Assembly (NCBI GenBank): GCA_051362555.1 | Contig: JBPQGU010000013.1 | Span: 62,001-126,000, forward strand | Length of the DNA: 64,000 nucleotides | From: Lingula anatina | Taxonomy: Eukaryota; Animalia; Brachiopoda | Reading direction: 5' to 3' | Shown: one piece after another, positions 1 to 64,000 of the stretch | Layout: every line of letters starts with the position of its first letter | Numbering within the stretch: the first letter of the stretch is position 1 | Translations under genes and position numbers: made by a program | The notes under the pieces: model-generated | Told to the model about the DNA's origin: nothing | Databases searched by the model: none | The model's input: only the letters and a program-made list of their open reading frames with translations

Positions 1-341
1 TAATTTTGGTATCAACTAGCAGAGTAGGGTGTTAACTACTGCCAGTTTTTTTTTCAGGACCAGGCACAGGTGCAGTGCAGTCGTGAGACCTCTGGCGGAA
101 GGGTCTACTGACTGTGAGTGGTGCAGTGGTTTGTTTACAAACAGAGGGGTGCACATGTTCAAGTGATGCCGGTAAGACAGCGGAGTTGATGACAGTATAT
201 TTTTTTGCCATTTGGAGTTATGTCAGTGTGTCTGCTGTCCATGGAGATGGGAAATGTTTCCCAGAGTTATTTTCTTTATGCAGTTTTGCAGGCATTTCTT
301 AGTATGGTCGTCAATGGGAAATATTTTGGTGGTTTCTCCCC
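1..341 (+). repeat. LTDR, partial (left part outside window)
   Basis: Ends in TIR tttggtggtttctcccc (325-341) followed by tgaa. Confidence 0.85.
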
Positions 342-404
342 TGAACAGGAAAAGTGACAACTGTTCACTTTTGGCTTAGTTTCTAAATTTAGAGCAGCAC
401 AGGC

Positions 405-444
405 CATAAAAGGGTGCTCTTGCATCATTTCACACAAAAAATGG
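405..444 (+). promoter_or_regulatory. Possible TATA-like element and start context of the nuclease gene
   Basis: CATAAAAG (405-412), TCATTT (425-430), AAAATGG at 441. Confidence 0.35.
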
Positions 445-806
445 CTAATGACCAGTTCTAGGATGTATATCTTGCGAAATTACATGCAAAATTGCATAAC
501 ACACAGGAGGGATACTGTTGGCTGTGGACTGGGGGCACCAGTTGTTCCAGTGGGGCCCGTTATGGGTTATGGAGGGTTACATTTCCTGGGGCTAGACACT
601 CTGTTACTGTTGGAGTGCACAGGGTGGCATTTATGCTTAGGAGAGGGTTTTACACATTCCACCCGTGTGGAGTCGGTCTGTGCTGTAACCCCGATCATCT
701 CACAGCAGAGCCTCAATGAATCAACAATAACAGATTACATTGTCGTAATGTGGGCAGGTGCCTCAGACACAGACGGGGGCCAAATTGTGTACATGATAAT
801 TATTAA
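441..806 (+). pseudogene. His-Me finger (I-PpoI-like His-Cys box) nuclease, 121 codons, with in-frame TAG (459-461) and TGA (717-719)
   Basis: Single frame from aaaATGG: MANDQF*DVYLAKLHAKLHNTQEGYCWLWTG...YG...HRVAFML...HPCGVGLCCNPDHLTAEPQ*INNNRLHCRNVGRCLRHRRGPNCVHDNY*. Shows HxCx4CxNPxHL-x2-E-x4-NxxRxxC spacing plus a second C/C/H/C cluster, as in I-PpoI. Confidence 0.88.
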
Positions 807-964
807 TATTATTGTTATTATTATTAAATTTACATTTACTTAATTTATAGATTTCTCAATTATATTTATAAGTTTTAAGACTAGAAGAAAGACCAACAAA
901 CTTTTTTTCATATTTCACAACCAGTTTATTACAGAGTAGTATCTTAAAATCATACATTTTTATT
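807..964. terminator. AT-rich convergent 3' region with poly(A) signals for both genes
   Basis: Minus-strand AATAAA at 959-964 and 925-930 just after the transposase stop; plus-strand ATTAAA at 823-828 after the nuclease stop. Confidence 0.5.
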
Positions 965-2887
965 TTAATTACATGCTCTCTTTGAATAGCTATGATCAGG
1001 AATTACAAGTTTTGGCATAGATATGCATCTTCTGTAGTCATTATTACTTTTCAATGCTTTAGATCTGTCATATCTTCTGTAACGGCTAAGGATTCTCTGT
1101 CTAGCTCTTAACTTAAATGCAACTGTCTTTTTGTGATTTACTCTCATTTTCATCTGTTTTTCATCTTTCTCCAGATATTTAACAACTGAAGAAGTGGGCC
1201 TAACACCAACAGAGGCCATCTTACACAAAGTGGATTGCTTAAGTCCATTATTCCTCAAGTGAACTGCACTGTGAATCCTGCCTTCGAAGTTCCGTGAAAA
1301 GGTGACAACTTTATTATTAGTTTTCTGAAATGTCCGGTTTAAAGACTCCACTTTTTGTGTGTTGGTATTAAGTTTTGTTGATTCAATTGCCCTTGGGCCC
1401 AGTCTATAATTTAGGCACTGTCTTAAGATGTGCACATCTTCAGAGTTGCTAAAGTCTAGTTTGCCTTTCTCAGGGAAAATAGTTTCCGTGCCACCTTTGC
1501 ATACATAAGAATACTTTAAGCAGTTTTCACAATCACCGTTGTAACAACTAATTATAGAGTCAGTGACATAACTCAGTGCTCTTTTAATCAATTCTATGTC
1601 CCCTTTATTTGCTTTATAGCAGGCATCGAATTCAGCATAACAGCGCATTGCTATGCACTGAGCAAAGCGTTTCTGCATCTTGTCTCTGGAGTACTTTGTT
1701 TTCCCTGGGAAAACTTGACCGGAAAATGGTGCTTTTTCAATTTGCTTTTTCAGAGCTTTACTGAAGTGGCGCGTGTCCCGAAGACTTTCGACATCATCAC
1801 ATGCAGAGTGGGCTCGGCTATCACCATCAGTGGTCAAGGCACCAACTGTGACCTCTCCAGAAATTTCCTCGAGGATCTGCTGCATGGCACGTTTCTCGTC
1901 TCCAATACTGTCGTCTTCCCGTAGATTCGCCGTGCAGATACCACTGTGCTCTGGACAGGATACATCTTCCCCTCTACTTTTAAGCAGGTGAGCTGTGTGG
2001 CATAACTTGTTTCCGGTGTAAACACCAATGATGTCTTTTTTGCTGGTTACATTTTCTGCAACGGTGTATACAGTCTGAGTGGCTGGCTGGTATGGTGTTT
2101 TGTTCCCTCCACTAAACAGACTATTATTATATCTGCCATCTCCTTCCACTGCTATGGGCTGTCCTTCACACCCTCTCAGATCTTGAATGCGGCGTAGATT
2201 CTCACGGCGCTGTTGCATGTCAGCTTTGTTAAGCTTGGTTATAGCAGCACCGACTTTATTTGCTTGCTTTTGCATGGATGATGCACTGGGCGGGGTCACA
2301 TTGGTCGCCATTAGAATCTGCCTCATGGCCGTGTTGGAGATCATGTTTTGTGACAGGCCTACTTGCAAGCCTGCATTCACCGTTGCTGCTCTCCTGCCAC
2401 GCTGCTTGCTCTCGACTTCATTGTACAATTTCTGTTTCCCTGTCCTGTACTGACACGTGTCACATTTTAGTCCCATTGACCAAGCCACTCCCCACTTGCT
2501 TTCTGCCTCTCTGTCCCAAACCATTGAGCCAGTGCACTCAGCTGTATGCTCTGACAAGACTTTGTTGACCAGATTGACAATTTTTTCTGGTGAAACCAAC
2601 TTGTATTCATCATCTGGGGGTTGGGGCTGGCTGCTGGACAAACTCTCTGACTGGGCCCTCCTAGGTCTGAGGATGACGGGTGCATCAGGGTTGCTGCTGA
2701 GGGTTGCTGGCGGCCCGACAGGGGGTGGAGAGGAGGCTGCCTGGTACAACTCTTGGCTGGGTCTGATGTATCTTCTCACAATAGGCTCTGGAGGCTGGTC
2801 AGACTTCTGTCTTGCATGGTATAGCTTGTGTCCCTTCACAAATACACTTTTTCTTCGTTTTTTCCAGCTACCTTTACCGTACGGCAT
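965..2887 (-). CDS. DDE transposase, Kolobok/Mutator-like class, 640 aa (open frame extends to 3151)
   Basis: Motifs AVEGDGRYNN (D250), TTDGDSRA (D354), DTRH (371-374), NTQKVESLN (E514); Cys/His motif H-x3-C...CDTC; basic KKRRK; C-terminal DHSY. Start placed at CCACCATG (Kozak) downstream of a TATA box, not at the TTG used by the ORF track. Confidence 0.9.
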   Translation of the reverse strand: MPYGKGSWKKRRKSVFVKGHKLYHARQKSDQPPEPIVRRYIRPSQELYQAASSPPPVGPPATLSSNPDAPVILRPRRAQSESLSSSQPQPPDDEYKLVSPEKIVNLVNKVLSEHTAECTGSMVWDREAESKWGVAWSMGLKCDTCQYRTGKQKLYNEVESKQRGRRAATVNAGLQVGLSQNMISNTAMRQILMATNVTPPSASSMQKQANKVGAAITKLNKADMQQRRENLRRIQDLRGCEGQPIAVEGDGRYNNSLFSGGNKTPYQPATQTVYTVAENVTSKKDIIGVYTGNKLCHTAHLLKSRGEDVSCPEHSGICTANLREDDSIGDEKRAMQQILEEISGEVTVGALTTDGDSRAHSACDDVESLRDTRHFSKALKKQIEKAPFSGQVFPGKTKYSRDKMQKRFAQCIAMRCYAEFDACYKANKGDIELIKRALSYVTDSIISCYNGDCENCLKYSYVCKGGTETIFPEKGKLDFSNSEDVHILRQCLNYRLGPRAIESTKLNTNTQKVESLNRTFQKTNNKVVTFSRNFEGRIHSAVHLRNNGLKQSTLCKMASVGVRPTSSVVKYLEKDEKQMKMRVNHKKTVAFKLRARQRILSRYRRYDRSKALKSNNDYRRCISMPKLVIPDHSYSKRACN

Positions 2888-2899
2888 GGTGGATAGAAA

Positions 2900-3018
2900 G
2901 TGACTTCTGAGTCCAGAGGCAGAGACAGGGCATTTTATAGCATCAGCTGCCCATTGTCTCTCCCAGGTGTGCAGGAAAGCAGGATACATTACAACAAAAG
3001 GTATGAACAGTGATTGGT
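2900..3018 (-). promoter_or_regulatory. Putative Pol II core promoter of the transposase (repeated in each unit)
   Basis: Minus-strand CCAATCA (3011-3017), TATAAAA (2933-2939), Inr-like TCA about 30 nt downstream, then CCACCATG at 2887. Canonical spacing. Confidence 0.6.
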
Positions 3019-3590
3019 AGTGGGGTTTCCTGTAAACAGCAAACTGCATGGCCCCAGTGCAGGAGGGGGGTATACAGCTTAGCAGTGAGTATTGTTCTGC
3101 AGGGAGGGACAAGAAGCTCATTTCCTGTATCCTCACAACAAACACAAACAAACATAAACAACAGTTGTGACAATTAACCTTGCACTTGAGTTTAAGTAAT
3201 TTTTAGATATTTTAAAATATTTTTATTAGTAATTTTCCACTTTTCACATTTTATTTCTCAACAAAGTGCACTTAAACTAGGCCCAACCAGTTAAGATGCT
3301 TATCTCAGATTTTCACACCTGTCCAGCATAAGGTGTCCAAATTTCAAAACAATTGAAACAAATTCAGGCACAGAAATGTACATTTAACTTTTTATCACTC
3401 ATGAAATTATGCTTTCTCACCAGGTGCAATGTTGGCTAGAGTGGCCGATACAGCAACCACATTTTCAACTTGACAGGGCTCAGTCATCAAGAGACCGTTC
3501 TCAGTCATATTGGGCGGAGCAGTTGGCAGTGTATTAAGGTTTTAATTTTTGGTGTCAGAAGGTAAGAACAGGGGGGGTGGTTTGTGTGAA

Positions 3591-3607
3591 GGGCAGAAAC
3601 CTCCAAA
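3591..3607 (+). repeat. Left TIR of LTDR (17 bp)
   Basis: gggcagaaacctccaaa; pairs with 4032-4048. Confidence 0.85.
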
Positions 3608-4031
3608 TCAACCAATCAGCACCTGTTATAGACGAATATAGTTCAGTGAGAAAAAATGAGTGCTTTTTTCCATTTTTTTCCTGGCATTTCTTGTGTGTTG
3701 CTAGGGTTAATTTTGGTATCAACTAGCAGAGTAGGGTGTTAACTACTGCCAGTTTTTTTTTCAGGACCAGGCACAGGTGCAGTGCAGTCGTGAGACCTCT
3801 GGCGGAAGGGTCTACTGACTGTGAGTGGTGCAGTGGTTTGTTTACAAACAGAGGGGTGCACATGTTCAAGTGATGCCGGTAAGACAGCGGAGTTGATGAC
3901 AGTATATTTTTTTGCCATTTGGAGTTATGTCAGTGTGTCTGCTGTCCATGGAGATGGGAAATGTTTCCCAGAGTTATTTTCTTTATGCAGTTTTGCAGGC
4001 ATTTCTTAGTATGGTCGTCAATGGGAAATAT

Positions 4032-4048
4032 TTTGGTGGTTTCTCCCC
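4032..4048 (-). repeat. Right TIR of LTDR (17 bp)
   Basis: tttggtggtttctcccc; pairs with 3591-3607. Confidence 0.85.
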
Positions 4049-4147
4049 TGAACAGGAAAAGTGACAACTGTTCACTTTTGGCTTAGTTTCTAAATTTAGA
4101 GCAGCACAGGCCATAAAAGGGTGCTCTTGCATCATTTCACACAAAAA

Positions 4148-4513
4148 ATGGCTAATGACCAGTTCTAGGATGTATATCTTGCGAAATTACATGCAAAATT
4201 GCATAACACACAGGAGGGATACTGTTGGCTGTGGACTGGGGGCACCAGTTGTTCCAGTGGGGCCCGTTATGGGTTATGGAGGGTTACATTTCCTGGGGCT
4301 AGACACTCTGTTACTGTTGGAGTGCACAGGGTGGCATTTATGCTTAGGAGAGGGTTTTACACATTCCACCCGTGTGGAGTCGGTCTGTGCTGTAACCCCG
4401 ATCATCTCACAGCAGAGCCTCAATGAATCAACAATAACAGATTACATTGTCGTAATGTGGGCAGGTGCCTCAGACACAGACGGGGGCCAAATTGTGTACA
4501 TGATAATTATTAA
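4148..4513 (+). pseudogene. His-Me finger nuclease copy (same two stops)
   Basis: Identical to 441-806. Confidence 0.85.
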
Positions 4514-4671
4514 TATTATTGTTATTATTATTAAATTTACATTTACTTAATTTATAGATTTCTCAATTATATTTATAAGTTTTAAGACTAGAAGAAAGAC
4601 CAACAAACTTTTTTTCATATTTCACAACCAGTTTATTACAGAGTAGTATCTTAAAATCATACATTTTTATT

Positions 4672-6594
4672 TTAATTACATGCTCTCTTTGAATAGCTAT
4701 GATCAGGAATTACAAGTTTTGGCATAGATATGCATCTTCTGTAGTCATTATTACTTTTCAATGCTTTAGATCTGTCATATCTTCTGTAACGGCTAAGGAT
4801 TCTCTGTCTAGCTCTTAACTTAAATGCAACTGTCTTTTTGTGATTTACTCTCATTTTCATCTGTTTTTCATCTTTCTCCAGATATTTAACAACTGAAGAA
4901 GTGGGCCTAACACCAACAGAGGCCATCTTACACAAAGTGGATTGCTTAAGTCCATTATTCCTCAAGTGAACTGCACTGTGAATCCTGCCTTCGAAGTTCC
5001 GTGAAAAGGTGACAACTTTATTATTAGTTTTCTGAAATGTCCGGTTTAAAGACTCCACTTTTTGTGTGTTGGTATTAAGTTTTGTTGATTCAATTGCCCT
5101 TGGGCCCAGTCTATAATTTAGGCACTGTCTTAAGATGTGCACATCTTCAGAGTTGCTAAAGTCTAGTTTGCCTTTCTCAGGGAAAATAGTTTCCGTGCCA
5201 CCTTTGCATACATAAGAATACTTTAAGCAGTTTTCACAATCACCGTTGTAACAACTAATTATAGAGTCAGTGACATAACTCAGTGCTCTTTTAATCAATT
5301 CTATGTCCCCTTTATTTGCTTTATAGCAGGCATCGAATTCAGCATAACAGCGCATTGCTATGCACTGAGCAAAGCGTTTCTGCATCTTGTCTCTGGAGTA
5401 CTTTGTTTTCCCTGGGAAAACTTGACCGGAAAATGGTGCTTTTTCAATTTGCTTTTTCAGAGCTTTACTGAAGTGGCGCGTGTCCCGAAGACTTTCGACA
5501 TCATCACATGCAGAGTGGGCTCGGCTATCACCATCAGTGGTCAAGGCACCAACTGTGACCTCTCCAGAAATTTCCTCGAGGATCTGCTGCATGGCACGTT
5601 TCTCGTCTCCAATACTGTCGTCTTCCCGTAGATTCGCCGTGCAGATACCACTGTGCTCTGGACAGGATACATCTTCCCCTCTACTTTTAAGCAGGTGAGC
5701 TGTGTGGCATAACTTGTTTCCGGTGTAAACACCAATGATGTCTTTTTTGCTGGTTACATTTTCTGCAACGGTGTATACAGTCTGAGTGGCTGGCTGGTAT
5801 GGTGTTTTGTTCCCTCCACTAAACAGACTATTATTATATCTGCCATCTCCTTCCACTGCTATGGGCTGTCCTTCACACCCTCTCAGATCTTGAATGCGGC
5901 GTAGATTCTCACGGCGCTGTTGCATGTCAGCTTTGTTAAGCTTGGTTATAGCAGCACCGACTTTATTTGCTTGCTTTTGCATGGATGATGCACTGGGCGG
6001 GGTCACATTGGTCGCCATTAGAATCTGCCTCATGGCCGTGTTGGAGATCATGTTTTGTGACAGGCCTACTTGCAAGCCTGCATTCACCGTTGCTGCTCTC
6101 CTGCCACGCTGCTTGCTCTCGACTTCATTGTACAATTTCTGTTTCCCTGTCCTGTACTGACACGTGTCACATTTTAGTCCCATTGACCAAGCCACTCCCC
6201 ACTTGCTTTCTGCCTCTCTGTCCCAAACCATTGAGCCAGTGCACTCAGCTGTATGCTCTGACAAGACTTTGTTGACCAGATTGACAATTTTTTCTGGTGA
6301 AACCAACTTGTATTCATCATCTGGGGGTTGGGGCTGGCTGCTGGACAAACTCTCTGACTGGGCCCTCCTAGGTCTGAGGATGACGGGTGCATCAGGGTTG
6401 CTGCTGAGGGTTGCTGGCGGCCCGACAGGGGGTGGAGAGGAGGCTGCCTGGTACAACTCTTGGCTGGGTCTGATGTATCTTCTCACAATAGGCTCTGGAG
6501 GCTGGTCAGACTTCTGTCTTGCATGGTATAGCTTGTGTCCCTTCACAAATACACTTTTTCTTCGTTTTTTCCAGCTACCTTTACCGTACGGCAT
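4672..6594 (-). CDS. DDE transposase, intact copy
   Basis: Translation identical to 965-2887. Confidence 0.9.
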   Translation of the reverse strand: MPYGKGSWKKRRKSVFVKGHKLYHARQKSDQPPEPIVRRYIRPSQELYQAASSPPPVGPPATLSSNPDAPVILRPRRAQSESLSSSQPQPPDDEYKLVSPEKIVNLVNKVLSEHTAECTGSMVWDREAESKWGVAWSMGLKCDTCQYRTGKQKLYNEVESKQRGRRAATVNAGLQVGLSQNMISNTAMRQILMATNVTPPSASSMQKQANKVGAAITKLNKADMQQRRENLRRIQDLRGCEGQPIAVEGDGRYNNSLFSGGNKTPYQPATQTVYTVAENVTSKKDIIGVYTGNKLCHTAHLLKSRGEDVSCPEHSGICTANLREDDSIGDEKRAMQQILEEISGEVTVGALTTDGDSRAHSACDDVESLRDTRHFSKALKKQIEKAPFSGQVFPGKTKYSRDKMQKRFAQCIAMRCYAEFDACYKANKGDIELIKRALSYVTDSIISCYNGDCENCLKYSYVCKGGTETIFPEKGKLDFSNSEDVHILRQCLNYRLGPRAIESTKLNTNTQKVESLNRTFQKTNNKVVTFSRNFEGRIHSAVHLRNNGLKQSTLCKMASVGVRPTSSVVKYLEKDEKQMKMRVNHKKTVAFKLRARQRILSRYRRYDRSKALKSNNDYRRCISMPKLVIPDHSYSKRACN

Positions 6595-7297
6595 GGTGGA
6601 TAGAAAGTGACTTCTGAGTCCAGAGGCAGAGACAGGGCATTTTATAGCATCAGCTGCCCATTGTCTCTCCCAGGTGTGCAGGAAAGCAGGATACATTACA
6701 ACAAAAGGTATGAACAGTGATTGGTAGTGGGGTTTCCTGTAAACAGCAAACTGCATGGCCCCAGTGCAGGAGGGGGGTATACAGCTTAGCAGTGAGTATT
6801 GTTCTGCAGGGAGGGACAAGAAGCTCATTTCCTGTATCCTCACAACAAACACAAACAAACATAAACAACAGTTGTGACAATTAACCTTGCACTTGAGTTT
6901 AAGTAATTTTTAGATATTTTAAAATATTTTTATTAGTAATTTTCCACTTTTCACATTTTATTTCTCAACAAAGTGCACTTAAACTAGGCCCAACCAGTTA
7001 AGATGCTTATCTCAGATTTTCACACCTGTCCAGCATAAGGTGTCCAAATTTCAAAACAATTGAAACAAATTCAGGCACAGAAATGTACATTTAACTTTTT
7101 ATCACTCATGAAATTATGCTTTCTCACCAGGTGCAATGTTGGCTAGAGTGGCCGATACAGCAACCACATTTTCAACTTGACAGGGCTCAGTCATCAAGAG
7201 ACCGTTCTCAGTCATATTGGGCGGAGCAGTTGGCAGTGTATTAAGGTTTTAATTTTTGGTGTCAGAAGGTAAGAACAGGGGGGGTGGTTTGTGTGAA

Positions 7298-7755
7298 GGG
7301 CAGAAACCTCCAAATCAACCAATCAGCACCTGTTATAGACGAATATAGTTCAGTGAGAAAAAATGAGTGCTTTTTTCCATTTTTTTCCTGGCATTTCTTG
7401 TGTGTTGCTAGGGTTAATTTTGGTATCAACTAGCAGAGTAGGGTGTTAACTACTGCCAGTTTTTTTTTCAGGACCAGGCACAGGTGCAGTGCAGTCGTGA
7501 GACCTCTGGCGGAAGGGTCTACTGACTGTGAGTGGTGCAGTGGTTTGTTTACAAACAGAGGGGTGCACATGTTCAAGTGATGCCGGTAAGACAGCGGAGT
7601 TGATGACAGTATATTTTTTTGCCATTTGGAGTTATGTCAGTGTGTCTGCTGTCCATGGAGATGGGAAATGTTTCCCAGAGTTATTTTCTTTATGCAGTTT
7701 TGCAGGCATTTCTTAGTATGGTCGTCAATGGGAAATATTTTGGTGGTTTCTCCCC
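7298..7755 (+). repeat. LTDR copy with variant right flank (ttcaaacagg instead of tgaacagg)
   Basis: Same TIRs, 458 bp. Confidence 0.88.
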
Positions 7756-7856
7756 TTCAAACAGGAAAAGTGACAACTGTTCACTTTTGGCTTAGTTTCT
7801 AAATTTAGAGCAGCACAGGCCATAAAAGGGTGCTCTTGCATCATTTCACACAAAAA

Positions 7857-8222
7857 ATGGCTAATGACCAGTTCTAGGATGTATATCTTGCGAAATTACA
7901 TGCAAAATTGCATAACACACAGGAGGGATACTGTTGGCTGTGGACTGGGGGCACCAGTTGTTCCAGTGGGGCCCGTTATGGGTTATGGAGGGTTACATTT
8001 CCTGGGGCTAGACACTCTGTTACTGTTGGAGTGCACAGGGTGGCATTTATGCTTAGGAGAGGGTTTTACACATTCCACCCGTGTGGAGTCGGTCTGTGCT
8101 GTAACCCCGATCATCTCACAGCAGAGCCTCAATGAATCAACAATAACAGATTACATTGTCGTAATGTGGGCAGGTGCCTCAGACACAGACGGGGGCCAAA
8201 TTGTGTACATGATAATTATTAA
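7857..8222 (+). pseudogene. His-Me finger nuclease copy (same two stops)
   Basis: Identical. Confidence 0.85.
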
Positions 8223-8380
8223 TATTATTGTTATTATTATTAAATTTACATTTACTTAATTTATAGATTTCTCAATTATATTTATAAGTTTTAAGACTAG
8301 AAGAAAGACCAACAAACTTTTTTTCATATTTCACAACCAGTTTATTACAGAGTAGTATCTTAAAATCATACATTTTTATT

Positions 8381-10303
8381 TTAATTACATGCTCTCTTTG
8401 AATAGCTATGATCAGGAATTACAAGTTTTGGCATAGATATGCATCTTCTGTAGTCATTATTACTTTTCAATGCTTTAGATCTGTCATATCTTCTGTAACG
8501 GCTAAGGATTCTCTGTCTAGCTCTTAACTTAAATGCAACTGTCTTTTTGTGATTTACTCTCATTTTCATCTGTTTTTCATCTTTCTCCAGATATTTAACA
8601 ACTGAAGAAGTGGGCCTAACACCAACAGAGGCCATCTTACACAAAGTGGATTGCTTAAGTCCATTATTCCTCAAGTGAACTGCACTGTGAATCCTGCCTT
8701 CGAAGTTCCGTGAAAAGGTGACAACTTTATTATTAGTTTTCTGAAATGTCCGGTTTAAAGACTCCACTTTTTGTGTGTTGGTATTAAGTTTTGTTGATTC
8801 AATTGCCCTTGGGCCCAGTCTATAATTTAGGCACTGTCTTAAGATGTGCACATCTTCAGAGTTGCTAAAGTCTAGTTTGCCTTTCTCAGGGAAAATAGTT
8901 TCCGTGCCACCTTTGCATACATAAGAATACTTTAAGCAGTTTTCACAATCACCGTTGTAACAACTAATTATAGAGTCAGTGACATAACTCAGTGCTCTTT
9001 TAATCAATTCTATGTCCCCTTTATTTGCTTTATAGCAGGCATCGAATTCAGCATAACAGCGCATTGCTATGCACTGAGCAAAGCGTTTCTGCATCTTGTC
9101 TCTGGAGTACTTTGTTTTCCCTGGGAAAACTTGACCGGAAAATGGTGCTTTTTCAATTTGCTTTTTCAGAGCTTTACTGAAGTGGCGCGTGTCCCGAAGA
9201 CTTTCGACATCATCACATGCAGAGTGGGCTCGGCTATCACCATCAGTGGTCAAGGCACCAACTGTGACCTCTCCAGAAATTTCCTCGAGGATCTGCTGCA
9301 TGGCACGTTTCTCGTCTCCAATACTGTCGTCTTCCCGTAGATTCGCCGTGCAGATACCACTGTGCTCTGGACAGGATACATCTTCCCCTCTACTTTTAAG
9401 CAGGTGAGCTGTGTGGCATAACTTGTTTCCGGTGTAAACACCAATGATGTCTTTTTTGCTGGTTACATTTTCTGCAACGGTGTATACAGTCTGAGTGGCT
9501 GGCTGGTATGGTGTTTTGTTCCCTCCACTAAACAGACTATTATTATATCTGCCATCTCCTTCCACTGCTATGGGCTGTCCTTCACACCCTCTCAGATCTT
9601 GAATGCGGCGTAGATTCTCACGGCGCTGTTGCATGTCAGCTTTGTTAAGCTTGGTTATAGCAGCACCGACTTTATTTGCTTGCTTTTGCATGGATGATGC
9701 ACTGGGCGGGGTCACATTGGTCGCCATTAGAATCTGCCTCATGGCCGTGTTGGAGATCATGTTTTGTGACAGGCCTACTTGCAAGCCTGCATTCACCGTT
9801 GCTGCTCTCCTGCCACGCTGCTTGCTCTCGACTTCATTGTACAATTTCTGTTTCCCTGTCCTGTACTGACACGTGTCACATTTTAGTCCCATTGACCAAG
9901 CCACTCCCCACTTGCTTTCTGCCTCTCTGTCCCAAACCATTGAGCCAGTGCACTCAGCTGTATGCTCTGACAAGACTTTGTTGACCAGATTGACAATTTT
10001 TTCTGGTGAAACCAACTTGTATTCATCATCTGGGGGTTGGGGCTGGCTGCTGGACAAACTCTCTGACTGGGCCCTCCTAGGTCTGAGGATGACGGGTGCA
10101 TCAGGGTTGCTGCTGAGGGTTGCTGGCGGCCCGACAGGGGGTGGAGAGGAGGCTGCCTGGTACAACTCTTGGCTGGGTCTGATGTATCTTCTCACAATAG
10201 GCTCTGGAGGCTGGTCAGACTTCTGTCTTGCATGGTATAGCTTGTGTCCCTTCACAAATACACTTTTTCTTCGTTTTTTCCAGCTACCTTTACCGTACGG
10301 CAT
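8381..10303 (-). CDS. DDE transposase, intact copy
   Basis: Identical translation. Confidence 0.9.
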   Translation of the reverse strand: MPYGKGSWKKRRKSVFVKGHKLYHARQKSDQPPEPIVRRYIRPSQELYQAASSPPPVGPPATLSSNPDAPVILRPRRAQSESLSSSQPQPPDDEYKLVSPEKIVNLVNKVLSEHTAECTGSMVWDREAESKWGVAWSMGLKCDTCQYRTGKQKLYNEVESKQRGRRAATVNAGLQVGLSQNMISNTAMRQILMATNVTPPSASSMQKQANKVGAAITKLNKADMQQRRENLRRIQDLRGCEGQPIAVEGDGRYNNSLFSGGNKTPYQPATQTVYTVAENVTSKKDIIGVYTGNKLCHTAHLLKSRGEDVSCPEHSGICTANLREDDSIGDEKRAMQQILEEISGEVTVGALTTDGDSRAHSACDDVESLRDTRHFSKALKKQIEKAPFSGQVFPGKTKYSRDKMQKRFAQCIAMRCYAEFDACYKANKGDIELIKRALSYVTDSIISCYNGDCENCLKYSYVCKGGTETIFPEKGKLDFSNSEDVHILRQCLNYRLGPRAIESTKLNTNTQKVESLNRTFQKTNNKVVTFSRNFEGRIHSAVHLRNNGLKQSTLCKMASVGVRPTSSVVKYLEKDEKQMKMRVNHKKTVAFKLRARQRILSRYRRYDRSKALKSNNDYRRCISMPKLVIPDHSYSKRACN

Positions 10304-11011
10304 GGTGGATAGAAAGTGACTTCTGAGTCCAGAGGCAGAGACAGGGCATTTTATAGCATCAGCTGCCCATTGTCTCTCCCAGGTGTGCAGGAAAGCAGGA
10401 TACATTACAACAAAAGGTATGAACAGTGATTGGTAGTGGGGTTTCCTGTAAACAGCAAACTGCATGGCCCCAGTGCAGGAGGGGGGTATACAGCTTAGCA
10501 GTGAGTATTGTTCTGCAGGGAGGGACAAGAAGCTCATTTCCTGTATCCTCACAACAAACACAAACAAACATAAACAACAGTTGTGACAATTAACCTTGCA
10601 CTTGAGTTTAAGTAATTTTTAGATATTTTAAAATATTTTTATTAGTAATTTTCCACTTTTCACATTTTATTTCTCAACAAAGTGCACTTAAACTAGGCCC
10701 AACCAGTTAAGATGCTTATCTCAGATTTTCACACCTGTCCAGCATAAGGTGTCCAAATTTCAAAACAATTGAAACAAATTCAGGCACAGAAATGTACATT
10801 TAACTTTTTATCACTCATGAAATTATGCTTTCTCACCAGGTGCAATGTTGGCTAGAGTGGCCGATACAGCAACCACATTTTCAACTTGACAGGGCTCAGT
10901 CATCAAGAGACCGTTCTCAGTCATATTGGGCGGAGCAGTTGGCAGTGTATTAAGGTTTTAATTTTTGGTGTCAGAAGGTAAGAACAGGGGGGGTGGTTTG
11001 TGTGAATCTCA

Positions 11012-11469
11012 GGGCAGAAACCTCCAAATCAACCAATCAGCACCTGTTATAGACGAATATAGTTCAGTGAGAAAAAATGAGTGCTTTTTTCCATTTTTTT
11101 CCTGGCATTTCTTGTGTGTTGCTAGGGTTAATTTTGGTATCAACTAGCAGAGTAGGGTGTTAACTACTGCCAGTTTTTTTTTCAGGACCAGGCACAGGTG
11201 CAGTGCAGTCGTGAGACCTCTGGCGGAAGGGTCTACTGACTGTGAGTGGTGCAGTGGTTTGTTTACAAACAGAGGGGTGCACATGTTCAAGTGATGCCGG
11301 TAAGACAGCGGAGTTGATGACAGTATATTTTTTTGCCATTTGGAGTTATGTCAGTGTGTCTGCTGTCCATGGAGATGGGAAATGTTTCCCAGAGTTATTT
11401 TCTTTATGCAGTTTTGCAGGCATTTCTTAGTATGGTCGTCAATGGGAAATATTTTGGTGGTTTCTCCCC
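11012..11469 (+). repeat. LTDR copy (long left-junction allele, +tctca)
   Basis: Same TIRs, 458 bp. Confidence 0.88.
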
Positions 11470-11568
11470 TGAACAGGAAAAGTGACAACTGTTCACTTTT
11501 GGCTTAGTTTCTAAATTTAGAGCAGCACAGGCCATAAAAGGGTGCTCTTGCATCATTTCACACAAAAA

Positions 11569-11934
11569 ATGGCTAATGACCAGTTCTAGGATGTATATCT
11601 TGCGAAATTACATGCAAAATTGCATAACACACAGGAGGGATACTGTTGGCTGTGGACTGGGGGCACCAGTTGTTCCAGTGGGGCCCGTTATGGGTTATGG
11701 AGGGTTACATTTCCTGGGGCTAGACACTCTGTTACTGTTGGAGTGCACAGGGTGGCATTTATGCTTAGGAGAGGGTTTTACACATTCCACCCGTGTGGAG
11801 TCGGTCTGTGCTGTAACCCCGATCATCTCACAGCAGAGCCTCAATGAATCAACAATAACAGATTACATTGTCGTAATGTGGGCAGGTGCCTCAGACACAG
11901 ACGGGGGCCAAATTGTGTACATGATAATTATTAA
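11569..11934 (+). pseudogene. His-Me finger nuclease copy (same two stops)
   Basis: Identical. Confidence 0.85.
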
Positions 11935-12092
11935 TATTATTGTTATTATTATTAAATTTACATTTACTTAATTTATAGATTTCTCAATTATATTTATAAG
12001 TTTTAAGACTAGAAGAAAGACCAACAAACTTTTTTTCATATTTCACAACCAGTTTATTACAGAGTAGTATCTTAAAATCATACATTTTTATT

Positions 12093-14015
12093 TTAATTAC
12101 ATGCTCTCTTTGAATAGCTATGATCAGGAATTACAAGTTTTGGCATAGATATGCATCTTCTGTAGTCATTATTACTTTTCAATGCTTTAGATCTGTCATA
12201 TCTTCTGTAACGGCTAAGGATTCTCTGTCTAGCTCTTAACTTAAATGCAACTGTCTTTTTGTGATTTACTCTCATTTTCATCTGTTTTTCATCTTTCTCC
12301 AGATATTTAACAACTGAAGAAGTGGGCCTAACACCAACAGAGGCCATCTTACACAAAGTGGATTGCTTAAGTCCATTATTCCTCAAGTGAACTGCACTGT
12401 GAATCCTGCCTTCGAAGTTCCGTGAAAAGGTGACAACTTTATTATTAGTTTTCTGAAATGTCCGGTTTAAAGACTCCACTTTTTGTGTGTTGGTATTAAG
12501 TTTTGTTGATTCAATTGCCCTTGGGCCCAGTCTATAATTTAGGCACTGTCTTAAGATGTGCACATCTTCAGAGTTGCTAAAGTCTAGTTTGCCTTTCTCA
12601 GGGAAAATAGTTTCCGTGCCACCTTTGCATACATAAGAATACTTTAAGCAGTTTTCACAATCACCGTTGTAACAACTAATTATAGAGTCAGTGACATAAC
12701 TCAGTGCTCTTTTAATCAATTCTATGTCCCCTTTATTTGCTTTATAGCAGGCATCGAATTCAGCATAACAGCGCATTGCTATGCACTGAGCAAAGCGTTT
12801 CTGCATCTTGTCTCTGGAGTACTTTGTTTTCCCTGGGAAAACTTGACCGGAAAATGGTGCTTTTTCAATTTGCTTTTTCAGAGCTTTACTGAAGTGGCGC
12901 GTGTCCCGAAGACTTTCGACATCATCACATGCAGAGTGGGCTCGGCTATCACCATCAGTGGTCAAGGCACCAACTGTGACCTCTCCAGAAATTTCCTCGA
13001 GGATCTGCTGCATGGCACGTTTCTCGTCTCCAATACTGTCGTCTTCCCGTAGATTCGCCGTGCAGATACCACTGTGCTCTGGACAGGATACATCTTCCCC
13101 TCTACTTTTAAGCAGGTGAGCTGTGTGGCATAACTTGTTTCCGGTGTAAACACCAATGATGTCTTTTTTGCTGGTTACATTTTCTGCAACGGTGTATACA
13201 GTCTGAGTGGCTGGCTGGTATGGTGTTTTGTTCCCTCCACTAAACAGACTATTATTATATCTGCCATCTCCTTCCACTGCTATGGGCTGTCCTTCACACC
13301 CTCTCAGATCTTGAATGCGGCGTAGATTCTCACGGCGCTGTTGCATGTCAGCTTTGTTAAGCTTGGTTATAGCAGCACCGACTTTATTTGCTTGCTTTTG
13401 CATGGATGATGCACTGGGCGGGGTCACATTGGTCGCCATTAGAATCTGCCTCATGGCCGTGTTGGAGATCATGTTTTGTGACAGGCCTACTTGCAAGCCT
13501 GCATTCACCGTTGCTGCTCTCCTGCCACGCTGCTTGCTCTCGACTTCATTGTACAATTTCTGTTTCCCTGTCCTGTACTGACACGTGTCACATTTTAGTC
13601 CCATTGACCAAGCCACTCCCCACTTGCTTTCTGCCTCTCTGTCCCAAACCATTGAGCCAGTGCACTCAGCTGTATGCTCTGACAAGACTTTGTTGACCAG
13701 ATTGACAATTTTTTCTGGTGAAACCAACTTGTATTCATCATCTGGGGGTTGGGGCTGGCTGCTGGACAAACTCTCTGACTGGGCCCTCCTAGGTCTGAGG
13801 ATGACGGGTGCATCAGGGTTGCTGCTGAGGGTTGCTGGCGGCCCGACAGGGGGTGGAGAGGAGGCTGCCTGGTACAACTCTTGGCTGGGTCTGATGTATC
13901 TTCTCACAATAGGCTCTGGAGGCTGGTCAGACTTCTGTCTTGCATGGTATAGCTTGTGTCCCTTCACAAATACACTTTTTCTTCGTTTTTTCCAGCTACC
14001 TTTACCGTACGGCAT
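12093..14015 (-). CDS. DDE transposase, intact copy
   Basis: Identical translation. Confidence 0.9.
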   Translation of the reverse strand: MPYGKGSWKKRRKSVFVKGHKLYHARQKSDQPPEPIVRRYIRPSQELYQAASSPPPVGPPATLSSNPDAPVILRPRRAQSESLSSSQPQPPDDEYKLVSPEKIVNLVNKVLSEHTAECTGSMVWDREAESKWGVAWSMGLKCDTCQYRTGKQKLYNEVESKQRGRRAATVNAGLQVGLSQNMISNTAMRQILMATNVTPPSASSMQKQANKVGAAITKLNKADMQQRRENLRRIQDLRGCEGQPIAVEGDGRYNNSLFSGGNKTPYQPATQTVYTVAENVTSKKDIIGVYTGNKLCHTAHLLKSRGEDVSCPEHSGICTANLREDDSIGDEKRAMQQILEEISGEVTVGALTTDGDSRAHSACDDVESLRDTRHFSKALKKQIEKAPFSGQVFPGKTKYSRDKMQKRFAQCIAMRCYAEFDACYKANKGDIELIKRALSYVTDSIISCYNGDCENCLKYSYVCKGGTETIFPEKGKLDFSNSEDVHILRQCLNYRLGPRAIESTKLNTNTQKVESLNRTFQKTNNKVVTFSRNFEGRIHSAVHLRNNGLKQSTLCKMASVGVRPTSSVVKYLEKDEKQMKMRVNHKKTVAFKLRARQRILSRYRRYDRSKALKSNNDYRRCISMPKLVIPDHSYSKRACN

Positions 14016-14718
14016 GGTGGATAGAAAGTGACTTCTGAGTCCAGAGGCAGAGACAGGGCATTTTATAGCATCAGCTGCCCATTGTCTCTCCCAGGTGTGC
14101 AGGAAAGCAGGATACATTACAACAAAAGGTATGAACAGTGATTGGTAGTGGGGTTTCCTGTAAACAGCAAACTGCATGGCCCCAGTGCAGGAGGGGGGTA
14201 TACAGCTTAGCAGTGAGTATTGTTCTGCAGGGAGGGACAAGAAGCTCATTTCCTGTATCCTCACAACAAACACAAACAAACATAAACAACAGTTGTGACA
14301 ATTAACCTTGCACTTGAGTTTAAGTAATTTTTAGATATTTTAAAATATTTTTATTAGTAATTTTCCACTTTTCACATTTTATTTCTCAACAAAGTGCACT
14401 TAAACTAGGCCCAACCAGTTAAGATGCTTATCTCAGATTTTCACACCTGTCCAGCATAAGGTGTCCAAATTTCAAAACAATTGAAACAAATTCAGGCACA
14501 GAAATGTACATTTAACTTTTTATCACTCATGAAATTATGCTTTCTCACCAGGTGCAATGTTGGCTAGAGTGGCCGATACAGCAACCACATTTTCAACTTG
14601 ACAGGGCTCAGTCATCAAGAGACCGTTCTCAGTCATATTGGGCGGAGCAGTTGGCAGTGTATTAAGGTTTTAATTTTTGGTGTCAGAAGGTAAGAACAGG
14701 GGGGGTGGTTTGTGTGAA

Positions 14719-15176
14719 GGGCAGAAACCTCCAAATCAACCAATCAGCACCTGTTATAGACGAATATAGTTCAGTGAGAAAAAATGAGTGCTTTTTTCCA
14801 TTTTTTTCCTGGCATTTCTTGTGTGTTGCTAGGGTTAATTTTGGTATCAACTAGCAGAGTAGGGTGTTAACTACTGCCAGTTTTTTTTTCAGGACCAGGC
14901 ACAGGTGCAGTGCAGTCGTGAGACCTCTGGCGGAAGGGTCTACTGACTGTGAGTGGTGCAGTGGTTTGTTTACAAACAGAGGGGTGCACATGTTCAAGTG
15001 ATGCCGGTAAGACAGCGGAGTTGATGACAGTATATTTTTTTGCCATTTGGAGTTATGTCAGTGTGTCTGCTGTCCATGGAGATGGGAAATGTTTCCCAGA
15101 GTTATTTTCTTTATGCAGTTTTGCAGGCATTTCTTAGTATGGTCGTCAATGGGAAATATTTTGGTGGTTTCTCCCC
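14719..15176 (+). repeat. LTDR copy (short allele)
   Basis: Same TIRs, 458 bp. Confidence 0.88.
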
Positions 15177-15275
15177 TGAACAGGAAAAGTGACAACTGTT
15201 CACTTTTGGCTTAGTTTCTAAATTTAGAGCAGCACAGGCCATAAAAGGGTGCTCTTGCATCATTTCACACAAAAA

Positions 15276-15641
15276 ATGGCTAATGACCAGTTCTAGGATG
15301 TATATCTTGCGAAATTACATGCAAAATTGCATAACACACAGGAGGGATACTGTTGGCTGTGGACTGGGGGCACCAGTTGTTCCAGTGGGGCCCGTTATGG
15401 GTTATGGAGGGTTACATTTCCTGGGGCTAGACACTCTGTTACTGTTGGAGTGCACAGGGTGGCATTTATGCTTAGGAGAGGGTTTTACACATTCCACCCG
15501 TGTGGAGTCGGTCTGTGCTGTAACCCCGATCATCTCACAGCAGAGCCTCAATGAATCAACAATAACAGATTACATTGTCGTAATGTGGGCAGGTGCCTCA
15601 GACACAGACGGGGGCCAAATTGTGTACATGATAATTATTAA
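15276..15641 (+). pseudogene. His-Me finger nuclease copy (same two stops)
   Basis: Identical. Confidence 0.85.
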
Positions 15642-15799
15642 TATTATTGTTATTATTATTAAATTTACATTTACTTAATTTATAGATTTCTCAATTATAT
15701 TTATAAGTTTTAAGACTAGAAGAAAGACCAACAAACTTTTTTTCATATTTCACAACCAGTTTATTACAGAGTAGTATCTTAAAATCATACATTTTTATT

Positions 15800-17722
15800 T
15801 TAATTACATGCTCTCTTTGAATAGCTATGATCAGGAATTACAAGTTTTGGCATAGATATGCATCTTCTGTAGTCATTATTACTTTTCAATGCTTTAGATC
15901 TGTCATATCTTCTGTAACGGCTAAGGATTCTCTGTCTAGCTCTTAACTTAAATGCAACTGTCTTTTTGTGATTTACTCTCATTTTCATCTGTTTTTCATC
16001 TTTCTCCAGATATTTAACAACTGAAGAAGTGGGCCTAACACCAACAGAGGCCATCTTACACAAAGTGGATTGCTTAAGTCCATTATTCCTCAAGTGAACT
16101 GCACTGTGAATCCTGCCTTCGAAGTTCCGTGAAAAGGTGACAACTTTATTATTAGTTTTCTGAAATGTCCGGTTTAAAGACTCCACTTTTTGTGTGTTGG
16201 TATTAAGTTTTGTTGATTCAATTGCCCTTGGGCCCAGTCTATAATTTAGGCACTGTCTTAAGATGTGCACATCTTCAGAGTTGCTAAAGTCTAGTTTGCC
16301 TTTCTCAGGGAAAATAGTTTCCGTGCCACCTTTGCATACATAAGAATACTTTAAGCAGTTTTCACAATCACCGTTGTAACAACTAATTATAGAGTCAGTG
16401 ACATAACTCAGTGCTCTTTTAATCAATTCTATGTCCCCTTTATTTGCTTTATAGCAGGCATCGAATTCAGCATAACAGCGCATTGCTATGCACTGAGCAA
16501 AGCGTTTCTGCATCTTGTCTCTGGAGTACTTTGTTTTCCCTGGGAAAACTTGACCGGAAAATGGTGCTTTTTCAATTTGCTTTTTCAGAGCTTTACTGAA
16601 GTGGCGCGTGTCCCGAAGACTTTCGACATCATCACATGCAGAGTGGGCTCGGCTATCACCATCAGTGGTCAAGGCACCAACTGTGACCTCTCCAGAAATT
16701 TCCTCGAGGATCTGCTGCATGGCACGTTTCTCGTCTCCAATACTGTCGTCTTCCCGTAGATTCGCCGTGCAGATACCACTGTGCTCTGGACAGGATACAT
16801 CTTCCCCTCTACTTTTAAGCAGGTGAGCTGTGTGGCATAACTTGTTTCCGGTGTAAACACCAATGATGTCTTTTTTGCTGGTTACATTTTCTGCAACGGT
16901 GTATACAGTCTGAGTGGCTGGCTGGTATGGTGTTTTGTTCCCTCCACTAAACAGACTATTATTATATCTGCCATCTCCTTCCACTGCTATGGGCTGTCCT
17001 TCACACCCTCTCAGATCTTGAATGCGGCGTAGATTCTCACGGCGCTGTTGCATGTCAGCTTTGTTAAGCTTGGTTATAGCAGCACCGACTTTATTTGCTT
17101 GCTTTTGCATGGATGATGCACTGGGCGGGGTCACATTGGTCGCCATTAGAATCTGCCTCATGGCCGTGTTGGAGATCATGTTTTGTGACAGGCCTACTTG
17201 CAAGCCTGCATTCACCGTTGCTGCTCTCCTGCCACGCTGCTTGCTCTCGACTTCATTGTACAATTTCTGTTTCCCTGTCCTGTACTGACACGTGTCACAT
17301 TTTAGTCCCATTGACCAAGCCACTCCCCACTTGCTTTCTGCCTCTCTGTCCCAAACCATTGAGCCAGTGCACTCAGCTGTATGCTCTGACAAGACTTTGT
17401 TGACCAGATTGACAATTTTTTCTGGTGAAACCAACTTGTATTCATCATCTGGGGGTTGGGGCTGGCTGCTGGACAAACTCTCTGACTGGGCCCTCCTAGG
17501 TCTGAGGATGACGGGTGCATCAGGGTTGCTGCTGAGGGTTGCTGGCGGCCCGACAGGGGGTGGAGAGGAGGCTGCCTGGTACAACTCTTGGCTGGGTCTG
17601 ATGTATCTTCTCACAATAGGCTCTGGAGGCTGGTCAGACTTCTGTCTTGCATGGTATAGCTTGTGTCCCTTCACAAATACACTTTTTCTTCGTTTTTTCC
17701 AGCTACCTTTACCGTACGGCAT
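15800..17722 (-). CDS. DDE transposase, intact copy
   Basis: Identical translation. Confidence 0.9.
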   Translation of the reverse strand: MPYGKGSWKKRRKSVFVKGHKLYHARQKSDQPPEPIVRRYIRPSQELYQAASSPPPVGPPATLSSNPDAPVILRPRRAQSESLSSSQPQPPDDEYKLVSPEKIVNLVNKVLSEHTAECTGSMVWDREAESKWGVAWSMGLKCDTCQYRTGKQKLYNEVESKQRGRRAATVNAGLQVGLSQNMISNTAMRQILMATNVTPPSASSMQKQANKVGAAITKLNKADMQQRRENLRRIQDLRGCEGQPIAVEGDGRYNNSLFSGGNKTPYQPATQTVYTVAENVTSKKDIIGVYTGNKLCHTAHLLKSRGEDVSCPEHSGICTANLREDDSIGDEKRAMQQILEEISGEVTVGALTTDGDSRAHSACDDVESLRDTRHFSKALKKQIEKAPFSGQVFPGKTKYSRDKMQKRFAQCIAMRCYAEFDACYKANKGDIELIKRALSYVTDSIISCYNGDCENCLKYSYVCKGGTETIFPEKGKLDFSNSEDVHILRQCLNYRLGPRAIESTKLNTNTQKVESLNRTFQKTNNKVVTFSRNFEGRIHSAVHLRNNGLKQSTLCKMASVGVRPTSSVVKYLEKDEKQMKMRVNHKKTVAFKLRARQRILSRYRRYDRSKALKSNNDYRRCISMPKLVIPDHSYSKRACN

Positions 17723-18425
17723 GGTGGATAGAAAGTGACTTCTGAGTCCAGAGGCAGAGACAGGGCATTTTATAGCATCAGCTGCCCATTGTCTCTCCCA
17801 GGTGTGCAGGAAAGCAGGATACATTACAACAAAAGGTATGAACAGTGATTGGTAGTGGGGTTTCCTGTAAACAGCAAACTGCATGGCCCCAGTGCAGGAG
17901 GGGGGTATACAGCTTAGCAGTGAGTATTGTTCTGCAGGGAGGGACAAGAAGCTCATTTCCTGTATCCTCACAACAAACACAAACAAACATAAACAACAGT
18001 TGTGACAATTAACCTTGCACTTGAGTTTAAGTAATTTTTAGATATTTTAAAATATTTTTATTAGTAATTTTCCACTTTTCACATTTTATTTCTCAACAAA
18101 GTGCACTTAAACTAGGCCCAACCAGTTAAGATGCTTATCTCAGATTTTCACACCTGTCCAGCATAAGGTGTCCAAATTTCAAAACAATTGAAACAAATTC
18201 AGGCACAGAAATGTACATTTAACTTTTTATCACTCATGAAATTATGCTTTCTCACCAGGTGCAATGTTGGCTAGAGTGGCCGATACAGCAACCACATTTT
18301 CAACTTGACAGGGCTCAGTCATCAAGAGACCGTTCTCAGTCATATTGGGCGGAGCAGTTGGCAGTGTATTAAGGTTTTAATTTTTGGTGTCAGAAGGTAA
18401 GAACAGGGGGGGTGGTTTGTGTGAA

Positions 18426-18883
18426 GGGCAGAAACCTCCAAATCAACCAATCAGCACCTGTTATAGACGAATATAGTTCAGTGAGAAAAAATGAGTGCTT
18501 TTTTCCATTTTTTTCCTGGCATTTCTTGTGTGTTGCTAGGGTTAATTTTGGTATCAACTAGCAGAGTAGGGTGTTAACTACTGCCAGTTTTTTTTTCAGG
18601 ACCAGGCACAGGTGCAGTGCAGTCGTGAGACCTCTGGCGGAAGGGTCTACTGACTGTGAGTGGTGCAGTGGTTTGTTTACAAACAGAGGGGTGCACATGT
18701 TCAAGTGATGCCGGTAAGACAGCGGAGTTGATGACAGTATATTTTTTTGCCATTTGGAGTTATGTCAGTGTGTCTGCTGTCCATGGAGATGGGAAATGTT
18801 TCCCAGAGTTATTTTCTTTATGCAGTTTTGCAGGCATTTCTTAGTATGGTCGTCAATGGGAAATATTTTGGTGGTTTCTCCCC
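18426..18883 (+). repeat. LTDR copy (short allele)
   Basis: Same TIRs, 458 bp. Confidence 0.88.
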
Positions 18884-18982
18884 TGAACAGGAAAAGTGAC
18901 AACTGTTCACTTTTGGCTTAGTTTCTAAATTTAGAGCAGCACAGGCCATAAAAGGGTGCTCTTGCATCATTTCACACAAAAA

Positions 18983-19348
18983 ATGGCTAATGACCAGTTC
19001 TAGGATGTATATCTTGCGAAATTACATGCAAAATTGCATAACACACAGGAGGGATACTGTTGGCTGTGGACTGGGGGCACCAGTTGTTCCAGTGGGGCCC
19101 GTTATGGGTTATGGAGGGTTACATTTCCTGGGGCTAGACACTCTGTTACTGTTGGAGTGCACAGGGTGGCATTTATGCTTAGGAGAGGGTTTTACACATT
19201 CCACCCGTGTGGAGTCGGTCTGTGCTGTAACCCCGATCATCTCACAGCAGAGCCTCAATGAATCAACAATAACAGATTACATTGTCGTAATGTGGGCAGG
19301 TGCCTCAGACACAGACGGGGGCCAAATTGTGTACATGATAATTATTAA
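18983..19348 (+). pseudogene. His-Me finger nuclease copy (same two stops)
   Basis: Identical. Confidence 0.85.
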
Positions 19349-19506
19349 TATTATTGTTATTATTATTAAATTTACATTTACTTAATTTATAGATTTCTCA
19401 ATTATATTTATAAGTTTTAAGACTAGAAGAAAGACCAACAAACTTTTTTTCATATTTCACAACCAGTTTATTACAGAGTAGTATCTTAAAATCATACATT
19501 TTTATT

Positions 19507-21429
19507 TTAATTACATGCTCTCTTTGAATAGCTATGATCAGGAATTACAAGTTTTGGCATAGATATGCATCTTCTGTAGTCATTATTACTTTTCAATGCT
19601 TTAGATCTGTCATATCTTCTGTAACGGCTAAGGATTCTCTGTCTAGCTCTTAACTTAAATGCAACTGTCTTTTTGTGATTTACTCTCATTTTCATCTGTT
19701 TTTCATCTTTCTCCAGATATTTAACAACTGAAGAAGTGGGCCTAACACCAACAGAGGCCATCTTACACAAAGTGGATTGCTTAAGTCCATTATTCCTCAA
19801 GTGAACTGCACTGTGAATCCTGCCTTCGAAGTTCCGTGAAAAGGTGACAACTTTATTATTAGTTTTCTGAAATGTCCGGTTTAAAGACTCCACTTTTTGT
19901 GTGTTGGTATTAAGTTTTGTTGATTCAATTGCCCTTGGGCCCAGTCTATAATTTAGGCACTGTCTTAAGATGTGCACATCTTCAGAGTTGCTAAAGTCTA
20001 GTTTGCCTTTCTCAGGGAAAATAGTTTCCGTGCCACCTTTGCATACATAAGAATACTTTAAGCAGTTTTCACAATCACCGTTGTAACAACTAATTATAGA
20101 GTCAGTGACATAACTCAGTGCTCTTTTAATCAATTCTATGTCCCCTTTATTTGCTTTATAGCAGGCATCGAATTCAGCATAACAGCGCATTGCTATGCAC
20201 TGAGCAAAGCGTTTCTGCATCTTGTCTCTGGAGTACTTTGTTTTCCCTGGGAAAACTTGACCGGAAAATGGTGCTTTTTCAATTTGCTTTTTCAGAGCTT
20301 TACTGAAGTGGCGCGTGTCCCGAAGACTTTCGACATCATCACATGCAGAGTGGGCTCGGCTATCACCATCAGTGGTCAAGGCACCAACTGTGACCTCTCC
20401 AGAAATTTCCTCGAGGATCTGCTGCATGGCACGTTTCTCGTCTCCAATACTGTCGTCTTCCCGTAGATTCGCCGTGCAGATACCACTGTGCTCTGGACAG
20501 GATACATCTTCCCCTCTACTTTTAAGCAGGTGAGCTGTGTGGCATAACTTGTTTCCGGTGTAAACACCAATGATGTCTTTTTTGCTGGTTACATTTTCTG
20601 CAACGGTGTATACAGTCTGAGTGGCTGGCTGGTATGGTGTTTTGTTCCCTCCACTAAACAGACTATTATTATATCTGCCATCTCCTTCCACTGCTATGGG
20701 CTGTCCTTCACACCCTCTCAGATCTTGAATGCGGCGTAGATTCTCACGGCGCTGTTGCATGTCAGCTTTGTTAAGCTTGGTTATAGCAGCACCGACTTTA
20801 TTTGCTTGCTTTTGCATGGATGATGCACTGGGCGGGGTCACATTGGTCGCCATTAGAATCTGCCTCATGGCCGTGTTGGAGATCATGTTTTGTGACAGGC
20901 CTACTTGCAAGCCTGCATTCACCGTTGCTGCTCTCCTGCCACGCTGCTTGCTCTCGACTTCATTGTACAATTTCTGTTTCCCTGTCCTGTACTGACACGT
21001 GTCACATTTTAGTCCCATTGACCAAGCCACTCCCCACTTGCTTTCTGCCTCTCTGTCCCAAACCATTGAGCCAGTGCACTCAGCTGTATGCTCTGACAAG
21101 ACTTTGTTGACCAGATTGACAATTTTTTCTGGTGAAACCAACTTGTATTCATCATCTGGGGGTTGGGGCTGGCTGCTGGACAAACTCTCTGACTGGGCCC
21201 TCCTAGGTCTGAGGATGACGGGTGCATCAGGGTTGCTGCTGAGGGTTGCTGGCGGCCCGACAGGGGGTGGAGAGGAGGCTGCCTGGTACAACTCTTGGCT
21301 GGGTCTGATGTATCTTCTCACAATAGGCTCTGGAGGCTGGTCAGACTTCTGTCTTGCATGGTATAGCTTGTGTCCCTTCACAAATACACTTTTTCTTCGT
21401 TTTTTCCAGCTACCTTTACCGTACGGCAT
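19507..21429 (-). CDS. DDE transposase, intact copy
   Basis: Identical translation. Confidence 0.9.
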   Translation of the reverse strand: MPYGKGSWKKRRKSVFVKGHKLYHARQKSDQPPEPIVRRYIRPSQELYQAASSPPPVGPPATLSSNPDAPVILRPRRAQSESLSSSQPQPPDDEYKLVSPEKIVNLVNKVLSEHTAECTGSMVWDREAESKWGVAWSMGLKCDTCQYRTGKQKLYNEVESKQRGRRAATVNAGLQVGLSQNMISNTAMRQILMATNVTPPSASSMQKQANKVGAAITKLNKADMQQRRENLRRIQDLRGCEGQPIAVEGDGRYNNSLFSGGNKTPYQPATQTVYTVAENVTSKKDIIGVYTGNKLCHTAHLLKSRGEDVSCPEHSGICTANLREDDSIGDEKRAMQQILEEISGEVTVGALTTDGDSRAHSACDDVESLRDTRHFSKALKKQIEKAPFSGQVFPGKTKYSRDKMQKRFAQCIAMRCYAEFDACYKANKGDIELIKRALSYVTDSIISCYNGDCENCLKYSYVCKGGTETIFPEKGKLDFSNSEDVHILRQCLNYRLGPRAIESTKLNTNTQKVESLNRTFQKTNNKVVTFSRNFEGRIHSAVHLRNNGLKQSTLCKMASVGVRPTSSVVKYLEKDEKQMKMRVNHKKTVAFKLRARQRILSRYRRYDRSKALKSNNDYRRCISMPKLVIPDHSYSKRACN

Positions 21430-22132
21430 GGTGGATAGAAAGTGACTTCTGAGTCCAGAGGCAGAGACAGGGCATTTTATAGCATCAGCTGCCCATTGTC
21501 TCTCCCAGGTGTGCAGGAAAGCAGGATACATTACAACAAAAGGTATGAACAGTGATTGGTAGTGGGGTTTCCTGTAAACAGCAAACTGCATGGCCCCAGT
21601 GCAGGAGGGGGGTATACAGCTTAGCAGTGAGTATTGTTCTGCAGGGAGGGACAAGAAGCTCATTTCCTGTATCCTCACAACAAACACAAACAAACATAAA
21701 CAACAGTTGTGACAATTAACCTTGCACTTGAGTTTAAGTAATTTTTAGATATTTTAAAATATTTTTATTAGTAATTTTCCACTTTTCACATTTTATTTCT
21801 CAACAAAGTGCACTTAAACTAGGCCCAACCAGTTAAGATGCTTATCTCAGATTTTCACACCTGTCCAGCATAAGGTGTCCAAATTTCAAAACAATTGAAA
21901 CAAATTCAGGCACAGAAATGTACATTTAACTTTTTATCACTCATGAAATTATGCTTTCTCACCAGGTGCAATGTTGGCTAGAGTGGCCGATACAGCAACC
22001 ACATTTTCAACTTGACAGGGCTCAGTCATCAAGAGACCGTTCTCAGTCATATTGGGCGGAGCAGTTGGCAGTGTATTAAGGTTTTAATTTTTGGTGTCAG
22101 AAGGTAAGAACAGGGGGGGTGGTTTGTGTGAA

Positions 22133-22590
22133 GGGCAGAAACCTCCAAATCAACCAATCAGCACCTGTTATAGACGAATATAGTTCAGTGAGAAAAAATG
22201 AGTGCTTTTTTCCATTTTTTTCCTGGCATTTCTTGTGTGTTGCTAGGGTTAATTTTGGTATCAACTAGCAGAGTAGGGTGTTAACTACTGCCAGTTTTTT
22301 TTTCAGGACCAGGCACAGGTGCAGTGCAGTCGTGAGACCTCTGGCGGAAGGGTCTACTGACTGTGAGTGGTGCAGTGGTTTGTTTACAAACAGAGGGGTG
22401 CACATGTTCAAGTGATGCCGGTAAGACAGCGGAGTTGATGACAGTATATTTTTTTGCCATTTGGAGTTATGTCAGTGTGTCTGCTGTCCATGGAGATGGG
22501 AAATGTTTCCCAGAGTTATTTTCTTTATGCAGTTTTGCAGGCATTTCTTAGTATGGTCGTCAATGGGAAATATTTTGGTGGTTTCTCCCC
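22133..22590 (+). repeat. LTDR copy (short allele)
   Basis: Same TIRs, 458 bp. Confidence 0.88.
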
Positions 22591-22689
22591 TGAACAGGAA
22601 AAGTGACAACTGTTCACTTTTGGCTTAGTTTCTAAATTTAGAGCAGCACAGGCCATAAAAGGGTGCTCTTGCATCATTTCACACAAAAA

Positions 22690-23055
22690 ATGGCTAATGA
22701 CCAGTTCTAGGATGTATATCTTGCGAAATTACATGCAAAATTGCATAACACACAGGAGGGATACTGTTGGCTGTGGACTGGGGGCACCAGTTGTTCCAGT
22801 GGGGCCCGTTATGGGTTATGGAGGGTTACATTTCCTGGGGCTAGACACTCTGTTACTGTTGGAGTGCACAGGGTGGCATTTATGCTTAGGAGAGGGTTTT
22901 ACACATTCCACCCGTGTGGAGTCGGTCTGTGCTGTAACCCCGATCATCTCACAGCAGAGCCTCAATGAATCAACAATAACAGATTACATTGTCGTAATGT
23001 GGGCAGGTGCCTCAGACACAGACGGGGGCCAAATTGTGTACATGATAATTATTAA
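22690..23055 (+). pseudogene. His-Me finger nuclease copy (same two stops)
   Basis: Identical. Confidence 0.85.
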
Positions 23056-23213
23056 TATTATTGTTATTATTATTAAATTTACATTTACTTAATTTATAGA
23101 TTTCTCAATTATATTTATAAGTTTTAAGACTAGAAGAAAGACCAACAAACTTTTTTTCATATTTCACAACCAGTTTATTACAGAGTAGTATCTTAAAATC
23201 ATACATTTTTATT

Positions 23214-25141
23214 TTAATTACATGCTCTCTTTGAATAGCTATGATCAGGAATTACAAGTTTTGGCATAGATATGCATCTTCTGTAGTCATTATTACTTTT
23301 CAATGCTTTAGATCTGTCATATCTTCTGTAACGGCTAAGGATTCTCTGTCTAGCTCTTAACTTAAATGCAACTGTCTTTTTGTGATTTACTCTCATTTTC
23401 ATCTGTTTTTCATCTTTCTCCAGATATTTAACAACTGAAGAAGTGGGCCTAACACCAACAGAGGCCATCTTACACAAAGTGGATTGCTTAAGTCCATTAT
23501 TCCTCAAGTGAACTGCACTGTGAATCCTGCCTTCGAAGTTCCGTGAAAAGGTGACAACTTTATTATTAGTTTTCTGAAATGTCCGGTTTAAAGACTCCAC
23601 TTTTTGTGTGTTGGTATTAAGTTTTGTTGATTCAATTGCCCTTGGGCCCAGTCTATAATTTAGGCACTGTCTTAAGATGTGCACATCTTCAGAGTTGCTA
23701 AAGTCTAGTTTGCCTTTCTCAGGGAAAATAGTTTCCGTGCCACCTTTGCATACATAAGAATACTTTAAGCAGTTTTCACAATCACCGTTGTAACAACTAA
23801 TTATAGAGTCAGTGACATAACTCAGTGCTCTTTTAATCAATTCTATGTCCCCTTTATTTGCTTTATAGCAGGCATCGAATTCAGCATAACAGCGCATTGC
23901 TATGCACTGAGCAAAGCGTTTCTGCATCTTGTCTCTGGAGTACTTTGTTTTCCCTGGGAAAACTTGACCGGAAAATGGTGCTTTTTCAATTTGCTTTTTC
24001 AGAGCTTTACTGAAGTGGCGCGTGTCCCGAAGACTTTCGACATCATCACATGCAGAGTGGGCTCGGCTATCACCATCAGTGGTCAAGGCACCAACTGTGA
24101 CCTCTCCAGAAATTTCCTCGAGGATCTGCTGCATGGCACGTTTCTCGTCTCCAATACTGTCGTCTTCCCGTAGATTCGCCGTGCAGATACCACTGTGCTC
24201 TGGACAGGATACATCTTCCCCTCTACTTTTAAGCAGGTGAGCTGTGTGGCATAACTTGTTTCCGGTGTAAACACCAATGATGTCTTTTTTGCTGGTTACA
24301 TTTTCTGCAACGGTGTATACAGTCTGAGTGGCTGGCTGGTATGGTGTTTTGTTCCCTCCACTAAACAGACTATTATTATATCTGCCATCTCCTTCCACTG
24401 CTATGGGCTGTCCTTCACACCCTCTCAGATCTTGAATGCGGCGTAGATTCTCACGGCGCTGTTGCATGTCAGCTTTGTTAAGCTTGGTTATAGCAGCACC
24501 GACTTTATTTGCTTGCTTTTGCATGGATGATGCACTGGGCGGGGTCACATTGGTCGCCATTAGAATCTGCCTCATGGCCGTGTTGGAGATCATGTTTTGT
24601 GACAGGCCTACTTGCAAGCCTGCATTCACCGTTGCTGCTCTCCTGCCACGCTGCTTGCTCTCGACTTCATTGTACAAATTTCTGTTTCCCTGTCCTGTAC
24701 TGACACGTGTCACATTTTAGTCCCATTGACCAAGCCACTCCCCACTTGCTTTTCTGCCTCTCTGTCCCCAAACCATTGAGCCAGTGCACTCAGCTGTATG
24801 CTCTGACAAGACTTTGTTGACCAGATTGACAATTTTTTCTGGTGAAACCAACTTGTATTCATCATCTGGGGGTTGGGGCTGGCTGCTGGACAAACTCTCT
24901 GACTGGGCCCCTCCTAGGTCTGAGGATGACGGGTGCATCAGGGTTGCTGCTGAGGGTTGCTGGCGGCCCGACAGGGGGTGGAGAGGAGGCTGCCTGGTAC
25001 AACTCTTGGCTGGGTCTGATGTTATCTTCTCACAATAGGCTCTGGAGGCTGGTCAGACTTCTGTCTTGCATGGTATAGCTTGTGTCCCTTCACAAATACA
25101 CTTTTTCTTCGTTTTTTCCAGCTACCTTTACCGTACGGCAT
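23214..25141 (-). pseudogene. Transposase copy with several +1 frameshifts (probably consensus errors)
   Basis: Single-base homopolymer expansions between about 24675 and 25025. Confidence 0.7.
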
Positions 25142-25849
25142 GGTGGATAGAAAGTGACTTCTGAGTCCAGAGGCAGAGACAGGGCATTTTTATAGCATCA
25201 GCTGCCCATTTGTCTCTCCCAGGTGTGCAGAAAGCAGGATACATTACAACAAAAGGTTATGAACAGTGATTGGTAGTGGGGTTTCCTGTAAACAGCAAAC
25301 TGCATGGCCCCAGTGCAGGAGGGGGGTATACAGCTTAGCAGTGAGTATTGTTCTGCAGGGAGGGACAAGAAGCTCATTTCCTGTATCCTCACAACAAACA
25401 CAAACAAACATAAACAACAGTTGTGACAATTAACCTTGCACTTGAGTTTAAGTAATTTTTAGATATTTTAAAATATTTTTATTAGTAATTTTCCACTTTT
25501 CACATTTTATTTCTCAACAAAGTGCACTTAAACTAGGCCCAACCAGTTAAGATGCTTATCTCAGATTTTCACACCTGTCCCAGCATAAGGTGTCCAAATT
25601 TCAAAACAATTGAAACAAATTCAGGCACAGAAATGTACATTTAACTTTTTATCACTCATGAAATTATGCTTTCTCACCAGGTGCAATGTTGGCTAGAGTG
25701 GCCGATACAGCAACCACATTTTCAACTTGACAGGGCTCAGTCATCAAGAGACCGTTCTCAGTCCATATTGGGCGGAGCAGTTGGCAGTGTATTAAGGTTT
25801 TAATTTTTGGTGTCAGAAGGTAAGAACAGGGGGGGGTGGTTTGTGTGAA

Positions 25850-26283
25850 GGGCAGAAACCTCCAAATCAACCAATCAGCACCTGTTATAGACGAATATAG
25901 TTCAGTGAGAAAAAATGAGTGCTTTTTTCCATTTTTTTTCCTGGCATTTCTTGTGTGTTTGCTAGGGTTAATTTTGGTATCAACTAGCAGAGTAGGGTGT
26001 TAACTACTGCCAGTTTTTTTTTCAGGACCAGGCACAGGTGCAGTGCAGTCGTGAGACCTCTGGCGGAAGGGTCTACTGACTGTGAGTGGTGCAGTGGTTT
26101 GTTTACAAAACAGAGGGGTGCACATGTTCAAGTGATGCCGGTAAGACAGCGGAGTTGATGACAGTATATTTTTTTGCCATTTGGAGTTATGTCAGTGTGT
26201 CTGCTGTCCATGGAGATGGGAAATGTTTCCCAGAGTTATTTTCTTTATGCAGTTTTGCAGCATTTCTTAGTATGGTCGTCAAT
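25850..26283 (+). repeat. LTDR copy truncated 26 bp before its right end by fold-back junction 1
   Basis: Left TIR present; sequence stops at ...gtcgtcaat, before the right TIR. Confidence 0.85.
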
Positions 26284-26461
26284 AGTAAATCACAAAAAGA
26301 CAGTTGCATTTAAGTTAAGAGCTAGACAGAGAATCCTTAGCCGTTACAGAAGATATGACAGATCTAAAGCATTGAAAAGTAATAATGACTACAGAAGATG
26401 CATATCTATGCCAAAACTTGTAATTCCTGATCATAGCTATTCAAAGAGAGCATGTAATTAA
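26284..26461 (+). pseudogene. 3' fragment of transposase at junction 1
   Basis: Encodes VNHKKTVAF...DHSYSKRACN*. Confidence 0.85.
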
Positions 26462-26619
26462 AATAAAAATGTATGATTTTAAGATACTACTCTGTAATAA
26501 ACTGGTTGTGAAATATGAAAAAAAGTTTGTTGGTCTTTCTTCTAGTCTTAAAACTTATAAATATAATTGAGAAATCTATAAATTAAGTAAATGTAAATTT
26601 AATAATAATAACAATAATA

Positions 26620-26985
26620 TTAATAATTATCATGTACACAATTTGGCCCCCGTCTGTGTCTGAGGCACCTGCCCACATTACGACAATGTAATCTGTTATT
26701 GTTGATTCATTGAGGCTCTGCTGTGAGATGATCGGGGTTACAGCACAGACCGACTCCACACGGGTGGAATGTGTAAAACCCTCTCCTAAGCATAAATGCC
26801 ACCCTGTGCACTCCAACAGTAACAGAGTGTCTAGCCCCAGGAAATGTAACCCTCCATAACCCATAACGGGCCCCACTGGAACAACTGGTGCCCCCAGTCC
26901 ACAGCCAACAGTATCCCTCCTGTGTGTTATGCAATTTTGCATGTAATTTCGCAAGATATACATCCTAGAACTGGTCATTAGCCAT
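26620..26985 (-). pseudogene. His-Me finger nuclease copy (same two stops)
   Basis: Reverse complement of 441-806. Confidence 0.85.
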
Positions 26986-27084
26986 TTTTTGTGTGAAATG
27001 ATGCAAGAGCACCCTTTTATGGCCTGTGCTGCTCTAAATTTAGAAACTAAGCCAAAAGTGAACAGTTGTCACTTTTCCTGTTCA

Positions 27085-27542
27085 GGGGAGAAACCACCAA
27101 AATATTTCCCATTGACGACCATACTAAGAAATGCCTGCAAAACTGCATAAAGAAAATAACTCTGGGAAACATTTCCCATCTCCATGGACAGCAGACACAC
27201 TGACATAACTCCAAATGGCAAAAAAATATACTGTCATCAACTCCGCTGTCTTACCGGCATCACTTGAACATGTGCACCCCTCTGTTTGTAAACAAACCAC
27301 TGCACCACTCACAGTCAGTAGACCCTTCCGCCAGAGGTCTCACGACTGCACTGCACCTGTGCCTGGTCCTGAAAAAAAAACTGGCAGTAGTTAACACCCT
27401 ACTCTGCTAGTTGATACCAAAATTAACCCTAGCAACACACAAGAAATGCCAGGAAAAAAATGGAAAAAAGCACTCATTTTTTCTCACTGAACTATATTCG
27501 TCTATAACAGGTGCTGATTGGTTGATTTGGAGGTTTCTGCCC
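27085..27542 (-). repeat. LTDR copy, inverted (long allele)
   Basis: ggggagaaaccacc...ggaggtttctgccc, 458 bp. Confidence 0.88.
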
Positions 27543-28250
27543 TGAGATTCACACAAACCACCCCCCCTGTTCTTACCTTCTGACACCAAAAATTAAAACC
27601 TTAATACACTGCCAACTGCTCCGCCCAATATGACTGAGAACGGTCTCTTGATGACTGAGCCCTGTCAAGTTGAAAATGTGGTTGCTGTATCGGCCACTCT
27701 AGCCAACATTGCACCTGGTGAGAAAGCATAATTTCATGAGTGATAAAAAGTTAAATGTACATTTCTGTGCCTGAATTTGTTTCAATTGTTTTGAAATTTG
27801 GACACCTTATGCTGGACAGGTGTGAAAATCTGAGATAAGCATCTTAACTGGTTGGGCCTAGTTTAAGTGCACTTTGTTGAGAAATAAAATGTGAAAAGTG
27901 GAAAATTACTAATAAAAATATTTTAAAATATCTAAAAATTACTTAAACTCAAGTGCAAGGTTAATTGTCACAACTGTTGTTTATGTTTGTTTGTGTTTGT
28001 TGTGAGGATACAGGAAATGAGCTTCTTGTCCCTCCCTGCAGAACAATACTCACTGCTAAGCTGTATACCCCCCTCCTGCACTGGGGCCATGCAGTTTGCT
28101 GTTTACAGGAAACCCCACTACCAATCACTGTTCATACCTTTTGTTGTAATGTATCCTGCTTTCCTGCACACCTGGGAGAGACAATGGGCAGCTGATGCTA
28201 TAAAATGCCCTGTCTCTGCCTCTGGACTCAGAAGTCACTTTCTATCCACC

Positions 28251-30171
28251 ATGCCGTACGGTAAAGGTAGCTGGAAAAAACGAAGAAAAAGTGTATTTGT
28301 GAAGGGACACAAGCTATACCATGCAAGACAGAAGTCTGACCAGCCTCCAGAGCCTATTGTGAGAAGATACATCAGACCCAGCCAAGAGTTGTACCAGGCA
28401 GCCTCCTCTCCACCCCCTGTCGGGCCGCCAGCAACCCTCAGCAGCAACCCTGATGCACCCGTCATCCTCAGACCTAGGAGGGCCCAGTCAGAGAGTTTGT
28501 CCAGCAGCCAGCCCCAACCCCCAGATGATGAATACAAGTTGGTTTCACCAGAAAAAATTGTCAATCTGGTCAACAAAGTCTTGTCAGAGCATACAGCTGA
28601 GTGCACTGGCTCAATGGTTTGGGACAGAGAGGCAAAGCAAGTGGGGAGTGGCTTGGTCAATGGGACTAAAATGTGACACGTGTCAGTACAGGACAGGGAA
28701 ACAGAAATTGTACAATGAAGTCGAGAGCAAGCAGCGTGGCAGGAGAGCAGCAACGGTGAATGCAGGCTTGCAAGTAGGCCTGTCACAAAACATGATCTCC
28801 AACACGGCCATGAGGCAGATTCTAATGGCGACCAATGTGACCCCGCCCAGTGCATCATCCATGCAAAAGCAAGCAAATAAAGTCGGTGCTGCTATAACCA
28901 AGCTTAACAAAGCTGACATGCAACAGCGCCGTGAGAATCTACGCCGCATTCAAGATCTGAGAGGGTGTGAAGGACAGCCCATAGCAGTGGAAGGAGATGG
29001 CAGATATAATAATAGTCTGTTTAGTGGAGGGAACAAAACACCATACCAGCCAGCCACTCAGACTGTATACACCGTTGCAGAAAATGTAACCAGCAAAAAA
29101 GACATCATTGGTGTTTACACCGGAAACAAGTTATGCCACACAGCTCACCTGCTTAAAAGTAGAGGGGAAGATGTATCCTGTCCAGAGCACAGTGGTATCT
29201 GCACGGCGAATCTACGGGAAGACGACAGTATTGGAGACGAGAAACGTGCCATGCAGCAGATCCTCGAGGAAATTTCTGGAGAGGTCACAGTTGGTGCCTT
29301 GACCACTGATGGTGATAGCCGAGCCCACTCTGCATGTGATGATGTCGAAAGTCTTCGGGACACGCGCCACTTCAGTAAAGCTCTGAAAAAGCAAATTGAA
29401 AAAGCACCATTTTCCGGTCAAGTTTTCCCAGGGAAAACAAAGTACTCCAGAGACAAGATGCAGAAACGCTTTGCTCAGTGCATAGCAATGCGCTGTTATG
29501 CTGAATTCGATGCCTGCTATAAAGCAAATAAAGGGGACATAGAATTGATTAAAAGAGCACTGAGTTATGTCACTGACTCTATAATTAGTTGTTACAACGG
29601 TGATTGTGAAAACTGCTTAAAGTATTCTTATGTATGCAAAGGTGGCACGGAAACTATTTTCCCTGAGAAAGGCAAACTAGACTTTAGCAACTCTGAAGAT
29701 GTGCACATCTTAAGACAGTGCCTAAATTATAGACTGGGCCCAAGGGCAATTGAATCAACAAAACTTAATACCAACACACAAAAAGTGGAGTCTTTAAACC
29801 GGACATTTCAGAAAACTAATAATAAAGTTGTCACCTTTTCACGGAACTTCGAAGGCAGGATTCACAGTGCAGTTCACTTGAGGAATAATGGACTTAAGCA
29901 ATCCACTTTGTGTAAGATGGCCTCTGTTGGTGTTAGGCCCACTTCTTCAGTTGTTAAATATCTGGAGAAAGATGAAAAACAGATGAAAATGAGAGTAAAT
30001 CACAAAAAGACAGTTGCATTTAAGTTAAGAGCTAGACAGAGAATCCTTAGCCGTTACAGAAGATATGACAGATCTAAAGCATTGAAAAGTAATAATGACT
30101 ACAGAAGATGCATATCTATGCCAAAACTTGTAATTCCTGATCATAGCTATTCAAAGAGAGCATGTAATTAA
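28251..30171 (+). pseudogene. Transposase copy with 2-bp deletion near 28634
   Basis: ggcaaagcaa vs ggcagaaagcaa in other copies. Confidence 0.7.
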
Positions 30172-30329
30172 AATAAAAATGTATGATTTTAAGATACTAC
30201 TCTGTAATAAACTGGTTGTGAAATATGAAAAAAAGTTTGTTGGTCTTTCTTCTAGTCTTAAAACTTATAAATATAATTGAGAAATCTATAAATTAAGTAA
30301 ATGTAAATTTAATAATAATAACAATAATA

Positions 30330-30695
30330 TTAATAATTATCATGTACACAATTTGGCCCCCGTCTGTGTCTGAGGCACCTGCCCACATTACGACAATGTA
30401 ATCTGTTATTGTTGATTCATTGAGGCTCTGCTGTGAGATGATCGGGGTTACAGCACAGACCGACTCCACACGGGTGGAATGTGTAAAACCCTCTCCTAAG
30501 CATAAATGCCACCCTGTGCACTCCAACAGTAACAGAGTGTCTAGCCCCAGGAAATGTAACCCTCCATAACCCATAACGGGCCCCACTGGAACAACTGGTG
30601 CCCCCAGTCCACAGCCAACAGTATCCCTCCTGTGTGTTATGCAATTTTGCATGTAATTTCGCAAGATATACATCCTAGAACTGGTCATTAGCCAT
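30330..30695 (-). pseudogene. His-Me finger nuclease copy (same two stops)
   Basis: Identical. Confidence 0.85.
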
Positions 30696-30794
30696 TTTTT
30701 GTGTGAAATGATGCAAGAGCACCCTTTTATGGCCTGTGCTGCTCTAAATTTAGAAACTAAGCCAAAAGTGAACAGTTGTCACTTTTCCTGTTCA

Positions 30795-31252
30795 GGGGAG
30801 AAACCACCAAAATATTTCCCATTGACGACCATACTAAGAAATGCCTGCAAAACTGCATAAAGAAAATAACTCTGGGAAACATTTCCCATCTCCATGGACA
30901 GCAGACACACTGACATAACTCCAAATGGCAAAAAAATATACTGTCATCAACTCCGCTGTCTTACCGGCATCACTTGAACATGTGCACCCCTCTGTTTGTA
31001 AACAAACCACTGCACCACTCACAGTCAGTAGACCCTTCCGCCAGAGGTCTCACGACTGCACTGCACCTGTGCCTGGTCCTGAAAAAAAAACTGGCAGTAG
31101 TTAACACCCTACTCTGCTAGTTGATACCAAAATTAACCCTAGCAACACACAAGAAATGCCAGGAAAAAAATGGAAAAAAGCACTCATTTTTTCTCACTGA
31201 ACTATATTCGTCTATAACAGGTGCTGATTGGTTGATTTGGAGGTTTCTGCCC
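30795..31252 (-). repeat. LTDR copy, inverted (long allele)
   Basis: Same TIRs, 458 bp. Confidence 0.88.
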
Positions 31253-31960
31253 TGAGATTCACACAAACCACCCCCCCTGTTCTTACCTTCTGACACCAAA
31301 AATTAAAACCTTAATACACTGCCAACTGCTCCGCCCAATATGACTGAGAACGGTCTCTTGATGACTGAGCCCTGTCAAGTTGAAAATGTGGTTGCTGTAT
31401 CGGCCACTCTAGCCAACATTGCACCTGGTGAGAAAGCATAATTTCATGAGTGATAAAAAGTTAAATGTACATTTCTGTGCCTGAATTTGTTTCAATTGTT
31501 TTGAAATTTGGACACCTTATGCTGGACAGGTGTGAAAATCTGAGATAAGCATCTTAACTGGTTGGGCCTAGTTTAAGTGCACTTTGTTGAGAAATAAAAT
31601 GTGAAAAGTGGAAAATTACTAATAAAAATATTTTAAAATATCTAAAAATTACTTAAACTCAAGTGCAAGGTTAATTGTCACAACTGTTGTTTATGTTTGT
31701 TTGTGTTTGTTGTGAGGATACAGGAAATGAGCTTCTTGTCCCTCCCTGCAGAACAATACTCACTGCTAAGCTGTATACCCCCCTCCTGCACTGGGGCCAT
31801 GCAGTTTGCTGTTTACAGGAAACCCCACTACCAATCACTGTTCATACCTTTTGTTGTAATGTATCCTGCTTTCCTGCACACCTGGGAGAGACAATGGGCA
31901 GCTGATGCTATAAAATGCCCTGTCTCTGCCTCTGGACTCAGAAGTCACTTTCTATCCACC

Positions 31961-33883
31961 ATGCCGTACGGTAAAGGTAGCTGGAAAAAACGAAGAAAAA
32001 GTGTATTTGTGAAGGGACACAAGCTATACCATGCAAGACAGAAGTCTGACCAGCCTCCAGAGCCTATTGTGAGAAGATACATCAGACCCAGCCAAGAGTT
32101 GTACCAGGCAGCCTCCTCTCCACCCCCTGTCGGGCCGCCAGCAACCCTCAGCAGCAACCCTGATGCACCCGTCATCCTCAGACCTAGGAGGGCCCAGTCA
32201 GAGAGTTTGTCCAGCAGCCAGCCCCAACCCCCAGATGATGAATACAAGTTGGTTTCACCAGAAAAAATTGTCAATCTGGTCAACAAAGTCTTGTCAGAGC
32301 ATACAGCTGAGTGCACTGGCTCAATGGTTTGGGACAGAGAGGCAGAAAGCAAGTGGGGAGTGGCTTGGTCAATGGGACTAAAATGTGACACGTGTCAGTA
32401 CAGGACAGGGAAACAGAAATTGTACAATGAAGTCGAGAGCAAGCAGCGTGGCAGGAGAGCAGCAACGGTGAATGCAGGCTTGCAAGTAGGCCTGTCACAA
32501 AACATGATCTCCAACACGGCCATGAGGCAGATTCTAATGGCGACCAATGTGACCCCGCCCAGTGCATCATCCATGCAAAAGCAAGCAAATAAAGTCGGTG
32601 CTGCTATAACCAAGCTTAACAAAGCTGACATGCAACAGCGCCGTGAGAATCTACGCCGCATTCAAGATCTGAGAGGGTGTGAAGGACAGCCCATAGCAGT
32701 GGAAGGAGATGGCAGATATAATAATAGTCTGTTTAGTGGAGGGAACAAAACACCATACCAGCCAGCCACTCAGACTGTATACACCGTTGCAGAAAATGTA
32801 ACCAGCAAAAAAGACATCATTGGTGTTTACACCGGAAACAAGTTATGCCACACAGCTCACCTGCTTAAAAGTAGAGGGGAAGATGTATCCTGTCCAGAGC
32901 ACAGTGGTATCTGCACGGCGAATCTACGGGAAGACGACAGTATTGGAGACGAGAAACGTGCCATGCAGCAGATCCTCGAGGAAATTTCTGGAGAGGTCAC
33001 AGTTGGTGCCTTGACCACTGATGGTGATAGCCGAGCCCACTCTGCATGTGATGATGTCGAAAGTCTTCGGGACACGCGCCACTTCAGTAAAGCTCTGAAA
33101 AAGCAAATTGAAAAAGCACCATTTTCCGGTCAAGTTTTCCCAGGGAAAACAAAGTACTCCAGAGACAAGATGCAGAAACGCTTTGCTCAGTGCATAGCAA
33201 TGCGCTGTTATGCTGAATTCGATGCCTGCTATAAAGCAAATAAAGGGGACATAGAATTGATTAAAAGAGCACTGAGTTATGTCACTGACTCTATAATTAG
33301 TTGTTACAACGGTGATTGTGAAAACTGCTTAAAGTATTCTTATGTATGCAAAGGTGGCACGGAAACTATTTTCCCTGAGAAAGGCAAACTAGACTTTAGC
33401 AACTCTGAAGATGTGCACATCTTAAGACAGTGCCTAAATTATAGACTGGGCCCAAGGGCAATTGAATCAACAAAACTTAATACCAACACACAAAAAGTGG
33501 AGTCTTTAAACCGGACATTTCAGAAAACTAATAATAAAGTTGTCACCTTTTCACGGAACTTCGAAGGCAGGATTCACAGTGCAGTTCACTTGAGGAATAA
33601 TGGACTTAAGCAATCCACTTTGTGTAAGATGGCCTCTGTTGGTGTTAGGCCCACTTCTTCAGTTGTTAAATATCTGGAGAAAGATGAAAAACAGATGAAA
33701 ATGAGAGTAAATCACAAAAAGACAGTTGCATTTAAGTTAAGAGCTAGACAGAGAATCCTTAGCCGTTACAGAAGATATGACAGATCTAAAGCATTGAAAA
33801 GTAATAATGACTACAGAAGATGCATATCTATGCCAAAACTTGTAATTCCTGATCATAGCTATTCAAAGAGAGCATGTAATTAA
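31961..33883 (+). CDS. DDE transposase, intact copy (inverted block)
   Basis: Identical translation. Confidence 0.9.
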   Translation: MPYGKGSWKKRRKSVFVKGHKLYHARQKSDQPPEPIVRRYIRPSQELYQAASSPPPVGPPATLSSNPDAPVILRPRRAQSESLSSSQPQPPDDEYKLVSPEKIVNLVNKVLSEHTAECTGSMVWDREAESKWGVAWSMGLKCDTCQYRTGKQKLYNEVESKQRGRRAATVNAGLQVGLSQNMISNTAMRQILMATNVTPPSASSMQKQANKVGAAITKLNKADMQQRRENLRRIQDLRGCEGQPIAVEGDGRYNNSLFSGGNKTPYQPATQTVYTVAENVTSKKDIIGVYTGNKLCHTAHLLKSRGEDVSCPEHSGICTANLREDDSIGDEKRAMQQILEEISGEVTVGALTTDGDSRAHSACDDVESLRDTRHFSKALKKQIEKAPFSGQVFPGKTKYSRDKMQKRFAQCIAMRCYAEFDACYKANKGDIELIKRALSYVTDSIISCYNGDCENCLKYSYVCKGGTETIFPEKGKLDFSNSEDVHILRQCLNYRLGPRAIESTKLNTNTQKVESLNRTFQKTNNKVVTFSRNFEGRIHSAVHLRNNGLKQSTLCKMASVGVRPTSSVVKYLEKDEKQMKMRVNHKKTVAFKLRARQRILSRYRRYDRSKALKSNNDYRRCISMPKLVIPDHSYSKRACN

Positions 33884-34041
33884 AATAAAAATGTATGATT
33901 TTAAGATACTACTCTGTAATAAACTGGTTGTGAAATATGAAAAAAAGTTTGTTGGTCTTTCTTCTAGTCTTAAAACTTATAAATATAATTGAGAAATCTA
34001 TAAATTAAGTAAATGTAAATTTAATAATAATAACAATAATA

Positions 34042-34407
34042 TTAATAATTATCATGTACACAATTTGGCCCCCGTCTGTGTCTGAGGCACCTGCCCACAT
34101 TACGACAATGTAATCTGTTATTGTTGATTCATTGAGGCTCTGCTGTGAGATGATCGGGGTTACAGCACAGACCGACTCCACACGGGTGGAATGTGTAAAA
34201 CCCTCTCCTAAGCATAAATGCCACCCTGTGCACTCCAACAGTAACAGAGTGTCTAGCCCCAGGAAATGTAACCCTCCATAACCCATAACGGGCCCCACTG
34301 GAACAACTGGTGCCCCCAGTCCACAGCCAACAGTATCCCTCCTGTGTGTTATGCAATTTTGCATGTAATTTCGCAAGATATACATCCTAGAACTGGTCAT
34401 TAGCCAT
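34042..34407 (-). pseudogene. His-Me finger nuclease copy (same two stops)
   Basis: Identical. Confidence 0.85.
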
Positions 34408-34506
34408 TTTTTGTGTGAAATGATGCAAGAGCACCCTTTTATGGCCTGTGCTGCTCTAAATTTAGAAACTAAGCCAAAAGTGAACAGTTGTCACTTTTCC
34501 TGTTCA

Positions 34507-34964
34507 GGGGAGAAACCACCAAAATATTTCCCATTGACGACCATACTAAGAAATGCCTGCAAAACTGCATAAAGAAAATAACTCTGGGAAACATTTCCCA
34601 TCTCCATGGACAGCAGACACACTGACATAACTCCAAATGGCAAAAAAATATACTGTCATCAACTCCGCTGTCTTACCGGCATCACTTGAACATGTGCACC
34701 CCTCTGTTTGTAAACAAACCACTGCACCACTCACAGTCAGTAGACCCTTCCGCCAGAGGTCTCACGACTGCACTGCACCTGTGCCTGGTCCTGAAAAAAA
34801 AACTGGCAGTAGTTAACACCCTACTCTGCTAGTTGATACCAAAATTAACCCTAGCAACACACAAGAAATGCCAGGAAAAAAATGGAAAAAAGCACTCATT
34901 TTTTCTCACTGAACTATATTCGTCTATAACAGGTGCTGATTGGTTGATTTGGAGGTTTCTGCCC
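34507..34964 (-). repeat. LTDR copy, inverted (long allele)
   Basis: Same TIRs, 458 bp. Confidence 0.88.
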
Positions 34965-35672
34965 TGAGATTCACACAAACCACCCCCCCTGTTCTTACCT
35001 TCTGACACCAAAAATTAAAACCTTAATACACTGCCAACTGCTCCGCCCAATATGACTGAGAACGGTCTCTTGATGACTGAGCCCTGTCAAGTTGAAAATG
35101 TGGTTGCTGTATCGGCCACTCTAGCCAACATTGCACCTGGTGAGAAAGCATAATTTCATGAGTGATAAAAAGTTAAATGTACATTTCTGTGCCTGAATTT
35201 GTTTCAATTGTTTTGAAATTTGGACACCTTATGCTGGACAGGTGTGAAAATCTGAGATAAGCATCTTAACTGGTTGGGCCTAGTTTAAGTGCACTTTGTT
35301 GAGAAATAAAATGTGAAAAGTGGAAAATTACTAATAAAAATATTTTAAAATATCTAAAAATTACTTAAACTCAAGTGCAAGGTTAATTGTCACAACTGTT
35401 GTTTATGTTTGTTTGTGTTTGTTGTGAGGATACAGGAAATGAGCTTCTTGTCCCTCCCTGCAGAACAATACTCACTGCTAAGCTGTATACCCCCCTCCTG
35501 CACTGGGGCCATGCAGTTTGCTGTTTACAGGAAACCCCACTACCAATCACTGTTCATACCTTTTGTTGTAATGTATCCTGCTTTCCTGCACACCTGGGAG
35601 AGACAATGGGCAGCTGATGCTATAAAATGCCCTGTCTCTGCCTCTGGACTCAGAAGTCACTTTCTATCCACC

Positions 35673-37597
35673 ATGCCGTACGGTAAAGGTAGCTGGAAAA
35701 AACGAAGAGAAAAAGTGTATTTGTGAAGGGACACAAGCTATACCATGCAAGACAGAAGTCTGACCAGCCTCCAGAGCCTATTGTGAGAAGATACATCAGA
35801 CCCAGCCAAGAGTTGTACCAGGCAGCCTCCTCTCCACCCCCTGTCGGGCCGCCAGCAACCCTCAGCAGCAACCCTGATGCACCCGTCATCCTCAGACCTA
35901 GGAGGGCCCAGTCAGAGAGTTTGTCCAGCAGCCAGCCCCAACCCCCAGATGATGAATACAAGTTGGTTTCACCAGAAAAAATTGTCAATCTGGTCAACAA
36001 AGTCTTGTCAGAGCATACAGCTGAGTGCACTGGCTCAATGGTTTGGGACAGAGAGGCAGAAAGCAAGTGGGGAGTGGCTTGGTCAATGGGACTAAAATGT
36101 GACACGTGTCAGTACAGGACAGGGAAACAGAAATTGTACAATGAAGTCGAGAGCAAGCAGCGTGGCAGGAGAGCAGCAACGGTGAATGCAGGCTTGCAAG
36201 TAGGCCTGTCACAAAACATGATCTCCAACACGGCCATGAGGCAGATTCTAATGGCGACCAATGTGACCCCGCCCAGTGCATCATCCATGCAAAAGCAAGC
36301 AAATAAAGTCGGTGCTGCTATAACCAAGCTTAACAAAGCTGACATGCAACAGCGCCGTGAGAATCTACGCCGCATTCAAGATCTGAGAGGGTGTGAAGGA
36401 CAGCCCATAGCAGTGGAAGGAGATGGCAGATATAATAATAGTCTGTTTAGTGGAGGGAACAAAACACCATACCAGCCAGCCACTCAGACTGTATACACCG
36501 TTGCAGAAAATGTAACCAGCAAAAAAGACATCATTGGTGTTTACACCGGAAACAAGTTATGCCACACAGCTCACCTGCTTAAAAGTAGAGGGGAAGATGT
36601 ATCCTGTCCAGAGCACAGTGGTATCTGCACGGCGAATCTACGGGAAGACGACAGTATTGGAGACGAGAAACGTGCCATGCAGCAGATCCTCGAGGAAATT
36701 TCTGGAGAGGTCACAGTTGGTGCCTTGACCACTGATGGTGATAGCCGAGCCCACTCTGCATGTGATGATGTCGAAAGTCTTCGGGACACGCGCCACTTCA
36801 GTAAAGCTCTGAAAAAGCAAATTGAAAAAGCACCATTTTCCGGTCAAGTTTTCCCAGGGAAAACAAAGTACTCCAGAGACAAGATGCAGAAACGCTTTGC
36901 TCAGTGCATAGCAATGCGCTGTTATGCTGAATTCGATGCCTGCTATAAAGCAAATAAAGGGGACATAGAATTGATTAAAAGAGCACTGAGTTATGTCACT
37001 GACTCTATAATTAGTTGTTACAACGGTGATTGTGAAAACTGCTTAAAGTATTCTTATGTATGCAAAGGTGGCACGGAAACTATTTTCCCTGAGAAAGGCA
37101 AACTAGACTTTAGCAACTCTGAAGATGTGCACATCTTAAGACAGTGCCTAAATTATAGACTGGGCCCAAGGGCAATTGAATCAACAAAACTTAATACCAA
37201 CACACAAAAAGTGGAGTCTTTAAACCGGACATTTCAGAAAACTAATAATAAAGTTGTCACCTTTTCACGGAACTTCGAAGGCAGGATTCACAGTGCAGTT
37301 CACTTGAGGAATAATGGACTTAAGCAATCCACTTTGTGTAAGATGGCCTCTGTTGGTGTTAGGCCCACTTCTTCAGTTGTTAAATATCTGGAGAAAGATG
37401 AAAAACAGATGAAAATGAGAGTAAATCACAAAAAGACAGTTGCATTTAAGTTAAGAGCTAGACAGAGAATCCTTAGCCGTTACAGAAGATATGACAGATC
37501 TAAAGCATTGAAAAGTAATAATGACTACAGAAGATGCATATCTATGCCAAAACTTGTAATTCCTGATCATAGCTATTCAAAGAGAGCATGTAATTAA
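35673..37597 (+). pseudogene. Transposase copy with 2-bp insertion near 35708
   Basis: cgaagagaaaaag vs cgaagaaaaag. Confidence 0.7.
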
Positions 37598-37755
37598 AAT
37601 AAAAATGTATGATTTTAAGATACTACTCTGTAATAAACTGGTTGTGAAATATGAAAAAAAGTTTGTTGGTCTTTCTTCTAGTCTTAAAACTTATAAATAT
37701 AATTGAGAAATCTATAAATTAAGTAAATGTAAATTTAATAATAATAACAATAATA

Positions 37756-38121
37756 TTAATAATTATCATGTACACAATTTGGCCCCCGTCTGTGTCTGAG
37801 GCACCTGCCCACATTACGACAATGTAATCTGTTATTGTTGATTCATTGAGGCTCTGCTGTGAGATGATCGGGGTTACAGCACAGACCGACTCCACACGGG
37901 TGGAATGTGTAAAACCCTCTCCTAAGCATAAATGCCACCCTGTGCACTCCAACAGTAACAGAGTGTCTAGCCCCAGGAAATGTAACCCTCCATAACCCAT
38001 AACGGGCCCCACTGGAACAACTGGTGCCCCCAGTCCACAGCCAACAGTATCCCTCCTGTGTGTTATGCAATTTTGCATGTAATTTCGCAAGATATACATC
38101 CTAGAACTGGTCATTAGCCAT
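37756..38121 (-). pseudogene. His-Me finger nuclease copy (same two stops)
   Basis: Identical. Confidence 0.85.
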
Positions 38122-38220
38122 TTTTTGTGTGAAATGATGCAAGAGCACCCTTTTATGGCCTGTGCTGCTCTAAATTTAGAAACTAAGCCAAAAGTGAACA
38201 GTTGTCACTTTTCCTGTTCA

Positions 38221-38679
38221 GGGGAGAAACCACCAAAATATTTCCCATTGACGACCATACTAAGAAATGCCTGCAAAACTGCATAAAGAAAATAACTCTG
38301 GGAAACATTTCCCATCTCCATGGACAGCAGACACACTGACATAACTCCAAATGGCAAAAAAATATACTGTCATCAACTCCGCTGTCTTACCGGCATCACT
38401 TGAACATGTGCACCCCTCTGTTTGTAAACAAACCACTGCACCACTCACAGTCAGTAGACCCTTCCGCCAGAGGTCTCACGACTGCACTGCACCTGTGCCT
38501 GGTCCTGAAAAAAAAAACTGGCAGTAGTTAACACCCTACTCTGCTAGTTGATACCAAAATTAACCCTAGCAACACACAAGAAATGCCAGGAAAAAAATGG
38601 AAAAAAGCACTCATTTTTTCTCACTGAACTATATTCGTCTATAACAGGTGCTGATTGGTTGATTTGGAGGTTTCTGCCC
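38221..38679 (-). repeat. LTDR copy, inverted (long allele)
   Basis: Same TIRs; one extra A in a homopolymer. Confidence 0.88.
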
Positions 38680-39388
38680 TGAGATTCACACAAACCACCC
38701 CCCCTGTTCTTACCTTCTGACACCAAAAATTAAAACCTTAATACACTGCCAACTGCTCCGCCCAATATGACTGAGAACGGTCTCTTGATGACTGAGCCCT
38801 GTCAAGTTGAAAATGTGGTTGCTGTATCGGCCACTCTAGCCAACATTGCACCTGGTGAGAAAGCATAATTTCATGAGTGATAAAAAGTTAAATGTACATT
38901 TCTGTGCCTGAATTTGTTTCAATTGTTTTGAAATTTGGACACCTTATGCTGGACAGGTGTGAAAATCTGAGATAAGCATCTTAACTGGTTGGGCCTAGTT
39001 TAAGTGCACTTTGTTGAGAAATAAAATGTGAAAAGTGGAAAATTACTAATAAAAATATTTTAAAATATCTAAAAATTACTTAAACTCAAGTGCAAGGTTA
39101 ATTGTCACAACTGTTGTTTATGTTTGTTTGTGTTTGTTGTGAGGATACAGGAAATGAGCTTCTTGTCCCTCCCTGCAGAACAATACTCACTGCTAAGCTG
39201 TATACCCCCCTCCTGCACTGGGGCCATGCAGTTTGCTGTTTACAGGAAACCCCAGCTACCAATCACTGTTCATACCTTTTGTTGTAATGTATCCTGCTTT
39301 CCTGCACACCTGGGAGAGACAATGGGCAGCTGATGCTATAAAATGCCCTGTCTCTGCCTCTGGACTCAGAAGTCACTTTCTATCCACC

Positions 39389-41314
39389 ATGCCGTACGGT
39401 AAAGGTAGCTGGAAAAAACGAAGAAAAAGTGTATTTGTGAAGGGACACAAGCTATACCATGCAAGACAGAAGTCTGACCAGCCTCCAGAGCCTATTGTGA
39501 GAAGATACATCAGACCCAGCCAAGAGTTGTACCAGGCAGCCTCCTCTCCACCCCCTGTCGGGGCCGCCAGCAACCCTCAGCAGCAACCCTGATGCACCCG
39601 TCATCCTCAGACCTAGGAGGGCCCAGTCAGAGAGTTTGTCCAGCAGCCAGCCCCAACCCCCCAGATGATGAATACAAGTTGGTTTCACCAGAAAAAATTG
39701 TCAATCTGGTCAACAAAGTCTTGTCAGAGCATACAGCTGAGTGCACTGGCTCAATGGTTTGGGACAGAGAGGCAGAAAGCAAGTGGGGAGTGGCTTGGTC
39801 AATGGGACTAAAATGTGACACGTGTCAGTACAGGACAGGGAAACAGAAATTGTACAATGAAGTCGAGAGCAAGCAGCGTGGCAGGAGAGCAGCAACGGTG
39901 AATGCAGGCTTGCAAGTAGGCCTGTCACAAAACATGATCTCCAACACGGCCATGAGGCAGATTCTAATGGCGACCAATGTGACCCCGCCCAGTGCATCAT
40001 CCATGCAAAAGCAAGCAAATAAAGTCGGTGCTGCTATAACCAAGCTTAACAAAGCTGACATGCAACAGCGCCGTGAGAATCTACGCCGCATTCAAGATCT
40101 GAGAGGGTGTGAAGGACAGCCCATAGCAGTGGAAGGAGATGGCAGATATAATAATAGTCTGTTTAGTGGAGGGAACAAAACACCATACCAGCCAGCCACT
40201 CAGACTGTATACACCGTTGCAGAAAATGTAACCAGCAAAAAAGACATCATTGGTGTTTACACCGGAAACAAGTTATGCCACACAGCTCACCTGCTTAAAA
40301 GTAGAGGGGAAGATGTATCCTGTCCAGAGCACAGTGGTATCTGCACGGCGAATCTACGGGAAGACGACAGTATTGGAGACGAGAAACGTGCCATGCAGCA
40401 GATCCTCGAGGAAATTTCTGGAGAGGTCACAGTTGGTGCCTTGACCACTGATGGTGATAGCCGAGCCCACTCTGCATGTGATGATGTCGAAAGTCTTCGG
40501 GACACGCGCCACTTCAGTAAAGCTCTGAAAAAGCAAATTGAAAAAGCACCATTTTCCGGTCAAGTTTTCCCAGGGAAAACAAAGTACTCCAGAGACAAGA
40601 TGCAGAAACGCTTTGCTCAGTGCATAGCAATGCGCTGTTATGCTGAATTCGATGCCTGCTATAAAGCAAATAAAGGGGACATAGAATTGATTAAAAGAGC
40701 ACTGAGTTATGTCACTGACTCTATAATTAGTTGTTACAGACGGTGATTGTGAAAACTGCTTAAAGTATTCTTATGTATGCAAAGGTGGCACGGAAACTAT
40801 TTTCCCTGAGAAAGGCAAACTAGACTTTAGCAACTCTGAAGATGTGCACATCTTAAGACAGTGCCTAAATTATAGACTGGGCCCAAGGGCAATTGAATCA
40901 ACAAAACTTAATACCAACACACAAAAAGTGGAGTCTTTAAACCGGACATTTCAGAAAACTAATAATAAAGTTGTCACCTTTTCACGGAACTTCGAAGGCA
41001 GGATTCACAGTGCAGTTCACTTGAGGAATAATGGACTTAAGCAATCCACTTTGTGTAAGATGGCCTCTGTTGGTGTTAGGCCCACTTCTTCAGTTGTTAA
41101 ATATCTGGAGAAAGATGAAAAACAGATGAAAATGAGAGTAAATCACAAAAAGACAGTTGCATTTAAGTTAAGAGCTAGACAGAGAATCCTTAGCCGTTAC
41201 AGAAGATATGACAGATCTAAAGCATTGAAAAGTAATAATGACTACAGAAGATGCATATCTATGCCAAAACTTGTAATTCCTGATCATAGCTATTCAAAGA
41301 GAGCATGTAATTAA
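39389..41314 (+). pseudogene. Transposase copy with several small frameshifting indels
   Basis: ORF split into 39233-39592, 39592-40746 and 40844-41314. Confidence 0.7.
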
Positions 41315-41472
41315 AATAAAAATGTATGATTTTAAGATACTACTCTGTAATAAACTGGTTGTGAAATATGAAAAAAAGTTTGTTGGTCTTTCTTCTAGTC
41401 TTAAAACTTATAAATATAATTGAGAAATCTATAAATTAAGTAAATGTAAATTTAATAATAATAACAATAATA

Positions 41473-41838
41473 TTAATAATTATCATGTACACAATTTGGC
41501 CCCCGTCTGTGTCTGAGGCACCTGCCCACATTACGACAATGTAATCTGTTATTGTTGATTCATTGAGGCTCTGCTGTGAGATGATCGGGGTTACAGCACA
41601 GACCGACTCCACACGGGTGGAATGTGTAAAACCCTCTCCTAAGCATAAATGCCACCCTGTGCACTCCAACAGTAACAGAGTGTCTAGCCCCAGGAAATGT
41701 AACCCTCCATAACCCATAACGGGCCCCACTGGAACAACTGGTGCCCCCAGTCCACAGCCAACAGTATCCCTCCTGTGTGTTATGCAATTTTGCATGTAAT
41801 TTCGCAAGATATACATCCTAGAACTGGTCATTAGCCAT
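41473..41838 (-). pseudogene. His-Me finger nuclease copy (same two stops)
   Basis: Identical. Confidence 0.85.
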
Positions 41839-41937
41839 TTTTTGTGTGAAATGATGCAAGAGCACCCTTTTATGGCCTGTGCTGCTCTAAATTTAGAAAC
41901 TAAGCCAAAAGTGAACAGTTGTCACTTTTCCTGTTCA

Positions 41938-42395
41938 GGGGAGAAACCACCAAAATATTTCCCATTGACGACCATACTAAGAAATGCCTGCAAAACTGCA
42001 TAAAGAAAATAACTCTGGGAAACATTTCCCATCTCCATGGACAGCAGACACACTGACATAACTCCAAATGGCAAAAAAATATACTGTCATCAACTCCGCT
42101 GTCTTACCGGCATCACTTGAACATGTGCACCCCTCTGTTTGTAAACAAACCACTGCACCACTCACAGTCAGTAGACCCTTCCGCCAGAGGTCTCACGACT
42201 GCACTGCACCTGTGCCTGGTCCTGAAAAAAAAACTGGCAGTAGTTAACACCCTACTCTGCTAGTTGATACCAAAATTAACCCTAGCAACACACAAGAAAT
42301 GCCAGGAAAAAAATGGAAAAAAGCACTCATTTTTTCTCACTGAACTATATTCGTCTATAACAGGTGCTGATTGGTTGATTTGGAGGTTTCTGCCC
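41938..42395 (-). repeat. LTDR copy, inverted (short allele)
   Basis: Same TIRs, 458 bp. Confidence 0.88.
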
Positions 42396-43097
42396 TTCAC
42401 ACAAACCACCCCCCCTGTTCTTACCTTCTGACACCAAAAATTAAAACCTTAATACACTGCCAACTGCTCCGCCCAATATGACTGAGAACGGTCTCTTGAT
42501 GACTGAGCCCTGTCAAGTTGAAAATGTGGTTGCTGTATCGGCCACTCTAGCCAACATTGCACCTGGTGAGAAAGCATAATTTCATGAGTGATAAAAAGTT
42601 AAATGTACATTTCTGTGCCTGAATTTGTTTCAATTGTTTTGAAATTTGGACACCTTATGCTGGACAGGTGTGAAAATCTGAGATAAGCATCTTAACTGGT
42701 TGGGCCTAGTTTAAGTGCACTTTGTTGAGAAATAAAATGTGAAAAGTGGAAAATTACTAATAAAAATATTTTAAAATATCTAAAAATTACTTAAACTCAA
42801 GTGCAAGGTTAATTGTCACAACTGTTGTTTATGTTTGTTTGTGTTTGTTGTGAGGATACAGGAAATGAGCTTCTTGTCCCTCCCTGCAGAACAATACTCA
42901 CTGCTAAGCTGTATACCCCCCTCCTGCACTGGGGCCATGCAGTTTGCTGTTTACAGGAAACCCCACTACCAATCACTGTTCATACCTTTTGTTGTAATGT
43001 ATCCTGCTTTCCTGCACACCTGGGAGAGACAATGGCAGCTGATGCTATAAAATGCCCTGTCTCTGCCTCTGGACTCAGAAGTCACTTTCTATCCACC

Positions 43098-45020
43098 ATG
43101 CCGTACGGTAAAGGTAGCTGGAAAAAACGAAGAAAAAGTGTATTTGTGAAGGGACACAAGCTATACCATGCAAGACAGAAGTCTGACCAGCCTCCAGAGC
43201 CTATTGTGAGAAGATACATCAGACCCAGCCAAGAGTTGTACCAGGCAGCCTCCTCTCCACCCCCTGTCGGGCCGCCAGCAACCCTCAGCAGCAACCCTGA
43301 TGCACCCGTCATCCTCAGACCTAGGAGGGCCCAGTCAGAGAGTTTGTCCAGCAGCCAGCCCCAACCCCCAGATGATGAATACAAGTTGGTTTCACCAGAA
43401 AAAATTGTCAATCTGGTCAACAAAGTCTTGTCAGAGCATACAGCTGAGTGCACTGGCTCAATGGTTTGGGACAGAGAGGCAGAAAGCAAGTGGGGAGTGG
43501 CTTGGTCAATGGGACTAAAATGTGACACGTGTCAGTACAGGACAGGGAAACAGAAATTGTACAATGAAGTCGAGAGCAAGCAGCGTGGCAGGAGAGCAGC
43601 AACGGTGAATGCAGGCTTGCAAGTAGGCCTGTCACAAAACATGATCTCCAACACGGCCATGAGGCAGATTCTAATGGCGACCAATGTGACCCCGCCCAGT
43701 GCATCATCCATGCAAAAGCAAGCAAATAAAGTCGGTGCTGCTATAACCAAGCTTAACAAAGCTGACATGCAACAGCGCCGTGAGAATCTACGCCGCATTC
43801 AAGATCTGAGAGGGTGTGAAGGACAGCCCATAGCAGTGGAAGGAGATGGCAGATATAATAATAGTCTGTTTAGTGGAGGGAACAAAACACCATACCAGCC
43901 AGCCACTCAGACTGTATACACCGTTGCAGAAAATGTAACCAGCAAAAAAGACATCATTGGTGTTTACACCGGAAACAAGTTATGCCACACAGCTCACCTG
44001 CTTAAAAGTAGAGGGGAAGATGTATCCTGTCCAGAGCACAGTGGTATCTGCACGGCGAATCTACGGGAAGACGACAGTATTGGAGACGAGAAACGTGCCA
44101 TGCAGCAGATCCTCGAGGAAATTTCTGGAGAGGTCACAGTTGGTGCCTTGACCACTGATGGTGATAGCCGAGCCCACTCTGCATGTGATGATGTCGAAAG
44201 TCTTCGGGACACGCGCCACTTCAGTAAAGCTCTGAAAAAGCAAATTGAAAAAGCACCATTTTCCGGTCAAGTTTTCCCAGGGAAAACAAAGTACTCCAGA
44301 GACAAGATGCAGAAACGCTTTGCTCAGTGCATAGCAATGCGCTGTTATGCTGAATTCGATGCCTGCTATAAAGCAAATAAAGGGGACATAGAATTGATTA
44401 AAAGAGCACTGAGTTATGTCACTGACTCTATAATTAGTTGTTACAACGGTGATTGTGAAAACTGCTTAAAGTATTCTTATGTATGCAAAGGTGGCACGGA
44501 AACTATTTTCCCTGAGAAAGGCAAACTAGACTTTAGCAACTCTGAAGATGTGCACATCTTAAGACAGTGCCTAAATTATAGACTGGGCCCAAGGGCAATT
44601 GAATCAACAAAACTTAATACCAACACACAAAAAGTGGAGTCTTTAAACCGGACATTTCAGAAAACTAATAATAAAGTTGTCACCTTTTCACGGAACTTCG
44701 AAGGCAGGATTCACAGTGCAGTTCACTTGAGGAATAATGGACTTAAGCAATCCACTTTGTGTAAGATGGCCTCTGTTGGTGTTAGGCCCACTTCTTCAGT
44801 TGTTAAATATCTGGAGAAAGATGAAAAACAGATGAAAATGAGAGTAAATCACAAAAAGACAGTTGCATTTAAGTTAAGAGCTAGACAGAGAATCCTTAGC
44901 CGTTACAGAAGATATGACAGATCTAAAGCATTGAAAAGTAATAATGACTACAGAAGATGCATATCTATGCCAAAACTTGTAATTCCTGATCATAGCTATT
45001 CAAAGAGAGCATGTAATTAA
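43098..45020 (+). CDS. DDE transposase, intact from the Kozak ATG
   Basis: Identical 640 aa; the 1-bp deletion near 43034 lies upstream of the ATG. Confidence 0.88.
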   Translation: MPYGKGSWKKRRKSVFVKGHKLYHARQKSDQPPEPIVRRYIRPSQELYQAASSPPPVGPPATLSSNPDAPVILRPRRAQSESLSSSQPQPPDDEYKLVSPEKIVNLVNKVLSEHTAECTGSMVWDREAESKWGVAWSMGLKCDTCQYRTGKQKLYNEVESKQRGRRAATVNAGLQVGLSQNMISNTAMRQILMATNVTPPSASSMQKQANKVGAAITKLNKADMQQRRENLRRIQDLRGCEGQPIAVEGDGRYNNSLFSGGNKTPYQPATQTVYTVAENVTSKKDIIGVYTGNKLCHTAHLLKSRGEDVSCPEHSGICTANLREDDSIGDEKRAMQQILEEISGEVTVGALTTDGDSRAHSACDDVESLRDTRHFSKALKKQIEKAPFSGQVFPGKTKYSRDKMQKRFAQCIAMRCYAEFDACYKANKGDIELIKRALSYVTDSIISCYNGDCENCLKYSYVCKGGTETIFPEKGKLDFSNSEDVHILRQCLNYRLGPRAIESTKLNTNTQKVESLNRTFQKTNNKVVTFSRNFEGRIHSAVHLRNNGLKQSTLCKMASVGVRPTSSVVKYLEKDEKQMKMRVNHKKTVAFKLRARQRILSRYRRYDRSKALKSNNDYRRCISMPKLVIPDHSYSKRACN

Positions 45021-45178
45021 AATAAAAATGTATGATTTTAAGATACTACTCTGTAATAAACTGGTTGTGAAATATGAAAAAAAGTTTGTTGGTCTTTCTT
45101 CTAGTCTTAAAACTTATAAATATAATTGAGAAATCTATAAATTAAGTAAATGTAAATTTAATAATAATAACAATAATA

Positions 45179-45544
45179 TTAATAATTATCATGTACACAA
45201 TTTGGCCCCCGTCTGTGTCTGAGGCACCTGCCCACATTACGACAATGTAATCTGTTATTGTTGATTCATTGAGGCTCTGCTGTGAGATGATCGGGGTTAC
45301 AGCACAGACCGACTCCACACGGGTGGAATGTGTAAAACCCTCTCCTAAGCATAAATGCCACCCTGTGCACTCCAACAGTAACAGAGTGTCTAGCCCCAGG
45401 AAATGTAACCCTCCATAACCCATAACGGGCCCCACTGGAACAACTGGTGCCCCCAGTCCACAGCCAACAGTATCCCTCCTGTGTGTTATGCAATTTTGCA
45501 TGTAATTTCGCAAGATATACATCCTAGAACTGGTCATTAGCCAT
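45179..45544 (-). pseudogene. His-Me finger nuclease copy (same two stops)
   Basis: Identical. Confidence 0.85.
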
Positions 45545-45643
45545 TTTTTGTGTGAAATGATGCAAGAGCACCCTTTTATGGCCTGTGCTGCTCTAAATTT
45601 AGAAACTAAGCCAAAAGTGAACAGTTGTCACTTTTCCTGTTCA

Positions 45644-46101
45644 GGGGAGAAACCACCAAAATATTTCCCATTGACGACCATACTAAGAAATGCCTGCAAA
45701 ACTGCATAAAGAAAATAACTCTGGGAAACATTTCCCATCTCCATGGACAGCAGACACACTGACATAACTCCAAATGGCAAAAAAATATACTGTCATCAAC
45801 TCCGCTGTCTTACCGGCATCACTTGAACATGTGCACCCCTCTGTTTGTAAACAAACCACTGCACCACTCACAGTCAGTAGACCCTTCCGCCAGAGGTCTC
45901 ACGACTGCACTGCACCTGTGCCTGGTCCTGAAAAAAAAACTGGCAGTAGTTAACACCCTACTCTGCTAGTTGATACCAAAATTAACCCTAGCAACACACA
46001 AGAAATGCCAGGAAAAAAATGGAAAAAAGCACTCATTTTTTCTCACTGAACTATATTCGTCTATAACAGGTGCTGATTGGTTGATTTGGAGGTTTCTGCC
46101 C
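45644..46101 (-). repeat. LTDR copy, inverted (long allele)
   Basis: Same TIRs, 458 bp. Confidence 0.88.
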
Positions 46102-47245
46102 TGAGATTCACACAAACCACCCCCCCTGTTCTTACCTTCTGACACCAAAAATTAAAACCTTAATACACTGCCAACTGCTCCGCCCAATATGACTGAGAAC
46201 GGTCTCTTGATGACTGAGCCCTGTCAAGTTGAAAATGTGGTTGCTGTATCGGCCACTCTAGCCAACATTGCACCTGGTGAGAAAGCATAATTTCATGAGT
46301 GATAAAAAGTTAAATGTACATTTCTGTGCCTGAATTTGTTTCAATTGTTTTGAAATTTGGACACCTTATGCTGGACAGGTGTGAAAATCTGAGATAAGCA
46401 TCTTAACTGGTTGGGCCTAGTTTAAGTGCACTTTGTTGAGAAATAAAATGTGAAAAGTGGAAAATTACTAATAAAAATATTTTAAAATATCTAAAAATTA
46501 CTTAAACTCAAGTGCAAGGTTAATTGTCACAACTGTTGTTTATGTTTGTTTGTGTTTGTTGTGAGGTCCAGAGGCAGAGACAGGGCATTTTATAGCATCA
46601 GCTGCCCATTGTCTCTCCCAGGTGTGCAGGAAAGCAGGATACATTACAACAAAAGGTATGAACAGTGATTGGTAGTGGGGTTTCCTGTAAACAGCAAACT
46701 GCATGGCCCCAGTGCAGGAGGGGGGTATACAGCTTAGCAGTGAGTATTGTTCTGCAGGGAGGGACAAGAAGCTCATTTCCTGTATCCTCACAACAAACAC
46801 AAACAAACATAAACAACAGTTGTGACAATTAACCTTGCACTTGAGTTTAAGTAATTTTTAGATATTTTAAAATATTTTTATTAGTAATTTTCCACTTTTC
46901 ACATTTTATTTCTCAACAAAGTGCACTTAAACTAGGCCCAACCAGTTAAGATGCTTATCTCAGATTTTCACACCTGTCCAGCATAAGGTGTCCAAATTTC
47001 AAAACAATTGAAACAAATTCAGGCACAGAAATGTACATTTAACTTTTTATCACTCATGAAATTATGCTTTCTCACCAGGTGCAATGTTGGCTAGAGTGGC
47101 CGATACAGCAACCACATTTTCAACTTGACAGGGCTCAGTCATCAAGAGACCGTTCTCAGTCATATTGGGCGGAGCAGTTGGCAGTGTATTAAGGTTTTAA
47201 TTTTTGGTGTCAGAAGGTAAGAACAGGGGGGGTGGTTTGTGTGAA

Positions 47246-47703
47246 GGGCAGAAACCTCCAAATCAACCAATCAGCACCTGTTATAGACGAATATAGTTCA
47301 GTGAGAAAAAATGAGTGCTTTTTTCCATTTTTTTCCTGGCATTTCTTGTGTGTTGCTAGGGTTAATTTTGGTATCAACTAGCAGAGTAGGGTGTTAACTA
47401 CTGCCAGTTTTTTTTTCAGGACCAGGCACAGGTGCAGTGCAGTCGTGAGACCTCTGGCGGAAGGGTCTACTGACTGTGAGTGGTGCAGTGGTTTGTTTAC
47501 AAACAGAGGGGTGCACATGTTCAAGTGATGCCGGTAAGACAGCGGAGTTGATGACAGTATATTTTTTTGCCATTTGGAGTTATGTCAGTGTGTCTGCTGT
47601 CCATGGAGATGGGAAATGTTTCCCAGAGTTATTTTCTTTATGCAGTTTTGCAGGCATTTCTTAGTATGGTCGTCAATGGGAAATATTTTGGTGGTTTCTC
47701 CCC
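47246..47703 (+). repeat. LTDR copy (short allele)
   Basis: Same TIRs, 458 bp. Confidence 0.88.
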
Positions 47704-47802
47704 TGAACAGGAAAAGTGACAACTGTTCACTTTTGGCTTAGTTTCTAAATTTAGAGCAGCACAGGCCATAAAAGGGTGCTCTTGCATCATTTCACACAAA
47801 AA

Positions 47803-48168
47803 ATGGCTAATGACCAGTTCTAGGATGTATATCTTGCGAAATTACATGCAAAATTGCATAACACACAGGAGGGATACTGTTGGCTGTGGACTGGGGGCAC
47901 CAGTTGTTCCAGTGGGGCCCGTTATGGGTTATGGAGGGTTACATTTCCTGGGGCTAGACACTCTGTTACTGTTGGAGTGCACAGGGTGGCATTTATGCTT
48001 AGGAGAGGGTTTTACACATTCCACCCGTGTGGAGTCGGTCTGTGCTGTAACCCCGATCATCTCACAGCAGAGCCTCAATGAATCAACAATAACAGATTAC
48101 ATTGTCGTAATGTGGGCAGGTGCCTCAGACACAGACGGGGGCCAAATTGTGTACATGATAATTATTAA
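47803..48168 (+). pseudogene. His-Me finger nuclease copy (same two stops)
   Basis: Identical. Confidence 0.85.
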
Positions 48169-48326
48169 TATTATTGTTATTATTATTAAATTTACATTTA
48201 CTTAATTTATAGATTTCTCAATTATATTTATAAGTTTTAAGACTAGAAGAAAGACCAACAAACTTTTTTTCATATTTCACAACCAGTTTATTACAGAGTA
48301 GTATCTTAAAATCATACATTTTTATT

Positions 48327-50261
48327 TTAATTACATGCTCTCTTTGAATAGCTATGATCAGGAATTACAAGTTTTGGCATAGATATGCATCTTCTGTAGT
48401 CATTATTACTTTTCAATGCTTTAGATCTGTCATATCTTCTGTAACGGCTAAGGATTCTCTGTCTAGCTCTTAACTTAAATGCAACTGTCTTTTTGTGATT
48501 TACTCTCATTTTCATCTGTTTTTCATCTTTCTCCAGATATTTAACAACTGAAGAAGTGGGCCTAACACCAACAGAGGCCATCTTACACAAAGTGGATTGC
48601 TTAAGTCCATTATTCCTCAAGTGAACTGCACTGTGAATCCTGCCTTCGAAGTTCCGTGAAAAGGTGACAACTTTATTATTAGTTTTCTGAAATGTCCGGT
48701 TTAAAGACTCCACTTTTTGTGTGTTGGTATTAAGTTTTGTTGATTCAATTGCCCTTGGGCCCAGTCTATAATTTAGGCACTGTCTTAAGATGTGCACATC
48801 TTCAGAGTTGCTAAAGTCTAGTTTGCCTTTCTCAGGGAAAATAGTTTCCGTGCCACCTTTGCATACATAAGAATACTTTAAGCAGTTTTCACAATCACCG
48901 TTGTAACAACTAATTATAGAGTCAGTGACATAACTCAGTGCTCTTTTAATCAATTCTATGTCCCCTTTATTTGCTTTATAGCAGGCATCGAATTCAGCAT
49001 AACAGCGCATTGCTATGCACTGAGCAAAGCGTTTCTGCATCTTGTCTCTGGAGTACTTTGTTTTCCCTGGGAAAACTTGACCGGAAAATGGTGCTTTTTC
49101 AATTTGCTTTTTCAGAGCTTTACTGAAGTGGCGCGTGTCCCGAAGACTTTCGACATCATCACATGCAGAGTGGGCTCGGCTATCACCATCAGTGGTCAAG
49201 GCACCAACTGTGACCTCTCCAGAAATTTCCTCGAGGATCTGCTGCATGGCACGTTTCTCGTCTCCAATACTGTCGTCTTCCCGTAGATTCGCCGTGCAGA
49301 TACCACTGTGCTCTGGACAGGATACATCTTCCCCTCTACTTTTAAGCAGGTGAGCTGTGTGGCATAACTTGTTTCCGGTGTAAACACCAATGATGTCTTT
49401 TTTGCTGGTTACATTTTCTGCAACGGTGTATACAGTCTGAGTGGCTGGCTGGTATGGTGTTTTGTTCCCTCCACTAAACAGACTATTATTATATCTGCCA
49501 TCTCCTTCCACTGCTATGGGCTGTACACCCTCTCAGATCTTGAATTGCGGCGTAGATGATCTTGAATGCGGCGTAGATTCTCACGGCGCTGTTGCATGTC
49601 AGCTTTGTTAAGCTTGGTTATAGCAGCACCGACTTTATTTGCTTGCTTTTGCATGGATGATGCACTGGGCGGGGTCACATTGGTCGCCATTAGAATCTGC
49701 CTCATGCCGTGTTGGAGATCATGTTTTGTGACAGGCCTACTTGCAAGCCTGCATTCACCGTTGCTGCTCTCCTGCCACGCTGCTTGCTCTCGACTTCATT
49801 GTACAATTTCTGTTTCCCTGTCCTGTACTGACACGTGTCACATTTTAGTCCCATTGACCAAGCCACTCCCACTTGCTTTCTGCCTCTCTGTCCCAAACCA
49901 TTGAGCCAGTGCACTCAGCTGTATGCTCTGACAAGACTTTGTTGACCAGATTGACAATTTTTTCTGGTGAAACCAACTTGTATTCATCATCTGGGGGTTG
50001 GGCTGGCTGCTGGACAAACTCTCTGACTGGCCCTCCTAGGTCTGAGGATGACGGGTGCATCAGGGTTGCTGCTGAGGGTTGCTGGCGGCCCGACAGGGGT
50101 GGAGAGGAGGCTGCCTGGTACAACTCTTGGCTGGGTCTGATGTATCTTCTCACAATAGGCTCTGGAGGCTGGTCAGACTTCTGTCTTGCATGGTATAGCT
50201 TGTGTCCCTTCACAAATACACTTTTTCTTCGTTTTTTCCAGCTACCTTTACCGTACGGCAT
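48327..50261 (-). pseudogene. Transposase copy with a local duplication (about 49525-49580) and 1-bp deletions
   Basis: ORF fragments; probable consensus errors. Confidence 0.7.
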
Positions 50262-50965
50262 GGTGGATAGAAAGTGACTTCTGAGTCCAGAGGCAGAGAC
50301 AGGGCATTTTATAGCATCAGCTGCCCATTGTCTCTCCCAGGTGTGCAGGAAGCAGGATACATTACAACAAAAGGTATGAACAGTGATTGGTAGTGGGGTT
50401 TCCTGTAAACAGCAAACTGCATGGCCCCAGTGCAGGAGGGGGGTATACAGCTTAGCAGTGAGTATTGTTCTGCAGGGAGGGACAAGAAGCTCATTTCCTG
50501 TATCCTCACAACAAACACAAACAAACATAAACAACAGTTGTGACAATTAACCTTGCACTTGAGTTTAAGTAATTTTAGATATTTTAAAATATTTTTATTA
50601 GTAATTTTCCACTTTTCACATTTTATTTCTCAACAAAGTGCACTTAAACTAGGCCCAACCAGTTAAGATGCTTATCTCAGATTTTCACACCTGTCCAGCA
50701 TAAGGTGTCCAAATTTCAAAACAATTGAAACAAATTCAGGCACAGAAATGTACATTTAACTTTTATCACTCATGAAATTATGCTTTCTCACCAGGTGCAA
50801 TGTTGGCTAGAGTGGCCGATACAGCAACCACATTTTCAACTTGACAGGGCTCAGTCATCAAGAGACCGTTCTCAGTCATATTGGGCGGAGCAGTTGGCAG
50901 TGTATTAAGGTTTTAATTTTTGTGTCAGAAGGTAAGAACAGGGGGGGTGGTTTGTGTGAATCTCA

Positions 50966-51421
50966 GGGCAGAAACCTCCAAATCAACCAATCAGCACCTG
51001 TTATAGACGAATATAGTTCAGTGAGAAAAAATGAGTGCTTTTTTCCATTTTTTCCTGCATTTCTTGTGTGTTGCTAGGGTTAATTTTGGTATCAACTAGC
51101 AGAGTAGGGTGTTAACTACTGCCAGTTTTTTTTTCAGGACCAGGCACAGGTGCAGTGCAGTCGTGAGACCTCTGGCGGAAGGGTCTACTGACTGTGAGTG
51201 GTGCAGTGGTTTGTTTACAAACAGAGGGGTGCACATGTTCAAGTGATGCCGGTAAGACAGCGGAGTGATGACAGTATATTTTTTTGCCATTTGGAGTTAT
51301 GTCAGTGTGTCTGCTGTCCATGGAGATGGGAAAATGTTTCCCAGAGTTATTTTCTTTATGCAGTTTTGCAGGCATTTCTTAGTATGGTCGTCAATGGGAA
51401 ATATTTTGGTGGTTTCTCCCC
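50966..51421 (+). repeat. LTDR copy (long allele; 1-bp indels)
   Basis: Same TIRs. Confidence 0.85.
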
Positions 51422-51520
51422 TGAACAGGAAAAGTGACAACTGTTCACTTTTGGCTTAGTTTCTAAATTTAGAGCAGCACAGGCCATAAAAGGGTGCTCT
51501 TGCATCATTTCACACAAAAA

Positions 51521-51883
51521 ATGGCTAATGACCAGTTCTAGGATGTATATCTTGCGAAATTACATGCAAAATTGCATAACACACAGGAGGGATACTGTTG
51601 GCTGTGGACTGGGGCACCAGTTGTTCAGTGGGGCCCGTTATGGGTTATGGAGGGTTACATTTCCTGGGGCTAGACACTCTGTTACTGTTGGAGTGCACAG
51701 GGTGGCATTTATGCTTAGGAGAGGGTTTTACACATTCCACCCGTGTGGAGTCGGTCTGTGCTGTAACCCCGATCATCTCACAGCAGAGCCTCAATGAATC
51801 AACAATAACAGATTACATTGTCGTATGTGGGCAGGTGCCTCAGACACAGACGGGGGCCAAATTGTGTACATGATAATTATTAA
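51521..51883 (+). pseudogene. His-Me finger nuclease copy with extra 1-bp deletions
   Basis: Same sequence apart from indels. Confidence 0.8.
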
Positions 51884-52040
51884 TATTATTGTTATTATTA
51901 TTAAATTACATTTACTTAATTTATAGATTTCTCAATTATATTTATAAGTTTTAAGACTAGAAGAAAGACCAACAAACTTTTTTTCATATTTCACAACCAG
52001 TTTATTACAGAGTAGTATCTTAAAATCATACATTTTTATT

Positions 52041-53958
52041 TTAATTACATGCTCTCTTTGAATAGCTATGATCAGGAATTACAAGTTTTGGCATAGATAT
52101 GCATCTTCTGTAGTCATTATTACTTTTCAATGCTTTAGATCTGTCATATCTTCTGTAACGGCTAAGGATTCTCTGTCTAGCTCTTAACTTAAATGCAACT
52201 GTCTTTTTGTGATTTACTCTCATTTTCATCTGTTTTTCATCTTTCTCCAGATATTTAACAACTGAAGAAGTGGCCTAACACCAACAGAGGCCATCTTACA
52301 CAAAGTGGATTGCTTAAGTCCATTATTCCTCAAGTGAACTGCACTGTGAATCCTGCCTTCGAAGTTCCGTGAAAAGGTGACAACTTTATTATTAGTTTTC
52401 TGAAATGTCCGGTTTAAAGACTCCACTTTTTGTGTGTTGGTATTAAGTTTTGTTGATTCAATTGCCCTTGGGCCCAGTCTATAATTTAGGCACTGTCTTA
52501 AGATGTGCACATCTTCAGAGTTGCTAAAGTCTAGTTTGCCTTTCTCAGGGAAAATAGTTTCCGTGCCACCTTTGCATACATAAGAATACTTTAAGCAGTT
52601 TTCACAATCACCGTTGTAACAACTAATTATAGAGTCAGTGACATAACTCAGTGCTCTTTTAATCATTCTATGTCCCCTTTATTTGCTTTATAGCAGGCAT
52701 CGAATTCAGCATAACAGCGCATTGCTATGCACTGAGCAAAGCGTTTCTGCATCTTGTCTCTGGAGTACTTTGTTTTCCCTGGGAAAACTTGACCGGAAAA
52801 TGGTGCTTTTTCAATTTGCTTTTTCAGAGCTTTACTGAAGTGGCGCGTGTCCCGAAGACTTTCGACATCATCACATGCAGAGTGGGCTCGGCTATCACCA
52901 TCAGTGGTCAAGGCACCAACTGTGACCTCTCCAGAAATTTCCTCGAGGATCTGCTGCATGGCACGTTCTCGTCTCCAATACTGTCGTCTTCCCGTAGATT
53001 CGCCGTGCAGATACCACTGTGCTCTGGACAGGATACATCTTCCCCTCTACTTTTAAGCAGGTGAGCTGTGTGGCATAACTTGTTTCCGGTGTAAACACCA
53101 ATGATGTCTTTTTTGCTGGTTACATTTTCTGCAACGGTGTATACAGTCTGAGTGGCTGGCTGGTATGGTGTTTTGTTCCCTCCACTAAACAGACTATTAT
53201 TATATCTGCCATCTCCTTCCACTGCTATGGGCTGTCCTTCACACCCTCTCAGATCTTGAATGCGGCGTAGATTCTCACGGCGCTGTTGCATGTCAGCTTT
53301 GTTAAGCTTGGTTATAGCAGCACCGACTTTATTTGCTTGCTTTTGCATGGATGATGCACTGGGCGGGGTCACATTGGTCGCCATTAGAATCTGCCTCATG
53401 GCCGTGTTGGAGATCATGTTTTGTGACAGGCCTACTTGCAAGCCTGCATTCACCGTTGCTGCTCTCCTGCCACGCTGCTTGCTCTCGACTTCATTGTACA
53501 ATTTCTGTTTCCCTGTCCTGTACTGACACGTGTCACATTTTAGTCCCATTGACCAAGCCACTCCCCACTTGCTTTCTGCCTCTCTGTCCCAAACCATTGA
53601 GCCAGTGCACTCAGCTGTATGCTCTGACAAGACTTTGTTGACCAGATTGACAATTTTTTCTGGTGAAACCAACTTGTATTCATCATCTGGGGTTGGGCTG
53701 GCTGCTGGACAAACTCTCTGACTGGGCCCTCCTAGGTCTGAGGATGACGGGTGCATCAGGGTTGCTGCTGAGGGTTGCTGGCGGCCCGACAGGGGGTGGA
53801 GAGGAGGCTGCCTGGTACAACTCTTGGCTGGGTCTGATGTATCTTCTCACAATAGGCTCTGGAGGCTGGTCAGACTTCTGTCTTGCATGGTATAGCTTGT
53901 GTCCCTTCACAAATACACTTTTTCTTCGTTTTTTCCAGCTACCTTTACCGTACGGCAT
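52041..53958 (-). pseudogene. Transposase copy with several 1-bp deletions
   Basis: ORF split into five pieces. Confidence 0.7.
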
Positions 53959-54661
53959 GGTGGATAGAAAGTGACTTCTGAGTCCAGAGGCAGAGACAGG
54001 GCATTTTATAGCATCAGCTGCCCATTGTCTCTCCCAGGTGTGCAGGAAAGCAGGATACATTACAACAAAAGGTATGAACAGTGATTGGTAGTGGGGTTCC
54101 TGTAAACAGCAAACTGCATGGCCCCAGTGCAGGAGGGGGGTATACAGCTTAGCAGTGAGTATTGTTCTGCAGGAGGGACAAGAAGCTCATTTCTGTATCC
54201 TCACAACAAACACAAACAAACATAAACAACAGTTGTGACAATTAACCTTGCACTTGAGTTTAAGTAATTTTTAGATATTTTAAAATATTTTTATTAGTAA
54301 TTTTCCACTTTTCACATTTATTTCTCAACAAAGTGCACTTAAACTAGGCCCAACCAGTTAAGATGCTTATCTCAGATTTTCACACCTGTCCAGCATAAGG
54401 TGTCCAAATTTCAAAACAATTGAAACAAATTCAGGCACAGAAATGTACATTTAACTTTTTATCACTCATGAAATTATGCTTTCTCACCAGGTGCAATGTT
54501 GGCTAGAGTGGCCGATACAGCAACCACATTTTCAACTTGACAGGGCTCAGTCATCAAGAGACCGTTCTCAGTCATATTGGGCGGAGCAGTTGGCAGTGTA
54601 TTAAGGTTTTAATTTTGGTGTCAGAAGGTAAGAACAGGGGGGGTGGTTTGTGTGAATCTCA

Positions 54662-55118
54662 GGGCAGAAACCTCCAAATCAACCAATCAGCACCTGTTAT
54701 AGACGAATATAGTTCAGTGAGAAAAAATGAGTGCTTTTTTCCATTTTTTCCTGGCATTTCTTGTGTGTTGCTAGGGTTAATTTTGGTATCAACTAGCAGA
54801 GTAGGGTGTTAACTACTGCCAGTTTTTTTTTCAGGACCAGGCACAGGTGCAGTGCAGTCGTGAGACCTCTGGCGGAAGGGTCTACTGACTGTGAGTGGTG
54901 CAGTGGTTTGTTTACAAACAGAGGGGTGCACATGTTCAAGTGATGCCGGTAAGACAGCGGAGTTGATGACAGTATATTTTTTTGCCATTTGGAGTTATGT
55001 CAGTGTGTCTGCTGTCCATGGAGATGGGAAATGTTTCCCAGAGTTATTTTCTTTATGCAGTTTTGCAGGCATTTCTTAGTATGGTCGTCAATGGGAAATA
55101 TTTTGGTGGTTTCTCCCC
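54662..55118 (+). repeat. LTDR copy (long allele)
   Basis: Same TIRs. Confidence 0.85.
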
Positions 55119-55217
55119 TGAACAGGAAAAGTGACAACTGTTCACTTTTGGCTTAGTTTCTAAATTAGAGCAGCACAGGCCATAAAAGGGTGCTCTTGCA
55201 TCATTTCACACAAAAAA

Positions 55218-55581
55218 ATGGCTAATGACCAGTTCTAGGATGTATATCTTGCGAAATTACATGCAAAATTGCATAACACACAGGAGGGATACTGTTGGCT
55301 GTGGACTGGGGGCACCAGTTGTTCCAGTGGGGCCCGTTATGGGTTATGGAGGGTTACATTTCCTGGGGCTAGACACTCTGTTACTGTTGAGTGCACAGGG
55401 TGGCATTTATGCTTAGGAGAGGGTTTTACACATTCCACCGTGTGGAGTCGGTCTGTGCTGTAACCCCGATCATCTCACAGCAGAGCCTCAATGAATCAAC
55501 AATAACAGATTACATTGTCGTAATGTGGGCAGGTGCCTCAGACACAGACGGGGGCCAAATTGTGTACATGATAATTATTAA
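55218..55581 (+). pseudogene. His-Me finger nuclease copy with extra 1-bp deletions
   Basis: Same sequence apart from indels. Confidence 0.8.
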
Positions 55582-55739
55582 TATTATTGTTATTATTATT
55601 AAATTTACATTTACTTAATTTATAGATTTCTCAATTATATTTATAAGTTTTAAGACTAGAAGAAAGACCAACAAACTTTTTTTCATATTTCACAACCAGT
55701 TTATTACAGAGTAGTATCTTAAAATCATACATTTTTATT

Positions 55740-57652
55740 TTAATTACATGCTCTCTTTGAATAGCTATGATCAGGAATTACAAGTTTTGGCATAGATATG
55801 CATCTTCTGTAGTCATTATTACTTTTCAATGCTTTAGATCTGTCATATCTTCTGTAACGGCTAAGGATTCTCTGTCTAGCTCTTAACTTAAATGCAACTG
55901 TCTTTTGTGATTTACTCTCATTTTCATCTGTTTTTCCAGATATTTAACAACTGAAGAAGTGGGCCTAACACCAACAGAGGCCATCTTACACAAAGTGGAT
56001 TGCTTAAGTCCATTATTCCTCAAGTGAACTGCACTGTGAATCCTGCCTTCGAAGTTCCGTGAAAAGGTGACAACTTTATTATTAGTTTTCTGAAATGTCC
56101 GGTTTAAAGACTCCACTTTTTGTGTGTTGGTATTAAGTTTTGTTGATTCAATTGCCCTTGGGCCCAGTCTATAATTTAGGCACTGTCTTAAGATGTGCAC
56201 ATCTTCAGAGTTGCTAAAGTCTAGTTTGCCTTTCTCAGGGAAAATAGTTTCCGTGCCACCTTTGCATACATAAGAATACTTTAAGCAGTTTTCACAATCA
56301 CCGTTGTAACAACTAATTATAGAGTCAGTGACATAACTCAGTGCTCTTTTAATCAATTCTATGTCCCCTTTATTTGCTTTATAGCAGGCATCGAATTCAG
56401 CATAACAGCGCATTGCTATGCACTGAGCAAAGCGTTTCTGCATCTTGTCTCTGGAGTACTTTGTTTTCCCTGGGAAAACTTGACCGGAAAATGGTGCTTT
56501 TTCAATTTGCTTTTTCAGAGCTTTACTGAAGTGGCGCGTGTCCCGAAGACTTTCGACATCATCACATGCAGAGTGGGCTCGGCTATCACCATCAGTGGTC
56601 AAGGCACCAACTGTGACCTCTCCAGAAATTTCCTCGAGGATCTGCTGCATGGCACGTTTCTCGTCTCCAATACTGTCGTCTTCCCGTAGATTCGCCGTGC
56701 AGATACCACTGTGCTCTGGACAGGATACATCTTCCCCTCTACTTTTAAGCAGGTGAGCTGTGTGGCATAACTTGTTTCCGGTGTAAACACCAATGATGTC
56801 TTTTTTGCTGGTTACATTTTCTGCAACGGTGTATACAGTCTGAGTGGCTGGCTGGTATGGTGTTTTGTTCCCTCCACTAAACAGACTATTATTATATCTG
56901 CCATCTCCTTCCACTGCTATGGGCTGTCCTTCACACCCTCTCAGATCTTGAATGCGGCGTAGATTCTCACGGCGCTGTTGCATGTCAGCTTTGTTAAGCT
57001 TGGTTATAGCAGCACCGACTTTATTTGCTTGCTTTTGCATGGATGATGCACTGGGCGGGGTCACATTGGTCGCCATTAGAATCTGCCTCATGGCCGTGTT
57101 GGAGATCATGTTTTGTGACAGGCCTACTTGCAAGCCTGCATTCACCGTTGCTGCTCTCCTGCCACGCTGCTTGCTCTCGACTTCATTGTACAATTTCTGT
57201 TTCCCTGTCCTGTACTGACACGTGTCACATTTTAGTCCCATTGACCAAGCCACTCCCCACTTGCTTTCTGCCTCTCTGTCCCAAACCATTGAGCCAGTGC
57301 ACTCAGCTGTATGCTCTGACAAGACTTTGTTGACCAGATTGACAATTTTTTCTGGTGAAACCAACTTGTATTCATCATCTGGGGGTTGGGGCTGGCTGCT
57401 GGACAAACTCTCTGACTGGGCCCTCCTAGGTCTGAGGATGACGGGTGCATCAGGGTTGCTGCTGAGGGTTGCTGGCGGCCCGACAGGGGGTGGAGAGGAG
57501 GCTGCCTGGTACAACTCTTGGCTGGGTCTGATGTATCTTCTCACAATAGGCTCTGGAGGCTGGTCAGACTTCTGTCTTGCATGGTATAGCTTGTGTCCCT
57601 TCACAAATACACTTTTTCTTCGTTTTTTCCAGCTACCTTTACCGTACGGCAT
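55740..57652 (-). pseudogene. Transposase copy with 3' deletions near 55905 and 55936
   Basis: Ends ...YLEKQMKMRVNHKRQLHLS* instead of the normal C-terminus. Confidence 0.7.
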
Positions 57653-58360
57653 GGTGGATAGAAAGTGACTTCTGAGTCCAGAGGCAGAGACAGGGCATTT
57701 TATAGCATCAGCTGCCCATTGTCTCTCCCAGGTGTGCAGGAAAGCAGGATACATTACAACAAAAGGTATGAACAGTGATTGGTAGTGGGGTTTCCTGTAA
57801 ACAGCAAACTGCATGGCCCCAGTGCAGGAGGGGGGTATACAGCTTAGCAGTGAGTATTGTTCTGCAGGGAGGGACAAGAAGCTCATTTCCTGTATCCTCA
57901 CAACAAACACAAACAAACATAAACAACAGTTGTGACAATTAACCTTGCACTTGAGTTTAAGTAATTTTTAGATATTTTAAAATATTTTTATTAGTAATTT
58001 TCCACTTTTCACATTTTATTTCTCAACAAAGTGCACTTAAACTAGGCCCAACCAGTTAAGATGCTTATCTCAGATTTTCACACCTGTCCAGCATAAGGTG
58101 TCCAAATTTCAAAACAATTGAAACAAATTCAGGCACAGAAATGTACATTTAACTTTTTATCACTCATGAAATTATGCTTTCTCACCAGGTGCAATGTTGG
58201 CTAGAGTGGCCGATACAGCAACCACATTTTCAACTTGACAGGGCTCAGTCATCAAGAGACCGTTCTCAGTCATATTGGGCGGAGCAGTTGGCAGTGTATT
58301 AAGGTTTTAATTTTTGGTGTCAGAAGGTAAGAACAGGGGGGGTGGTTTGTGTGAATCTCA

Positions 58361-58818
58361 GGGCAGAAACCTCCAAATCAACCAATCAGCACCTGTTATA
58401 GACGAATATAGTTCAGTGAGAAAAAATGAGTGCTTTTTTCCATTTTTTTCCTGGCATTTCTTGTGTGTTGCTAGGGTTAATTTTGGTATCAACTAGCAGA
58501 GTAGGGTGTTAACTACTGCCAGTTTTTTTTTCAGGACCAGGCACAGGTGCAGTGCAGTCGTGAGACCTCTGGCGGAAGGGTCTACTGACTGTGAGTGGTG
58601 CAGTGGTTTGTTTACAAACAGAGGGGTGCACATGTTCAAGTGATGCCGGTAAGACAGCGGAGTTGATGACAGTATATTTTTTTGCCATTTGGAGTTATGT
58701 CAGTGTGTCTGCTGTCCATGGAGATGGGAAATGTTTCCCAGAGTTATTTTCTTTATGCAGTTTTGCAGGCATTTCTTAGTATGGTCGTCAATGGGAAATA
58801 TTTTGGTGGTTTCTCCCC
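58361..58818 (+). repeat. LTDR copy (long allele)
   Basis: Same TIRs, 458 bp. Confidence 0.88.
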
Positions 58819-58917
58819 TGAACAGGAAAAGTGACAACTGTTCACTTTTGGCTTAGTTTCTAAATTTAGAGCAGCACAGGCCATAAAAGGGTGCTCTTGC
58901 ATCATTTCACACAAAAA

Positions 58918-59281
58918 ATGGCTAATGACCAGTTCTAGGATGTATATCTTGCGAAATTACATGCAAAATTGCATAACACACAGGAGGGATACTGTTGGCT
59001 GTGGACTGGGGGCACCAGTTGTTCCAGTGGGGCCCGTTATGGGTTATGGAGGGTTACATTTCCTGGGGCTAGACACTCTGTTACTGTTGGAGTGCACAGG
59101 GTGGCATTTATGCTTAGGAGAGGGTTTTACACATTCCACCCGTGTGGAGTCGGTCTGTGCTGTAACCCCGATCATCTCACAGCAGAGCCTCTGAATCAAC
59201 AATAACAGATTACATTGTCGTAATGTGGGCAGGTGCCTCAGACACAGACGGGGGCCAAATTGTGTACATGATAATTATTAA
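58918..59281 (+). pseudogene. His-Me finger nuclease copy with a 2-bp deletion next to the TGA
   Basis: gagcctctgaatc vs gagcctcaatgaatc; frameshifts to AEPLNQQ*. Confidence 0.8.
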
Positions 59282-59439
59282 TATTATTGTTATTATTATT
59301 AAATTTACATTTACTTAATTTATAGATTTCTCAATTATATTTATAAGTTTTAAGACTAGAAGAAAGACCAACAAACTTTTTTTCATATTTCACAACCAGT
59401 TTATTACAGAGTAGTATCTTAAAATCATACATTTTTATT

Positions 59440-61362
59440 TTAATTACATGCTCTCTTTGAATAGCTATGATCAGGAATTACAAGTTTTGGCATAGATATG
59501 CATCTTCTGTAGTCATTATTACTTTTCAATGCTTTAGATCTGTCATATCTTCTGTAACGGCTAAGGATTCTCTGTCTAGCTCTTAACTTAAATGCAACTG
59601 TCTTTTTGTGATTTACTCTCATTTTCATCTGTTTTTCATCTTTCTCCAGATATTTAACAACTGAAGAAGTGGGCCTAACACCAACAGAGGCCATCTTACA
59701 CAAAGTGGATTGCTTAAGTCCATTATTCCTCAAGTGAACTGCACTGTGAATCCTGCCTTCGAAGTTCCGTGAAAAGGTGACAACTTTATTATTAGTTTTC
59801 TGAAATGTCCGGTTTAAAGACTCCACTTTTTGTGTGTTGGTATTAAGTTTTGTTGATTCAATTGCCCTTGGGCCCAGTCTATAATTTAGGCACTGTCTTA
59901 AGATGTGCACATCTTCAGAGTTGCTAAAGTCTAGTTTGCCTTTCTCAGGGAAAATAGTTTCCGTGCCACCTTTGCATACATAAGAATACTTTAAGCAGTT
60001 TTCACAATCACCGTTGTAACAACTAATTATAGAGTCAGTGACATAACTCAGTGCTCTTTTAATCAATTCTATGTCCCCTTTATTTGCTTTATAGCAGGCA
60101 TCGAATTCAGCATAACAGCGCATTGCTATGCACTGAGCAAAGCGTTTCTGCATCTTGTCTCTGGAGTACTTTGTTTTCCCTGGGAAAACTTGACCGGAAA
60201 ATGGTGCTTTTTCAATTTGCTTTTTCAGAGCTTTACTGAAGTGGCGCGTGTCCCGAAGACTTTCGACATCATCACATGCAGAGTGGGCTCGGCTATCACC
60301 ATCAGTGGTCAAGGCACCAACTGTGACCTCTCCAGAAATTTCCTCGAGGATCTGCTGCATGGCACGTTTCTCGTCTCCAATACTGTCGTCTTCCCGTAGA
60401 TTCGCCGTGCAGATACCACTGTGCTCTGGACAGGATACATCTTCCCCTCTACTTTTAAGCAGGTGAGCTGTGTGGCATAACTTGTTTCCGGTGTAAACAC
60501 CAATGATGTCTTTTTTGCTGGTTACATTTTCTGCAACGGTGTATACAGTCTGAGTGGCTGGCTGGTATGGTGTTTTGTTCCCTCCACTAAACAGACTATT
60601 ATTATATCTGCCATCTCCTTCCACTGCTATGGGCTGTCCTTCACACCCTCTCAGATCTTGAATGCGGCGTAGATTCTCACGGCGCTGTTGCATGTCAGCT
60701 TTGTTAAGCTTGGTTATAGCAGCACCGACTTTATTTGCTTGCTTTTGCATGGATGATGCACTGGGCGGGGTCACATTGGTCGCCATTAGAATCTGCCTCA
60801 TGGCCGTGTTGGAGATCATGTTTTGTGACAGGCCTACTTGCAAGCCTGCATTCACCGTTGCTGCTCTCCTGCCACGCTGCTTGCTCTCGACTTCATTGTA
60901 CAATTTCTGTTTCCCTGTCCTGTACTGACACGTGTCACATTTTAGTCCCATTGACCAAGCCACTCCCCACTTGCTTTCTGCCTCTCTGTCCCAAACCATT
61001 GAGCCAGTGCACTCAGCTGTATGCTCTGACAAGACTTTGTTGACCAGATTGACAATTTTTTCTGGTGAAACCAACTTGTATTCATCATCTGGGGGTTGGG
61101 GCTGGCTGCTGGACAAACTCTCTGACTGGGCCCTCCTAGGTCTGAGGATGACGGGTGCATCAGGGTTGCTGCTGAGGGTTGCTGGCGGCCCGACAGGGGG
61201 TGGAGAGGAGGCTGCCTGGTACAACTCTTGGCTGGGTCTGATGTATCTTCTCACAATAGGCTCTGGAGGCTGGTCAGACTTCTGTCTTGCATGGTATAGC
61301 TTGTGTCCCTTCACAAATACACTTTTTCTTCGTTTTTTCCAGCTACCTTTACCGTACGGCAT
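59440..61362 (-). CDS. DDE transposase, intact copy
   Basis: Identical translation. Confidence 0.9.
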   Translation of the reverse strand: MPYGKGSWKKRRKSVFVKGHKLYHARQKSDQPPEPIVRRYIRPSQELYQAASSPPPVGPPATLSSNPDAPVILRPRRAQSESLSSSQPQPPDDEYKLVSPEKIVNLVNKVLSEHTAECTGSMVWDREAESKWGVAWSMGLKCDTCQYRTGKQKLYNEVESKQRGRRAATVNAGLQVGLSQNMISNTAMRQILMATNVTPPSASSMQKQANKVGAAITKLNKADMQQRRENLRRIQDLRGCEGQPIAVEGDGRYNNSLFSGGNKTPYQPATQTVYTVAENVTSKKDIIGVYTGNKLCHTAHLLKSRGEDVSCPEHSGICTANLREDDSIGDEKRAMQQILEEISGEVTVGALTTDGDSRAHSACDDVESLRDTRHFSKALKKQIEKAPFSGQVFPGKTKYSRDKMQKRFAQCIAMRCYAEFDACYKANKGDIELIKRALSYVTDSIISCYNGDCENCLKYSYVCKGGTETIFPEKGKLDFSNSEDVHILRQCLNYRLGPRAIESTKLNTNTQKVESLNRTFQKTNNKVVTFSRNFEGRIHSAVHLRNNGLKQSTLCKMASVGVRPTSSVVKYLEKDEKQMKMRVNHKKTVAFKLRARQRILSRYRRYDRSKALKSNNDYRRCISMPKLVIPDHSYSKRACN

Positions 61363-62070
61363 GGTGGATAGAAAGTGACTTCTGAGTCCAGAGGCAGAGA
61401 CAGGGCATTTTATAGCATCAGCTGCCCATTGTCTCTCCCAGGTGTGCAGGAAAGCAGGATACATTACAACAAAAGGTATGAACAGTGATTGGTAGTGGGG
61501 TTTCCTGTAAACAGCAAACTGCATGGCCCCAGTGCAGGAGGGGGGTATACAGCTTAGCAGTGAGTATTGTTCTGCAGGGAGGGACAAGAAGCTCATTTCC
61601 TGTATCCTCACAACAAACACAAACAAACATAAACAACAGTTGTGACAATTAACCTTGCACTTGAGTTTAAGTAATTTTTAGATATTTTAAAATATTTTTA
61701 TTAGTAATTTTCCACTTTTCACATTTTATTTCTCAACAAAGTGCACTTAAACTAGGCCCAACCAGTTAAGATGCTTATCTCAGATTTTCACACCTGTCCA
61801 GCATAAGGTGTCCAAATTTCAAAACAATTGAAACAAATTCAGGCACAGAAATGTACATTTAACTTTTTATCACTCATGAAATTATGCTTTCTCACCAGGT
61901 GCAATGTTGGCTAGAGTGGCCGATACAGCAACCACATTTTCAACTTGACAGGGCTCAGTCATCAAGAGACCGTTCTCAGTCATATTGGGCGGAGCAGTTG
62001 GCAGTGTATTAAGGTTTTAATTTTTGGTGTCAGAAGGTAAGAACAGGGGGGGTGGTTTGTGTGAATCTCA

Positions 62071-62528
62071 GGGCAGAAACCTCCAAATCAACCAATCAGC
62101 ACCTGTTATAGACGAATATAGTTCAGTGAGAAAAAATGAGTGCTTTTTTCCATTTTTTTCCTGGCATTTCTTGTGTGTTGCTAGGGTTAATTTTGGTATC
62201 AACTAGCAGAGTAGGGTGTTAACTACTGCCAGTTTTTTTTTCAGGACCAGGCACAGGTGCAGTGCAGTCGTGAGACCTCTGGCGGAAGGGTCTACTGACT
62301 GTGAGTGGTGCAGTGGTTTGTTTACAAACAGAGGGGTGCACATGTTCAAGTGATGCCGGTAAGACAGCGGAGTTGATGACAGTATATTTTTTTGCCATTT
62401 GGAGTTATGTCAGTGTGTCTGCTGTCCATGGAGATGGGAAATGTTTCCCAGAGTTATTTTCTTTATGCAGTTTTGCAGGCATTTCTTAGTATGGTCGTCA
62501 ATGGGAAATATTTTGGTGGTTTCTCCCC
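62071..62528 (+). repeat. LTDR copy (long allele)
   Basis: Same TIRs, 458 bp. Confidence 0.88.
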
Positions 62529-62627
62529 TGAACAGGAAAAGTGACAACTGTTCACTTTTGGCTTAGTTTCTAAATTTAGAGCAGCACAGGCCATAAAAGG
62601 GTGCTCTTGCATCATTTCACACAAAAA

Positions 62628-62993
62628 ATGGCTAATGACCAGTTCTAGGATGTATATCTTGCGAAATTACATGCAAAATTGCATAACACACAGGAGGGAT
62701 ACTGTTGGCTGTGGACTGGGGGCACCAGTTGTTCCAGTGGGGCCCGTTATGGGTTATGGAGGGTTACATTTCCTGGGGCTAGACACTCTGTTACTGTTGG
62801 AGTGCACAGGGTGGCATTTATGCTTAGGAGAGGGTTTTACACATTCCACCCGTGTGGAGTCGGTCTGTGCTGTAACCCCGATCATCTCACAGCAGAGCCT
62901 CAATGAATCAACAATAACAGATTACATTGTCGTAATGTGGGCAGGTGCCTCAGACACAGACGGGGGCCAAATTGTGTACATGATAATTATTAA
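62628..62993 (+). pseudogene. His-Me finger nuclease copy (same two stops)
   Basis: Identical. Confidence 0.85.
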
Positions 62994-63151
62994 TATTATT
63001 GTTATTATTATTAAATTTACATTTACTTAATTTATAGATTTCTCAATTATATTTATAAGTTTTAAGACTAGAAGAAAGACCAACAAACTTTTTTTCATAT
63101 TTCACAACCAGTTTATTACAGAGTAGTATCTTAAAATCATACATTTTTATT

Positions 63152-64000
63152 TTAATTACATGCTCTCTTTGAATAGCTATGATCAGGAATTACAAGTTTT
63201 GGCATAGATATGCATCTTCTGTAGTCATTATTACTTTTCAATGCTTTAGATCTGTCATATCTTCTGTAACGGCTAAGGATTCTCTGTCTAGCTCTTAACT
63301 TAAATGCAACTGTCTTTTTGTGATTTACTCTCATTTTCATCTGTTTTTCATCTTTCTCCAGATATTTAACAACTGAAGAAGTGGGCCTAACACCAACAGA
63401 GGCCATCTTACACAAAGTGGATTGCTTAAGTCCATTATTCCTCAAGTGAACTGCACTGTGAATCCTGCCTTCGAAGTTCCGTGAAAAGGTGACAACTTTA
63501 TTATTAGTTTTCTGAAATGTCCGGTTTAAAGACTCCACTTTTTGTGTGTTGGTATTAAGTTTTGTTGATTCAATTGCCCTTGGGCCCAGTCTATAATTTA
63601 GGCACTGTCTTAAGATGTGCACATCTTCAGAGTTGCTAAAGTCTAGTTTGCCTTTCTCAGGGAAAATAGTTTCCGTGCCACCTTTGCATACATAAGAATA
63701 CTTTAAGCAGTTTTCACAATCACCGTTGTAACAACTAATTATAGAGTCAGTGACATAACTCAGTGCTCTTTTAATCAATTCTATGTCCCCTTTATTTGCT
63801 TTATAGCAGGCATCGAATTCAGCATAACAGCGCATTGCTATGCACTGAGCAAAGCGTTTCTGCATCTTGTCTCTGGAGTACTTTGTTTTCCCTGGGAAAA
63901 CTTGACCGGAAAATGGTGCTTTTTCAATTTGCTTTTTCAGAGCTTTACTGAAGTGGCGCGTGTCCCGAAGACTTTCGACATCATCACATGCAGAGTGGGC
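63152..64000 (-). CDS. DDE transposase, 3' part (5' end beyond window)
   Basis: Identical C-terminal translation. Confidence 0.88.
   Translation of the reverse strand, partial: AHSACDDVESLRDTRHFSKALKKQIEKAPFSGQVFPGKTKYSRDKMQKRFAQCIAMRCYAEFDACYKANKGDIELIKRALSYVTDSIISCYNGDCENCLKYSYVCKGGTETIFPEKGKLDFSNSEDVHILRQCLNYRLGPRAIESTKLNTNTQKVESLNRTFQKTNNKVVTFSRNFEGRIHSAVHLRNNGLKQSTLCKMASVGVRPTSSVVKYLEKDEKQMKMRVNHKKTVAFKLRARQRILSRYRRYDRSKALKSNNDYRRCISMPKLVIPDHSYSKRACN

What the first reader, a model, noticed from the sequence alone, without database searches (positions are those of the whole stretch)
1..64000. A >=64-kb satellite-like array of a composite eukaryotic DNA transposon (transposase + homing-type nuclease + TIR-bounded LTDR)
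Seen: alternating 458-bp LTDR and about 3.25-kb internal region, each LTDR shared by its neighbours; 17 complete LTDRs and 9 intact transposase ORFs; no base substitutions noticed. Known: KolobokP elements (Kojima and Bao) have LTDRs of ~450 or ~660 bp with short TIRs, a DDD/E transposase and a His-Me finger nuclease, mainly in molluscs and other marine invertebrates, so the family itself is not new. Inference: a homogeneous array this long, with one LTDR per unit, is what rolling-circle copying of a one-LTDR circle or repeated unequal exchange between LTDRs would give. That points to very recent amplification, possibly via an extrachromosomal circle.
Basis: partly seen in the sequence, partly recalled or inferred. 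Interest (0 to 1): 0.8.

Follow-up and report, generated by a model that had tools for sequence, protein, structure and literature searches.

The report
Transposon freshly amplified into tandem array
This stretch is 17 near-identical copies of one 3.7-kb animal DNA transposon of a known kind (KolobokP) whose own nuclease gene is broken; read data suggest that this one version recently multiplied to roughly a hundred copies in living cells of one study's samples, likely as a chromosomal array, while the two inversions in the stretch are probably sequencing or assembly artefacts.

Summary
The repeat is real: a 3707-bp unit fills the window, with 17 complete 458-bp LTDRs and 9 of 16 intact transposase genes. 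It is a new KolobokP family (43% identity to a protein matching KolobokP-7_GiAe). (1) The array is not head-to-tail throughout: 26284-46565 is inverted between two fold-back junctions. (2) 10 of 18 INT|LTDR junctions carry an extra 5 bp (TCTCA) against the TIR, in irregular order; public contigs confirm both forms at about 50:50, so one monomer circle cannot be the direct template. (3) The His-Me nuclease is a pseudogene in these copies. (4) A spliced antisense RNA crosses the junction. Public runs show this haplotype at about 6 times the depth of all other family copies in two samples of one study (one looks like Hi-C, so unamplified), with about one LTDR per INT, and absent from three other studies. 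Best reading: a very young chromosomal tandem array, seeded by a two-junction dimer and expanded by unequal exchange. Circles are not excluded. KolobokP multimers and transposon-derived satellites are known; the size, dead nuclease and spacer junction are new details.

The parts
1..26283 (+). Block A: 7 full units plus 315 bp, head-to-tail
   Evidence: blastn of the unit
26284..46565 (-). Block B: inverted, 5 full units plus two partial units
46566..64000 (+). Block C: 4 full units plus two partial units; error-rich at 48-56 kb
26277..26290 (.). Fold-back J1: unit position 315 joined to the reverse strand at 1142 (offset about 827 nt); no exact overlap, 5 of 7 bases alike
46560..46572 (.). Fold-back J2: reverse strand at unit position 3131 joined to forward 2911 (offset about 220 nt); 1-nt exact overlap, a 4-nt match one base off
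   Evidence: no such joint in the complete joint table
3591..4048 (-). LTDR, 458 bp (first complete copy; 17 in all), flanked on both sides by TGAA
3591..3607 (.). TIR, left arm (17 bp)
   Evidence: 15 of 17 match to the right arm
4032..4048 (.). TIR, right arm (17 bp)
342..3590 (-). INT, 3249 bp, starts and ends with TGAA on the + strand
965..2887 (-). Kolobok-type DDD/E transposase, 640 aa from the ATG that aligns with homologue starts (the ORF is open 78 codons further upstream, to 3121)
   Evidence: PF20700 E 2e-53; alignment; motifs
462..806 (+). His-Me finger nuclease pseudogene; in-frame TGA at 717-719, two codons before the catalytic-Asn position
   Evidence: PF05551 E 7e-4 up to the stop, E 1e-7 and above cut-off when read through with X; compared by eye with Data S4
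166..171 (+). Candidate first nuclease exon in the LTDR (ATG CCG, then a GTAAG donor), in frame with an AG at 460-461 (predicted)
   Evidence: RNA reads leave the LTDR at this donor (loose ends 11299 and 11300); splicing to 462 itself was not seen
11007..11011 (+). 5-bp spacer TCTCA between the INT end and the TIR; also before the LTDRs at 27542, 31252, 34964, 38679, 46101, 50966, 54662, 58361 and 62071 (10 of 18 junctions)
   Evidence: present in X1 at depth 2954 and in a 151-bp X2 contig
7756..7760 (+). Single altered right border (TTCAA in place of TGA); 1 of 18 copies; unconfirmed
1988..2867 (+). Intron 1 of a transcript antisense to the transposase (880 nt, GT-AG)
   Evidence: loose ends at 10281 in X7 and X11
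3001..3423 (+). Intron 2 of the antisense transcript (423 nt, GT-AG)
   Evidence: X7 joint
3562..3764 (+). Intron 3 of the antisense transcript (203 nt), spanning the INT|LTDR junction
   Evidence: X7 joint

Best explanation
The window is a tandem array of one KolobokP transposon haplotype with an intact transposase and a broken nuclease, most likely a very young chromosomal array of order 100 units, inferred to have grown by unequal exchange from a seed that held both junction types. Shown: unit anatomy, two junction types, high depth of this haplotype in two samples of one study, and about one LTDR per INT. Inferred: (1) the 5-bp spacer is a target-site-sized piece of flank left by the transposase, either when a copy inserted next to an LTDR-less INT end or when one of two abutting LTDRs of a double insertion was lost; this gives a dimer with one native and one spacer junction; (2) out-of-register exchange between identical units expanded and scrambled it, perhaps helped by transposase cuts at the many intact TIRs or by nuclease from intact sister copies in trans; (3) the two inversions are probably single-read chimeras taken into a collapsed contig.
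For: At unit position 3447 the window's base has depth 6047 against 924 for all other copies in X1 and 2104 against 356 in X2, ratios 6.5 and 5.9; in X3, X9 and X10 it is 0 of 146, 0 of 967 and 0 of 98.5. X2 looks like a Hi-C-type library: one contig has a GATC-GATC junction at 11824 and depth climbs from about 2000 to about 7000 towards the GATC sites. Such libraries start from fixed nuclei (my knowledge), so the excess is in vivo. Exact LTDR depth in X1 is about 5450-5510 against about 6000-6300 for INT, a ratio near 0.9; dispersed monomers would give 2. The spacer has depth 2954 in X1, about half, against 10 of 18 in the window; order is neither uniform nor alternating (8 runs, P 0.25 against random). 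Only 2 substitution rows at 1% or more over 1765 bp. KolobokP TSDs are 3-5 bp and mostly read T...A in the figure parts I saw, as does the spacer. Precedent: a hobo dimer expanded to about 16 copies in one fly line with an 8-nt target-site motif between copies (PMC5932611). J2 lay inside the interval and no strand-change joint was listed.
Against: X1 may be the sample the window came from, and X1 and X2 share a study, so they are not independent of it. Contig depth is not copy number (tool caveat); 'order 100' rests on the lowest contig depths listed for X1 (41-60) being single copy. The Hi-C reading rests on one junction contig plus a depth gradient. No donor site ending in the spacer was seen, but loose-end tables were cut (346 and 16 rows not shown). 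Unit order in a near-identical array may be shuffled by assembly. Contigs drop rare variants, so the missing J2 is weak; J1 could not be judged (17 joints not shown).
Confidence: 0.58

Rival explanations
1. The excess copies are extrachromosomal in vivo: LTDR-INT circles of two kinds (no spacer, from LTDR-LTDR recombination; 5-bp spacer, from a transposase end-transfer as in IS3/IS256-type circles) that replicate by rolling circle and recombine. The fold-backs would be template switches during that replication.
For: One LTDR per INT fits circles as well as an array. No substitution variants. The spacer is TSD-sized, and Kojima and Bao predict such circles from 1-5-bp excision footprints. Read on the minus strand, both junctions have snap-back polarity.
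Against: Junction types are intermixed within 4 kb (7298 without, 11012 with, 14719 without). The same spacer and the same haplotype-to-family ratio occur in two samples, which fits an inherited locus. The unit has no replication gene. Junction types are not mirrored across J1 (0 of 6; 2 of 6 at best offset).
Confidence: 0.22
2. The concatemer was made in the tube: phi29-type amplification of a few circles or short multimers, with inverted chimeras, then assembled.
For: Inverted chimeras are the commonest MDA chimera, with offsets peaking at 250-300 nt and mostly under 10 kb (PMC9984789); the offsets here are about 220 and 827 nt. The indels look like read errors. J2 is mirrored 5 of 5 at an offset of one unit (chance about 0.06).
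Against: The Hi-C-like run X2 shows the same roughly 6-fold excess as X1. Exact overlaps are 0-1 nt, against a typical 5-8 nt for MDA. Junction types are mixed.
Confidence: 0.12
3. The array is chromosomal and the inversions are real: an inverted-triplication-like (+/-/+) structure made by replication template switching (ODIRA type) inside the array.
For: +/-/+ layout with the same polarity at both junctions. ODIRA junctions use 2-14-bp interrupted inverted repeats (PMC10766183).
Against: ODIRA prefers 40-80-bp spacing; here about 220 and 827. J2 is not among the X1/X2 joints. An error-rich tract abuts J1. No mirror of junction types at J1.
Confidence: 0.08

Closest known systems
KolobokP DNA transposons (Kojima and Bao 2022, PMC9587614); nearest named member KolobokP-7_GiAe
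   Same: LTDR of about 450 bp with short TIRs and GG...CC ends; INT with the same 4-mer at both ends; DDD/E transposase with a downstream His-Me finger gene on the opposite strand; neighbours share an LTDR; monomer would be 4165 bp. Transposase is 43% identical over 468 aa to P0028, whose core matches KolobokP_7_GiAe_1p by eye.
   Different: No exact match of five 11-13-nt motifs in the consensus file (line breaks could hide some), so probably a new family. The longest multimer in the figure parts I read had 5 INTs (2 of 7 parts); here 17 or more, about 100 by depth. Half the junctions have gained 5 bp, whereas the paper describes 1-5-bp losses. The nuclease is decayed while the transposase is intact.
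Transposon-derived satellites: hobo (about 16 copies, one line), Bari1 (32-130), R1 (91-273) in Drosophila (PMC5932611)
   Same: Full-length elements in tandem; expansion limited to one line or study; target-site-sized motif at junctions (hobo); unequal exchange proposed.
   Different: Units share an LTDR instead of abutting TIR to TIR; two junction types are intermixed; TIRs are intact, unlike the fixed Bari1 array.
Copy-out-paste-in circles of IS3/IS256 and IS26 translocatable units (as discussed in PMC9587614)
   Same: A short TSD-sized spacer beside a TIR; a unit with one terminal module and one internal region.
   Different: The spacer lies between INT and a TIR, not between two abutted TIRs; no circle has been shown; a related eukaryotic enzyme, Muta1, cuts out through flank hairpins (PMC5499845).

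Membership tests
KolobokP | LTDR near 450 or 660 bp with its own short TIRs | tested here: met
   458 bp; 17-bp TIR, 15 of 17. Borders set from the TIR, the flanking TGAA and a depth rise over the LTDR in all four runs.
KolobokP | Termini 5'-RR ... YY-3' | tested here: met
   GG...CC on both strands
KolobokP | DDD/E transposase with CCHC finger after the first Asp, C/DxxH signature and a second finger before the Glu | tested here: met
   EGDGRY at 248, C-x14-C-x2-H-x3-C from 296, TTDGD at 352, DTRH at 371, QKVES at 511; conserved columns
KolobokP | Transposase groups with KolobokP rather than other Kolobok lineages | tested here: inconclusive
   All named hits among 102 are mollusc proteins, two matching KolobokP entries by eye. 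The tree of 87 proteins of 500 aa or more had no non-P outgroup, so it cannot test monophyly.
KolobokP | His-Me finger nuclease gene downstream on the complementary strand | tested here: met
   PF05551 above cut-off when read through with X; present but broken. The paper notes families without it.
KolobokP | 3-5-bp TSDs around the whole insertion | not testable with these tools
   The window has no array ends; flanks were merged or cut in the loose-end tables.
Active His-Cys box homing endonuclease (I-PpoI type) | Ser97-His98, His110, Glu114, Asn119 in one open frame | tested here: not met
   His98, His110 and Glu114 equivalents are present; Ser97 is Phe; a TGA precedes the Asn119 equivalent; the loop before the motif is short.
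Rolling-circle product of one monomer circle | Identical junction in every unit and a single orientation | tested here: not met
   10 of 18 against 8 of 18 junction types; two inversions. Holds only if the assembly order is true.
Chromosomal satellite array | Anchored in unique chromosomal DNA | not testable with these tools
Chromosomal satellite array | High-copy tandem units present in unamplified DNA | tested here: inconclusive
   LTDR:INT near 0.9 and a 6-fold excess in a Hi-C-like run; library types are not on record and circles would give the same ratio.

The most novel reading that the evidence does not exclude
This is a eukaryotic composite transposon caught replicating as an extrachromosomal LTDR-INT circle and concatemer at about 100 copies per cell, and the 5-bp spacer is the first direct trace of the IS3/IS256-like circle junction that Kojima and Bao predicted. 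The spliced RNA that crosses the INT|LTDR junction would then reach the nuclease gene only in circles or multimers.
Probability: 0.2. Interest if true: 0.75.

Novelty: new variant of a known kind. Interest (0 to 1): 0.45.

Why it matters
How KolobokP multimers form is open: a 2026 review says the nuclease-induced crossover model still awaits experimental confirmation (PMC13565253). This array has a built-in marker (two junction types), no detectable divergence and a dead nuclease, so long reads can separate unequal exchange from rolling-circle growth and show whether the nuclease is needed in cis. It would also be an example of a satellite at birth from an autonomous element outside Drosophila. 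In practice it warns that such contigs carry read errors and probable chimeras, so 'broken' copies and inversions should not be counted as biology.

Tried and rejected
No whole genome held. Earlier scan notes: nothing by place, sequence or words. Viral contigs: no relative; metagenome contigs: one 1383-bp fragment at 57%, uninformative. Nuclease homologue search: no hit; PDB sequence search: none, then one chance hit at E 1. Motif searches in supplement 4 were void because it holds coordinates only. No RNA holder was listed; this blank is not evidence. Mirror test of junction types across folds: 0 of 6 at J1; 3 of 5 at J2, or 5 of 5 at one-unit offset (P about 0.06); not decisive. Flank-hairpin (P-nucleotide) origin for the spacer and the 7756 variant: both resemble the reverse complement of TGAA and Muta1 forms flank hairpins, but the spacer has an extra base and the 7756 variant was not seen in run contigs; kept only as a lead. 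'X2 has only the spacer form' was considered and dropped because contigs collapse bubbles. The 131-aa ORF at 448-843 was taken as an off-frame shadow of the nuclease and not tested further. Literature searches: 'KolobokP' gave 2 papers; 'Kolobok' with 'extrachromosomal' gave 4, of which I read parts of the two KolobokP ones and only the listings of the other two; (listings only) showed no report of a KolobokP mega-array or circle. Subscription journals, Repbase and Dfam were not searchable. The unread parts of supplement 2 (5 of 7) may hold longer multimers or spacer junctions.

Full report
Observation. One 3707-bp unit covers all 64,000 bases. Five of the first six copies are identical to the base. 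The LTDR runs GGGC...CCCC with a 17-bp TIR (15 of 17) and has TGAA on both sides, so INT starts and ends with the same 4-mer, as the paper reports for KolobokP-1_MeMe. The array is not head-to-tail throughout: 26284-46565 is inverted. J1 joins unit position 315 to the reverse strand at 1142; J2 joins reverse 3131 to forward 2911. Exact overlaps are 0 and 1 nt.

Variation. Alignment of all copies gave 38 deletions, 34 insertions and 3 substitutions. Most are one-base homopolymer changes clustered at 24-26.3 kb (insertion-rich) and 48-56 kb (deletion-rich). Of 37 such unit positions inside the interval laid (list), 2 appear in that call's indel table, both in LTDR T-runs. I infer they are read or consensus errors and that the 7 'broken' transposases are probably intact. 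One variant recurs: 5 extra bases (TCTCA) between the INT end and the TIR in 10 of 18 junctions, ordered --+---- / ++++-+ / -++++. The order is not distinguishable from random (P 0.25) and is not mirrored across J1.

Proteins. The transposase matches PF20700 at E 2e-53. Homologues start near the ATG at 2887, giving 640 aa. It has the first Asp, a CCHC finger, TTDGD, DTRH and QKVES, the Kolobok layout described in PMC9587614. Of 102 homologues the named ones are mollusc proteins; P0028 is 43% identical over 468 aa and its core matches KolobokP_7_GiAe_1p in Data S5 by eye. Closer relatives (43-61%) are unnamed and form a clade of 8 with the window protein (87 proteins of 500 aa or more, 16 shorter hits left out, no outgroup). 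The nuclease frame scores E 7e-4 to PF05551 up to its stop and E 1e-7 when read through with X. Against Data S4 it keeps the His98, His110 and Glu114 equivalents, but Ser97 is Phe, the loop before it is about 7 residues short, and a TGA sits two codons before the catalytic Asn position in all 17 copies where the context matched exactly (the 18th has an adjacent deletion). Loose ends at unit position 637 in X1, X2, X3 and X9 show that other family copies carry a longer loop; by eye it leads to the canonical motif, so an intact nuclease could act in trans (inference). The TAG at 459-461 may be a splice acceptor: an ATG-CCG exon with a GTAAG donor at 172 is in frame, and RNA reads leave the LTDR at that donor.

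Public runs. Ten runs of one coded organism in 4 studies hold the unit; I laid 6 of them and one RNA run. At unit position 3447 the window's base has depth 6047 against 924 for other copies in X1, 2104 against 356 in X2, and 0 in X3, X9 and X10. So one haplotype is amplified about 6-fold over the rest of the family in two samples of study P1 and is absent from the three runs laid from other studies. Against the lowest contig depths listed for X1 (41-60) this is of order 100 copies, a rough inference because contig depth is not copy number. The spacer is real: depth 2954 in X1, about half, with the plain junction also present, and inside a 151-bp X2 contig of depth 1959. It is absent from X3, X9 and X10. 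LTDR depth for this haplotype in X1 is about 5450-5510 against 6000-6300 for INT, so there is about one LTDR per INT: tandem or circular, not dispersed monomers. X2 has a GATC-GATC junction at a GATC site and depth rising about 3.5-fold towards such sites, which suggests a Hi-C-type library. From my own knowledge these are made from fixed nuclei without prior genome amplification, so the excess is likely in vivo. X1 may be the window's own source and shares a study with X2. J2 lay inside the interval, whose joint table was complete (3 rows) and had no strand change; J1 could not be judged (17 joints hidden).

RNA. A contig of X7, which looks like RNA although listed as DNA, skips 423 and 208 nt at GT-AG borders on the + strand, and loose ends in X7 and in raw reads of X11 mark a third intron. 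These map to 1988-2867, 3001-3423 and 3562-3764. Mate orientation in X11 also points to a + strand RNA if the library follows the usual convention. The RNA is antisense to the transposase and crosses the INT|LTDR junction. The X11 reads differ slightly from the window, so they may come from sister copies. The joined exons have no ORF over 49 aa before the nuclease region. In a monomer it would run out into flanking DNA; in a multimer or circle it would run towards the next nuclease gene. That last step was not seen.

Mechanism. A monomer circle would give uniform junctions and a two-junction dimer circle would give alternation; neither is seen, if the assembly order is right. A seed with one native and one spacer junction, expanded by unequal exchange, gives a roughly even, scrambled mix. 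The spacer has the size and T...A form of KolobokP TSDs, so I infer it is a target-site remnant from an adjacent insertion or a double insertion with LTDR loss. The hobo array of PMC5932611 is a precedent. I give the chromosomal array 0.58, in vivo circles or concatemers 0.22, in vitro amplification 0.12 and a chromosomal array with real inversions 0.08.

Known and new. Kojima and Bao already describe (LTDR-INT)n-LTDR multimers and propose unequal crossover and LTDR-INT circles; the longest multimer in the figure parts I read had 5 INTs. Satellites of whole transposons are known in Drosophila. New here are the family, the size, the sample-restricted amplification of a nuclease-dead haplotype, the gained 5-bp junction and the antisense RNA. 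This is a new variant of a known kind; interest 0.45.

What I read. PMC9587614: main text parts 1-4 of 6, Table S1 whole, supplement 2 parts 1-2 of 7, supplement 3 parts 102-103 of 106 plus term searches, supplement 4 part 1 of 339 plus one search. PMC13565253, PMC5499845, PMC9984789, PMC11660948 (not used), PMC5932611 and PMC10766183: passages only. Other papers: search listings only. Residue numbering follows I-PpoI as given in PMC9587614.

Noticed in passing
window 1988-2867, 3001-3423, 3562-3764 (each unit): Three GT-AG introns on the strand opposite the transposase, spliced in X7 and partly in X11; the RNA crosses the INT|LTDR junction. It could be a silencing precursor or a leader for the next unit's nuclease.
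   Followed up: partly
window 166-177 and 11299-11300: A strong splice donor inside the LTDR is used in X11 RNA reads, which continue into at least two unrelated sequences; LTDRs may donate a first exon to host transcripts.
   Followed up: partly
window 7756-7760: One right border reads TTCAA instead of TGA, making it the reverse complement of the left flank; it may be a hairpin-type footprint or an error.
   Followed up: partly
window 3556-4051: Depth over the LTDR is several-fold above INT in all four runs, so diverged solo LTDRs of this family are probably common in organism A.
   Followed up: no
window 1200-4900: A sister subfamily about 90% identical is present in all four studies, and its transposase strand appears transcribed in X11 (reads at 10166-10225).
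   Followed up: no
window 1404-1459: An imperfect 56-bp palindrome inside the transposase gene (E 8e-5).
   Followed up: no
window 2888-3121: The transposase frame stays open for 78 codons upstream of the conserved start; probably untranslated.
   Followed up: no
window about 49535-49560: A 22-bp local duplication next to a 5-bp deletion in one copy, typical of a consensus stitching error.
   Followed up: no
P0002-P0008; L001:24-961: The closest transposases (43-61%) come from unnamed metagenome contigs of 2.5-11.6 kb, a clade of likely undescribed KolobokP families.
   Followed up: partly
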